Origin: Eledone cirrhosa
Lineage: Eukaryota
NCBI GenBank assembly: GCA_964016885.1
Contig: OZ024742.1
Location: 226,114,001 to 226,178,000 of the forward strand
DNA: 64,000 nucleotides
Direction of reading: 5' to 3'
The notes under the pieces were generated by a model. The model saw nothing but the letters and a program-made list of their open reading frames with translations, searched no databases and was not told where the DNA came from. Positions 1-64,000 of this stretch are shown here, piece after piece. How positions within the stretch are numbered: position 1 is the first letter of the stretch; every line of letters begins with the position of its first letter. The position numbers and the translations under genes were made by a program.

Positions 1-594
1 TTGATATCAAAATGGAACATTTTTAGATACATATAAATACTTTAAAATAAACAGGTCTATATCCTTGAACCAGGGGCAGTTTCAGACAGCTTAGTGTTAA
101 ACGGGTTAATGGTAATGTTTAATAAATATAAATACTTTTAAAACAAACAAGTTTTATATCAAAGAACTATGAGGAGGGGGGTGGCATCAAAAGGGTTGAA
201 CAAAACAAAAACAAAAATAAAAAATAATAATCAACAAATATAAACAATAGAAACAAGTTTATTGTTTGAAAGTTGGGGATGTTTTTTTTTGTTTTTTTTT
301 TTTACCTGAGGCCTTATGAGATGTCTCCCCCCACCCCAAGAAGAGAGGTTGTGAATGAGTACTCTCTTCTGAAATATTCCAGCTAAAACTGTCGATCTAT
401 AGCTCACACATGAACAATTGAAATACCCAAGACAAATATAGTTGGTTTAGTTACAACAGTCATCATATACACACAGATTATCTAAGGTTTGCAGGGGAGC
501 TGGGCTGTGAAAAAAGGTCAAACAAGCTATTTTTTTTAATGTTCATTGCCAACAAAATGTTTTAAATAATTAATTGTAGTGATGACAGGTGAAA

Positions 595-860
595 TATGTT
601 ATATAGAGGTACATTATACCTGATATAGGTACATTATATCTAATATATAGGTACATTGTCTCTGATATACAGGTACGTTATATCTGATACAGGTATGGTA
701 TATCTGATATATGTGACACAGGTACTTTATATGTGATATAGGTGTACATTATATCTGATGTAAGTTCATTATATGTGACATATAGCGTACAATATATCTG
801 ACATATAGAGTACTTTATATCTGATATAGGGATATAGGTACATAAGTACATTATATCAGA
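595..860. repeat. Degenerate ~22-24-bp tandem repeat (atataggtacattatatctg)
   Basis: About 11 imperfect copies visible. Confidence 0.8.
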
Positions 861-1345
861 AAAAAGATGAGTGGTTTAATCAGATGCAGTGAAAAAAAAA
901 AAATTCTACTGTAATTCTATTGCCTTTTATTATTTTTTCCTGTTTTTGTTATGATTTTTTCTTTAATAGGTGTAAAAAATATGTGTAGAAGTATTTTAAT
1001 GATTTTTTAAAATGCATCCACTAAAATTGATTTCATGATGATTAAATTCAGTGGAAGTATCTGTCAACTGACTTGAAGAAATGAGCAAATTAAAACAGTA
1101 TTATTATTCCCTGAAGAAAAAAAAAATGAAGTGTAATTTTTTTTTTGTATTTTTTGCTAAATATTATTATTTTTATTATTGTTATTATAATTATAATTAT
1201 TATATCGTTGATATAAGTTAAGATGAGATCTGGTTTTTGAAACATTAATAATAAATGGTGAATGAACGAACGAACATTGTTTTTCCTTCTTCCAACAAGG
1301 AGATCACATAATGGAATTAGGAATTTTAAAATGACGACACTGGAT

Positions 1346-1382
<37 letters not shown>

Positions 1383-3313
1383 TGTAGTAGTAGTAGTGAT
1401 AATCCAGTGTGGTCCGATATCCAGTTGAGTTACCTAGTTATGTATTATAAGCGAGCAAGCAACCGGCTGGCTAACCTACCAGCCCTTCTCCATGTAATTC
1501 ATCATTAATGACCCCTCCCCCCCTCCTCACACACACGCACACACCAAGAACAAATTTGTTCTAGGTTCAATACCCTTCACTGCCAAAGGCAAGAATTAAC
1601 AGCCCTAAGCCTGCTTAGTAAGTAAACTAAGGAAATGAATTGAAAAGAGAGACCAGCAATATAAGAATTCTGGTATAAAATGTTTCCCACAAATGTGAAA
1701 TTAGAGTTAACACAAAGAAAAATGTAAAAGAAAGGAGCCAATTATTTTTTCCATTGCTGTGATATCTGTCAGTCCTGGCATGTGGTGAGATTTGAACTCA
1801 ATACACAGAGCTGGATGAGATACAACAAAGCATCCTACTCAACTCTAATAATTCTGCCAATCCACTTTTCCATGACTGATACTTTATTGACCCCAAATGA
1901 GTGAAAAGCAAAGTTGACCTCAGTGGGATTTGAACTCAGTGAAAGAGAGCTGGAACAAATACCAACAATGCCAAATTCACCACTTTTATTGAATAAAATT
2001 GTTGCTGCAAAACCCATGTGTATTCATATTATTGTTGTTATTATTAATGAAGGTGAAACATTTCCAACAAACGTATACACACCATATTTACAGGGATTAT
2101 AATTTTAACCATTATAGCACTGCCAGGCCAATATATCAGACTCGATAACATAGCCAAAAACACTACATAGGTGATACATATCAGACTAAAAATGTAATGT
2201 TTTTCCTATCTAAAAAAATTAACCTCTACCGGAGTAGCCAGTTAGTATTGGTCAAGAGAGAGAGAAATGACCAATATATATATATATATATATATATATA
2301 CTGGTCACTTTAGTAGAGGTTGTTAAAAAACAGTAGCCAGTATGTACTGGTCAAGAGAGACCAATATATATATATATATACTGGCCAACTCGAGAAGTTA
2401 TCTTTGTTGAACAAAAGACAAGACCCATCCTGAAATTGATGGGCTTTGATGAATCCCTTGTGCTATAAATTAGCCACAGGGGGACATAGAACAAGATATA
2501 TATTTTCTGCCCATATTGGAAATATACACAAACAAATGAAATAATGGTTGGAGTCCCAGAATGGGAGTCTGTAGAAATATTTATATAAATGCTATTTTGA
2601 TTTTGATAAGTAGCCTATAGTGTTTCTTTTGTTTTTTTTGCTAAATGATTTAATTTAAGACTTAAGTTCAAATTAATGATTGACAATAATAAACAGGATT
2701 GGTGATTAGCTTCCTCCTCCTCCATGATTAGTAATAATTAGAGCCAAGCAGGATTATTATTATTATTATTATTATTATTATTTCTTTCATAGTTTTTACT
2801 GCATCACCAACTGCACAACCATATTCCTGCGGTGGGTGCAGTATTATGTTCTTATTTGTGAGAGTAATGGTGGTGGTAGGAGTATAAACTCCTTCTGTTA
2901 GTGTACTGTATCAATCCTGATTAGTTATAGGCGTTTTGATGGTTGTTTCTGATGTTATTTTACCGTCTGTTCTATTAGGTATGCTATATGTAATGTGAGT
3001 TGTATTATTTTATTGGGTATTAAATTTTATAGAGAATATGCTGTGTGAGTTATGTTGTTTTATTTTATTAGGTGCATATTGTACAGGATGTGTATTGAGT
3101 GTGACGATTGTTCTGTTTGATCTGTGCTATTGAATCAATAATGTCTTGCACAAAATGTGGGCTGTTCTTAGCAGAACTATTTTGGCATTGTGAGCCCTAG
3201 TGTGGCTTCTATGTATTTGTTCATGTCTTTTTATCATACCTAGCAGTTAACATATGTTGGCCAATAACTATAACAATTATAGAATTCTTCAGCACAAAGC
3301 TTCTCATTAAAAG

Positions 3314-3378
<65 letters not shown>

Positions 3379-3382
<4 letters not shown>

Positions 3383-4022
3383 TGCTAATTTACCAAAATT
3401 GTTTAGTTGCTAAAATAATTAAAACTTAGTTTGTTAAAATTACCTACTTTGATTTTTACTACAAACTTTGTAAATGCAATATACATATATATATATATTT
3501 ATATGCATATATATAAAAAAGAAGTTGAAAATGCAATTGGAGTATTTAAGAAGATTTATTTACAATAACTTTACTGGTTTCACAGTTTTATGATTTTCAA
3601 AAGTTAAGTGAGATGGTCTGACGGGATGGGAAATTTCTTTCCCGTTTATGCCAAAAAGTGACTTAGATTAAAGTATAATTTGATTGGTTGTAGATGATCA
3701 CGTGATTGGTTATAGAGTTTTATTGTAGCTTTTGTGCCAAAAATTGATGACCACGTGATTAGGAATAGAATTTTGTAGTTTTTGCACCCCAAAAGTTGGC
3801 GGTGTCATGGTTCAGTGAACATGGCTAGTGACAACCCCAAAAGGAATTCATGTCTATTTCGGTGTGTTAACTAGCGAAGTCTATAGAATGGTTTGTGACA
3901 ATATGTACATATAATATGCATATGCATTTACAAAGTTTGTAATAAAGATCAAAGCAAGTAATTTTAACAAACTAAGTTTTAATCATTTTAACGGTTAAAC
4001 AATTTTGGTAAATTAGCAATGT
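3379..4022. mobile_element. Fold-back element (100-bp inverted arms) with a Penelope-like interior
   Basis: 3379-3478 is an imperfect reverse complement of 3923-4022. Flanks are (TA)n/(TG)n. A hammerhead relic lies at 3566-3606(-). Confidence 0.7.
3566..3606 (-). ncRNA. Degenerate type I hammerhead ribozyme
   Basis: taactt-TTGAAAA-...-GAAA-CCAG-TA-aagtta. Stem I is 6 bp and the site is GUA, but the core has two substitutions relative to CUGAAGA. Confidence 0.45.
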
Positions 4023-4213
4023 ATGTGTGTGTGTGTATATAGTATGAGTGGTAACTGTAATGTGGTGGAAGGGATTTAGTAGTAGTGACTATACTGTGGT
4101 GATTATAGTTTTTAAATGAGAGAAAAATGACTGCATTATTATTACATAAAATAATCTCTAACGTCATGGGGTAGAGGGTAAGGGTTGTTTATTATTATTA
4201 TTATTATTATTAT

Positions 4214-4245
<32 letters not shown>

Positions 4246-4428
4246 AACACAGGAGGCAGGATCATTCACTGCAAAAATATCTTCAAAAGAAAAATAAAGA
4301 AACAAAAAATAACAAATTTTCTTCTTTTGAGACTCAGTGTGTGTGTGTGCGTGAGCACATAAAACAAAGATACTGAGTCACACATGTATATATATAAAAG
4401 TATATAGTATGTATATGCATGTATAAAG

Positions 4429-4459
<31 letters not shown>

Positions 4460-5571
4460 ACACGCTGTTTATTCACAGGCACCAAATACAAGGTTTCAAA
4501 AGAACAAAAAATAAAAATTAAAGAACAAAAGGAAATTTTTTTTTTTTTCAAGTATGAATTTTGGAAGACGGAAACTACAAAGACCCGTCGTGTATATGTG
4601 TGATTGTATATGTCTGAGTTTATATTTGTATCTGTTTGTGTTTGTGTCATAACTTAGTGGTTAAAAAAAAAAGAGATCAATAAAATAATTACCAGATTTG
4701 AAAAAATATGTACTGGGGTCAATATGATTGATTAAGTCCCTTTATGGCAGCACACAATGACTGCAATCTAATAACTGAAACCAGTAAAAGAATAAACAAA
4801 ATGAACACAAAATAAATTTTTTAGGAGGGGGATGAAGTTCGTTGGCTGATGGAAGGTAGCTGGCCTCTATAGAGATGAAGGTAGCTGGCCTTTACAGAGA
4901 TGATGGGCTGCTGAATGGTAGTGATAGTGGTGTTGTCAGTAAGAGTTAGAACATTGTTGTTGTTGTGTGGTAGGTACAAGGAGGAGGAGGAGATACAATG
5001 AGAAGATGAAGGAGAAGGAAATAAAGGAGGAGGCAAAAGAGATGTTGTGTCACCAATTCCTTTGGAAAAGAAAACCTGGTGCTACCAACCAGTTAGTTCC
5101 AGCAACAGAAGTCCTGCTTGTCTTCAAGTAGCGGTCAGTAGTCACAGCAGCAGTGCAAACTGACCACTTAATTCTTCTTCTTATTATTATTATTAATTAT
5201 TATCGTTATTATTATTAGACACAAGGCTAGCAATTGTTTTTTCTTAGGAAAGGTATATAAGTCGATTACAATGACCCCAGTACCTGACTGGTAATTTATT
5301 TTATCAACCCTGGAAAGATGAGACGCAAAGTTAATCCTGCCATAGTCAACTTCACCTTTCATCCTTCTGAAGTTAACAAAATAAAGTACCAGTGAAGAAA
5401 TTGCTGGCCTTGTGCCTACATTAAAAACCATTATTTTTACTATTATTATAATTATCATTATCAATTAAAATTAACATTATTATTATCGTTATCAGTATCA
5501 TAATTATTATTATCAGTATATTATTAGGCACAACTGGGACAGTTCAACTAAATAAAAGCAACCAGAAAGAC

Positions 5572-5852
5572 TTAGGTCTCTTCCTCTGCCTCCTCCTCTT
5601 CATCCTCCTCATCCTCTTCCTCATCATCTTCTTCGTCGTCTTCATCTTCCTCATCATCTTCTTCGTCTTCCTCATCCTCTTCGTCCTCATCGTCATCATC
5701 TTCGTGGTACATTAGATTGGAGTTCTGCATGTCTGTACTGTTCTGCAACCCGTCGTCTTTCTTCTTTTTCGACGTGGACACGGTTAAGTCAAGTGGAGCG
5801 TCTCCAAGACGTTTTGTTGGTTTCTTAAACATTTTGTCTTCTCCAACCAATT
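5572..5852 (-). CDS. KIAA1143: Terminal coding exon 3 of KIAA1143-like gene (ELVGEDKMFKKPTKRLGDAPLDLTVSTSKKKK...QNSNLMYHE + D/E tract, TAA)
   Basis: Acceptor tttgtttgtag, phase 1 (G|AA = Glu). FKKPTKR, STSKKKK and NSNLM-acidic resemble the recalled KIAA1143 motifs YRKPVK, ASSKKKK and NSSLLSF-acidic. The spliced CDS is 486 nt (161 aa + stop). Confidence 0.8.
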
Positions 5853-5904
5853 CTACAAACAAAGCAAAACAACAAACATTAACAGAAACAAATATGAAAG
5901 CATA

Positions 5905-6250
5905 TAAATGGAGGCACATGGCTTAGTGGTTAGGGCATTGGCCTTGCAATCGAAAAGTTGTGAGTTCAATTCTCAGACCGGGTGATGTGTTGTTTCCTTG
6001 AGCAAGACACTTTATTTCACATTGCTCTAGTTTACTCAGCTGTAGAAATGAGATGATAGGGACTGGGGTCCATATCATTCCACTGCAAAGTGGTCGTGGA
6101 GGTGCCACGGCAAAAAAGCACCCAGCACTCACTGTAAATGAGGTTGGTGTTAGGAAGGGCATCCAGCTGTAGAAATCAAGCCAGCATCAGTTCCCGTCCC
6201 ACCCTTGCAAGCAGGGAAAAAGCGGACGTAAAATGAAATGATGATGATAT
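5905..6250 (+). mobile_element. tRNA-derived SINE with RTE-type (GAT)n tail
   Basis: A box tggcttagtgg, B box gagttcaattc, core cacccagcactc...gttaggaagggcatccagc, tail cggacgtaaaatga(tga)n. Confidence 0.75.
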
Positions 6251-6442
6251 AATGGTTTCTGATTTAGGCACAAAACCAACAACTTTTGGGGGAGGGAAAA
6301 ACCGATTAAATCGACCCCAGTACATTGCTGGTACTTTATTTTATCGACCCTGTATGGATGAAAGGCAAAGCTAATAATAAACACGTATGAAAATGGGCAT
6401 CTCCGTAAAATCTATACAAGCGATAGCTTATTTTGCCTTAGC

Positions 6443-6493
6443 AAATATCACTGAAGATGGATAAAAATATTGAAACACTAGTGTTTGGTATTT
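6443..6493 (+). ncRNA. Minimal type I hammerhead ribozyme motif
   Basis: aaatatca-CTGAAGA-tg gata aaaa tatt-GAAA-cac ta gtg-TT-tggtattt. Stem I is 8 bp (one G·U), stem III is palindromic (acactagtgt), and stem II is weak. Confidence 0.6.
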
Positions 6494-6759
6494 TCACCTA
6501 GTTACTGAGGGAGCTGTCTGTGACATGATCACAACTTAAAATATAATAGAGGTGTATATGTTAATGCTACTGCCAACGTATGTATTAGTTTAGAAATTTT
6601 GAAAGTTTGTTAGTTTATTGTAAGCTGCTACAATGTTTTCAAAAAAATTACTCAAACAAGTTGGGTGTATAAATCTTTATAGACAGGAAAATGTGAACAT
6701 AGTCTCCAATGCAACCATCCAACATATTAGTATAGTTTATATAAAGCATTGTGAGATAT

Positions 6760-7300
6760 GTTGTATGTTTTGTTGGGTTCTTAACCTTTTAGTTATATTT
6801 CCAATGAAAGAGACTGCCTATGATTTTCAGAATAATCAGGAATTTAGAGAGATTTAGTAATATAACTATTTTTTTTATTATTAAGCTTGTGTTTTGAACA
6901 TAATTTAACAAAGGTTCATACAGAAAATTATGATGGAAACTTTTCAAAGAGATGATAATTTGTCTAATGCTGGTGTTATGATAAAATGCACTCAGTAGAA
7001 TGTATGTAAGCAAGATGCAGCCCACTGGTTTGTATGAACACTTGAAAGAGGGTGCGAATGTATGTAAGGAAGATGCAGGACTCCAGCCCATTTAAATTCT
7101 GTTTGTGTACCAGACCCATCCAACCCTTGCTAGTAGGAAAAGCAGATGTTAAATGAGAAGGATGATGATGATAAACAGTTTTGTATCATAGAACTAGGAG
7201 CAGTTTTAAGGGGTTTGGTATCAAAAGTATTAACACTATCTTTGCTAACCAATTCTACAAAAAAACCAATGCATAAAGGAAACATTTACAGCAGATGTGA
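6760..7300 (-). pseudogene. Decayed duplicate of the exon-3 acceptor and 5' end, interrupted by a TTAA MITE
   Basis: Removing one TTAA copy plus the insert (6785-7233) restores tttgtag|AA TTG GTT AGC AAA GAT AGT GTT AAG AAC CCA ACA AAA (ELVSKDSVKNPTK), versus ELVGEDKMFKKPTK in the real exon. The upstream intronic flank is also similar. Confidence 0.75.
6785..7229. mobile_element. piggyBac-type non-autonomous element with a nested SINE fragment
   Basis: TTAA at 6781-6784 and 7230-7233; ends ccttttag...aaaagta. Same family at 1-110, ~10490-10660, 14613-14816, ~18980-19220 and ~30725-30950. Confidence 0.7.
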
Positions 7301-7599
7301 ATTGCATTAAACTGAATGGCTGCTGTACTTAAACCAGTTTATACATGTCACTACCCTAACCCTATATATCTGTACAAAAGTGTCTAGCTCACCACCACCA
7401 TCACACTCCATTTTGTTTTACTTTTGAAAAAAGAAGTTTTAACCCCAAAATATCAATATATGGTAAAATTGTAAACTATGTGTCACAACAGCAGCCTTGT
7501 GGCTCAATTTGGAGTAAAGAGCTCAATAAATTGATGAATGAATAAAAATGTTATACATAAAATGAAATACAGAGACAAAAATCATACACTAGAAAGAAG

Positions 7600-8181
7600 C
7601 AACTTTAGCAGCACAAAACTGATGGTCCAAGTTATGAAAGTGACAGAAAAAGTTTTAGCACAACTAATTAGGGAAAGGGTAAAATTAGATAAGATGACCT
7701 CAACAAGTTCTTAGTTAAATGTGTAAGCCACTATCTCTGGTTTTTGTTGATCTAGAGAAGACCTTTGGCAGAGTACTACGATCTGTTGTCTGGTGGTCCT
7801 TAAACAAATTGGGAGTAGAAGAATTGCTTGTGACAGCAGCTGTCCTTTGGAACTTCTGTATGCTGACAACCTGGTTCTCATAGCTGAATCTGTGAAAGAA
7901 ATTCTGGCTTTGGAAACAGATTTAAGTATCAAAAGGACTTAGAGTAATCTTGGGTAAAACCAATTATTCATAAATAGGAAGAAAAGAGGATCTTGATCCC
8001 ATCAGGGAAGTGGCCTTGTTTAGTATGTAGAAAAGGAGTAGGTAGAAACTCTATACAGTGTATACAATGTAAATCTTGGGTTCATATGCAGTGTAGTGGA
8101 ATAGCAGGTAAACTAACAGAAAAGATAGACTTTGTATGTGGCAGATGCACAGGGATAGTTAGTAGTAGGAGCATCAGTGAA

Positions 8182-8214
<33 letters not shown>

Positions 8215-9212
8215 TAGATAGAAAACAGAGCCCAGATCCCCTCAGGGAAATGGCCTTGCTCAGTATGTAGGAAAGGTGTAGGTAGGAACTCCATCCTCTG
8301 CCCCAAATACAAACAATGAGTACACAAGAGATGTAGTGGGATCTCAGGAAGTTTAGCTAAGAATATAGGCTTTACATGTAGCAGCTGCACTGGGACAGCA
8401 AGCAGCAAACAGCCACAGTAAACAAGCACCACCAATCTCTGGGATGGCTCTGTAGAAACAGTAGACAGCTTTTGCTACCTAGGTGACCGAATTAGCAGTG
8501 AAGATGGGTGTTCGGAAAGTACAGTAGCCAGGGTAAGAATGGGATGGAAGAAGTTCAGGGAGCTACTGCCACTGCTAGCTGCAAAAGGCTTTTCCCTCAA
8601 AATGAAAGGCAGACTGTATGATGCATGCATATGAACAGCAATGTTATATCGTAGTGAGATCTGGGCGTTGTGTTTAGAAGACTTGCGTAAATTAGAAAGA
8701 AACGAAGCTTGCATGCTCCGATGGATGTGTAATAGTAATATACGCGAACAGCAAAGTATAAACAAATTGAGAGAGAGACTGAGCATAAGAGGAATCAAAT
8801 GCTGTGTGCAGTAGAGGAAGTTGCGTTGGTATGGACATGTGATGTGTATGAAGGACAGCTGCATAAAAAGGTGCAGAGCACTAGAAGTCAATGGAAGCTG
8901 TGGAATTGAGAGACCGAAGAAGACCTGGGATGAGGTGATAAAAGTCGACCTTACCCAATTGTACCTCTCAAAGGTGATGACACAGGACCGTGACCTCTGG
9001 TGTCACGCAGTAATACAGAAAACCCAACTTCATACAGATACTCACTATAAATGAGGTTGGTGTTAGGAAGGGCATCTAGCTCTAGATATCAAGCCACAAT
9101 CAGTTCCCGTATGAGCAGGACAAAGTCAGCCGACCGGGCACTGCCCACAACAGGTCAACCCGTCTAACCCATGATAGCATGGAAGAATGAACGTAAAACG
9201 GTGATGATGATA
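7600..9212 (+). mobile_element. Degenerate RTE LINE fragments (RT, two PHD-like segments, 3' end with SINE-type tail)
   Basis: LYADNLVLIAES, KWPC..C..C..WVH..C, RWYGHVM and RPKKTW motifs, with stops and frameshifts. Tail cccatgatagcatgga...gatgatga. Confidence 0.85.
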
Positions 9213-9561
9213 GATAGATATAGATACTGTTTTAAAACCATTTCTCTTCTTTTAGAAGGGATAAACCTTGAAAGTCCCATGATAGATTTCATACTCACCA
9301 TGGAGTCCTTTTTAAGGCAATGTTTTATAGCTGAATGCCTTTCCTGGTGGCAACCCATTAATCACTTTTTATAACACACAGGGATGCGTGTGTATATGTG
9401 TGTTTACATCTACACTGGTGTTTGTTCATATGTCCCACAAATTACAGTTTCATGGGATGAATAGAAATTTATGAAATAAGTTGATCAGACTGACTAAAGC
9501 CCTTCAAGACAGTGTCCCAGTACCATCATACTAGTGACTGAAACCAGTAAATATAACATAC

Positions 9562-9655
9562 CTTCATTTTTGTCTTTTGTTTTATTAGCTTCATCTTTTT
9601 TACACTGGTCGTCTTTTTTCACATCTTTTTCTCCAGAATCCTCCTTCCTGTCACC
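9562..9655 (-). CDS. KIAA1143: Exon 2 of KIAA1143-like gene (GDRKEDSGEKDVKKDDQCKKDEANKTKDKNE-)
   Basis: Acceptor ttgtaattttcag, donor G|GTATGT, 94 nt. Phase 0 in and phase 1 out match exons 1 and 3. The peptide is open and charged. Confidence 0.7.
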
Positions 9656-11382
9656 CTGAAAATTACAAAGACACGAATATATATATATATATTATACATA
9701 TATATAGGGTTAGGGTAAGATTTATATATAGTTATTCTGTCACAGAAATAACCTTTTTTTGTTTTTCACATTAAAAATAGACTTAATGAAATATCCAAAA
9801 CATTTCAACTACAACAACAAAGGAATGGCTGTGTAGTTAAAGAGTTTGCTTTATAATCACAGTTCCATAAAAAGAGATCAATAAAATAAAGTACCAAACT
9901 CGAAAAAAATAAATACTGGAGGGGAGGGGATATGTTTAACTAAATCCCTTTAAAGGAGTGCCCCAGCAGGGCAACAGTCAAATGACTGAAACCAGTAGAA
10001 GAATAAAATAAATAAATACAAGCACAAGAACCTAGACATTGTGGCTATTTCTAAAGAAATGCCAAGTGGTTAAGGAGTTCACTTCACAACTATGTTGTTC
10101 TGAGTTCAGTCTCACAGCATAGCCTTGGGTATAGATGGAAACTGCAGAAGTCCATTATAGGTTATGTGTATCCCCATTTCTAGAATAGGTACACCATATC
10201 CTTGCATATCCTAAGAGGCAAATAAAAGAGTTGATATTAACAAGGGCATCTAGCTATAAAACATTGTCTCAAAACATCCCATCCATGTCAGCATAGAAAA
10301 ATGGATGTAAAAGCGAAGATAATGAAATGATAATGATATATCTATGTATATGTGTGTATCGATGTCTATGTTTACATTTGAGTCTGTGTCTGTATTTATG
10401 TCTCGTAACATAAATGTTTGATAAAAATATTGATTGATAAAATAAGTACCAAACTTGAAAAAAATAAGTATTAGGGTTGTTATGATCAAATAATTTTATG
10501 TAAGATCCTTTGTTGTTATATTCTAGATACTAGATTAATAAGGAGGAAGTTAGTCAAGTTAGAATATTACTAAATTCCACCAAATTCTTTATTCATTTCA
10601 AAATTATTTGAAAATCATAAGCAGTGTCTTTCATTAGAAATATGGTAATGAAAAGGTTAAAGTGAAGAAGATGGTTATTAATGTAGTAAATAGGATTAAT
10701 CTAGTCATTTTGCTCCTAATACAGGATTATTTCAGACAAAAATATACACATCTTTATATTTATATAGCCTTAATACAGATGAAATAACGGTAGGCCTTAC
10801 TTGGCAGACACATCTAATCCATTTAAACCATGTAAAGCTTGGGAAAACAAACATGAAAAGAAATTAAGATAATGAATGTAGTTCCAACTGTCCTTCTTCC
10901 TCTCCTCCATCCTATCACTTTGTCCATCCCCATTCATATTCATATTCTCTCTTCATTTAACTTCTTGACCATCATTCCCCTTCAAATCACACTCTCAGCT
11001 ACATTTGCTTTAACAGAACAGTGACAATGTAGAATGTAAAGGGCTCTTTAGCTGAGCAGGGGACAGGGCAACCTCTCTAGTGCTTGTGCCACAATAGAAT
11101 GCTCCCAGTACACTCTGTAAAGTGGTTATTAATCAAACAACATAGTGTAGCAAGGATTTTTCAGGCTTGTTGAAGACTCAAGGACATGACAACCTCCCTA
11201 GTGTCAGTGTCACAATAAAATATACCCACCACACTCTGTAGAGCAATTTAAAATCAAAGAGAGACAACATAGAGCAAACTTTTAGAGTGTCAAAAACATG
11301 ACAACCATTAGTGTTGCTGTCGTAATAAAATGCACCTTGTCCACTCTGTAAAGTAGTTGGTGTTAGAAAGGACATGTGAATA

Positions 11383-13030
11383 TTATAGATAATATACATA
11401 CATATCCACTATCATAGAAAATATACATATCTGTTGTTATAGATAATATACACACATATCCACTGTTATAGATAATATACATACATATCCACTGTTACAG
11501 ATAATATACATACATATCCACTGTTATAGATAATATACACACATATCCACTGTTACAGATAATATACACACGTATCCACTGTTATAGATAATATACACAC
11601 ATATCCACTGTTATAGATAATATACACACATATCCACTGTTATAGATAATATACACACATATCCACTGTTATAGATAATATACACACATATCCACTGTTA
11701 CAGATAATATACACACGTATCCACTGTTATAGATAATATACACACGTATCCACTGTTATAGATAATATACACACGTATCCACTGTTATAGATAATATACA
11801 TATATATCCACTGTTATAGATAATATACACACATATCCACTGTTATAGATAATATACACACATATCCACTGTTACAGATAATATACACACGTATCCACTG
11901 TTATAGATAATATACATACATATCCACTGTTATAGATAATATACATACATACCTGTTGTTATAGATAATATACACACGTATCCACTGTTATAGATAATAT
12001 ACATACATATCCACTGTTATAGATAATATACATACATATCCACTGTTATAGATAATATACATACATATCCACTGTTATAGATAATATACACACATATCCA
12101 CTGTTATAGATAATATACACACATATTCACTGTTATAGATAATATACATACATATCCACTGTTATAGATAATATACACACATATCCACTGTTACAGATAA
12201 TATACACACGTATCCACTGTTATAGATAATATACATACATATCCACTGTTACAGATAATATACATACATACCTGTTGTTATAGATAATATACACATATAT
12301 CCACTGATATAGATAATATACACACATATCCACTGTTATAGATAATATACACACATATCCACTGTTATAGATAATATACATACATATCCACTGTTATAGA
12401 TAATATACACACATATCCACTGTTATAGATAATATACACACGTATCCACTGTTATAGATAATATACACACGTATCCACTGTTATAGATAATATACATACA
12501 TATCCACTGTTATAGATAATATACACACATATCCACTGATATAGATAATATACACACATATCCACTGTTATAGATAATATACACACATATCTGTTGTTAT
12601 AGATAATATACATACATATCCACTGTTATAGATAATATACACACATATCCACTGTTATAGATAATATTTGTTTCTACTTTAGGCACAAGGCCAGCAATTA
12701 CCCAGTGCATTACTGGTACTTTATTTTATCGACCCCGTAAGGATGAAAGGCAAAGTCAACCTCGGCGGGATTTGAACTCAGATCGTAAAGGGACATAACT
12801 ATGCTGGAAAGCATGGCGTCCGACCCTCTACCGATACTGCCAATCCACATACACACATATCTGTTGTTATAGATAATATACATACATATCCACTGATATA
12901 GATAATATACATACATATCCACTGTTATAGATAATATACACACATATCCACTGATATAGATAATATACACACATATCCAGTTATAGATAATATACACACA
13001 TATATGTTGTTATATATAATATACATATAT
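11383..13030. repeat. 29-bp minisatellite (acatatccactgttatagataatatacac), ~50 units, interrupted by a SINE
   Basis: The ccactgtt motif recurs every 29 nt. A SINE is inserted at ~12666-12847. Confidence 0.95.
12666..12847 (-). mobile_element. Young tRNA-derived SINE with (ATT)n tail
   Basis: gattggcagtatcggtagag...gagttcaaatcccgccgagg...gcctttcatccttacggggtcgataaaataaagtaccag. Near-identical copies at 19515-19707, 21045-21222, 29985-30418 (two), 50078-50457 (two) and 63537-63728. Confidence 0.9.
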
Positions 13031-13521
13031 AACCGCCATAACAAGGAAAATAGACGTTAAATGATGATGATATTGATCCATTCTTCGTAGATATATCCAC
13101 TATTGTAAATATACACCATATAGGTGATCTATACAATAAACACACATAGTACACTCTGTAAAGTAGTTGGTGATATGAAAAGCATCCAGCTGTCAAAAAC
13201 TTGCCAAACAAAGGTGTTTGGAAGACTCTTCTATGTCAAAGACATGACAACCTCCTGGTGCTGGAACTGTTATGCACAACAACAATTTAAACATTTAATG
13301 ATGAAAAATAAAATAATGAAATTAATCAAAATATGTTGGAATCATACCATCATCTTTTAAAGTTTGCTTTCCCTGCTAACAAGGAACCATTTTTAAAAAA
13401 GAAAAGTGTTATGAAGCGTTTCAAGGTTCCATTCTTCACAATTTGACTTTCAGTTGCACCAGTGAACAAAATATACATACATGGACGGTTACACATGCAC
13501 ACACAAACACACTTTATATAC

Positions 13522-13868
13522 AAAGGGTATTGGTAAAGACTCCCTTCAATCACGAATGACTATGGAATTTGTACCTAGAAAGTTCCCCTCCGAGGCAGGA
13601 GTTGAGCAAGGTGGCTTGTGGAAGACCAGCAGTCACCCATGCATACCAGCTTCTCCTCTCCGTGCCACCGATGTGGCAATGAGAAAGACAATGTCCAATA
13701 CAACTTGGCACCAGTGACATCAGAACTCATTTCTACAGCTAAGTGAACTGAAGCAACGTGAAATAAAGTGTCTTGCTCAAGAACACAACACAAAGCCTGG
13801 TCTGAGAATTGGACTCTAAACCTCATGATTGTAAGCCTGACAATCTAACCACCAAGCCATGTGTCTTC
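13522..13868 (-). mobile_element. tRNA-derived SINE
   Basis: Head tggcttggtggttaga...ttcttgagcaagacactt, then a conserved SINE body. Confidence 0.7.
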
Positions 13869-14369
13869 AACCCTTACATATATATATAAATTGGTAAAGA
13901 TATTCAAAGTATAATAGAGCAACTCAAGTCCATAGGGCAAGTTTTAATATAATTATTAAGGCCAGTTACTACAACACACACACATATGCATACACACACA
14001 AATGCATGCAAATAATATACATTTACACATACAAACAAATAAAATTATTTTTTTTTATGGGTAAATTAAATTTAGAACACTAACAGCAAAAATAAATATA
14101 CTAGATTTTATGTTTACTTTCCATTTTCCATGTAGACATGGGTTATCAAAGTCCAAATCAGTTTTTACCAGCATTACTGTCTTCCTAGACAAGTCAAAGG
14201 ACCGTGTCTCACTCATACGTTCCATTTCAAGCAGAGTCTCTCTGGATGGATGCCCTTCCTAACACCAGCCATTGTTAAAAAACAACTGTTTTTAAATTAT
14301 AAGTTTTGCTGTGAAAAAAGAACAAGTGTTAACACACTGTCTATTCTCTTTGTACACAGAAAACAGGAG

Positions 14370-14410
14370 ATTTACATGTTTCACAGCTAGTTGGCTGTTC
14401 ACCAGAAGAC
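14370..14410 (-). ncRNA. Degenerate minimal hammerhead ribozyme
   Basis: CTGGTGA-ACAGC caacta GCTGT-GAAA-CATG-TA. Stem II is a perfect 5 bp and stem III is palindromic. The core has A6>G and stem I is poor. Confidence 0.45.
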
Positions 14411-17400
14411 AAGTTGCTTTATCCTTCAGTCTATGAAAAGAACTTATAGCAATCACTATTTACATAAAACATAAACCAGAACTTGACAATTATGACAACA
14501 TAATTGAATAATGAATAATGAATATTTATCAACAACACAGCATATATTAGAAAATCTAAGATAAATTCATTGTAGGTTACTAGAACATTTTTAATTTTAA
14601 ATGTTTATTTAAACCTTTCATTACCATTCCTGATAATATATACTGCTTATATTTTCAAATTAATCTTTAAAATATTTTTTTTAAATAGAGAGATTTAGGC
14701 AAATATTCTAATGTAAAATTATGATGAGCAGCTACAATTTAAATATGAACATTTTAAAATGGGAGGTTTTGTATAATAAACTTGAGGCAGTTTTGAGCAG
14801 GTTGGAATCAAAAGAGTTAATAGATAAAGAGTGATGAGAAGTGAAGGAAGAGAAAACAAGAGGATTTTCAGAAAAGATGATATTTGTGGATGGAACAACC
14901 ACCTTGATATAATGTTTTAAAAGTAGAAGGTTGTTTATTAGACAATAGGTGTTATAATTCAGAGATGACCAAATTAGTGAGAGGTCAGAGTGGAAACAGT
15001 ATTTTAATTGTGTAAAGATGTAACAGAAGAGTCTAAAATACTTATCCAGGGAATATCAAAGAAATCAGGATTCTTCCAGAGAAAAGTATACTTAGTAAAA
15101 GTTGGAATGGAAACTTTCCTTTCCAACACTGATGTGTATCGTTGACTAATGTTTAATCAGGGAGGAAAGGGCAGTGTTCATAACCCTTTTTCAGGGACTC
15201 TTGAGACTGTTAGATGGGAGGAAGGTATCTTCAAACTGGAGACCTGGACTTAATGCTTTCAACTGAGTGGACTTCACTAAAGACATTCAATGACCAGGGA
15301 GTTGTGTTAAACTGGGCAACAGATTAAGTCTAACATCCAAGAAGGCTGTGGCAGGATGTGAACTGAAAACACAAAGTGCTGGAAGAAATACAGGAAGGTA
15401 ATAATAATAATTCCAGCAAACCACCTTCTTGAACTGGTCCATGCCATGCCATAGGCTCTGAACTACTCATAGGTTTGTAAGAGTGTCATTTTAAATCTGG
15501 TGGAGCCCATCCCTCTCCATTCCTAAACTGGTACTTTATTTTATTGAGCTCAAAATGATGACCTTGATAAAATTTGAACTGAGAGTGTAGAGGATATAAA
15601 GTCAAAATGCAGGGGAAGAAGCCAAGAAAAACTATCAAAGAACATGGTTCATTTGGAAGTTTAGACATAGACTGTTCCATTCCATAAAGAAATATGGAAG
15701 TTATTTATCCAAAATTTAAATATCTGTACTTCACTTTGTTGATTTAGAAAAACCAATGATACATACAGTGAAGAATTTGAGGTGGTAGTAGGTGTTCACT
15801 AAGGCTCCATTCTGGGCCCTTTACTCTTCATATTGCTTCTGTCAAACCCTTAACCAGAGATTTCAGGATCAGGTAAAAACTTCTATAAGAGGATGGCTTG
15901 TGTCCCAAGGCTGAAATAATGAAGAGTAACAGGAAAAGCTTGAGACCTAGAATCATGGGCTGGGGTCAAAGAGGCTCATGTTGGACTTGACAAATATTAA
16001 TGTACTTAGTTTGCTTTTCATCATTTTTCTACATCTGTTTAATCTTTTCATTACCATATTTCTAATAAAACACACTGCCTGTAAAGTGGTAGTTCTTCTG
16101 TCATGATACAATGAACCCAGTATACTCTGTAAGGTGGTCAACATGAGGAAAGACATCCAGCTGTAGGAACCATATCAAAATATGGAACATATGAACAAGA
16201 CATGGTCTCTGACTCATCTTGTCTCAGACCACGACAACCTGTCCAATCCACACAAACATTGAAAGGAGGCATAAATTAATGATGATGATCTTCATAGAGT
16301 ATTTATGTGTGTGCATGGATGAATAGTTAAAACATTTGCTTCGCAATCATAAGGTACCAACATCGATCCATCGTAGGCAAGTGTTTTTTTACAACAGCTT
16401 CAGGTTGACCCAAGCCTCGTAAGTAAAATTGGATAGATGGAAACTGAATTTGCATCTGTAATTCAAAAGTCAAGTTTTCTCATATATTGCACCATGCTGA
16501 TTCTGCCTGAGAATTATTTTAAGGGTACATGTGTTTGTCGAATAATCAACTACTTTTTTATTTCACAAGCTGGGCATTCAGTTGAACAACTGAATGGTCA
16601 TCATTGAAACCAATGGAGGATCTATCATATCAAAAAGGAAGAGAAGCTCATGTTGGATTTGACAAATACTACTACAGCCATCACATGCAACCAAGTATGA
16701 TTTGGTAGTATGGACCATGCTTTTGCTAAAGGATTTAGGAGCCTGTGCAGTAGCATGCAGATACAGACACCTTTGGAAGCCTCCCTCCTTGATCCAGCAT
16801 GTGACAGCTAGCAGGGGAGAGGACTGAACCAGCATTGGGCAGGTATTATATCAACCTTGAAAGGATGAAAGGTAAAGTGGACCTTAGCAGGTTTAGAACT
16901 TAAAATGCAGAGACCTGGAACAAAGTGGACTTCAATACTCTAATGATTCCGGGAGATTGACTGCTGGGATTTGACAAATAAACATTAGTAGAATTATAGG
17001 GTATTTTGGTGAAGAAGATAGAAAGGAAGTGTGTAGAAATATGTAACTATTATATCAATTCTCATTCTAGATATAGTAAATAGAGAGTACTGCTAACTAG
17101 TCCACTGAAAACCTGAAATATGTAGCCATCACATCTCTTTTCTCATTCCAGATATGGTAAATACAAGGTACTAGTAAAAATGTTATATATCCCATAATTG
17201 TATTTTTGTACATTAACGACCAATTTAAGTGAAAGCACACAGTTTGGTGGTTTAGGGCGTTGGTCTCATGATCATAACGCACTTCATTTCATGTTGCTCC
17301 AGTTCACTCAAGTGAAACAAATGCATACCAGTAGTTGGAGGTTAACTTTGCAATGGACTGGTGTTCTGTCCTAAGAGGGAAGTCTTATGCTTTCAGTCAC

Positions 17401-18181
17401 CTAACACTGCAACACACCAGGATAAGCTCAAGGCTTCATCCAACCTGTTAGGGAGAGCATCCAGCAATAGAAACCATGCTCCAAATCGAATGTCTGAGTA
17501 ATACGTGGTTCTCCAGCCTGTCTACTTTTAAACTGTAACAACCACTTCAACCCATGCCAGCAGATATATTATGGTGATGATGATGATACCAATGTATATA
17601 TTTACTGATTGCCTTGTCTCAAATGTACTGAATTTACACACGGAAAATAAATGAATATTCTATTACAGTTAGGCAGACTAAGAAGATGATAACCACACTA
17701 ACTAACATTTCAACATATTTCAACAGAACATGTTTGATTTTTAGATTTTATTTCTAGGTTGAAGTATTTCCCAACAGCATAATAATGGCCAGGTAATCTA
17801 CATATGGGTGTTCTCAGAGGCAAGGCCAGGTAAGCTACATTACAGGTGTTCCCTGTGGGAGCTTCAACAGTGTGAAAAGTAACAAAATGTATAAGTTTCA
17901 TTAATATATCCAACATTTATATGTTTCTACTTCTATAATTGCTTAACATTGTTGACACCAACATGACTAAAACCAGTCCTGATTCTATGATACAAATTCA
18001 TTAGAGTAAAAATGTTCATATTCAAATTTGAAATATTGTTATAATTTTATGTGAAAATCTGTTATTAAATTATGCACCAAACACTGGCATAATGTACCAA
18101 TTAGTCAAAAAGATATTTTACTAAATCCCTTTAAATTATTGCCTTGAAAATTAACTGGAACCTATAACTGTATTTATTTAA

Positions 18182-18387
18182 CCCATTAGCATTTACATTA
18201 CTCTATATTTACTATTATATTTTCACAGTAAAGCTTTACCTCACATAATACTGCATCTACGAGATTTAGATATTATTTATTTTGAGAACAATACCTTAAT
18301 GTAGGTATGAGAATCAGTTACAGCTGGTTTCAACAGAAAGAGGTAAGAGAATTCTAGTTGGATATGGCCGGTTTAAATGCTAAAGGG
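18182..18387. mobile_element. piggyBac-type MITE
   Basis: TTAA on both sides; TIRs CCCATTAGCATTTA / TAAATGCTAAAGGG (13/14 match). Confidence 0.85.
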
Positions 18388-19857
18388 TTAAGGAATACAT
18401 AAATATATAAATTACTTAATCCACATCATCATCGTCACTGATAGTTAATTAGCAGAGCCATTAGAGCATCAGAGTAAATGCCTCACAGTATTTGTTTTGG
18501 CTCTCAGCATTCTCAGTAAAATTCTGCTGAGGCCAACTTTGGTATTCATCCTTTCAGGGTTGATAAATAAAGTATCAGTCAAGGGCAGCAAATTAGTGAT
18601 ACTGGCAGAGCATCAAACATAATACCTTGCAGTGTTCTGATTTCACCTATTACATCACTGGTATCAAAACGGTCGACTGTCTGATGCCTGTGTGAGAAGT
18701 GTAATGCTGAATGACAGCAGGATATGGGCAGTGAATGCAGAGAATATGCAAAAGCTGGAGAGAAATTATCAAGCATGCTCCATTAGATGTATAATGTTAA
18801 GGTGCATGAACAACAAAGCACAAATGAAGTGAGAAAAAAATGATTTCAGTTTGAAAGACTGCAACTAGTAGAGATAATGAAATTCTGTGAATTGAGTTTG
18901 ACCTCCAGGCCAAGCATCTACTGATTAAGGTCAACAAAACCCAACAGCATTACTTTCATTATAGATAAATCTATAATATTAACCCCTTTATTACCATATT
19001 TCTAATGAAAGACACTATTATTTGCAAATCATTTTGATAATAATCAAGAATTTCATTATTAAGCTGGTGTTTAGAACATAATATATATGTTTTAACACTT
19101 TTATTATCATATCTCTAATGAAAGATACTATCATTTAAAAATAATTTTGAAAATCATAAATAATTTGGATGGACTTAGTAACTAACTTTCTCATCATTAA
19201 GCTGCTATTTGGAACATAACCTAACCAAGTGGTAGTGCTGGTGCAATGATAAAATACACTCAGTACACTTTGTAAAGTTGTAGAGTTGGTATCATGACAA
19301 AATACACCTAGTACACTCTGTAAATTGCTAATGCTGCTGCCATAATACACATCCAGCACACCATAAAGTAGTTGGTATTAGGAAGGCCATCCAGCCATAG
19401 AATCTATGCCCAAAATGGAATGTATAAATAAAACCTAGTCTTTTAATTTGTCTAATGTAGGAGTGTAACAACCTGTCTAACCCATGCCAACATAGAAAAC
19501 AGATGTAGGACAGTAATAATTGTTTCTACTTTGGCACAAGGCCAGCAATTATCCCAGTGCATTACTGGTACTTTATTTTATCAACCCCGTAAGGATGAAA
19601 GGCAAAGTTAACCTTGGCGAGATTTGAACTCAGATCATAAAGGGCCGTAACTCTTTGCGGCAAAGCATGGCGTCCGACCCTCTATGATACTGCCAATCCA
19701 CTGCCCTTGTAGACCAATAATAATGATGATGATAGTCCGACTATCTGTCTATGACCCACACTTTTACATTACCACAGTAGTCCAGCAGTGATTGTTTCAT
19801 TACATATAACATACCTATGTATACAGTCTTAATTAAACTAGCAATTATGCATGCTAT

Positions 19858-19902
<45 letters not shown>

Positions 19903-20520
19903 GGAGAGGAGAGAGAAAGAAAGAAAGAGGGAGAGAGAGAAAGAGAAAGGTTATTTCAATAATCCTCTTAACGAGAATTGGCTATAATTAGACTTAAAAG
20001 TATAATCTGTATTACTGTTACTAAGTTGGTTTGAAAAATAAATACATAAGTTTCATTTCCATTTAAACTTTAATGAAGACAAAATGAAATACCAGCTTAC
20101 TAACACTCCCTCTCCTTCTCACACTTTTATCTCTTTCTGAATTAGTGTATGTAGGTATGTGTGTGTGTGTATGCAACTATGTATGTGTGTGTGTGCGTGC
20201 GCGCACACGTGTCTACATATGTGTGACCATTTATCTATATGTATTTATTGAATATCATCATAATTGTTTTTAAACGAGAATTTCTATACTAGCATGGGTT
20301 GGATGAAACTTTATGAGGCAGTTTTTCAATGGCTAGTTGCTCTTTCTTGAACCCAACCTATATTTGATTTTAAAAGGTTTGAGGGCCAGTAGAAGAAGAC
20401 AGTAGGTAACCCATTTTATCATGGCAATAACACTAGAGTCTTCTCTACTTTACATTGACTCCATTCAATTGTTAACCACTTTATATGGTGTACAGGGTAC
20501 ATTTTATCATGGCACCAACA

Positions 20521-20555
<35 letters not shown>

Positions 20556-21325
20556 CCATCATTTAATGTCCATTTTTCATGCATGCATGAGTCAGACTGG
20601 TTGTTACGTTATGAGACAAGTCAGGTTAGGAGACGGCTTGGTTTGTCATATGTTTATATCTTATATCATTTCAACAATTCATTTAATTACAACACAGATA
20701 ATTCTGTAATAAAAAACATGAGTGACATCATATTTAGAGACTCTATTCCACATACCCACTAAGATGATTCTTTTTATTACTCTAAAAAGGAAAGGAACCA
20801 ACCATTAGATCAAACCAAGGAAACTGTGTCTCCATTCGTCTTTCCATTGCTGTCAGTCACAACTCCTGGTAAAAAGGAACATTGTGAAATAAGGTATATT
20901 GCTCAAGGACACAATGTGTCAACCAGTCCAGGAATCAAACCCATGATCAGGAGTCCAGCATCCTAATCACTAGACCAAAGGCCTTCTTACTCAAATTGTC
21001 AAATATTTGATGGCACAACAGACATCAATTAGGATGTTATAATTAATTGTTTCTACTTTAGGCACAAGGCCAGCAATTACCCAGTGCATTACTGGTACTT
21101 TATTTTATCGACCCCGTAAGGATGAAAGGCAAAGTCAACCTCGGCGGGATTTGAACTCAGATCGTAAAGGGACGTAACTATGCTGGAAAGCATTGCGTCC
21201 GACCCTCTACCGATACTGCCAATTAATCCAGCATTTATAAAATCATTTTTTAAAATATTTTTTTAATAACAACATAGTATTAAGATAAACTATTAGCTTT
21301 ATTGTCTCCAATAAATTAAAATGTA

Positions 21326-21803
21326 CTAGCAGAAAAACCACCTTTTGGGTGGTTTTCTGCTAGCACTTGTAGTGTGCATATTATACGCAAGTATATATGC
21401 ATGTAGATATGATACATCAAATTAAATCGTAATTGACAATATACACAGAAATTGAACGAAGACTGCGTTACACTGTCTTATGTAATCAGTAATGTAATCC
21501 ATGATACATTAAAAAAAGACGATATTATGTATAAACTGCATTAGGAGAAAATTAGTGACAGAAATATATGAATATTTAAGCGATTGCTAACCGGAAGTGT
21601 TGACATTTGAAAATTTTAAAGAAGTGAATCTTAAAATAAACAACAAAATTATTTATATTTGATCAAGAATAACGAAATTTAGTAGATAAATTATGTAATA
21701 TTCATTCATTATTTATTCAAAGTAATCCAACTTATTTTACAAACGGGATAAAAAAATATATTCTGGACATAGCCCCGCACTCCTTACTTTATTATAGTTT
21801 AGA
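21326..21803 (-). mobile_element. Non-autonomous Helitron
   Basis: 5' TCTAAACTATAATAAAG, 3' CTAG, inserted between A and T. A GC-containing hairpin (gcagaaaaaccacc/ggtggttttctgc) lies at the 3' end. Confidence 0.65.
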
Positions 21804-23824
21804 TTCATCCCTAACTCTTTCTTTCTTTCTTACTCTCTCTCTCTCTGACACACACACCATCATCATTTTATGTCAGTTTCATTTTCTATATTTACAAGGA
21901 ATAGATGAGATCTTTTCTGGCAGGTTTTTCTATAGTTAGATGCCTTTCCTGATACCAACACAAACCCTATTCCAAGTATGGTATATGTCGCTAATATTTT
22001 ATTGAACTGCTACACTACACAGTGTGACATAAACATCTGCCATCACAAGCTTATAATGGTATTGATATGAAGTTCATGGCAACTGGCATACACACATAGG
22101 GAGGCTTCCTTACAGCTTCTGGCTACTAATTCAATGACAAAGCGTTGAACGGCTCAAGGAGACACTTGCCCAAAATGCCACAGAATGGGACTGACCCTGA
22201 AACAAATGGTGTGAAAAGTGAGCTTCTTACCACACAACTATAAAGATAAATATTTATTGACAAAAGACCAAAGGACTGTAAGCTGTAAAAGTATATGATA
22301 TATATTGAAGATATCAGAGTTATGTAAAGATGTGTCAAGTGTTCCAAGTAGACTTGGAGTGATAATGACTGACCACAAGAGGTTAAAGTTCAAGATAGAG
22401 ATAAAGGACCAAAACAAGTGGTAAAATTATGTGATGGAGAAAACCCATTCAACTCATACTAGCAAGATAAATGGACGTAAAAAATGATAGGGGAACTGCC
22501 AAATATGAAAATGTTCTCTGAAATTTGCATCATTGGAAAGTACTTATTTTACTTAATTCTATCCACTCCCTATGGAGCATTGGGCAGTTAGAGATTTCCA
22601 CTCATCATGGTTTAAGTGTTGTTACAAATCTGCTCTTGGGCCAAGCCCATGCCTACAAGGTCCTCCACCACAGACTTCAACTAGGTCTTGACATGTCTGT
22701 CTTGCCTTCTACACCTCCTTCTGTCTTCTACTTCAATGAGACCTTTGATGGTCTCTTCATGGATATGTGCAGCATATAGCGAAACATTTGTCATCTTGCA
22801 GTAATGGTACCTCGTAAATTACTCAGTTAGGCCCTTTTCATGACTTCTTCATTCATGAGGAAAGTTATAATATATATGATGATGATGATGATGATATATA
22901 ATTTATTATGTTATAATAAATATAGTCAATCCTATAATGTATTGAGTATTCTCATTTTTGTTCATTAAACCACTTAATCAAATGGAGACTACATAGGATA
23001 GAAATGAGTCTTTTGTCTTGTTCAGAACATAACTTCTGTGCTGGTACAGTGATAATATCTAGTCAGTACACTCTGTAAAGTGGTTGATGTTAGGATGGGC
23101 ATCCAGCTGTAAAAACAATGCCAAGAATTGAATTATGAGGGAAAGTTTTAAATTATTTGCACTCGTGTTTTTTTTCAATTTATTTACACAAAAGCAAGGG
23201 TTAAACAAGTACATCATTTTTTACATAGTCTCCTTCCTTTTCAATGCATTTGGTCCAGTGGTTCACAAGCTTGCTTATTCCCTCCAAGAAGGTTTTCGGT
23301 TGGTCATGCAGTCATTTATCCACTGCTTTACTTTGCTGGTTCGATATTACTATCTCTTGAATATATGAGATAGCATGGAAAATGGACGTTAAACAATGAT
23401 GATGATGATATATATATTTAGAAAGTCGCAGCCCAACAGCTGAGCTCTTGCCATTTTGACAGCTAATTCCAGACTGTTGACAAAATTACTTGCAGTGGAT
23501 TGGCCATCTGAACAGAGACAAGTTATAGGTGATTGAAGTGCCTGTAAAATGATAATCTGTCCATATAAGGGTATAAGCTATCCATATAAGAGTAAAGGTT
23601 CTTTATAGGTTGTTAAAGAAAAATTTTAATATTTTATATATTTTTTCCGGGAGTGGTTGTGTGTGACTATGCAAGCATGTGCGTGTGTGTGTATGTTTCA
23701 TTACTTATGTGGGGATGGCTAAGAAAAACTGTGGCATTGTAGTGGTGAGGAAAGAATTTGGTTGAGTTGAGGAATTGTCAAGGGGTAGTGGAATGTAGTT
23801 ATCGCCTTAATTCATTTGGGGGAG

Positions 23825-23897
<73 letters not shown>

Positions 23898-24699
23898 ATG
23901 CATAGAGTTTGCCACCTCTGTGTTTGGGGTGGGTCAGAGAATTTAGCCAGTTTAATTGCAGCCAGGAAACCAGCATTGACACCACCAAAAATCGCTAACA
24001 TTCACAGACCAAAAACCATACAGTCATGCACAAGCATGTTTTATATATCCTGTCAAGAAAAGAACCTTTTTTTTAGTTTTCTCCTAAGATCACTGATCAG
24101 CTTGTCAGTATTATGATTGTTGTTGTTTCAAGTGCGCTTTTTGTTACAATTATGCCTGTTGTATTTGTTGTGTTAAAACTTATTTTTACCTTATGGCCAT
24201 ATGTGTATATTTTTATATTTTAATTTAGAAGAGTTCTAGTGCTAGGGAGTTGGCATGCGCGTGTGTGGAAATGTTGTGGGTGCATATGTGGCACTTAATC
24301 CTGACATATATATATCATCATCATCATCATCGTTTAACGTCCATCTTCCATGCTAGCATGGGTTAGACGGCTTTGTTCCATTTGATGCCGGATTGGTACG
24401 GAAGTGTCTCTGGCAGGTTTTCTTTGGTGGGATGCCCTTCTTAACACCAACCACATTTACAGTGTGGACTGGAAGCCTTTTTACCATGTCTCCTACTCGA
24501 CCACTTTACAATGTTGACTCGGTGCTTTTTGTTGTGTCACCGACACAGTGGATGATAAGTTGATATGTAAGGCTGTTAATGCAACATATGGAATTTGAAT
24601 TGGATTAGCGGTTCTAGATGTGCTCACTTACATATTAATGAAACATGTGTCAGTTATATAATAAATATTGCAAAATTGGTGTATTCATGTAATTTATTA

Positions 24700-24732
<33 letters not shown>

Positions 24733-24856
24733 GGAACCAGTAAGACCCCAGGAGTCTTACTGGTTCCTATTACCCACTCTACTACCCTAAGTATTGAGTA
24801 CTTTGGTGCGTTATGGTCCACCTGGTTCCTTACCACATTTCCTTTGTTATATATAT

Positions 24857-24911
<55 letters not shown>

Positions 24912-24938
24912 AGTGTATGTGTGTGTGTATATATAAAC

Positions 24939-25108
24939 AGTGAAATTCTGTTATAACAAAATTTATGGGGTATAAAAATAAATTTGTCGTAACGAAAAAT
25001 TCTTTATAACGAAATCGACCTAACATATTGAACGTGTGGGCGGGATTGAAAATAATTTCATTATACTGAAAAATTTGTTATAATGGTATTCGTTATAACA
25101 GAATTTTA

Positions 25109-25110
<2 letters not shown>
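24939..25110. mobile_element. pogo/Tigger-like MITE in (TA)n
   Basis: TIRs cagtgaaattctgttataac / gttataacagaattttacct, with internal ttataacgaa subrepeats. Confidence 0.7.
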
Positions 25111-25159
<49 letters not shown>

Positions 25160-26164
25160 TTCAATTTAGGTGAAAAACTAAACATTTTATAGTTCAAATA
25201 AATCACTTTAATTTCTACAACCATTTTAATTTCTCAAAATATAATTGCAAACATTAATAACAATTTGCAGATTAATTAATTAATTTCAACAAATATTTCA
25301 ATCACATTTCACAAATCTTCTTAGGAAATTTTAGATTTAGGGAATAAATGTCTCAATTACCAGGTAGGCATGTGATAATAAGCAAATTACAGACATACAG
25401 TGAACTGAAGTTTTAAAACCAAATGTGAGAGATACTTATGTATCTGCGAAATGCATCAATGTTTAGCCTCATGCAATGTAATTTAAGTAACAAAAAAGTC
25501 TAATGTGTAGAGGATATAAGTCCATATGCAATAATTACTGTTCATATATGCAAATAGAAGTATAATAAACTTACAGAATGTTAACATGCCATAGTGCATT
25601 CATTTGAACGTATCACACACCTTTTTCAAATACTGCTTAACAGCGGTATTTGACTAGACACCGTCTATGGTAATGCAATGTTATTATGGTTGGTATATGA
25701 AAAGACATCTGAATCTTCAATATTCAGTGTTCAATCACAAACTCAACTAATGCATGTTTATATACTGTAAGTTAGATGGTGACCCTCTATATCAGTGCAC
25801 ACTAGGTCATATAAGAGTTAATAAACTTATCTATGTATTTTAGTGTGAAATAAAACCCTGTGTAGATCTCCATATAGTTAAAGAAACTTAAGTGGTGTTA
25901 ATTCTAATACTAATGCCATAGGAATCAATTATCAAATGTAATAGAAATGTGTTGCGTGTTAAGAATATGGGTGGGTCAGAGTGACAATGTAAAGATCCTG
26001 AAATAATTTTTAATTTTATATTAATTGTTTATTAAGTAGGGTCACAATTTAAGAAAAGGAATTCCTGTGTGGGCATGTTGAAACTATTTCAGATTTCCTA
26101 GTCAATAAATTTAGATTAGACTTAGTTATTAAGAGGCACTCAGATAAGCACAAATTACATTTTA

Positions 26165-26726
26165 CTAGCTGATATACCTAGCTTCACCCGGGTAAACAGA
26201 TGATAAGAGAAGACAGATAGAAAAGAAAACGACTGTATTGGATGCATTGTCTGGTTTACTGTATGAAGCAAGACTGTGGTGTGTGTATGAAAAAAAAAAA
26301 AGCGAGGAGGGTCTTTCAGATACACCAGATTCTTCGTTTTACTCTTTATGCATAGTATATAAAGATTTCTAGGTGATCCCACTCATGAAATACCTACATA
26401 TAACTATACATTGGTAAAAAATGATTCTCTTGTATTCAATTCTACAACTTTGAAACTCTGAGCCTGAGCTTTATTTATGATAATAGCAAAACTGGCTCTA
26501 AGAGGGAACTGAAGTCTTGAGAATTTGAAAGCCAGCTCGGTAGAAGGGAGAAGAAGAATCTTGGGAATAAATGCATTTTCTCCTTGAAGATTACCTCCAA
26601 GAATAGTGACCTCTAGGAGATGGTTCATCTTCTGCCTGAGTAAAACGTGAGTCATTGCATAGACGTAGTTAGTCCACGTTTCTCAAAAGGATGATGGAAC
26701 TTTCAATCCTTTATATTATATATAGA
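26165..26726 (-). mobile_element. Internally deleted Helitron retaining a Pif1-type helicase fragment
   Basis: 5' TCTATATATAAT and 3' CTAG termini in A|T. The ORF 26404-26655 (IPKILLLPS...FKFSRLQFPLRASFAIIINKAQAQS) matches the Helitron helicase motif IPRI...RLQFPVRLAFAMTINKSQGQ. Confidence 0.85.
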
Positions 26727-27452
26727 TATAGATAATTATATATAGATGTAGATATAGATAATTATATAGATATAAATAATTATATATAAATGTGTGTGTA
26801 TGTGTGTATAAGTGTGCGCGTGTGCATATGTGTGTGTAAACCAGTGTTCAAATCAGAGACTCTGGCCACGAAACACAATCATCACTGACAAAGAATGCGC
26901 AGAGAGAAACCCTTACGGTTGATTCCCAACCTGTTAGAAATAGCATTCATGTTGGTTAGCATACACGGGATGTTTTTCTTCTTTGATGTTATAAAATTAG
27001 TATTAATAAACCTTCCTGGAATACCCTTATTCCATTGCTGTACTTACTTTTCGATTGTCAGTTTTCGTTTTTGTGTGATGCATGAAAGAACCAACCAACC
27101 AACAAACATCTCTCTTTTATATTATGTGTGAGTGTGTGTGTATGTGTGTGTGTGTTTATGTATGTATTATATATATATATATGCTAGCATGGAAGATAGA
27201 TGTTAAACGATGATGATGATGATGATGATATGTATGTATAGTAGTAATAAATAGGTAAAGCCTTTATACTAATACTGCAAATTTTCATTGACACAGGTTA
27301 AACAAGTTGATCCTCAGAGCTAACGAAACTACGTACCTGGTATGGCACCATTGTAGTAACTGGCCTTAATAATTATGTGTGTGTGTATGTATGTGTGTGT
27401 ATACATACACACACACATAATTATATGTATGTATGTGTGTGTGTGAGTGTGT

Positions 27453-27488
<36 letters not shown>

Positions 27489-27728
27489 GTGCGTGTGTGT
27501 GTGAGTGTGTGTTTATATATATATATATATGTGTGTGCATGTGTGTGTGAGTGTGTGTATATATATATATAATCAATTCAAAAGGAAAACCAAGGTGGTT
27601 ATTCAAATTCAATCATTTATTTCTACAATCGTTTCTATGAGGACAGATGTAGCACCAGTCCAAAGAATTAATTAATTGGTCGATCAATTAATTATTTATA
27701 TGGTACAAAAGCATCTTGCTTTCATTAA

Positions 27729-27766
<38 letters not shown>

Positions 27767-28309
27767 TTATATACAGTTGTCCCCTAGTATTACCCTCAGG
27801 GGTCACATTCCTAGAGCACCTGTGAAGAATGAAAAACTGCGAATATTGGACGTGGTGCATAAAAATGCTTAAAAGCATCAAAATATAACGTAAAATATAA
27901 TAAAAAAAGAGGGGGTGTCTTGTGCGAAGGGGTGTCCAATAGGCCAGCAAATACGGTATATTGTTATTAATAATTTAGTGTTAAAAACATATAAATTGTC
28001 ATGAAAAAAGCCATTAAAAAAATTTTTGAAGATATTTACAATTCCGTGAATATACGGTGGTTTCCACGAACAATTATTAGGTAGGTTCTAAGAAAAATTC
28101 TGCGAATAATCAGGACCACGAATGCCGGAGGTTTCAGATAGACACACTCCATCATCCATTTTTCTAAAAAAGTATATCATACACGAAATGCCAGCATCAA
28201 CAGTTTTCCAAGAGATGGCAACATGAATGGACCTGTTATTTTTCTCTAAAAATATTTTTTCCAATTCCGCCCTGCCCGTCTCTTCAATCTTTCTAATTTC
28301 TCATTCTTT

Positions 28310-28344
28310 CCTCTGATGAAGGACTAGCGTCCAAAACGTTAAGA
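28310..28344 (+). ncRNA. Minimal hammerhead relic (Penelope-type)
   Basis: CTGATGA-a-GGAC tagc GTCC-AAAA-CGTTA. GAAA>AAAA is consistent with CpG decay. Same family as 33369-33403(-). Confidence 0.55.
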
Positions 28345-28426
28345 CCCTCTTCCTGCTATTTCAAGCATTAAGCTAATATACTGTACCAATTGTGTTGTTA
28401 TTTCTGTTTACCTTTTACATACATAC

Positions 28427-28458
<32 letters not shown>

Positions 28459-29469
28459 AAGAGAGAATATTTTCCATGATGGTATCAACACACCACCATC
28501 ATCATATAGAATTGTTTGATGCTGAGTAATGGGATAAAGAATCTGTTGTACTACAGCTTAGTAAAGACTACTCCTCCTCTTTCTCTTACTTAATTTAGGA
28601 GTACATGGAAAATAGCTTTAACTATTACCATCCTGCAATGATTTAGCAGATAAACATTGCAAAACAAGTTTGTTAATTCAAATGTCCATAGTATCTTTTA
28701 CTAGTGGACACATTGGAGTGAAAATTTGCAGTATTAGTGTAAAGGATTTAATATCTATTGTGATGCAGCCATATTGCTTGTTTTATATTCTCCAAAAATA
28801 TCATGCCAATGTAGTTTCATGCAATACAAGACATTTAAGAGTTTATATAAGGATGGAGTTTCAACTGGATGCCCTCCCTATTGCTAACCACTTTAGTGTG
28901 TACTGGGTACATTTTATTGTGGAACCAGCACCACCACTTTACAGAGTGTATTGGGTGCATTTTACCATGGCACTACCACTTTACAGAGTACACTGAGTGC
29001 AATAGGTGTATTTTATAATGGCACTCGCATTACAACTTTACAGAGTGTACTGGGTACAGTTTGTGACACCAGCAATAGAGCAATTGTTGGTTAGGTAGGG
29101 AGGTAGATAGACAGATAGATAAAGCTCATTTACATTTCTTGTATAGAGGAGAAAAGGATTTCAAGCAAAAAAATTAAATCTTGTTTTTGTGAGTAATTTT
29201 AATCTAAAGGAAAGAAGAAAAAAAACGAGTTTAACAAGTTAACAACTGGTTACTAATCTCATTCTTTATATATACTATTTACGTCATATCTTTGTAGTAA
29301 TATTTCTAAGGTAAATTTAATGTTATTTTTGTTCCATCACACATCAAAGATGCTGCAGTGAAGGTGATGGTCACTGTATTCATAGACAAATTAAATAAAC
29401 TACCGAAATACTGTGATTATCAGTAAATTATTTTTCAGCTGGTGACATTCAAGACGTTTGGAGGAGCTG

Positions 29470-29660
29470 GGCCACTGAGTTGGCAGCTCCTTACTGAAAT
29501 ATCAGGCAATACTGGTAAGGGTACTTGGCTATTCCAGCGCCTTAGCCTTGCTAACACCCAGTCTTACTGAAGTATCAAGTAATGCTCATGACAGTGCTTC
29601 GCTATTCCAGCGACTCAACTTCACTACTACCTCTGTCCTCTGCTGCCGCAATTTTAAAAC
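29470..29660 (+). mobile_element. Two tandem remnants of the C-terminus of an RLE-type (CRE-like) non-LTR retrotransposon
   Basis: LTEISGNTGKGTWLFQRLSLA and LTEVSSNAHDSASLFQRLNF resemble the FQRLS(I/L)A terminal motif. Confidence 0.5.
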
Positions 29661-31159
29661 ATTTTCAGAGGAAAACATTAGATCCCTTATTACAGTGTGT
29701 AATATAAACACATTTTATAGAATAAATATGATTTATAAAATTTTAAAAAAAATCAATAGAAATTAATCAGACAAAGGAAAAAAAGGAGACAAGACATGCA
29801 CTCAGTTACATACAACAACAGGGAATGTTGGTGTTTCCCTCTTAAAATGTTTGAAGCAAGCCAACTCAAGCATGGCATTGCCACCTGTGAAGGAGGGGCC
29901 TTCAATTACACACTACAACAGGGAATGTTGGTCTTTCCTGATAAAAATGTTGGAGGAAATCAACTCAACAGTATTACGACAGGTAATAATTGTTTCTACT
30001 TTAGGCACAGGGTCAGCAATTTTTTTTTTGGGGGGGGGGGGGGGGGGGTTAAATCGACTCCAGTGCATTACTGATGCTTTATTTTATTGACCCCATAAGG
30101 ATGATGGGCAAAGCTAACCTTGGTGGGATTTGAACTCAGATCATAAAGGGGCGTAACTATATGCTGTAAAGCATATTGACCAACACTCTACCGATATTGC
30201 CAATCTACCACCCTACCACAGGTAATAATTGTTTCTACAATAGGCGCAAGGCCAGCAATTATCCCAGTGTATTACTGGTACTTTATTTTATCGACCCCTG
30301 TTAGGATGAAAGGCAAAGTTAACCTCGACGGGATTTGAACTCAGAATGGCAAGGGCCGTAACTATGCGTCAAAGCATGGCGTCCGACCCTCTACCGATAC
30401 TGCCAATTCACCGCCCTTATTATTTAGTCTCATTATTACCACAGGTAATAATGAGACTAAAGAACTGAAATAGCCAAGCAACCTCCTCAGCATCATCTGA
30501 TATTTCAGTAAGACGGTGATATGAAGGCTAAGGCACTGGAATAGCCTCATGTGTGTAATGGTATTTGTCTTCTCTTGTTATATTTCTTTCTTTGATTTGT
30601 TTAATTGTGTAAATCATATTTATTATATAATTTCTGTTTATAAATACAAAATGTTTTAATAAAATAAAATGTTTTTTTAACAAGTTGTTAGAGTTTAATG
30701 GATTTTATCTGTGTAATATATAATGAAAACCCATGTTATATTTTTAATGAAAGACACTGCCTATGATTTTTAAATTGCTTTTAATATAATCAAGGATTTT
30801 GAGGGATTTAAACTATAATTAATTTTCTCATTATCTATCTGGTGTTTAGAACATAAATGTTCTTAAATAAAATTATGACAGAAACTTTTAAAATAAATAT
30901 AAATATTTAAAAAGTTTTGTATCGTAGAACTAGGGATGGTTTCAACCCCCTTCTAACTTTTTCATTTTTCAGCCCAGTAAAGCAAGAAATAAAAAGAATT
31001 ACAGGCCTCTAGTCTCTGTAGGTCCCTTAGTTTTTAGCCTACCCAGCCTTGTGAATAATAAAGTTTTAACCTTGTAGCAGTATTCAATTCTCAGAGGATG
31101 TATCCCTTTCAAATTTTGTAGCCATAAAATCTTCATATCCATTTATATATATAATTACA

Positions 31160-31688
31160 AAGTGCAGGGCAATAAAGATAGACGGTAGCCACGGAATAGG
31201 CAGACCTAGAAAAACATGGGATGAGCTGATAAACTCCGACCTCACACACTTACACCTCTCCAAGACAATGTCACTGGACCGTGACCTTTGGCGGTACTCA
31301 GTAACAGAGAAGACCCGCCTTGCCAGTAGGCATCTCTAACAAACTACACCCCGTCCCGCCACCACCCCCACCCCATCCACACCACCCCGTTCCATGTAAA
31401 GTTATGTTGGTGCCGCGCCATCCAGGCCGAAACAAACGAGATCGTGTAGGTGTCACGACAAAAAAACACACAGTCCACGCTGTAATGTGGCCGTGTAGGC
31501 AACACGGTAAAAACCTCCCAGACCCACACTGTAAATGTGGTTGGTGTTAGGAAGGGCATCCAACTGTAGAAAACCTGCCAGACAGTCCTATGCGAGCAAG
31601 ACAATCACTCTTGCCTCAAGTGGGACTACCCCCGTCCAAACCCATGCAAGCGTGGAACACGGACGTTAAACGTTGATGATGATGATGA
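31160..31688 (+). mobile_element. RTE 3' end fused to a SINE-type body and (GAT)n tail
   Basis: GRPRKTWDELI...DRDLWR, then a C-rich tract, the gttaggaagggcatcc core and the cccatgcaagcgtgga...gatgatg tail. Same layout at 51957-52486. Confidence 0.8.
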
Positions 31689-31814
31689 ATTGTTTCTTCT
31701 TTTGGCACAAAGCCAGGAATTACCCCAGTGCATTACTGGTACTTTATATTATCAAAGTTAATATGTGTGTGTGTGTGTGTGTATTGAACAATGAAAATAA
31801 AACAAAAGTCAAAG

Positions 31815-32433
31815 ACAGCTATGGTACGACCACACTTGGAATTCGCATCATCAGTCTGGAACCCCTATCTTGCTCAGAACATTGACAGCCTGGAAACTGT
31901 TCAGAGACGTGCAACCAAGCGCATACCCTCCATCAGACACCTATCATACTCTGAACGCCTTGCTTCCCTGGGCATGGATTCATTGAAGCTCCGACGTCTG
32001 GCAACTGACTTGGTAAATACCCACAAAGTTATTAACCATCTTGCCAACAACAACCCTGAGTACCTTTTTGATCTCCCTGTGTCTAACACACATGGACATG
32101 CCTACAAAATCAGAAAACAGCACAGCTCCCATGACTTTCGTAGACATTTTTTCACGCTCAGAGTTGCTGAAGCATGGAACAAACTGCCTGCGTCAGTTGT
32201 TAGCTGCCGAGACACTGCATCCTTTAAGACACTCATGCTTCCCAAAATATGCCAAAACTACACCTGATGTACCCCTTCCATACACATGCACACATGTGTA
32301 TATCATGACTCATGCACTGTTCATTTTCCTGACGCTTGTACATTACCCTATGTTCTATACATACACTTTTTGATGAGTTGTAGTGCACCTGAACACTGTA
32401 CACAATATTTCAATATTTCATATTTCATTTCAT
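31815..32433 (+). mobile_element. 5'-truncated CR1-clade LINE (ORF2 C-terminus and 3' UTR)
   Basis: VRPHLEFASSVWNP...VQRRATK...LSYSERL...RRLATDL...FFTLRVAEAWNKLP, followed by a (catt/atttc)n tail. Confidence 0.9.
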
Positions 32434-32884
32434 TTAATTAGTTCATGGTTTTACAATCATTTCAGAGGATTGATTGATCATGGTAAATCGATATATTGAG
32501 TGATAGATAGTGGTTATGTAACCACCGATATCTAGTCTCGATATCCTAGATCCACCTCAATGTCTTCTTCAGAAACAATGAGCTATGATTTTTATTTGTG
32601 ATATAGACAAGGAGGCTGAAAAGGGACAGTCGCATATTCCCCACCAGGAAAATTAGATAAATAAAGACGGATACATAAATCAAAGCTACAAAAATAAAAG
32701 TAGAAAGCAAAAAGACATTTTTTTCTAAATACTCTACTCCTTTTTTCTAATAATCTTTCTACATCCATTTCTTTATCATCATTTTATGCATCCATCTTCA
32801 TTTATTTATTTTACCTGATTGGAGTTATATGACTGGCCCATTTCAGCCTCCTTATATATATATCACAAATAAAAATCATAGTTC

Positions 32885-33008
32885 ATTGTTTCTGAGGAGG
32901 ACGGTGAGACTAGGATATAGAGACTAGATACCGGTGGTGACATAACCTATTAGTCAATATATCGATTTACCATGATCAATCAAACCTCTGAAACAATCGT
33001 AACACAAT
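32885..33008 (+). ncRNA. Type I hammerhead with ~90-nt extended loop II
   Basis: attgttt-CTGAGGA-gga...tct-GAAA-caatcg-TA-acacaat. The core is intact, stem I is 6/7, and stem III is a decayed ACGATCGT palindrome. Confidence 0.55.
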
Positions 33009-33368
33009 TAACTAATTAAGAACCTATCTTCAACTTTTGTTTTATTTTCATTGTTCAGTACACACATATATATATAAATGACTCTGTAGCTCGAGTAGAA
33101 TCTTTGATGGAACCTTATGTGATGAGAGCCTACTTCAAAAACTATAGCTCTCACTACATGACCTCGTTGAAATCATCTCTTCAAGATTACATTGAGTTCT
33201 AACAATGATATCGGCCACACCATAAACAGGTGGATACCAGTATATATGTGTGTGTGTTTGTGTGTGTGTGCGTGTGCATGCGCAAAAAGTAAATGGAAAC
33301 AACAAAGTAAACAATATAGTACAATAATGAAATATATTAGTTTAACACTTGATATAGTAGAAAAAGAA

Positions 33369-33403
33369 CCTTAATGTATCGGACACTAGTCCTTCATCAG
33401 AAG
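33369..33403 (-). ncRNA. Minimal hammerhead relic (Penelope-type)
   Basis: ctt-CTGATGA-a-GGAC tagt GTCC-GATA-CATTA-agg. Confidence 0.55.
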
Positions 33404-34459
33404 ATGGAATGAGAAATAAAAGATGAAATAGAAAGAGAGTGAGAACAGGAAAAAATGTTTTGGAAAAAAAATGTGTACAATCAGCCATTTTGGGGAAATG
33501 CTTGTGAGTGGGTGTATTAGATATTAGAGAGGTTTTGACAGAAAGATAATACTTTTATATATTGAGTGTTTGCATGTGTGTGTTGGTTTGTTCATTTGTC
33601 TATGCAAAGCTGTGAATGGATGTGCATTAGACCGTAAAAGAGTTGGCTGCTAAGAGAGTGAAAAGGTGTGTGCGTAGGTGCATCAGCAGATCAATACAGA
33701 GAGGTATACTTTATGTATATGAACTTCTACATACACATACACACACACATGGAAACAGTCACAAAGGCTTGCCGAGAAAGAGAGGCGGTACAGAATATGA
33801 TTGCAGCCTTGTCTCATTTCGTGGTATGGCCTTAAGAGAAACTGCTTGGCTTCAGATATGACAATATGGCTGTACAACCACAAATGGCTAAACTATGAAG
33901 TGTGGAGTCACTGCGTGCAGGAAGGGAGATAGATCCAGGACGTGGTGGGAGGAGGAGTAAACGTTGGGAGACATACGACACTGATAGTACCGGCACTGGG
34001 TGCCACGTGATCACAGCCACGCATGCAGAAATACTAGTACACATGCACCCTCAAGCAAAAGGCATGGAGCGAAGTATGTCGGTGGTGTAATGCCTGAAGG
34101 CATGTATATGCGTACTCGTGTAGGTGTGCACATAGAAGTGCATGCATCTAAATGTTTAAGGGGAGTGGAAATGAAAGTAGTGGTGTAATAATAACCATGG
34201 AGGAAGATGAATGCAAATATGATGCAACCATATGTGCGTGTATGCATCTTGTGTACATGGAAGGCAACATCATGCATAGTGGGACCGATGAGGTGGGTAT
34301 GCATGTTTGAGTAGGAATTTGAGAGATGTGTGCTAAAGGCTATATGTGTGAATGTGGGTATGTATTTATATGGTCGCTGGAGTTGTGTGTCATCATCATC
34401 ATCACCGTTTTACGTCCATTCTTCAATGCTAGCATGGGTTAGACATGTGCATGTATATA

Positions 34460-34632
34460 TGAAAGTGGGCTGAAAAATTCATAGGCTGAATATGAAGGAG
34501 TGATGCTAGTTCTGTGAAATCTTGCATGCATTAATTTCAACTCTCCTTATTAATAACGGCATTCCTTCTTTCCAGGAACTATGTTAAAAAAAAGTATCTT
34601 GGTCAGCCTATGAACTTTTCAGCCGTTCCTCG
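34460..34632 (+). mobile_element. Mariner MITE, a deletion derivative of the 58468-59762 family
   Basis: TA flanks, TIRs of the ...gctgaaaa(a/g)ttcataggctga type. The first ~115 bp match the reverse complement of 59640-59762. Confidence 0.85.
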
Positions 34633-34715
34633 TATATATATATATGTATATATATACTCTTTTACTCTTTTACCTGTTTCAGTCATCCGGCTGAGGCCAT
34701 GCTGGGGCACATATA

Positions 34716-35030
34716 TATTAATTCAAAATATTAACAAAATAGATATTCTTGTGATCAAGTATATTTTATTATACATATTTCCGAGGTACTGAGTTAACTT
34801 CAACAGTACGTCCTCATCAGATGATGTATGACATACCCTGACATAATAGATGGTTAAGATTCAGTCATGGTAGTACTGTTGAAGTTAACTCAGTACCTCT
34901 GAAATATGTATAATAAAATATACTTGATCACAAGAATATCTATTTTGTTAATATATATATGTGTGTGTGTGCGTGTGCGTGTGTGAATCGGTTAGAATAT
35001 CTATTTTGTTAATATTTTGAATTAATATTA
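34716..35030. mobile_element. Fold-back element with a hammerhead relic (34778-34820, minus)
   Basis: ~80-bp arms at 34728-34809 and 34873-34953. The minus strand reads CTGATGA-GGAcGTACTG...CAGTACcTCG-GAAA. Confidence 0.7.
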
Positions 35031-35120
35031 ATAACTCCCGAAAACCAAACTGTTGAGTGCTTCCAATCTATTGTAAAACTCATTCTTTGATTTATTCATT
35101 GAACCTTGTTTAACCTTTAA

Positions 35121-35160
<40 letters not shown>

Positions 35161-35559
35161 TCTTCTACAGTGCTGGTGCCACAACAAAAAGCACCCAGTT
35201 CACCCTCTAATGTGGTTGGTGTTAAGAACGGCATCCAGCCGTAGAAAACTAAGCCAAAAACTGTACGTACGTGCAAAATGTGGTCAGCTGACCTGTCTAA
35301 CCCATGCAAGCATGGGAAATAAACGTTAAATGGTAATATATATATATGTGTGTGTGTGTGTATGTGTATGTGTGTGTGTGTTTGTGTGTGAGTGAATCGG
35401 TTAGATATTAGATTAGGCTAAGAAAAAAATGAGAGGTCACGTGTCGATAATTTTGAATCGTCTGTGATTGTGAGGGGAGGAGACAAGCAATGAAACTGAG
35501 AGGGGGAGGAGAAATACCAATTGAGGTGGGGAAAAGAGATATAAAAAGGAGGAGGTAGG

Positions 35560-37604
35560 GTAAAAGCTATATAGTTTGTAATGCTGACTGTGAGGGTAGG
35601 AGAGAAAGATATAGATAAGAAAGGGAGGTAGGGTAAAAGCTGTATAGATCGTAATAATGACTGAGAGAGGGGTAGTGAGATAAAGACAGTGAGTGAAGAG
35701 GGGGTAAACTATATAGATTTGTAATAACGACTGAGATAGCGAGAGAGGGAGGTAAGGTAAACACTACAAAGATCGTAATACCGACTGTGAGAGAGAGAGA
35801 GAGAGAGCAGTAAGAGGAGGTGGTAAGATAAAAACTACATAGATCGCAATACTGACTGAAAGAGAGAGAAAGAGGGATGGTAAAGTAAAAACTACATAGA
35901 TCGTAATACCAACTGAGAAAAAGGGGGAGTAAAAGGGGAGGTAAGGTAAAACTACATAGATCGTAATACCAACTGAGAGAAAGGGGGAGTATAAGGGGAG
36001 GTAAGGTAAAAACTACATAGATCGTAATACCAACTGAGAGAAAGGGGGAGTAAAAGGGGAGGTAAGGTAAAAACTACATAGATCGTAATACCGACTGAGA
36101 GAGAAAGGGGGAGTAAAAGGGGAGGTAAGGTAAAAACTACATAGATCGTAATACCAACTGAGAGAAAGGGGGAGTAAAAGGGGAGGTAAGGTAAAAACTA
36201 CATATATCGTAATACCAACTGAGAGAAAGGGGGAGTAAAAGGGGAGGTAAGGTAAAAACTACATAGATCGTAATACCAACTGAGAGAAAGGGGGAGTAAA
36301 AGGGGAGGTAAGGTAAAAACTACATAGATCGTAATACCAACTGAGAGAAAGGGGGAGTAAAATGGGAGGTAAGGTAAAAACTACATAGATCGTAATACCA
36401 ACTGAGAGAAAGGGGGAGTAAAAGGGGAGGTAAGGTAAAAACTACATAGATCGTAATACCGACTGAGAGAGAAAGGGGGAGTAAAAGGGGAGGTAAGGTA
36501 AAAATTACATAGATCGTAATACCAACTGAGAGAAAGGGGGAGTAAAAGGGGAGGTAAGGTAAAAACTACATAGATCGTAATACCAACTGAGAGAAAGGGG
36601 GAGTAAAAGGGGAGGTAAGGTAAAAACTACATAGATCGTAATACCAACTGAGAGAAAGGGGGAGTAAAAGGGGAGGTAAGGTAAAAACTACATAGATCGT
36701 AATACCGACTGAGAGAGAAAGGAGGAGTAAAAGGGGAGGTAAGGTAAAAAGTACATAGATCGTAATACCGACTGAGAGAGAAAGGGGGAGTAAAAGAGGG
36801 ATGGTAAAGTAAAAACTACATAGATCGTAATACCAACTGAGAAAAAGGGGGAGTAAAAGGGGAGGTAAGGTAAAAACTACATAGATCGTAATACCAACTG
36901 AGAGAAAGGGGGAGTAAAAGGGGAGGTAAGGTAAAAACTACATAGATCGTAATACCAACTGAGAGAAAGGGGGAGTAAAAGGGGAGGTAAGGTAAAAACT
37001 ACATAGATCGTAATACCAACTGAGAGAAAGGGGGAGTAAAAGGGGAGGTAAGGTAAAAACTACATAGATCGTAATACCAACTGAGAGAAAGGGGGAGTAA
37101 AAGGGGAGGTAAGGTAAAAACTACATAGATCGTAATACCAACTGAGAGAGAGAGAAAGAGAGGGAAGGTAAGGTAAAGACTACATAGATCGTAATACCAA
37201 CTGAGAGAGAGAGAAAGAGAGGGAAGGTAAAGTAAAGACTACATAGATCGTAATACCAACTGAGAGAGAGAGAGAGGGGGAAGGTAAGGTAAAGACTACA
37301 TAGATCGTAATACCGACTGAGAGAGAGAGAGAGAGAGAGAGAGAAGGTAAAAACTACATAGATCGTAATACCAACTGAGAGAGAGAGAGAGAGAGAGAGA
37401 GGGAAGGTAAGGTAAAAACTACATAGATTGTAATACCAACTGAGAGAGAGAGAGAGAGAGAGGGAAGGTAAGGTAAAAACTACATAGATCGTAATACCAA
37501 CTGAGAGAGAGAGAGAGAGAGAGAGAAGGTAAAAACTACATAGATCGTAATACCAACTGAGAGAGAGAGAGAGAGAAGGTAAAAACTACATAGATCGTAA
37601 TACC

Positions 37605-37644
<40 letters not shown>

Positions 37645-37668
37645 AAAAACTACATAGATTGTAATACC

Positions 37669-37714
<46 letters not shown>

Positions 37715-38932
37715 AAAAACTACATAGATCGTAATACCAACTGAGAGAAAGGGGGAGTAAAAGGGGAGGTAAGGTAAAAACTACATAGATCGTAATACCA
37801 ACTGAGAGAGAGAGAGAGAGAGAGGGAAGGTAAGGTAAAAACTACATAGATCGTAATACCAACTGAGAGAGAGAGAGAGAGGGAAGGTAAGGTAAAAACT
37901 ACATAGATCGTAATACCAACTGAGAGAGAGAAAGAGAGGGAAGGTAAGGTAAAGACTACATAGATCGTAATACCAACTGAGAGAGAGAGAGAGAGGGAAG
38001 GTAAGGTAAAGACTACATAGATTGTAATACCAACTGAGAGAGAGAGAGAGGGAAGGTAAGGTAAAAACTACATAGATCGTAATACCAACTGAGAGAGAGA
38101 GAGAGAGGGAAGGTAAGGTAAAGACTACATAGATTGTAATACCAACTGAGAGAGAGAGAGAGGGAAGGTAAGGTAAAAACTACATAGATCGTAATACCAA
38201 CTGAGAGAGAGAGAGAGAGAGGGAAGGTAAGGTAAAGACTACATAGATTGTAATACCAACTGAGAGAGAGAGAGAGGGAAGGTAAGGCAAAAACTACATA
38301 GATCGTAATACCAACTGAGAGAGAGAAAGAGAGGGAAGGTAAGGTAAAGACTACATAGATCGTAATACCAACTGAGAGAGAGAGAGAGAGGGAAGGTAAG
38401 GTAAAGACTACATAGATTGTAATACCAACTGAGAGAGAGAGAGAGGGAAGGTAAGGTAAAAACTACATAGATCGTAATACCAACTGAGAGAGAGAGAGAG
38501 AGGGAGGGAAGGTAAGGTAAAGACTACATAGATTGTAATACCAACTGAGATAGAGAGAGAGGGAAGGTAAGGTAAAAACTACATAGATCGTAATACCAAC
38601 TGAGAGAGAGAGAGAGAGGGAAGGTATGATAAAGACTAATTAGATCGTAATACCAACTGAGAGAGAAAGAGAGAAGGTAAGGTAAAGACTACATAGATCG
38701 TAATACCAACTGAGAGAGAGAGAAAGAGGGAAGGTAAGGTAAAGACTACATAGATCGTAATACCGACTGAGAGAGAGAGAGAGAGGGAAGGTAAGGTAAA
38801 GACTACATAGATCGTAATACCAACTGAGAGAGAAAGAGAGAAGGTAAGGTAAAGACTACATAGATCGTAATACCAACTGAGAGAGAGAGAAAGAGGGAAG
38901 GTAAGGTAAAGACTACATAGATCGTAATACCG

Positions 38933-38985
<53 letters not shown>

Positions 38986-40800
38986 GAGAAGGTAAAGACT
39001 ACATAGATCGTAATACCAACTGAGAGAGAGAGAGAGAGGGAAGGTAAGGTAAAAACTACATAGATCATAATACCGACTGAGAGAGAGAGAGAGAGAGAAG
39101 GTAAAGACTACATAGATCGTAATACCAACTGAGAGAGAGAGAGAGAGGGAAGGTAAGGTAAAGACTACATAGATCGTAATACCAACTGAGAGAGAAAGAG
39201 AGGGATGGTAAGGTAAAAACTACATAGATTGTAATACCGACTGAGAGAGAGAGAGAGGGAAGGTAAGGTAAAGACTACATAGATTGTAATACCAACTGAG
39301 AGAGAGAGAGGGAAGGTAAGGTAAAGACTACATAGATTGTAATACCAACTGAGAGAGAGAGAGAGGGAAGGTAAGGTAAAGACTACATAGATTGTAATAC
39401 CAACTGAGAGAGAGAAAGAGGGAAGGTAAGGTAAAAACTACATAGATCGTAATACCAACTGAGAGAGAGAGAGAGAGGGAAGGTAAGGTAAAAACTACAT
39501 AGATCGTAATACCAACTGAGAGAGAGAAAGAGAGAAGGTAAGGTAAAAACTACATAGATCGTAATACCAACTGAGAGAGAAAGAGAGGGAAGGTATGGTA
39601 AAAACTACATAGATCGTAATACCAACTGAGAGAGAGAGAGAGGGGGAAGGTAAGGTAAACACTACATAGATCGTAATACCAACTGAGAGAGAGAAAGAGA
39701 GGGAAGGTAAGGTAAAAACTACATAGATCGTAATACCGACTGAGAGAGAAAGAGAGGGAAGGTAAGGTAAAAACTACATAGATCGTAATACCGACTGAGA
39801 GAGAAAGAGAGGGAAGGTAAGGTAAAAACTACATAGATCGTAATACCGACTGAGAGAGAAAGAGAGGGAAGGTAAGGTAAAAACTACATAGATCGTAATA
39901 CCAACTGAGAGAGAAAGAGAGGGAAGGTAAGGTAAAAACTACATAGATCGTAATACCGACTGAGAGAGAAAGAGAGGGAAGGTAAGGTAAAAACTACATA
40001 GATCGTAATACCAACTGAGAGAGAGAAAGAGAGGGAAGGTAAGGTAAAAACTACATAGATCGTAATACCGACTGAGAGAGAAAGAGAGGGAAGGTAAGGT
40101 AAAAACTACATAGATCGTAATACCGACTGAGAGAGAGAGAGAGAGAGAGGGAAGGTAAGGTAAAAACTACATAGATCGTAATACCAACTGAGAGAGAGAG
40201 AGAGAGAGAGGGAAGGTAAGGTAAAAACTACATAGATCGTAATACCAACTGAGAGAGAGAAAGAGAGGGAAGGTAAGGTAAAGACTACATAGATCGTAAT
40301 ACCGACTGAGAGAGAAAGAGAGGGAAGGTAAGGTAAAAACTACATAGATCGTAATACCGACTGAGAGAGAAAGAGAGGGAAGGTAAGGTAAAAACTACAT
40401 AGATCGTAATACCAACTGAGAGAGAAAGAGAGGGAAGGTAAGGTAAAAACTACATAGATCGTAATACCGACTGAGAGAGAAAGAGAGGGAAGGTAAGGTA
40501 AAAACTACATAGATTGTAATACCAACTGAGAGAGAGAAAGAGAGAAGGTAAGGTAAAAACTACATAGATTGTAATACCAACTGAGAGAGAGAAAGAGGGA
40601 AGGTAAGGTAAAAACTACATAGATTGTAATACCAACTGAGAGAGAGAAAGAGGGAAGGTAAGGTAAAAACTACATAGATCGTAATACCGACTGAGAGAGA
40701 AAGAGAGAAGGTAAGGTAAAGACTACATAGATCGTAATACCAACTGAGAGAGGGAGAGGTAAGGCAATAAATAGCTCTATAGATCTGTACCAGTGACTGA
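35560..40800. repeat. Purine-rich satellite: ~61-bp units (35880-37140), then variable (GA)n-containing units; ~90 units in total
   Basis: The constant core ggtaaggtaaa(a/g)actacatagatcgtaatacc(a/g)actgaga repeats throughout, with degenerate units at both edges. Confidence 0.95.
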
Positions 40801-43800
40801 GAGAGTGGGAGTAAGAGATAGTTTGATTGTAATAGCGACTGGGAGTGAGAGAGTGAGTAGGAGAGAGAAAAACGACAGAGAGGTAAAAGCTATATGGATT
40901 AAATAGAAACTGTGAAAGAAGGACTCACACACATATATATATATATAGATAGATATATATAGATATATATATCCTACTCTCACATCTCTTTCCCTATATA
41001 TATATAGACAGAGAGAAGGGGGAGAGATAAAACAGAGACTATATAGTGTCGATTCATAGAGTGGGGGAAAAGGATAGATAGATGTATAGATAAAGAGAGT
41101 AGGAGGTGAGATATAGACTATAGACTGTATATAATAGCGACTGTTCTCTGTACTGTAAATAGGAAAGCTGGCAGAGCTGGTATAGTGAAACAGTTGATGG
41201 CACCAGTCACATATAGAACTGAGACACAAATAGACAAGATAGACACTTTAAAAATAAGTTCTAACACACACAGTATATAATCCAAACGTACGTGTATGTG
41301 TGTATTTGTTTATATATTATATATACACAGACATACACGTTCATGGAACATGATTATAACCACACACGCGCACAAGCAGATATACACTGTGTATTTGGCT
41401 GACTATTTTTAAATGTGTGTGTACTGTCATGTATGTATTTAAGCAGGGATGCACGAATGGATGAATGTATATGTATGTCGGCATGTTCGATATTTATGCA
41501 TGCGTGTATGTATAAATTTACGTTAAGTGTGACTGGCTATACGCAGGGCCTCTACGCTTTCAGGAATTTCGAATTTCCTCTGTTAGTTCAATCTTCCACA
41601 CCACTACAGCTGACAGGCCGGGCCCTTAGGCTTACAGGTATTTCGGGGCTCCTCGGGCACTTTCATCCCACTACAGCAAAAATAAACTTGACAGGCATTT
41701 AGTGCCTGTGATCCCCGTAGGCTTCAGTCAATTCAATTTTATGAATAATGCAGTCATTGATACATGTATGCATGTATGAATGTGTATGCACGTGTATATG
41801 TATAATTTTATAGTCGTATGGATGAATGCACGTATATGTATGCCGGCATGTAATGTATTTAATTTTAAGTATAGATGGATTTGTGTATGTAGGTGTGTAT
41901 ATGTATATATGTTGGCAGGTTTCAATATATGTAGTACGGATGTATTATGTATGTTTCTATGTGTGTATATAATATTATGTATTATGTGGATATATAACTG
42001 AGTATGCATGTATACATGTGTGGATATAATATGATGTGAAGAAGTACATGAGGCAAACATTTACCATAAAGCACACTACCAGCTTAGTTTTTCCAATAAT
42101 CAAAAGAGTATTAACAAGAACACTGAAAGGCTGCAAACTATATATGTATAAATAGCACATTCTATGTACTTAGATGTAGAATGTGGGTCTCTGGGCCTAT
42201 GTAAATGTGAGTTTAAAAGTACGTTGAACTTTTAAATAAATCATGTAAGCACACACATACATAGGCGGATTAAGATTGTATGGAGCCTCTGGTTAAAATT
42301 TTCATTATTTATGACAACAAAAAATTAATTTGGGCCCTTTAAATATTGTGGTGACTCCTGACTACAGCTTAGTCCCCCCCCCCCCACAAGTCTGTAAGTC
42401 TGTGTGGGTATGTATGTGTGCATGTATATATGTATTAGTATCTAAAAATATGTAAGCGCCACAGTGAAGTTTAAACCGTTTCGACCATAGGGTTTACATG
42501 TTTAAATATCAACACTACTTTCTTTAAAGAATGAAGTACTAGGTTGAATAATGGTCTTACTAATCTCAATTAGTAACATATTATTCATCTATACACACAC
42601 AAGTGAGGGTACACGGAAAGTGCTATCAACACAATGTGTAAGTTGAGAATATATATATTATATGTTAAAAGTTTGACTTTATGCGTTACCAAACGGTTTC
42701 ATATACGTATTTATATCTATGAAACTGGTAACGTATAAGTCAACGATCCTGTCCTTAATGCACCGAAATCGTGGTGCTCACCCATCAGACAGCCGTTGAT
42801 TCAGGGATGTGTCCGTCTGTCCATTTTGCTCTGCCCATGAAAATCTATTTGGTTTTTTGAAAAGCCGCCACTATGCAGGTGAATAATAGTCGAATAAGTT
42901 GGGTAAAATGCCCCTGAAGACAGAAAAAAGGGGGACAAAGACGCACGTATACATATCTAGTAGTATTTCGTTAAAATACGGAAAAGAATCAAAATTAAAG
43001 TAAGGTACTCAATACATCGGTAGAGTGGGTAATTAATTTCATAAAGGGGTGGCTTTTACAGGATTAGTTCTGTTACATTCGGTGAAGAAAATCGTCACCT
43101 ACAGAAACATAATTAGTACTGGAAGGGCTACAATTCAATAAAATAATATATATGATTGATTGACAGATAGATAGATATAGAGATTGATAGAGTGATAGAC
43201 ATAGATAGAGAGAGAGAGACGAGGTAGATAGATAGACGGGGGCAGATAGATAGGATGTTGCGAATCAAGATTAGTAAGATCATTATTCAACTTAGTATTT
43301 TATACTTAAAGGAAAGTAGAAGGTAGGTATTAGTATAGAAAACATAGGCCCTACAGTCAAGTTTAAACCGAAACGCTTTAAGCTTGAACGTAGGGCCTAC
43401 ATATCTATTAATGTTTGTGTACGTATGTCCATACACGCAGATATTTTGAGGGTTGAAGGTAGTATCACCGCGCTCTAAATAACCCAAAGTATGAAAGAAG
43501 CCCTCCATTCAGGTACAATTAATTCTATTATGGCTTATCATCAACACACACATAAATGTATGAATTTATTTCAAGAATAAATCTATCATTCCTTTTCTCC
43601 AGAATATATAAATTATTATTATAGTCATGAAGCCTAACCAGTGACTTAATGACCAGGAGTTTCGTGTTAAAAGTACCCTTAAGCACGAAACTCCTGGTCC
43701 TTGAGTTACAAGAATGTCTTCATACATGCATACTATTAATAGTGATTGTTTACTTTGAAGTTTCGCCGATACTACTGGCTTCTCAAAACAATATTATATT

Positions 43801-45086
43801 AATAACAAATATTATTTTGACTCGTCAAAAAGTATGAATCGTTTATTCGAAGCATGTTTAGTATTTTTTTTTTTTACAAACCTATTAATAAAAATCTATA
43901 TACACGAAATGGCAGACGAGGCACCCTTCAAAGAGGTTGCCTAAATATAATTAATAAAACTAATAAAAAGGGTTGATGAAAATAAAACATGTTTATTCTA
44001 ATGAATTAAACAAGTCAAACTCGGGAAAATCTTGTTAAATCCACGATAAAATATTGAGTAGTTCGACCGTAGTTAAAAGTTTTGCTAGGTGCGTTAGGTG
44101 TGACCTTACCTGAACACATCAGCAACCCAAAGGGGTTACTTCTTACAGCACAAGTGTGACGGGTTAGCTTGGCTGTTTTCAAACAATCACATTAATGGTT
44201 TGAAAAAAAAAACAAACTAACGAGAATGTCAGCCAACCATCAATATTTTCATTTTTATATCGTTTGTTTTGAAATCACGTTGTGGCTTCGAAGAATATAT
44301 TCTTTAATTTTTACATCGTTTTCTTGAGCCGTGTGTGTGAAATATTTCTGTAATAAACCGCGTTGGTGTATTGATATCGATACATGATAACAGTTGATCA
44401 ATATTTACAATGTGGTGCTCTTTTATGTATATATGTACATATATATATATTCTTTTTTTTTAAATAGAAAACGAAGTAAATTTCAACATATGAAATATAT
44501 TTCGAGATATACAAACACTCAGATGTATAAATATGTTATATTAACAACAGTTATTAGTTAACGATCGTTGATGAACCGGTAAAAATAAATGCGGTTAATT
44601 GACACAAAAATATTTAAAATTGGTTACAGAGAAATATCATTGGAAGGACAAATTAGAGTATATATTGGTATTTAGTAAACTTTTTCGGGAAGCATTTTCA
44701 CTGAATATGAGAGGATACATATATATTGCGCTTTATTTTCAACATTGGAAGAAATGTTGATAGGTAAAGAGAAACTACATTAGCAGCGAGCGCAATTAAA
44801 GGCAACAAACACCCTCTGGAGCCAACAGAGACGGAACGAAGCACAACCTCCCACAATTAACCACAGATACCCAGTGATAAATACTCCACAGATTCCTGTC
44901 TACTTGATCAAAGTGTAAGTGAATATATCTAGATGTAGGGGTATACATGGACAATCTAAATATAAGACGACAATACAGAGAGAATCTATTTAAGAGAGAG
45001 AGAAACTACACACATTAATGGCGTCGCTGTGACGTTCAGGTGACAAGGTCGGACTTCGGAGAGCGCAAAAACAAGCGAAAGCTTAC

Positions 45087-45197
45087 CTTTACTTTAACGT
45101 CTGGTCCCGCCGTAATACCGGCCTTTTCTTTGATTTTCTTAATACAATCAGTATCATCGTTATTCACATAAGTAATTTTACCTTCCTGTCCAGCCAT
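45087..45197 (-). CDS. KIAA1143: Exon 1 of KIAA1143/DUF4604-like gene (MAGQEGKITYVNNDDTDCIKKIKEKAGITAGPDVKVK)
   Basis: ATG in aacATGG context at 45197, 37 open codons, then a strong AAG|GTAAGC donor (phase 0). The region is CpG-rich. The peptide resembles, from memory, the KIAA1143 N-terminus (VSYV...FKERVGY..GPTVETK). Confidence 0.75.
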
Positions 45198-45960
45198 GTT
45201 CCACTTGTTTCAAAAAAAGTTAAATGGGCACAGACGAAATTTTCTTCCGCCGATCTATTGTGGACCTAAAAGTAGTTCGGTAAAAAATCTCTCAACATTT
45301 ACAAATAAATATTCCCAGAATTTCTTTTAGTTGTCAAAAATAAGTTTTCATATAAATAACAAAGCCTCTTCTGTGAAATATTTTCGTTTATAATTCGATT
45401 TTCACCATGGAATGTATGAATTATGAGTAATGTATTAGTGCGCTGGTCGGAGTTGTATCCATTCGCATCACGTTTGACTATGTGGAATCTATGTGCGTGT
45501 GAGTGATGAGGCCGTCGTGCGCCTTGAGCAGACGGCAATCTGTAGTCGGCCGCGAAATGCGCACCATATACTACTACTAATCACAGACAAGGTGCCCACT
45601 GGGTTTTGCTTTATGTTTCACACATATATTCTGCAATTCTTTAGGAATATAAACTACTTCACCACATATATTTTTATTGTATACGCCACACATTGAAAAT
45701 TTAATAATAAAAGATAATTTTTATACAATATTTATGAACAATTGGTGATGATGAAATGCAGCTGTGACCAGCGAAACCGGAGTTCCAGTTTGACGCTGTA
45801 CCGAGCGGGAAACGCCTCGATGAATAGACGAGACCATGCTTTCGGTTTCTATGATGCGAAGATATATATTTGTATATAGAAAGAAAGGCTTTCCGTAGAG
45901 GAACCGAAAGCGGCAACAGTTACATAAAGTACTCAATACATTAAGTAGAACTAGAACAGT
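45198..45960. promoter_or_regulatory. Putative promoter/5' region of the KIAA1143-like gene
   Basis: TE-free, locally CpG-rich stretch directly upstream of the ATG. It contains an E2F-like GCGGGAAA (~45825). A CRE-like TGACGTTC lies at ~45030 in intron 1. Confidence 0.45.
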
Positions 45961-46059
45961 TTCATTCATTTGAAATGATAGACTTCTGATAATTTCAAAC
46001 GAATGTAAGTTCTAGTCACGTATAACTAATTTCTTCTGAGATCAATTTTATGTTTATAT

Positions 46060-46844
46060 ATAATTGTATATGAATATGTATGTATGTACATAAATACATA
46101 CATACATATAGACACACACACACATACATACACACACATATATATACATCCATACATACATACATACATCCATACATACATACACACATACACATACATA
46201 CATACATATACACGATACGTATATGCATAAAGATAGAGTCTTGTATAATGAGCCTGTATATACACAGGCGAAACTCCAGAGTAACAAGACTGACATAGCC
46301 TTAATAAAAGAATATTCATTTTCACTTTAGTACTGAGTAGTCCGCGACCGTCAATACTAAGCTTATATGAATGTATACTATTATTAATAATAGCTAATAT
46401 TTCTGTTAATGTCTTTTATAACTCTTACATATATCCCGTTTAGTTTAGTAAACCGCCTTTTCGGCTTCACTATTTCTAAAATACAGCCTAGCAACAATAA
46501 TGTTTCGTTATTTATTTACACGGAGTAAATTGAAAGTGAAAATACGAACGTGGTACAGTACTTAGTAGCAGTCGTGTTGAAAAAGCGGAATGTATTTTTA
46601 AAAAAAAAACAACTAATAAACAATTAAAATAAATATTTTAAAAAGTTCGTTACATTCCAAAACATATCTACACCATATTTTAAAAGGTGCCTTTAAACCG
46701 AGTTTTACTGTTAAGGGAATTGCTATGTATGAAGAATTAACAGAATTATTCCAAAATATTTATACACACACACTCACACACATATATTATATGTATGTAT
46801 ACATATATGTATGTATACATATATATATATGTATACATATATGT

Positions 46845-46926
<82 letters not shown>

Positions 46927-47000
46927 ACATATATATATGTATACATATATATATGTATATATATATATGTATACATATATATATATATATATACATACAT

Positions 47001-47054
<54 letters not shown>

Positions 47055-47150
47055 TTATATATATATGTGTGTGTGTGAATACATATATATATGTGTCTGT
47101 ATGTATATATATATATATATATAAATGTATATATATATATATATATATAT
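46060..47150. repeat. Compound (CATA)n and (TA)n microsatellites
   Basis: Directly visible; the source of the YIYI-type ORFs. Confidence 0.9.
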
Positions 47151-47487
47151 ATTAATAAGAGGAATTCCAACTTTGTCTGATTTACTTGTTTTATTTACAA
47201 TCCTTGAAAATTTATAATGGTATTATAATGAAATAGTATGATAGAATATTAAATTCTAAGTGTTAATTGAACAAGTACTTTCATGCTTTCGCAATCTTCA
47301 GGTTCATAATATGTGGTGACAGTCAAGTTTGCAATTTTCAACTGAAAATTGCAAACTTGACTGTTCAATTAACACTTAGAATTTAATATTCTATCATACT
47401 ATTTCATTATAACACCATTATAAATTTTAAAGGATTGTAAATAAAACGAGTAAATCAGACAAAGTTGGAATTCCTCTTATTAATATA
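47147..47487. mobile_element. Young fold-back element (~125-bp arms) enclosing a hammerhead and an inner 22-bp hairpin
   Basis: 47147-47273 is a near-perfect reverse complement of 47362-47487. The inner hairpin is at 47319-47364. Confidence 0.85.
47268..47306 (-). ncRNA. Minimal type I hammerhead ribozyme
   Basis: tgaac-CTGAAGA-ttgc gaaa gcat-GAAA-gtac-TT-gttca. Stem I is 5 bp, stem II is GNRA-capped, stem III is palindromic (aagtactt), and the core is intact. Confidence 0.7.
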
Positions 47488-47533
47488 ATCTTCTATACAC
47501 AATCATACACACCCGTGTATATTTATCTATCTA

Positions 47534-49085
47534 GCTGAACCGGGACAAGTCGATCGGTCTGCAACTCGGCACGTGGAGGGGCAGATCGATGCCCTCCGAT
47601 GGCGTCGTCGGGCGCTGGACGGAGGGCCCGGTGAAATTGCTCGGGGTCTGGTTCGGACCAGACCTCCAGGTGGAGAAGAACTGGGGTGAGGTGACGAGCA
47701 GGGTGTTTGCACTGACCCAGAAGTGGGCCGAGTGCAAACTGTCCCTGAAAGGTCGGGCGGAGGTGGCGAACACTTATATAGCATCCGTCATCTACTACCG
47801 CCTGACCGTGGTGCCTTGCCCAAGAGAAACGCTCGCCAAAATGGAGCGCGCACTCTTCCAATTCCTTTGGAAGAAGCGGGCTCCTATGGTGAGGAGATCC
47901 ATCTGCTGTCAACACCCTTCGAAAGGAGGGCTGGGGATGCCGTGGCTGATGATACATAAACACGCATTAAGGCTACGGCACCTTCAGGTATTCCTCTCCG
48001 GTCAACCGGTGTGGGCCCCGTTTGTGAGGCGAGCCTTTTCCAGACTCGTCTCACTCACCGAGCTGCAATCCTGGGTCAAGCAAAGACCGAGAAAACTGGG
48101 CGCCTGGCACACCGAGTGTGCCCAGGCGCTCACGGCTCACTGGCAGGCAGACCGGCTGTCAGTGGAGAATCCACCTCGTCATTCTATAGAGGGCTGGTGG
48201 TTAGCAGGTGCGACGACGCCCTCGGAGAAGCCCTAGGCATGGAGGAAGACGAACTGGCCAACCTGTTCAGTAGGACATTCAGCCCGGGACCCATGGATAA
48301 CTTCCAGAGGTCCCTGGCCTGGCAATGCTACAGAAGGGCTCTGCCCGTTTGAGAAAGGCTCTACAGACACGGGCGCCCGGGTAGGGACCCATCGAAAAAG
48401 GTCTGTCCCAGATGCGTGTGCGACGAGGAAACCGTTGCACACGCATTGGTACACTGCTCGGGCATTGCCGATCTGTGGGGCTATGTCGAACAACTGCTGT
48501 CAAGGGTGGGACCAATCCGGTTGACCACCGAGTCTATTGTAACGATCAAGCCGCCTCCCCTCTTCAAAAACGAAGGAGAGGCGGTGTTTCTGTGCGTAAT
48601 AGCCATGGCGAAAGAGGTTGTATGGTGGACGCGTCTGAAAGGACTGAGGTCAGACACCTTTCTCTCTGGCCAACAACTGGTCCGTTTCTTCCGATATCAT
48701 TTCGGAAGAAGGATCAGGATGGAGAGAGAGGTGCTGCACCCCAGCCGTTTCTATGAAAGATGGGTGAAAGTGGCAAGAATGGCCCGTGTGAATGGGCCTT
48801 CACTCTACATCAGACTATAGGTGAGGAAGATGAAAGACCAAGGGAGCACCCCTTCTCTGTGCTCCTGAGGAGAAGGGTTGCACACTTTTTTCGGGGGTGT
48901 GTGTGACCCCCCAAGGCGCCTCCTCTCTATTGAGGACTTTGTTATAAATTTTATTTTTTGTTATATTTTATTTTATTTTTATATATTGTTATTGCCTCCT
49001 CCTTATTGAGGACGCCTTGTTTTGTAAACTCCCCCCTTTGTACTTGTCCCACTTTTGATGCCCTGGTGGCAAATAAAAGAAACAT
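47534..49085 (+). mobile_element. 5'-truncated Tx1/L1-clade LINE (RT C-terminus, CCHC finger, 3' UTR)
   Basis: VKLLGVWF, LSLKGRA, FLWK, KGGLGMP and CPRC..EETVAHALVHC motifs. One frameshift and one stop. Ends aataaaagaaaca. Confidence 0.92.
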
Positions 49086-49192
49086 ATCTATATATATATA
49101 TATATACAGACACACACATATATATATATATATACATACAGACACATATATATGTATATGTATTCACACATATATATATATAAATGTATATG

Positions 49193-49235
<43 letters not shown>

Positions 49236-49403
49236 ATAATAATAAATTTGAAGACTAAAATCAAAAGAGGGCTCGATAAGGATAAATATATATCAAATAT
49301 ATAAGAACTGTAGAGCAAATATTTATTCAAATAACAGATTAAAGTTTAAGCAAAGAATCGCTGCTTTCACTCTTAAGGGTGAAAGCAGCGATTCTTTGCT
49401 TAA

Positions 49404-49865
49404 ATAAGGGCAAAGGAGCTCTTAAGAGTCAATGGCCATCCAAAATCACCGGGAGAGATGACTCTTTAGCCTTTGTCAAGGCAGAATTCTAGGAGAAGGA
49501 AAACTCTGATATAACACCTGCAACTCTGATGGTATCCAATGATGTTGACTTGTTCTTCTTTTTGGTAAATATCATCTTGGTTAAGAGAGTGGGACTGGCT
49601 TTGTGCAGTGCCTTTGCTCACTATAAAAGCTTCACGGGACAGGCATTGCTTTATATCTGGAGATCTCTCTGCACTTGTCGTCACATGGTACCATGGGCCC
49701 AGCACTATGTGTCAATAATTGTCACAAGTGTAGTGTTTGTACCAGAGTTTTCAAGTTGCTGGCTGGACTAAAAAGTCACACTCGTTCAGCGCATAGGTAG
49801 GAAGGAGTTCTCCTACATGGATATAAAGTAGTGGCCGTACTCGAAAACGAGTTGGCAGCCACCAT
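49404..49865 (+). mobile_element. Composite old retroelement fragment ending in an RTE-type 3' end
   Basis: CSVCTRVFKLLAGLKSH zinc-finger-like remnant, then gtactcgaaaacgagt and an (atgt)n tail. Confidence 0.5.
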
Positions 49866-49878
49866 GTATGTATGTATG

Positions 49879-49921
<43 letters not shown>

Positions 49922-50027
49922 ATGTATGTATGTATGTATGTATGTATGTATGTATGTGTATATATATATATATATATTTATTAAAATAACAGATTAAAGT
50001 TTAAGCAAAGAATCGCTGCTTTCACCC

Positions 50028-50067
<40 letters not shown>

Positions 50068-50832
50068 TATATTATTATCGGTGGATTGGCAGTATCGGTA
50101 GAGGGTTGGACGCCATGCTTTGTAGCACAGTTACGTTCCTTTACGAACTGAGTTCAAATCACGTCGAGGTTAACTTTGCCTTTCATCCTTATGAGGTCGA
50201 TAAAATAAAGTACCAGTAATACACTGGGATAATTGCTGGCCTTGTGCCAAAAAGTAGAAACAATTATTATAGGGCGGTGGATTGGCAGTATCGGTAGAGA
50301 GTTGGACACCATGCCTTGAAGCATAGAGTTACGTCCCTTTATGATCTGAGTTCAAATCCCGCCGAGGTTAACTTTGCCTTTACCGGGTCGATAAAATAAA
50401 GTACCAGTAATGTACTGGGTAATTGCTGGCCTTGTGCCAAAAATAGAAACAATTATTATATAAAACACATGGCGAACTGGTATATTCCTTCCTGGGAACA
50501 AAGCAACAATAACGTCAGTTTACTTTGAGAAACTCTGAGTATCTGGGAAGGTATATGCCAATTTTCCGTGTGTTTTATATAATACATTTACTTCTATGTT
50601 TACATATTGAAGGCTCTTTCTTTAGTGATTGCAATCTTACACTCAGCCAACTAATATATATATACATCTAAACATCTATATATGTATCATCATCATCATC
50701 ATCGTTTAACGTCCATATTCCACGCTTGCATGGGTTTGGACGGGTGTTTTCCCACTTGAGGCATATATGTGTGAATATCATCATCATCATCATCATCATC
50801 GTTTAACGTCGATCTTCCACGCTTGCATGGGT

Positions 50833-50876
<44 letters not shown>

Positions 50877-51025
50877 TGTATAAATTCCCGACCACGGCGC
50901 TAAGTGGTTTCAGCTACTGCCTGGCGCCGCGGTTACGATTCTACACCTCTCTATACCCACTCTACATCTCCCCATGTATCGAGTACTCACATGATTAGTG
51001 GTTTCCTTGGTTTCAGCACTGCAGA

Positions 51026-51058
<33 letters not shown>

Positions 51059-51194
51059 AGTGTGTGAGTGTGTGTGTGTATTATAGACGAATAATATCAA
51101 CTTAGTTAAATTCTAAATAAGTTAAATTATTATTGTTACAAAATGATATTTTTTAAAGTATCAGTTTGTATATGTGTGTGTGACAATATATATC

Positions 51195-53235
51195 TGATGG
51201 CTGCTTCTTGATTTCAATAATTGCAATTACTTGATTCTTTTCTCACACATGGGTGGCACGAACATGACTCTTTAGTTCTGCCAAAGACTTACATTCTTTT
51301 CTGTGTATGCTACAGTGATGAATGTTACTCCCAATTTGGTGAGCTTTCAAATGACATTGGAGTCTGCCAGCTGTTTTCCACACTTCCAACAGGAATATGT
51401 TGTACATGGCTTCTCTGATGATTTCTAAGACCAGCAATACTGAGGCAAATCCAGTTACACTCATTGCATACAAAGTCATTTTGAGCATCTAAATATCCAG
51501 GTAAAGTAATATCATGCAGACCCTTACACAAAACCCTCTTTCATTTTTCAAATTCCTGTTTTCCATTAAACACTGTTTTACCCCAAGATGATCAGTCTAA
51601 GACAATGTCTTCCCAGTTATCTTCTCTGAATTTTGATCTTATCAAAGCTCTTTTGATGCAGTCTTTATACCTGAGTTTTGGTTTATGCCTTGGTCGTTTG
51701 CTTTTGACTAACTCCCTGTCTAGTAACTGCTTAGGAATACGATGATCTTATAACATGACCACTCCAGTGCAATCTATATAGAATTACGAGAGATTCAATA
51801 CTTTCAAAATGACTTCATTCCAACACTTCAACATCACTCATATGTGACAATTGCCAATGGATCCAAAGTATTCAGTAATGACATTGTTGATGAAAATGTT
51901 CAAGAATTTTTATATTTCAGTAGTATGTGACCCAAGTTTTACATGCATACAACACCCAGAAAAACCTGGGACGATTTGATAAATTCTGACCTTACACACT
52001 TATACCTCTCTAAGACAATGTCACTGGACCGAGAGCTTTGGCGCTACGCAGTAATACAGAAGACCCGCCTTGCCTATGTACAAAGCGAAACCTACAGTCA
52101 CTAGGCACCTCTTAACCAAATATATACCCCATCCCACTATCCCTACTCCACCCCACCCCCACTCCCACCAACACCACCCTTTCTCTGTAAAGTTATCTTG
52201 GTAGGTCAACATCCAGTTCAAAATAAATGAGGTTGTGTAGGTGTCACGACAAAAAAACACAGAGTCCACGCTGTAATGTGGCCGTGCAGGTAACACGATA
52301 AAAACCTCCCAGTCCACACTGTAAATGTGGTTTGTGTTAGGAAGGGCATTGAGCTGTAGAAAACCTGCCAGACAGTCCTATACGGGCGAGACATGGTCAC
52401 CCAACCAATCTTGCCTCAAGTGGGACAATTCCCGTCTAAACCCATGCTAGCGTGGGAAGATAGACGTTAAACGATGATGATGATGACAACAATGAAGACA
52501 ATACACATGTTCTGTATACCTTTAACTTTGCATCAATGAAAATCCCACATCTACACTAGAGACCCCCATTTAATTTACCAAATGAATCATTAGCTTTCTT
52601 TCGTCGTAAAAGGATTTCATCATCAAGGGTGTGTGTCATGTTAACTGTGTTATAAATTTATCCACAACCTTTAATGTTTTGCCATACTCATAAATTCTAG
52701 GCTCAGGGAAGTGCTTGCCTGGAGCAGGTTGATAATGACAACTGTCTTGGCCAGGCTGATTTTCAAACCAATGTGCTGCATGTCTCTGAAAAAGAATCCA
52801 TCAGGTGTTACATGTCACTCTCAGAGTGAGCAACAAGATTGCAATCATCTGCATACAAACATTCATGTATTAAAGAAGTGAACACTTTTGTTTTGGGCAG
52901 CAAACTGTCTGATGTTAAACACTTTATCTGTTGTACGATACTTGATATGTGCAGTCCTAAAATGCCATAAGGAAAACCATAGAGTAATACAATGCAAACA
53001 GAATAGGTGCTGGTATATTCCTTTGTTTTACCCTATTTTCAATGAAAATGGGATGTGACACTTGTCCACACAAGCTGACACACCTCATAAAAACCTCTCA
53101 GAACATATGACAGTCCTATTCACTATATCAATAATTTTACATAAAACTTTTCCCACAACTGACAGGAGGGCTATCCCACAATAATTACCACAATCATCCT
53201 TTGCACCTTTTCCTTTATAAAGTTCTATCATCCAT
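51195..53235 (-). mobile_element. Old RTE/BovB-like LINE remnants, interrupted by the 51957-52486 element
   Basis: NYCGIALLSVVGKVL, LYADDC, PKLRYKDC and terminal CNECNWIC...GLRNHQRSH motifs. Confidence 0.75.
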
Positions 53236-53580
53236 GCATGTTTCCGTATAAATATATATATATTCATTTTATTAAGGGTAAATAGTGAGTCTTGTTACTC
53301 TGGAGTTTCAGCCTAACAAAACTCACTATTTAGCCTTAATAAAATGAATATTAAAACTCTATTTCGGTGTTGAGTACTCTTTTCTCTCAGCCATCAACCA
53401 TATATAGATATCTTATCTATCTATGGTAGATAAGATATCCATACTTATCTATCTATGATAGAGTTGGAACTCCATGTAGTATGGAAGTGAAAATTCCAAT
53501 GAGATCTGGTGATAAAAGTTTTTGTTTTTGTAGTAAGATATCGTTAGACTTTGTTGAGCATTCAAGCATGCTACAGTCAT

Positions 53581-53960
53581 ATATGTAGGTTGAATAATGA
53601 AAGCAAAATGCAAAAGTTTAGTGCTTAATTAGTTCATTGTTTTTCAATAATTTCATAAGATTGATTGATCATGATAAATCGATATAGTGACTAATGAGTA
53701 GTAGTTATGCAACTCCTTATTATTAGTCTTGGTTCTATAGATCCATCTTACTAACTTCATCAGAAATAATCTTGTTTCTGGCAAAGACGGTGAGTTGGAA
53801 CTATAATATTGAGGCTAATATTATAGAGTTGCATAACTACTATCGATTACTTACTATATTGATTTATCATGATCGATCAACCTTCTGAAACGATCATAAA
53901 ATATTGAACTAATTAAGCACTAAACTTTGCATTTTGTTTTCATTATTCAACCTATACATA
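53581..53960. mobile_element. Fold-back element of the same family as 31779-33063
   Basis: ~185-bp imperfect arms centred at ~53770, containing CTGATGA (minus) and GAAACGATCATA (plus). Confidence 0.8.
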
Positions 53961-54891
53961 TATATATATAGGTTACATATAAGTAGATTGTGCATGTATA
54001 GTATATCATCATCATCATCACTATTTTACATCTATATTCCATGCTTGCATGGGTTATACAGGTTGTCATTGTCATGTTATGAAGCTAAACAGGCCAGTTT
54101 ACTGTATCTTGTTTATATGTTCCATTCTGGTTTCTACAGTTGGATGCCCTTCCTAACACCAACTACTTCACAGCTTATACTGGGTACATTTTATTATGAC
54201 GCTGGCACTACCACTTGATAGAGTGGGGTGGCTGCTTTTTATCATGGCACCAGCACTACAACTTTACACACAAACGCATATGTACTTGTAATCCATATAT
54301 AGAATACTTGAGTAGTTTCAAATGGGTCCTATATTTCACATCTCACCTGGGCCTATTATCAGCTTTAGGGGTCTATATTTCACATCTGGTCTAGGCCTAT
54401 TACCAACTTTTTACAAAAAGGAAAGGGGGGTGGTCATCAGATTGGATCAAGTATGTTTCCATTGTTGACATATACCTTTCTTATCACAATCACTAACCAC
54501 TTTACAGAGTGGACTGGGTGCATTCTATAATGCCAACAGCATTTGTATGCCAGGATTAAAATGTCCCCAATTTCACTGAATCACTGTATGCAGAACTACA
54601 GCTCTTCTAGATGGGTTGCCTTTACTGCAGCTTCAGGAGTCTACATCTGCCCTAACTAACCCATGCAAATATGGAAAACATGGATGTAAAAATAATGATG
54701 ATGATGATGTATGTATATGTATGAAAGTATGTGGCCTAGTAGTTAGAATATTGGACTCATGATCATTTCACATTGTATTTCATAATAGAAGTGAATCCCT
54801 ATTATCATAAGATGCAACCTTGTAAGAGGCCAGTTAAACGAGTACACAGGTGTAAGTTGAAAATTTCATTTCATTTTCATATATATATATA

Positions 54892-55229
54892 CTAATTTCA
54901 AAAACACCAAAGATTGAAGGCATTGTCAACCTGATATATGTTTCTGCTAGCCTAAACTCACCCTAGAATCATAGAATTACAATTTCAAAACTTCAAAATT
55001 TTTAATTTGAAAATGTTATAGTTTTTTAACTTGACCTTCAGCAGTTGGTTCAAGGTCAGTGTCATCAGAGTTTATTTATGCATCAACATCAAGTTATAAA
55101 ACTATAAAATTAAAAATTTTAAATTTTGAAGTTTTGGAATTGTAATTCTATGATCCTAGGGTAGGTTTAGGCCGGCAGATACATATTTCAGTTTGACAAT
55201 CCCTTGAATCTTTGCTGTTTTTGAAATTA
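54892..55229. mobile_element. Fold-back element with an extended-loop hammerhead relic
   Basis: ~140-bp arms. The two arms together give aaact-CTGATGA...GAAA-catat(a/t)-TC-agttt. Confidence 0.7.
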
Positions 55230-55626
55230 TTAAACAGCTCTGCGTGAACCCCATTGCATTGAGCTTTTAACCATCTGGTAAAGCAGTTTTAATACTCCAT
55301 TTATTAATAATATTATTATTACCACTATTATATATATATGTATGTATATATGTATATATATATATATATATCAAAGGTATATATTGAGTTAGAAACTCAA
55401 ATTAGTCTCTTACAATAAAATAGCTCTAGGAAAGAGATTTTTCCGAGCCGTATATCATAATTGAATATAAAAGATAAACACAGACATATATAAATATATG
55501 TGTTCAAATCGTAAGGGACCAGGTTCGCTAAGGTGAAACAAATACTAACTATGGACAATAAGGTTTGCCAGACTCAATTTAAGAATAAATCAAGAAAATA
55601 TAAACCGGAATTGTGGTAACTACCAA

Positions 55627-58247
55627 TCACCCATACAGCGTTTGGCTATGCTGTTTCGCAAATTAATTGTGAAGAGTACACTGACTATTTGCAACACTAA
55701 CTTCCAGAAACACTAACTTCCAGAAACCTGCCAACCACCTAATAACCTACAAATCTGGTGAGCACATAAGCCAGATTGACTTCTTACTAGTTAGGCAGAT
55801 AGTGTCTAATACCAAGGCATACCCTGGGGAAGAATGTACCCCACAGCATAGGTTAGTCGTTAGTGATATCTCAGTAAGCAAGAGATGGAATAAGACATAC
55901 AGGAAGGTGTGGAGAAGAAAGGTCTGGAAGCTAAAAGACCTTTCACTAAAATACAAATTTAGGAAAGCCCGTCAAGATGTGTATGACGAAAAAGAAGACA
56001 ATTTAGAGACGTATGACATAGATAGTAACTGGAATTTCTTATGTGACAACTTACTGCAGGCTACTGATGAAACTTGTGGCTGGAGCAGAGCTCCAACCAG
56101 ACAGAGAGTGACCTGGTGGTGGAACAGCACAGTAGATAAGGACATTAGAGACAAAAGACTAGCATGGAAGGCTTGGAAAAAGGGTGGGAGTAGGAAAGGA
56201 TATACAGCCACTAAGAGAGAAGCTAGACGTCAGGTGTACTTAGCACACAGGAGGCTGAGAGTAGGAGGTTTGCCAATGTTCTGCGACAGGAAGATCAGAG
56301 GCGTGCAGTATTCCACATTGCAAGGCAGTGTGTCAATGCAAATCAGGATGTTGTTGAAAATAAATGTGTCCGGAATGATGCCGGTGTACTTAGTGTCACG
56401 AATGATCAGAAAAAGAAAGCCTGGAAATGTCATTATGAGAGATTGATGAATGTAGAGAATGAATGGGGGAGAGAAAAATTACCCTCAGTAGATCCGACAG
56501 AGGGACCAGCTATTGAAATTGACGAATATAGGTCCAAGAGGTGATTAAGGAAATGAAAAATGGTAAGGCTGCTGGACCATCGGGGATAGTTGCTGAGATG
56601 CTGAAGGCATCAGGGGACGTAGGCACTAAACTGGTTGCGCGCATTATCAATCAAGCTATATATGGCAGTCATACCCAAAGACTGGTGCAGCAGTATTCTC
56701 ATAAATTGCTACAAAGGTAAAGGGGATGCTCTGGAGAGGAGCAATTATAGCGGTATAAAACTGATGGATCAGGTTATGAAAGTGGCAGAAAGGATATTAG
56801 CACAACTAATTAGAGAAAGGGTCAAACTAGATCAGATGCAGTTTGGTTTTGTGCCTAGGAAGAGTACAACAGATGCCCTCTTCTTGGTGAGAAAATTACA
56901 AGAGAGGTTCTTAGAGAAAAATAAGCCACTATACTTAGCCTTTGTTGACCTAGAGAAGGCCTTTGATAGGGTACCTCGATCTGTCATTTGGTGGTCCCTA
57001 AGGAAACTAGGTGTTGAGGAATGGCTTGTGAGGACAGTGCAAACTTTGACAGAGGTACTGTCAGTAAAGTGAGGGTAGGAATGGAGTTTAGAGAGGAATT
57101 TCAGATACAAGTAGGAGTACATCAAGGTTCCGTCCTCAGTCCGCTCTTGTTCATTATAGTCCTCCAAGCCATAACAGAAGACTTTAAGACTGGCTGTTCA
57201 TGGGAACTTCTCTATGCTGACGATCTGGTTCTTATAGCAGAATCAGTAGAGGAGCTAGAGAATAAATTCTGGCTATGGAAACTGCAGTTGGAAGCAAGAG
57301 GACTGAGAGTGAACCTAGCTAAGACAAAAGTGTTGATGAGTAGAAAAGAGGACAAAACTCTGATTCTGTCAGGGAAATGGCCATGTTCGATATGCAGAAA
57401 AGGAACTGGCATAAATTCTATAAAATGCACACAATGCAGATCCTGGGTACACAGGAGATGTAGCGGGATAGCAGGCAAACTAACAGGTAGGGAGAAATAT
57501 GTATGCAGTAGATGTACAGGGAAATTAGGCAGTAGAAGTTGCATTGATAGACACATTTTTCAAATCCAGGCGAGTGCTATAGAAGTGGTTGATAGCTTCG
57601 GGTACCTAGGAGATCAGATTAACATGGGAGGGGGGGGGGGTTCCGAGGCCATAGTATCTAGAATAAGGACGGGTTGGAAGAAGTTTAGGGAGCTGCTTCC
57701 TCTGCTGATGAAGAAGGGTTTCTCCCTGCGTACGAAAGGCCGATTATATGATGCCTATATGAGGAGCGCAATGCTGCATGGTAGTGAGACATGGGCAGCA
57801 ACTGCAGAGGATATGCGATGGCTGGAGAGAAATGAGGCAAGCATGCTCCGTTGGATGTGCAATATCAATGTGCGTGAATGACCCAGCATGAATGTGTTGA
57901 GAGGGATAGAATGTAGTGTGCGAAAGAGGAGACTGCGGTGGTATGGACATGTGATGCGCATGGAGAATGACCAATGGGTGAAGAAGTGCCATGAAATGGC
58001 AGTTGAAGGAAGACGTGGTAGAGGTATACCACGAAAAACATGGGCGGAGGTGGTGAGAACAGACCTCAGATCGCTGAAGTTCACGGTGGAGATGATGAAG
58101 GACCGTGACAAGTGGAGAGATGCTGTGCTGAATAAGACCCGTCCCACCCTTGCAAGCAGGGAAGAGCGGACGTAAAATGATGATGATGATGAGGATGATG
58201 ATGATGATGATAAAGAGGATTACCAATTCTTGCTCATCAGTGGGTGA
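55627..58247 (-). ncRNA. Discontinuous, fully canonical type I hammerhead with an RTE LINE inside loop II
   Basis: 5' half 58247-58229 TCACCCA-CTGATGA-GCAAG; 3' half 55662-55627 TTTGC-GAAA-CAGC atagccaaac GCTG-TA-TGGGTGA. Confidence 0.75.
55745..58211 (+). mobile_element. 5'-truncated RTE-clade LINE (APE C-terminus, RT, PHD-like finger), frameshifted
   Basis: QIDFLLV, FVDLEKAFDRVP, GVHQGSVLSPLLF, LYADDLVL, RLRWYGHV and GRGIPRKTW motifs; several frameshifts and stops; (GAT)n tail. Confidence 0.95.
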
Positions 58248-58365
58248 AAATTAGTAAACTCCTCACTTCTAAGAATATCAGACAACTGGTCCCTTACGAT
58301 TTGAATACACATATGTATATGTCTGTGTTTATCTCTCTTTTATATTCAATTATGATATATATATA

Positions 58366-58413
<48 letters not shown>

Positions 58414-58467
58414 CGTGTGTATATATGTATATATATATATATATATATGTATATAAGTATATATATA

Positions 58468-59762
58468 TGAGAGTCAGCTGAAAAGTTCATCAGCTGACCA
58501 AGATACTGTTATAGAATGTGACCAAATGAGGTTTATTTTTCAACAGAGTCCCCCACACAGTTCTTCCATTGGTGTTGCAGTGTTTGGATCCCATTGGTGA
58601 AGAAGCTTTTATCTTGTTGGTAAAAAAGTCAACAGCAGCAGATATGACATCATCATCACTGTGATACTGGCTCCCAGCCAAGTGTTTTTTCTCATGTTGG
58701 GGAACAGGTGATAGTCAGATGGGGCCAAATCAAGAGAATAGGGAGGGGTGATCAACCAGTTCAAAGCCACAGTTATGCACAGCAGCCACTGAAACCAAGT
58801 ACTGGTGTGTTGGAACATTGTCCTGATGAAACAAGACCCCCTTTTGTCAGTTTACCTGGGTGTTTGGTCTTGACAGCCTTTCATAACTGCCTCAGCAAGT
58901 TGGCTTGGTACTCTCCATTGATGGTGTGGCCCTTTTGAAGATAGTCAATAAACACAATACCTTTTGCATCCGAAAAACTGAGGCCTTCCCTGCAGATGAA
59001 ATGACCTAGGCCTTATTTGGAGCAGGTGAGGTGTGTGTGAGGGGGGTTTCCATTGCATGGATTGTGTCTTTTGTCTCTGGCTCAAAGTGATGAACCCAAC
59101 ATTCATCCTGAGTTAGGAAACATTCAAGGAAACCAGCTGGATGGATCTGCCTCAAACAATGTCAGATTTTCCCGTGATCTGATCAGCCTGGTGTGCTTTT
59201 AATCAGGTGTCGGAAGACGTGGCACCCACCGAGCAGAAACCTTTGTCATGTCAAGTTCATTGTGCAGAATATTTTCAACTCTCTCACGGAATATGCTAAT
59301 AACATTTGCTATTTGATTTATAGTCACTCATCTGTCATCCCTCACCATGTGGTGAACAGGATCAATGTTTTTCCAGGTGGTGGCAGTTGTAGGACATCCA
59401 GACTTTGGGTCATTTTCAAGACTTTCCCTTCTCCTCCAAAATTCAGCTATCCCCTTTTTCACTGTTGATAAAGCTGGAGCATCATCCCCTAATGTAGCAA
59501 CCATGTCAGCATGAATGTCTTTGGGAGCTAAACGCTTTTTCTGCTGGCACTTGATAACATCACGCTGACAAATTTTGTCCATTTTCAAGAGAAGTTGCTA
59601 CTAGTTACTTTTGAAGTCGTCTTTGAACATCCAGAATCAGTTTACATGAAAAGAAAACAATGCAGTTATTAATAAGAAGAATTGAAATTAATGCATGCAA
59701 GATTTCACAGCTCTAGCATCACTCCTTCATTGTTAGCCTATGGACTTTTCAACCCACCCTCA
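58468..59762 (-). mobile_element. Full-length defective mariner transposon
   Basis: TA flanks, ~28-bp imperfect TIRs, N-terminal HTH region (LAPKDIHADMVATLGDDAPALSTVKK), PPYSLDLAPSDYHLF motif, many frameshifts. Confidence 0.92.
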
Positions 59763-60211
59763 TATATACCATAACTGTATAATTAGTGTGTATATGCATT
59801 TGTGTGTATCTTTGAGCAGTTGTGGACTTTGTAAGTTGCAGCAAAGGCAGCCCAACTAGGAAGGCAGTCACTTCAAATAACAAGATTTACTAGATACACA
59901 CACACAAGATCATTGTTTGAGATTTAATATATATGTGAAAGAGAGACATCTCTCTGACATTCATAGATCCAAACCAATAATTTGTCAATTATTGATCACA
60001 TACCCTTCCATTTAATGTTCCACACAAATCTCTGTCAATACTGTAATACATACACTAAAACACACACAGACAGACATACAGATAAACATATACTTATACA
60101 AGGAAAGAAAGAAAGAAAGAAAGAGTCAAATAGACAGACAGATAGATAGATAATTAAGTATGTAGACAGAAAATAGATAGATTAGAAACATATATTAAAA
60201 GGATAGATAGA

Positions 60212-61057
60212 TATGTTTCTTTATTAGCCACAGGGGCACAAAAGAAGGGGTCAAATACAAAGGGGGAAGTTTACATACAATAAAAATGCGTAAAATGTTA
60301 TCACAAATGCAATTTAAAAAATTAGTCGATTTTCCCCAATAGGGGAGACAGTTCATATGGGTAACACATACCCCCGAAAAAATGTGCAACCCTCATCTCC
60401 AGGAGTACGAAGAGTTTGTACTCCTTTCCTCTCCTCCTCCTTTTCCTCAACCTACAGGCTGATATAGAGAGAAGGCCCATTCACTCGGGTCATTCTCACC
60501 ACTTTCACCCACCTTTCATAAAACTTGCTGGGGTACAGCACCTCTCTCTCCATCTTGATTCTTCTTCCAAAGTGGTATTTGAAAAAAAGAATCAGTTGTT
60601 GGCCAGAGAGAAAGGTGTCTGACCTCAGCTCTTTCAACCTTGTCCACCATACAACCTCTTTCACCATAGCTATCACACAAAGGAAAACCGCCTCTCCTTC
60701 GTTTTTGAAGGAGGGTGGCGGTTTAATCATGACAATGGACTTGGTGGTCAACCGGATTGGTCCCACCCGCGACAATAGTCCTTCTACATAGCCCCACAAG
60801 TCAGTGACACCCGGGCAGTGTATGAATGCGTGCGTGACGGTTTCTTCGTTATGCACGCACCTCGGACAGATTTTTTTTGAAGGGTCCCTGCCCGGGCGCC
60901 CATGTCTGTAGAGCTTGTCTCGAACTGCTAGAGCTCCTCGGTAGCACTGCCAGGCCAGGGACTTTTGGAAGTTGTCCATCAGTCCCGGGCGGAAGGTCCT
61001 ACCGAACAGACTGGCCAGTTCATCTTCCTCTACGCCTAGAGTTTCACCGAGTGCGTC

Positions 61058-61058
<1 letters not shown>
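60212..61058 (-). mobile_element. Second 5'-truncated Tx1/L1 copy
   Basis: MDNFQKSLAWQCYRGAL...CPRCVHNEETVTHAFIHC, highly similar to 48210-49085. Flanked by (TATC)n. Confidence 0.92.
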
Positions 61059-61095
<37 letters not shown>

Positions 61096-61849
61096 GGATC
61101 GATAAATCGATGAATGGATTGATATATAGATAGAAAAATAGATAGATAGAAGATAAAGATAGACAGATAGACAGATAGATAGATTAGATAGATAGATAGA
61201 TTAAGTAGATAGATAGATGGGTTAGTTAGATAAATAGATAGAAGATATATATATAGAGAGAGAGGAGGGAGATCAACATACTGATATGTATATAGATAGA
61301 TAAATCTCTTGCAAGCACAAACACACACTAGAGCATTTAAGTTCAAAAAGAGAAATATTCCATCAATAAACTTAAGCCAATATTTTCTTGTCTTTGAAAT
61401 CTAGTATTTGGTCTAACAACAACAATATCATGTTTGAAATTAATATATTGAATCTTTCATTCAAATTCCAAACCAAAGAGAAAAATGATAATTATCGAAA
61501 CAAATGTAATTATTTGATAAATTAAAATTTCATCTCAAAATTATTTTACTCTAATTAACTTATTTCTGGTCAATAACCATATCTGTCTGCTTGCAAGACA
61601 TATATGTGTATGAGTCATCATCATCATCATGTTACATCCACTTTCCATGATGGCATGGGTTGGAAGGATTGGATGTTCTGAGACTAGACAAGTCACAGAG
61701 ACCTTATCTAGTTTATATATTTCATATTCGGCATGAGTTCTATGGCTGGGTGACCGTGTTAATGCCAACCACTAAACAAAGTCGACATGTTTTTCATGAT
61801 ACCAGCACTAACACTTTACAGAGTGAAGTGGATGTATTCAATTCCAAAC

Positions 61850-63060
61850 CTGGAAGTAAGGCCTAGAATCTAAAATTCTTAAAGTCAACTTGGCAAAGAC
61901 CAAAGTCCTAGTATGTAGAAAGGAAAACAGGACTCAGGTTCCCTCAGGAAAATGTGCAGAAAAGGAGTAGGTAGAAATTCCATCCTAAGACCCAAATGCA
62001 AACTATGGGTACACCAAAGATGTAGTGGGATTTCAGGTAGGCTAGCAAAGAACACAGGTTTTATATGTGGTCATTGCACAGGCACAGAAAGTAGAAAGAA
62101 CCCACAGGATATTAGCTCCTTTAAATGCCCAGAGGGCTCGGTAGAAGTAGTTGAAACTTTCTGTTACCTAGGTAACTAAATTAACAGTGGAGGTGGGTGT
62201 TCCGAAAATACAGTAGCCAGATTGAGAGTGGGATAGAGAAAGTTCAGGAAGCTACTACTACTGCTAACTATAAAAGGTTTTTCCCTGAAAATAAAGGGCA
62301 GATTGTATGATGCATGTATATAAACAGCAATATTGCATGGAAGTGATGCTTAGGTGTTGTATGCAGAAGACCTGCAAATATTGGAAAGAAATGATGCTGG
62401 CATGCTTCAATGGATGTATAGTAATATATATGAACAGCAAAGCATAAATGAACTGAGAGAGAAACTAGGCATAAGGGAGATGTGCAAGAGAGAAAATTGC
62501 ACTCGTATGAACATGTGATGCATATGAAAGATAACAACTGTATAAAAAGGTGCAGGACATTCAAAGATGATGGAAGCTATCGTATAAGAAAACCTAGGAA
62601 GACTTGGGATGAGGTGATAAAAGCTGACCTTGCACAATTGCACCTCTCAATGGCGATGACACAAGATCGAGATTTCTGGTGTTATGCAGTAATATGGAAA
62701 ACCTGCCTTCCTATGTGCATGGGTTGAAGCATACATTTTGTACACACTACCGTCCCCTCCCCATGTTCTAACACCCCATCCTTCATCCACATCCCTACAC
62801 CCCCACTCTTCTCCAGATAAGTCCCCATCCTACATCTACCTCACCAATCCCCATGTACTTCCCCCACCCCAGCCCCAGCCTGCACTGTATAGTGGTCATG
62901 TAGGTGTCATGACAAAAAGCACCCAGTTCACTCGGTAAATGTGGTTGGCATTAGGAAGGGCATCCAGCCATAGAAACCAAGCCAGAAGCAGTTTTGTACA
63001 TGCAAGACAACGGGGACGACTCATCTAACCTATGCTAGCATGGAAAATAGACATTAAACA
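61850..63060 (+). mobile_element. Degenerate RTE 3' half with a SINE-type 3' UTR
   Basis: PHD-like CRKGVGRNSI..WVHQRC, then FCYLG and KPRKTW, a C-rich tract and the SINE core/tail. Confidence 0.85.
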
Positions 63061-63536
63061 GTGCCATAATTAAATGCATCCGGTACATTCTGAACAGTGG
63101 AGGACCACTTGGTCCTACTGAAGACATAACTTCTCTTGGACTGGTGGCATAAAATGTACCCATTATATTTTGTAAAGTTGCTGTCATTAGGAAGATCATC
63201 CAGCCATAGAAACCATACCAAAACATAAAATGCACAAGTGAAATGTTGTTTTCTGACCTGTCTCAGCGGGCAATAAATCTAAATAAGTGTTATTAACTAT
63301 CTAACTGTATAAACCAATAGCCTGATCCCCTAGGCTTTCAGATATTTCTGGCACCCCTCTCACTCTTCGATCTTTTACAGCAAAAAAAAAAATAATAATA
63401 GGTGCTCCCTAGACCCTGTAAGTCCTCTAGTCTTTGTTAACCTTATGAATAATATGGCCATGATTGAAAATAAAGGTAAATGACACCATCATACAGTTAT
63501 TAAAGTTTTAAGCAAAACATATAATTCATAAGAATA

Positions 63537-63728
63537 ATAATTGTTTCTACTTTTGGCACAAGGCCAGCAATTACCCAGTACATTTACTGGTACTTTATTT
63601 TATCGACCCCGTAAGGATGAAAGGCAAAGTTAACCTCGGCGGGATTTGAACACAGACCGTAAAGGGATGTAACTATGCTGGAAAGCATGGCGTCCGACTC
63701 TCTACTGATACTGCCAATCCACCGCCCT
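63537..63728 (-). mobile_element. Young tRNA-derived SINE with target-site duplication
   Basis: ttcataagaataataattgt is present on both sides, overlapping the (ATT)n tail. Confidence 0.9.
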
Positions 63729-64000
63729 TCATAAGAATAATAATTGTAGATGTTTCGTTATGAATGATTTAAAATCAATACAAATGAAAAATAGCCACTT
63801 TAATGTTGATTCCATGATAAAATATATCCAGTAAATTCAGTATAATGGTTGGTGTTGGGAAGGTCATTCAACCTTAGAAATCATGCCAAGTAAAGGTTGA
63901 AGGACATGAAGGACATAAAGGACATAAAGGTCATGTCAACCTCCCTGGTGCTGGGGCTATAATAAAATGCACCCGATTCATTCTAGGGGGGTTGATGTTA

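What the first reader, a model, noticed from the sequence alone, without database searches (positions are those of the whole stretch)
3379..55229. Recurrent microsatellite-bordered fold-back elements built from hammerhead-bearing Penelope-like ends
Seen: several sequence-unrelated families share one architecture, (TA)n/(TG)n - arm - short spacer - inverted arm, with a whole or half hammerhead in or between the arms and no ORF. Examples: 3379-4022, 31779-33063, 34716-35030, 47147-47487, 53581-53960, 54892-55229. Smaller hairpins: 24730-24770, 42672-42743, 43650-43700, 49345-49404, 50455-50583, 53260-53351. Established: PLE pseudo-LTRs contain hammerheads and are often inverted next to truncated copies. 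Inference: this is a high-density class of non-coding, retrozyme-like hairpin insertions that favour (TA)n, possibly made by template switching or self-priming during integration.
Basis: partly seen in the sequence, partly recalled or inferred. Interest (0 to 1): 0.75.

Follow-up and report, generated by a model that had tools for sequence, protein, structure and literature searches.

The report
Truncated Penelope retroelement ends in octopus
Most of these hairpin-shaped repeats in an octopus genome look like ordinary stubs of Penelope retrotransposons, two back-to-back copies of the element's ribozyme-bearing end, though several share a small one-sided tail motif that may mark what the element's enzyme recognises.

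Summary
All 12 named fold-backs are real, in an octopod genome. Hammerheads are less general than claimed. Rfam finds none. My descriptor finds complete type I cores in 3 of 12 (31779, 34716, 47147). 53581 is a decayed copy of the 31779 family. Four carry only a 3' half, 54892 only a 5' half, and 3379, 24730 and 49345 nothing convincing. Cores point outward from the centre. A microsatellite touches 11 of 24 ends but both ends in only 3 of 12. Five elements instead carry a one-sided tail (RCTC...YYGAGY), the published Penelope insertion signature. Best reading: 5'-truncated head-to-head Penelope-like insertions that lost the ORF. This layout is in print, including paired hammerheads on opposite strands 100-700 bp apart (PMC4209133). 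They are not retrozymes, which are head-to-tail. No Penelope ORF was found, so the parent clade is unproven. 3379 may be a DNA-transposon MITE. Two leads may be new: a tail motif shared by unrelated families, and two arms that start at the predicted ribozyme cut.

The parts
31782..33060 (.). Fold-back, family A copy 1. Arms 31782-31818 plus 32434-32707 and 32755-33060; left arm split by a later insertion
   Evidence: 220/262 identical in the inner part
32439..32585 (-). Type I hammerhead, intact core, 13-bp stem I, long stem II, predicted cut after 32452
   Evidence: score 24.4, no core mismatch
32879..33014 (+). Type I hammerhead on the opposite arm, predicted cut after 33001
   Evidence: score 17.3; alternative non-hammerhead fold preferred by MFE
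33061..33097 (+). (CA)(TA)n run followed by the one-sided tail stem ACTC...GAGT; related tail on the left end of 53581
31788..32267 (+). 159-codon open frame, likely LINE 3' fragment inserted into the left arm; not part of the fold-back
   Evidence: LINE likeness recalled, no Pfam hit
53581..53960 (.). Fold-back, family A copy 2; arms meet a few nt upstream of the hammerhead core; both cores decayed
   Evidence: descriptor score below 11
34715..35028 (.). Fold-back. Arms 34728-34809 and 34873-34954, then a microsatellite-rich piece resembling nearby DNA at 35383-35405, then a repeat of the arm end 34994-35028
   Evidence: 81/82 identical
34768..34822 (-). Hammerhead core with 10-bp stem II and palindromic stem III; stem I not formed
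   Evidence: score 21.3
35029..35060 (+). One-sided tail (ACTC...GAGT)
47148..47487 (.). Fold-back. Ungapped arms end inside at 47273 and 47362; 44-nt palindrome 47320-47363 in the spacer; (TA)n on the left; no tail motif
47268..47306 (-). Minimal type I hammerhead, predicted cut after 47273; the other arm starts at the matching base
   Evidence: (score 19.0)
54893..55229 (.). Fold-back, arms 54890-55034 and 55089-55232; only CTGATGA plus a hairpin in the spacer (minus strand); (TA)n on the left
   Evidence: no complete core
55230..55265 (+). One-sided tail (GCTC...GAGC)
53260..53351 (.). Small fold-back; left arm holds a 3' half hammerhead, right arm starts 2 nt before the predicted cut; same family as solo 46237
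53352..53378 (+). One-sided tail, similar extension in solo copy 46316-46345
46237..46345 (+). Solo copy of the 53260 family with a three-stem hammerhead (two core changes) and tail-like extension
   Evidence: 21.1; z -3.7
24730..24803 (.). 41-nt hairpin after (TA)n, followed on the right by the tail; no hammerhead part
42673..42743 (.). Small fold-back with GAAAC...GTA 3' half on both arms; no microsatellite contact, no tail match
43641..43709 (.). Small fold-back with CGAAAC...GTC 3' half on both arms; no microsatellite contact, no tail match
50455..50583 (.). Small fold-back with a 3' half on the right arm only; weak tail-like extension
43745..43792 (-). Solo minimal hammerhead with the U3-A8 core variant
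   Evidence: 22.5; variant described in PMC4209133
3379..4022 (.). 100-nt inverted arms, over 400-nt spacer, symmetric (TG)/(TA) ends; no hammerhead, no tail. Unassigned, possibly a DNA-transposon MITE
49345..49404 (.). 60-nt hairpin at the edge of a LINE remnant, with a 52-nt direct copy at 49979-50030; no convincing hammerhead. Unassigned

Best explanation
Nine or ten of the 12 elements are severely 5'-truncated insertions of several Penelope-like element (PLE) families. Mechanism, mostly inferred from published PLE biology: an autonomous PLE elsewhere in the genome supplies RT and GIY-YIG nuclease. The nuclease cuts AT-rich DNA, often (TA)n. RT starts inside the element RNA at one of two nearby sites, and the stretch between them is the tail. 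Two short cDNAs are laid down in opposite orientation, one from each cut strand or the second by fold-back priming, and are joined at their truncated 5' ends. This gives a head-to-head repeat whose ribozyme strands point outward, with the tail at one end and the microsatellite at the other. The ORF is missing because synthesis stopped after 20-300 nt. Each fold-back is a dead-end product made at its own site, not a unit that spreads. Shown here: the geometry, the cores, the one-sided tail, and different centres in two copies of one family. Inferred: the enzyme, the priming step and any ribozyme activity.
For: Complete cores in 3 of 12 elements and a decayed family member in a fourth; 5 hits >=18 vs 0.28 per shuffle. 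Outward 15 vs inward 3 half motifs. Palindromic stem III and the U3-A8 variant match published PLE hammerheads. Tail at 5 of 24 ends and never on both ends; in 4 of those 5 the opposite end touches pure (TA)n; background 0.3% per end. The tail was absent from 8 of 8 ends of 4 DNA-type candidates. Family A copies share outer ends but have different centres (spacers 47 and 2 nt), and arms group within element in 12 of 17 informative columns. Solo copies of the same ends exist (46237; the 28296/33333 pair). PLEs are abundant in Octopus vulgaris (PMC13282606 passages). The layout is described in PMC4209133, PMC3846280, PMC8557442 and PMC11167929.
Against: No PLE ORF in the window: a six-frame scan with recalled motifs found none, and a suspected decayed nuclease at 33750-34125 got no Pfam or protein hit. 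Rfam found no hammerhead. Most candidates fold no better than shuffles (8 of 10 with z above -2 and only 46237 clearly significant), and the family A consensus fold is not the hammerhead fold. The tail pattern was derived from the ends it was tested on. No target-site duplication was identified. 3379 and 49345 do not fit.
Confidence: 0.8

Rival explanations
1. The elements are DNA-transposon MITEs or foldback elements with long terminal inverted repeats that insert at TA. Hammerhead-like motifs are incidental.
For: Mariner-type elements with inverted ends also sit in (TA)n here (24941-25111, 34468-34632, 58469-59762). 3379 has symmetric ends, a long spacer, no core and no tail. Within-element grouping of arms is also expected for MITE subfamilies.
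Against: One-sided tails, intact ribozyme cores inside the arms, different centres in two family A copies, and solo non-inverted copies.
Confidence: 0.07
2. One reading: a distinct class of retrozyme-like, non-coding hairpin elements that spread as units.
For: No ORF, hammerheads present, high local density (3004 nt, 4.7% of the window). Retrozymes are thought to derive from PLE ends (bioRxiv 10.64898/2026.07.22.740005 abstract).
Against: Retrozymes need two cores in tandem on one strand; here cores diverge on opposite strands, so no monomer can be cut out. No tandem hammerhead arrays were seen among the 76 TRF rows and the descriptor hits. The one family seen twice has different centres.
Confidence: 0.05
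3. The inversions arose at the DNA level after or apart from retrotransposition, by snap-back or template switching during repair or replication at fragile (TA)n tracts, acting on solo PLE ends or other DNA.
For: Hairpins without ribozyme parts (24730, 49345), a palindrome in the 47147 spacer, and a piece of nearby DNA inside 34716. 49345 adjoins a LINE remnant with a 52-nt direct duplication.
Against: Does not explain the consistent outward polarity or the tail on exactly one end. The much more numerous SINE-like repeats do not appear as tight fold-backs in the masked self-BLAST (not formally counted).
Confidence: 0.07
4. Assembly or sequencing artefact (chimeric fold-back reads).
For: Three elements have nearly perfect arms: 34716 (81/82), 49345 (28/29), 24730 (19/20).
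Against: Other arms differ by about 5-17%, with 65 of 110 differences being transitions; one arm holds a later 600-nt insertion; family A occurs twice.
Confidence: 0.01

Closest known systems
5'-truncated inverted pLTR insertions of endonuclease-bearing PLEs (Penelope/Poseidon, Neptune, Nematis, Hydra)
   Same: Head-to-head inverted copies, palindromes at the junction, a 30-40 bp tail at one end only, AT-rich or microsatellite targets (PMC8557442 and PMC3846280 passages; PMC11167929 parts 1-2 of 4).
   Different: Here both copies are cut down to 20-300 nt with no ORF; the parent element and clade were not found; no target-site duplication was identified.
Minimal type I hammerheads of metazoan PLEs (Cervera and de la Pena 2014, PMC4209133)
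   Same: CUGANGA/GAAA core, palindromic stem III, U3-A8 variant, many divergent families per genome, and dual motifs about 100-700 bp apart on opposite strands (parts 1-2 of 4 read).
   Different: Family A has a 13-bp stem I and about 100 nt in stem II, longer than the 4-5 and 7-8 bp described; most cores here are decayed.
Non-LTR retrozymes (PMC7229834; bioRxiv 10.64898/2026.07.22.740005)
   Same: Non-coding, type I hammerhead, probable PLE origin.
   Different: Retrozymes are head-to-tail repeats of about 150-450 bp that yield circular RNA; these are single inverted pairs with diverging cores.
Naiad PLEs (PMC8557442)
   Same: Present in Octopus, prefer (TA)n, form inverted structures with a tail.
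   Different: Naiads lack canonical hammerheads, so they could account only for the core-less elements such as 24730 or 3379.
Tc1/mariner-derived MITEs
   Same: Inverted ends, TA context, no ORF; examples in this window.
   Different: Symmetric ends and no tail or ribozyme; fits only 3379.

Membership tests
Penelope-like elements (truncated copies) | RT plus GIY-YIG ORF linked to the terminal repeat | tested here: inconclusive
   None in the window. Expected to be missing from truncated copies; the rest of the genome was not available.
Penelope-like elements (truncated copies) | Type I minimal hammerhead in the terminal repeat, sense strand towards the element's 3' end | tested here: met
   Complete cores in 3 of 12, decayed homologue in 1, 3' half in 4, all outward. 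Not met for 3379, 24730, 49345; 5' half only in 54892.
Penelope-like elements (truncated copies) | Inverted 5'-truncated copy joined head-to-head | tested here: met
   variable centre in family A
Penelope-like elements (truncated copies) | 30-40 bp tail at one end only | tested here: met
   5 of 12 by pattern, plus a related tail on 53581. Pattern defined after inspection; tail end points not mapped.
Penelope-like elements (truncated copies) | AT-rich or microsatellite target bias | tested here: met
   11 of 24 ends vs 10% background; selection bias in the list, and shared with mariner-type elements.
Penelope-like elements (truncated copies) | Target-site duplication or empty site | not testable with these tools
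   No second individual or related eukaryote assembly available; duplications are not readable inside (TA)n.
Hammerhead ribozyme | Match to a curated covariance model | tested here: not met
   No Rfam hammerhead hit at gathering score or E<=10.
Hammerhead ribozyme | Self-cleavage | not testable with these tools
   Needs an in vitro assay.
Non-LTR retrozymes | Head-to-tail repeats with at least two consecutive complete cores on one strand | tested here: not met
   Cores are single or on opposite strands; no such array among the TRF rows.
Non-LTR retrozymes | Expression as small circular RNA | not testable with these tools
   No RNA data.
MITE / DNA transposon | Symmetric terminal inverted repeats with fixed ends and TA duplication | tested here: inconclusive
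   Not met for the 5 tail-bearing elements; compatible for 3379.
MITE / DNA transposon | Many copies of uniform size and interior | tested here: inconclusive
   Only family A occurs twice as a fold-back, with different interiors; 3379 has no other copy in the window.

The most novel reading that the evidence does not exclude
The stubs record two steps of PLE transposition that are still open. First, the tail stem RCTC-N(8-25)-YYGAGY, shared by families with no other similarity, is a conserved RNA signal that places the RT start site, so one enzyme lineage can mobilise many unrelated ends. Second, where one arm begins at the predicted cut (47147 at the cut base, 53260 two nt before it, 50455 about four nt after it; 3 of 8 elements with an assignable site, the other 5 elsewhere), the template was ribozyme-cleaved RNA. 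That would be genomic evidence that PLE hammerheads cut in vivo, which PMC11167929 did not see in RNA-seq reads. Caveats: small numbers, no formal test of the offsets, weak covariation in the tail stem, and a gappy core-like stretch just upstream of the 47147 right arm.
Probability: 0.22. Interest if true: 0.65.

Novelty: new member of a known kind. Interest (0 to 1): 0.3.

Why it matters
As it stands this is useful for annotation. About 5% of this window is short fold-back DNA that a structure-based tool could file as MITEs but that mostly looks like Penelope stubs; outward cores and a one-sided tail tell them apart. If the two leads hold genome-wide, the very many truncated copies in octopus become a natural mapping experiment for RT start and stop sites and for in vivo ribozyme cleavage, which are open points in the PLE cycle. 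Five of the 12 elements lie in the 35-kb first intron of a host gene, so they would form double-stranded pre-mRNA; relevance to cephalopod RNA editing is speculation from general knowledge.

Tried and rejected
Rfam at gathering score and at E<=10: no hammerhead family; the 143 weak hits were mostly microsatellite-driven miRNA models. First descriptor too strict, 3 hits, and its shuffle loop crashed; the second lacked the extra base after position 9 and the U3-A8 variant. Candidate 45837-45912 (score 17.8-19.8, two core changes) is treated as a plain fold-back, not a ribozyme. The 28311/33385 pair was recognised by eye and by BLAST (80% over 85 nt); neither descriptor ranked it. RNAalifold on the four family A arms gave a competing pairing rather than the hammerhead. 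A suspected decayed GIY-YIG region at 33750-34125 gave no relevant Pfam hit and no protein hit at E<=10 among 299 candidates; it stays unverified. Six-frame scan with recalled PLE motifs: 5 matches, none PLE-like. One search used wrong columns and is void; one search is the corrected count, with the 31779 row misaligned. In one search the 53581 left-arm stem I slice was one base off (printed 5/13; the printed sequence contains the full 13-mer). The tail profile's non-training hits at score >=19 were 4 loci: one in a SINE-like repeat (1811), one beside an unlisted fold-back (45951), and two not beside a significant fold-back (43026, 50959). 27775-28140 did not show terminal inverted repeats. 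No scan of the bacterial and archaeal genome collection, phages or plasmids was run, as the host is an animal. Viral and metagenome contigs were closed, so nothing was checked there. No structure prediction was run, as there is no protein to model.
Full report
VERDICT. The fold-backs are real. Most are best read as very short head-to-head insertions of Penelope-like element (PLE) ends, a layout already described. They are not retrozymes. Two side observations may be new but rest on few cases.

CONTEXT. The window is octopod DNA. An exon at 5850-5704 (minus strand) is 94% identical to an Octopus bimaculoides protein and 88% to an Argonauta protein. Two more exons lie at 9661-9554 and 45197-45087, so five named elements (24730, 31779, 34716, 42672, 43650) are in a 35-kb intron. 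The region is rich in microsatellites (8% of bases, 391 runs) and holds LINE remnants with RT or zinc-finger Pfam hits and a mariner transposase remnant.

THE ARMS. All 12 named elements have inverted arms scoring above the best of 200 shuffles. Identity between arms runs from about 83% to 99%. In the six large elements 65 of 110 differences are transitions, which fits ageing rather than chimeric reads. Three near-perfect cases (34716, 49345, 24730) still need long reads. Of 66 pairs, only 31779 and 53581 are clearly related. I call them family A. Their outer ends agree but their centres differ: the arms of 31779 run about 130-150 nt upstream of the core, while those of 53581 meet a few bases upstream of it. 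Arms group within element in 12 of 17 informative columns. The left arm of 31779 is split by a 600-nt insertion with a 159-codon frame, so 'no ORF' is wrong for those coordinates, though the frame is a passenger.

HAMMERHEADS. Rfam found none at gathering score or at E<=10. I wrote a type I descriptor and revised it twice, the last time after reading PMC4209133 (parts 1-2 of 4). The final version gives 5 hits scoring 18 or more against 0.28 per shuffle, maximum 2 in 100 shuffles: 32572- (31779), 43786- (solo, U3-A8 variant), 34820- (34716), 46245+ (solo) and 47301- (47147). The second arm of 31779 scores 17.3, in the range where shuffles give about one hit. Family A has a 13-bp stem I and a palindromic stem III, but folding programs prefer a competing pairing. 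53581 has decayed cores. 42672, 43650, 50455 and 53260 carry only the 3' half; for 53260 this is backed by homology to the solo at 46237. 54892 has only the 5' core and a hairpin. 3379, 24730 and 49345 have nothing convincing. Half motifs face outward 15 times and inward 3 times, 4.4 expected each. Cleavage was not tested.

THE ENDS. A microsatellite touches 11 of 24 ends against 10% background, but both ends in only 3 of 12 and neither end in 4 of 12. The list was picked partly for this trait, and mariner-type elements here also sit in (TA)n, so the trait is not diagnostic. Five elements (24730, 31779, 34716, 53260, 54892) continue on one side only into a short extension matching RCTC-N-YYGAGY, starting 4-20 nt past the arm; background is 0.3% per end. 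In four of the five the other end touches pure (TA)n. 53581 has a related extension on its left end only. None of 8 ends of 4 DNA-type candidates has it. The pattern was derived from these ends, so the enrichment is inflated. As a partial outside check, a profile built from the five found 4 further loci at score 19 or more against 0.4 positions per shuffle: 45951 lies beside an unlisted fold-back (top 2% of background), 43026 and 50959 do not pass that test, and 1811 looks like a SINE. The 4-bp tail stem is 88% paired over 42 cells, with 16 and 10 of 500 shuffles as high for pairing and covariation; this is weak support. In family A the (CA)(TA)n run lies between arm and tail, so part of the 'bordering' microsatellite may belong to the element.

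NO PARENT IN VIEW. ORF listing, Pfam and a scan with recalled motifs found no PLE RT or GIY-YIG. A stretch at 33750-34125 upstream of a solo core looks by eye like a decayed nuclease but got no hit. PLE membership therefore rests on non-coding features.

MECHANISM. Published work shows that a PLE protein nicks both strands of AT-rich DNA and starts reverse transcription at two nearby internal sites in a stem-loop, the tail being the sequence between them, and that ribozyme cleavage is not needed in vitro (PMC11167929, parts 1-2 of 4). Applied here by inference: two short cDNAs, one from each start site, are made in opposite directions and joined at their truncated 5' ends, or the second is made by fold-back priming as proposed for rotifer PLEs (PMC3846280 passages). 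This gives outward cores, a tail on one side, a TA-rich junction on the other, and a centre that varies by copy. Spacer palindromes (47147) and a piece of nearby DNA inside 34716 fit template jumps at the joint. I put this at 0.8 for the set. Rivals are MITEs (likely only for 3379), DNA-level snap-back (possible for 49345, which adjoins a LINE remnant with a 52-nt duplication), a spreading retrozyme-like unit, and artefact.

KNOWN OR NEW. Inverted truncated copies, one-sided 30-40 bp tails, microsatellite bias and PLEs in Octopus are in PMC8557442 (passages). Dual minimal hammerheads about 100-700 bp apart on opposite strands, attributed to truncated PLEs, are in PMC4209133. PLEs are a major repeat class in octopus (PMC13282606 and PMC8967140 passages). 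Retrozymes are tandem by definition (PMC7229834 passages; bioRxiv 10.64898/2026.07.22.740005, part 1 of 5 and passages). So these are new members of a known kind. I did not see the cross-family tail motif or arms starting at the cut site in the passages read or in the listings of searches. The library lacks most subscription papers and I saw no supplements, so absence from print is not established.

THE BOLDER READING. In 47147 the second arm begins at the base matching the predicted cut, in 53260 two bases before it, and in 50455 about four bases after it; in the other 5 of 8 elements with an assignable site it begins elsewhere. If this is a genome-wide peak, cleaved RNA served as template, which would show that PLE hammerheads act in vivo. 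A gappy core-like stretch upstream of the 47147 arm weakens that case, and I ran no formal test. Together with the tail-signal idea I give this 0.22.

SCORES. Observation partly confirmed; interpretation partly supported; novelty: new member of a known kind; interest 0.3.

Noticed in passing
window 45197-45087, 9661-9554, 5850-5575 (minus strand): Three-exon host gene for a small acidic protein, 94-96% identical in two exons to an O. bimaculoides protein labelled 'histone H3.v1' (the label probably reflects the acidic tract; my inference). It has a PLDLT motif, recalled as a CtBP-binding motif.
   Followed up: partly
window 28296-28380 (+) and 33333-33417 (-): Two solo copies (80% identical) of one hammerhead-like family, each with one core change and ending in a microsatellite with no tail match.
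   Followed up: partly
window 33750-34125 (-): Decayed frame upstream of the 33385 solo core that by eye resembles a GIY-YIG nuclease end; no database support.
   Followed up: partly
   Followed up: partly
window 42429-42600 and 43244-43399: Two rearranged copies of one repeat; 43345-43399 is a hairpin centred on a CGAAAC word. A tail and a core-less hammerhead remnant lie between them at 43000-43110 (-).
   Followed up: partly
window 24941-25111, 34468-34632, 58469-59762: Elements with short terminal inverted repeats in (TA)n; the last has a mariner transposase remnant (Pfam PF01359).
   Followed up: partly
window 49324-50030: Internally deleted LINE remnant with a C2H2 finger (RTE likeness recalled), flanked by a 52-nt direct duplication whose left copy is folded back into the 49345 hairpin; possibly a long target duplication with a snap-back 5' junction.
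   Followed up: partly
window 35799-40758 and 11383-13025: Large tandem arrays: a purine-rich unit of about 55 nt with variable (GA)n (85 copies) and a 29-nt unit (44 copies plus 6).
   Followed up: no
window 55685-58170, 7600-9000, 61860-62700: RTE-like LINE copies with a PHD finger inside or next to the RT domain; many relatives in public protein sets.
   Followed up: partly
window 47535-48820 (+) and 60452-61183 (-): Two related 3' fragments of an L1/Tx1-like LINE (zf-RVT hits; clade name recalled); the first begins about 50 nt after fold-back 47147.
   Followed up: no
window 30420-30464: 45-nt hairpin directly after a SINE-like repeat, sharing a 16-22 nt word with the junctions of two upstream copies (29969, 30214).
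   Followed up: no
window 27575-27703: (TA)n-bordered stub with a GAAACGATTGTA half motif on the minus strand and a small AT-rich hairpin at 27660-27703.
   Followed up: no

Follow-up and report, generated by a model that had tools for sequence, protein, structure and literature searches.

Animal non-LTR retrozymes, as set out by Cervera and de la Pena 2020 (PMC7229834) and by Li et al. 2026 (10.64898/2026.07.22.740005), are non-coding tandem repeats with a G+C content below 50% and units of 150-450 bp (PMC7229834), each unit with one type I hammerhead ribozyme; they come with many solo copies and with Penelope-like elements in the same genome. Most metazoan retrozyme circles are not predicted to self-pair their ribozyme shut (PMC7229834). 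Insertions of Penelope-like elements are truncated at the 5' end, form partial tandems, and come with an inverted copy that is likewise 5'-truncated (PMC8557442); according to Craig et al. 2021 (PMC8557442) and Cervera and de la Pena 2014 (PMC4209133), they are found in (TA)n targets and carry a hammerhead in the repeat. To cleave efficiently in vivo, hammerheads depend on contacts between helices I and II (PMC4209133). A hammerhead whose core is split by a long stretch has been described in mammalian Clec2; it is of type III, its helix I being longer by 150-1,500 nt, and is situated in the 3' UTR of an mRNA; it is common to mammals and lowers reporter output. In their search, Martick and colleagues admitted inserted sequence in loops 1 and 3 (PMC2950038).

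The locus presented here lies in a 64-kb stretch of Eledone cirrhosa DNA (the window) and comprises a type I hammerhead of a Penelope-type repeat family, split by a LINE in loop II; in this anatomy the preliminary description, made from the sequence alone, proved right. The locus very probably represents a neutral nested insertion into one copy of a retrozyme-like repeat, which left the ribozyme without a role. The parallel with Clec2 drawn at the outset is a loose one: the core is split in both, but Clec2 is of type III, with its enlarged helix I and its position in a 3' UTR (PMC6155905), while the window hammerhead is of type I, has 2.5 kb in loop II and belongs to a repeat copy for which no host transcript was found.

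The split hammerhead and the inserted LINE

Table 1. Coordinates of the hammerhead halves, the host repeat copy, and the inserted LINE in the window
Feature	Position	Strand	Remarks
Hammerhead 5' half: stem I 5' strand, CUGAUGA, stem II 5' strand	58229..58247	-	stem I 5' strand 58247-58241; CUGAUGA 58240-58234; stem II 5' strand 58233-58229
Hammerhead 3' half: stem II 3' strand, GAAA, stem III, GUA triplet, stem I 3' strand	55627..55662	-	stem II 3' strand 55662-55658; GAAA 55657-55654; stem I 3' strand 55633-55627
5' flank with first base of stem I, complementary to stem II 5' strand/loop II	58247..58266	-	predicted
Direct copy of repeat, 5' part	58213..58288	-	unit -48..+27; 5'-truncated
Direct copy of repeat, 3' part	55366..55671	-	reaches unit +344, a fixed end of the family, in a (TA)n tract
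Left 'arm'	55451..55523	-	internal segment of the direct copy, source of the inverted right arm
Right 'fold-back arm'	58286..58359	+	inverted 5'-truncated piece of the repeat's 3' part (unit +180..+253)
LINE	55677..58212	+	5'-truncated, frameshifted, antisense to ribozyme; RT and PHD-like domain
(GAT)n tail of LINE	58176..58212	+	minus strand (UCA)n, complementary to core UGAUGA
Target-site duplication AAGAG, left copy	55672..55676	+	
Target-site duplication AAGAG, right copy	58213..58217	+	

Both hammerhead halves are found on the minus strand where they had been reported, and the core is complete, with every core nucleotide present (Table 1). It corresponds to the type I core CUGAnGA / GAAA / UH with the G10.1-C11.1 pair. 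Stem III is closed round a 10-nt loop, and A17 of the GUA cleavage triplet lies at 55634, which places the predicted cut at 55634/55633. Stem II, initially described as 4 bp plus G·U, is present in this form, but the helix continues for 5 bp beyond a small bulge, leaving a 13-nt loop II that holds the insert. There is no contiguous hammerhead core within the 64-kb window, and its Rfam scan gave 0 matches, hammerhead included. The supposition that motif searches miss this ribozyme owing to its being split holds only as to the miss itself; the split is not the cause, since no hammerhead match at E<=1 was obtained in 16 loci with unsplit copies either.

The insert is 2,536 bp long, and its limits follow from the 5-bp target duplication on its two sides. 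Comparison with 19 relatives agrees with them, the LINE homology starting at 55676 and finishing in the (GAT)n tail. The earlier placing of the insert in loop II was correct, but of the limits then given, 55745-58211, the left one falls 68 nt short. The LINE has an RT domain, a repeat tail, and a target duplication, and is broken into several frames. It is provisionally taken to be of the RTE type, as in the preliminary description. It resembles the RTE-type LINEs of octopods in the combination of RT with a PHD-like domain, the short tandem-repeat tail, the target duplication, and the 5' truncation; it differs from most of its relatives shown in sitting outside a (TA)n tract, in which they end. 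From the majority of the 19 relatives it differs at 81 of 2,470 positions (3.3%; 62 transitions), an upper bound if its own subfamily is unsampled. When the scale of Octopus vulgaris, on which a divergence of 0.09 corresponds to 25 My (PMC13282606), is carried over, this suggests that the insertion is several million years old.

Further elements are found nearby. Neighbouring the window, an open endonuclease-RT-PHD frame of at least 838 aa (L174:7486-9999, plus strand) is 54-63% identical to the inserted LINE over three frames. About 5 kb to the right of the window (L173:5049-9998, minus strand), frames of 496 and 1,153 aa make up an apparently intact endonuclease-RT-zinc-finger LINE, and a piece with the same zinc-finger domain lies in the window at 60452-61183. 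To the left of the element there are two long inverted repeats, one at 53613-53928 (157-nt arms, 2-nt spacer) and the other at 54890-55232 (119-nt arms, 105-nt spacer). Decayed frames on the minus strand at 58480-59600 resemble a mariner-type transposase; Pfam gave no match for them.

The host repeat family

The host of the insert is one truncated copy of a ~515-nt non-coding high-copy repeat, of which the 3.0-Gb genome searched holds at least hundreds of copies. A first-look search returned 3,646 candidates, 40 of them scored; patterns lying outside the ribozyme gave 427 and 500 flank matches, and exact 5' halves number 486, with GAAAC in place in 392. Uninterrupted paralogues, for which a check had been proposed, do exist: the two-motif pattern of a contiguous core has 324 exact matches genome-wide, versus 0 for the reversed control. 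The unit is a circularly permuted tandem of 508-518 nt, this being the distance between two cores in L042, L044, L253, and L254, some of which have stem or site changes. Its G+C content is 33%, the longest stop-free frame is 70 aa (L042 monomer), and it contains no RT/GIY-YIG frame. L041, in which two cores lie 2,684 nt apart, was considered as a full Penelope element, but the frame is absent and the locus is a local duplication.

The three helices, with helix I open-ended, are backed by covariation across the family. In 48 aligned copies, pre-filtered for the core and with counts inflated by shared descent, 90.7% of cells are paired, and 8 pairs show double changes, with 39 cells as against 13.3 in shuffles. 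The double changes are AU (33 copies) and GC (12) in stem I, and CG (30) and UA (15) as well as AU (39) and GC (6) in stem III. Judging by the aligned sequences, the ribozyme is under selection in the source copies of the family.

The closest described class is the non-LTR retrozyme, as it appears in the two papers cited. The family shares with it the tandem units each with one type I hammerhead, the low G+C content and non-coding nature, the many solo copies, and the presence of Penelope-like elements in the genome. It differs in its unit, which exceeds 150-450 bp, in that only dimers or partial tandems are seen, in a hammerhead with a long stem II, a 13-nt loop II, and a stable 5-bp stem III, and in a conserved 5' flank complementary to loop II. 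The window copy itself, unlike a tandem retrozyme with two consecutive complete hammerheads, is a truncated solo copy with only one.

The manner of insertion is that of Penelope-like elements. Among 143 loci examined for insertion marks, 128 were distinct; in these the 5' ends are scattered, an inverted piece lies on the 5' side in 95, and the 3' end falls at unit +253 or +344 in 109, of which 79 are in (TA)n. The window copy consists of unit -48..+344 and the inverted +180..+253 piece, and so the fold-back arms, supposed to enclose the hammerhead and to be split in the same way, are indeed present, but as an inverted internal piece of the Penelope type and not as terminal repeats or element ends. 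A MITE with terminal inverted repeats does not fit: the length and position of the arms differ among copies, and the direct copy passes the arm, extending ~85 nt beyond 55451, to ~55366. Besides the 5' truncation, partial tandems, inverted copy, and (TA)n targets, the family shares with Penelope-like insertions the hammerhead in the repeat (PMC8557442, PMC4209133); it is unlike Penelope-like elements in that its unit has no RT/GIY-YIG frame and its hammerhead is full-size, not minimal.

Penelope-type RT/GIY-YIG frames are abundant elsewhere in the genome. A comparison with 20 extended Penelope loci, 3' regions included, revealed no homology to the unit, nor was an autonomous partner found among 46 GIY-YIG loci, the unit pieces near 3 of the 46 resembling separate insertions. 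In a single case (L066:455-1728), a copy stands head-to-head with a fragment of the Penelope RT/GIY-YIG type, inverted and 5'-truncated, which shares 92% identity with one of these proteins of the genome. No microsatellite lies between the two; this is a possible co-integration pointing to the mobilising enzyme. With no partner in the 20 loci and this one junction, we go no further than to infer from the sequences that Penelope enzymes mobilise the family. Other hammerhead-like motifs occur at L014 (minus strand, 2246), L221 (2638 and 9155), L229 (3687), and L237 (4498); some of them are minimal, and a tandem Penelope-type element has at least one of them in each of its two copies.

The conserved 5' flank can pair with the stem II 5' strand and with loop II, alignment columns 6-31 matching columns 50-84 (58266-58210 in the window); 82.7% of cells pair, and double changes occur at two outer pairs. 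According to folding models, this pairing could be a blocking hairpin or, for its outer part, a pseudoknot, and the sequence does not distinguish a switch from a pseudoknot, as the active fold could accommodate the outer pairs in a pseudoknot too. In the latter form it would be a candidate for the tertiary contact between helices I and II. The local hairpin on the 5' half of the window copy is predicted at -16.1 kcal/mol (z -1.55, unexceptional alone). Its formation is context-dependent: it is predicted at above 0.5 in 25 of 48 short folds and at 0.06 in the full split RNA, and the consensus fold of the alignment does not contain it. As a lock on the circular monomer it finds no support (0.00-0.02 predicted in 2 of 2 foldable natural monomers), and paired indels in it, suspected from L104, failed across the whole alignment.

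Preservation, predicted folding, and explanations of the locus

It had been left open whether the intact core of the window copy is selected or simply young; youth is sufficient, and selection finds no support. Of 42 unsplit copies in 40 loci, taken from the head of the 427 flank matches and so without reference to the ribozyme, 28 have a whole core, although such anchors favour less decayed copies; an intact core hence needs no selection. At least 15 of the 16 scored stem pairs are kept in 20 of the 42, and all 16 in 8, as in the window copy, whose place in this best-kept fifth is unremarkable. Its 3' part differs from the 15 nearest copies at 8 of 305 positions, those copies being themselves 1.7-4.0% from their own majority, and its 5' part is 97% identical to the unsplit L035 and L003. 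The survival of the core is explained by a divergence of only 2-3% so far: at 3.3%, 13 core positions would be left untouched with p=0.65, and 45 core and stem positions with p=0.22. L035 has itself received another LINE-type (CAT)n tail, at L035:1754 (unit +204), away from the ribozyme.

Folding of the 2,918-nt natural RNA predicts pairing of the arms at ~1.0, of stem I at ~0.46, and of stem III at ~0.64, by which the halves would be brought together across the insert; stem II is predicted at 0.00, and the core is paired to the (UCA)n tail of the LINE at 0.74-0.92, with a similar result in the absence of the arms. In the control, 48 unsplit copies, the value for stem II is likewise below 0.5 in all 48, so folding separates split and unsplit copies poorly. 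With the halves as two strands and the hammerhead form scored as one fixed structure, this form lies ~10 kcal/mol above the free dimer when 13 nt of the tail are included and 3.5-6.3 kcal/mol above it without the tail. In the unsplit L035 and L003 it is 0.3-4.7 kcal/mol above the minimum, and in L009, also unsplit and with a stem I mismatch, 4.8 and 14.6 kcal/mol. Of the predicted folding obstacles, the trapping by the tail is the only one that unsplit copies do not share. We infer from the models that the ribozyme is inactive.

According to the favoured explanation, a nested insertion of no consequence, multimeric family RNA would self-cleave into monomers; copying of these into (TA)n sites by a Penelope-like enzyme would give insertions that are truncated, in part tandem, and often inverted. 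The window copy would have been 5'-truncated on arrival; with a single ribozyme, it would have been unable to release a monomer even before the split. A 5'-truncated LINE would then have landed in loop II with a 5-bp target duplication, and, if the locus is transcribed, the core strand would probably be caught in pairing with the (UCA)n tail.

It is unlikely that, after the same accident, the split ribozyme has kept some cleavage activity in vitro or in occasional read-through transcripts, aided by the 75-bp panhandle and with no effect on the host. All core bases and helices are intact, the arms and stems I and III are predicted to pair as given above, the 3' half retains, owing to the duplication, the segment CUCUUCAC of loop II, and high Mg2+ allows hammerheads that lack loops I and II to cleave in trans (PMC6155905). 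However, the hammerhead form is, with the tail, predicted so far above the free dimer, and the 5'-half hairpin can form 2.5 kb before the 3' half exists.

A working discontinuous hammerhead, whose halves are joined over 2.5 kb by the panhandle and which cuts read-through host RNA, is very improbable; in that event, the target duplication would preserve the loop II strand of the 5'-flank pseudoknot. If true, it would be the first ribozyme split in loop II through nested retrotransposition, and would show one way in which Clec2-like ribozymes originate.

We regard as extremely improbable the co-option of the split copy as a Clec2-like discontinuous ribozyme cutting a host transcript, for which the perfect core and stems, as well as the precedent of the Clec2 3' UTR (PMC2950038), might speak. 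Conservation is, however, no higher than in paralogues, a similar split copy (L171, see below) has lost its core, and no host exon was detected in the window. The nearest gene found is HYDIN, whose last coding exon, on the plus strand, i.e. the strand opposite to the ribozyme, ends ~3 kb before the window and ~58 kb from the ribozyme; its last three coding exons lie just left of the window (L172:1591-7008, plus strand), and the neighbouring exon is 76% identical to O. vulgaris HYDIN. Other host domains were absent from 147 frames (of 245 candidates) in the window and 30 kb of flank, a scan that short exons and long introns could escape. Finally, that the halves are chance matches or two unrelated insertions is hardly conceivable and is refuted by the 324 contiguous paralogous cores, together with the target duplication and the compensated base changes that stems I and III show between subfamilies, no point in its favour having been found.

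Other split copies and the significance of the family

Three split hammerheads, at the window locus, L242, and L171, were found in the genome by a few narrow searches. L242:550-745 (G000:C1:66217449, plus strand) is split in stem II by a ~110-nt piece of a SINE with a target duplication; its core is intact, and 6 of 7 stem I pairs are kept. L171:5932-7726 (G000:C6:91656431-91658225, plus strand), of a related subfamily, is split before GAAA by a 1.7-kb sense LINE with a degenerate 9-bp duplication, and its core is mutated to CAGAUGA. Among the first 100 listed of the 486 5' halves, 21 lack GAAAC in place, 9 of them owing to point changes; the other 12 were fetched, and L242 is one of these 12, hence one of the first 100. 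Another of the 12, L251, has a tandem duplication in loop II. Exact patterns for a LINE tail before the 3' half matched only the window and L171. L157, considered as a break at the same place, runs into N there and is not counted. The split is not unique, and if ~1% of copies are split, several would be expected among the 486.

A single such locus is of little weight, nested insertions into repeat copies being routine. A literature search for retrotransposon-interrupted hammerheads yielded only an unrelated paper. The host family appears to be a retrozyme-like repeat of cephalopods not reported before, with a hammerhead missed by Rfam: among the titles and abstracts found outside Repbase and the subscription journals, none describes an octopus or cephalopod hammerhead, though the supplements of PMC7229834 and PMC8557442 may list some. 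Given what PMC7229834 states on retrozyme circles, the family is a test case for a local switch or pseudoknot, and its naturally split copies of differing age, in the window, L242, and L171, provide a gauge of how far a type I hammerhead tolerates insertions in loop II.
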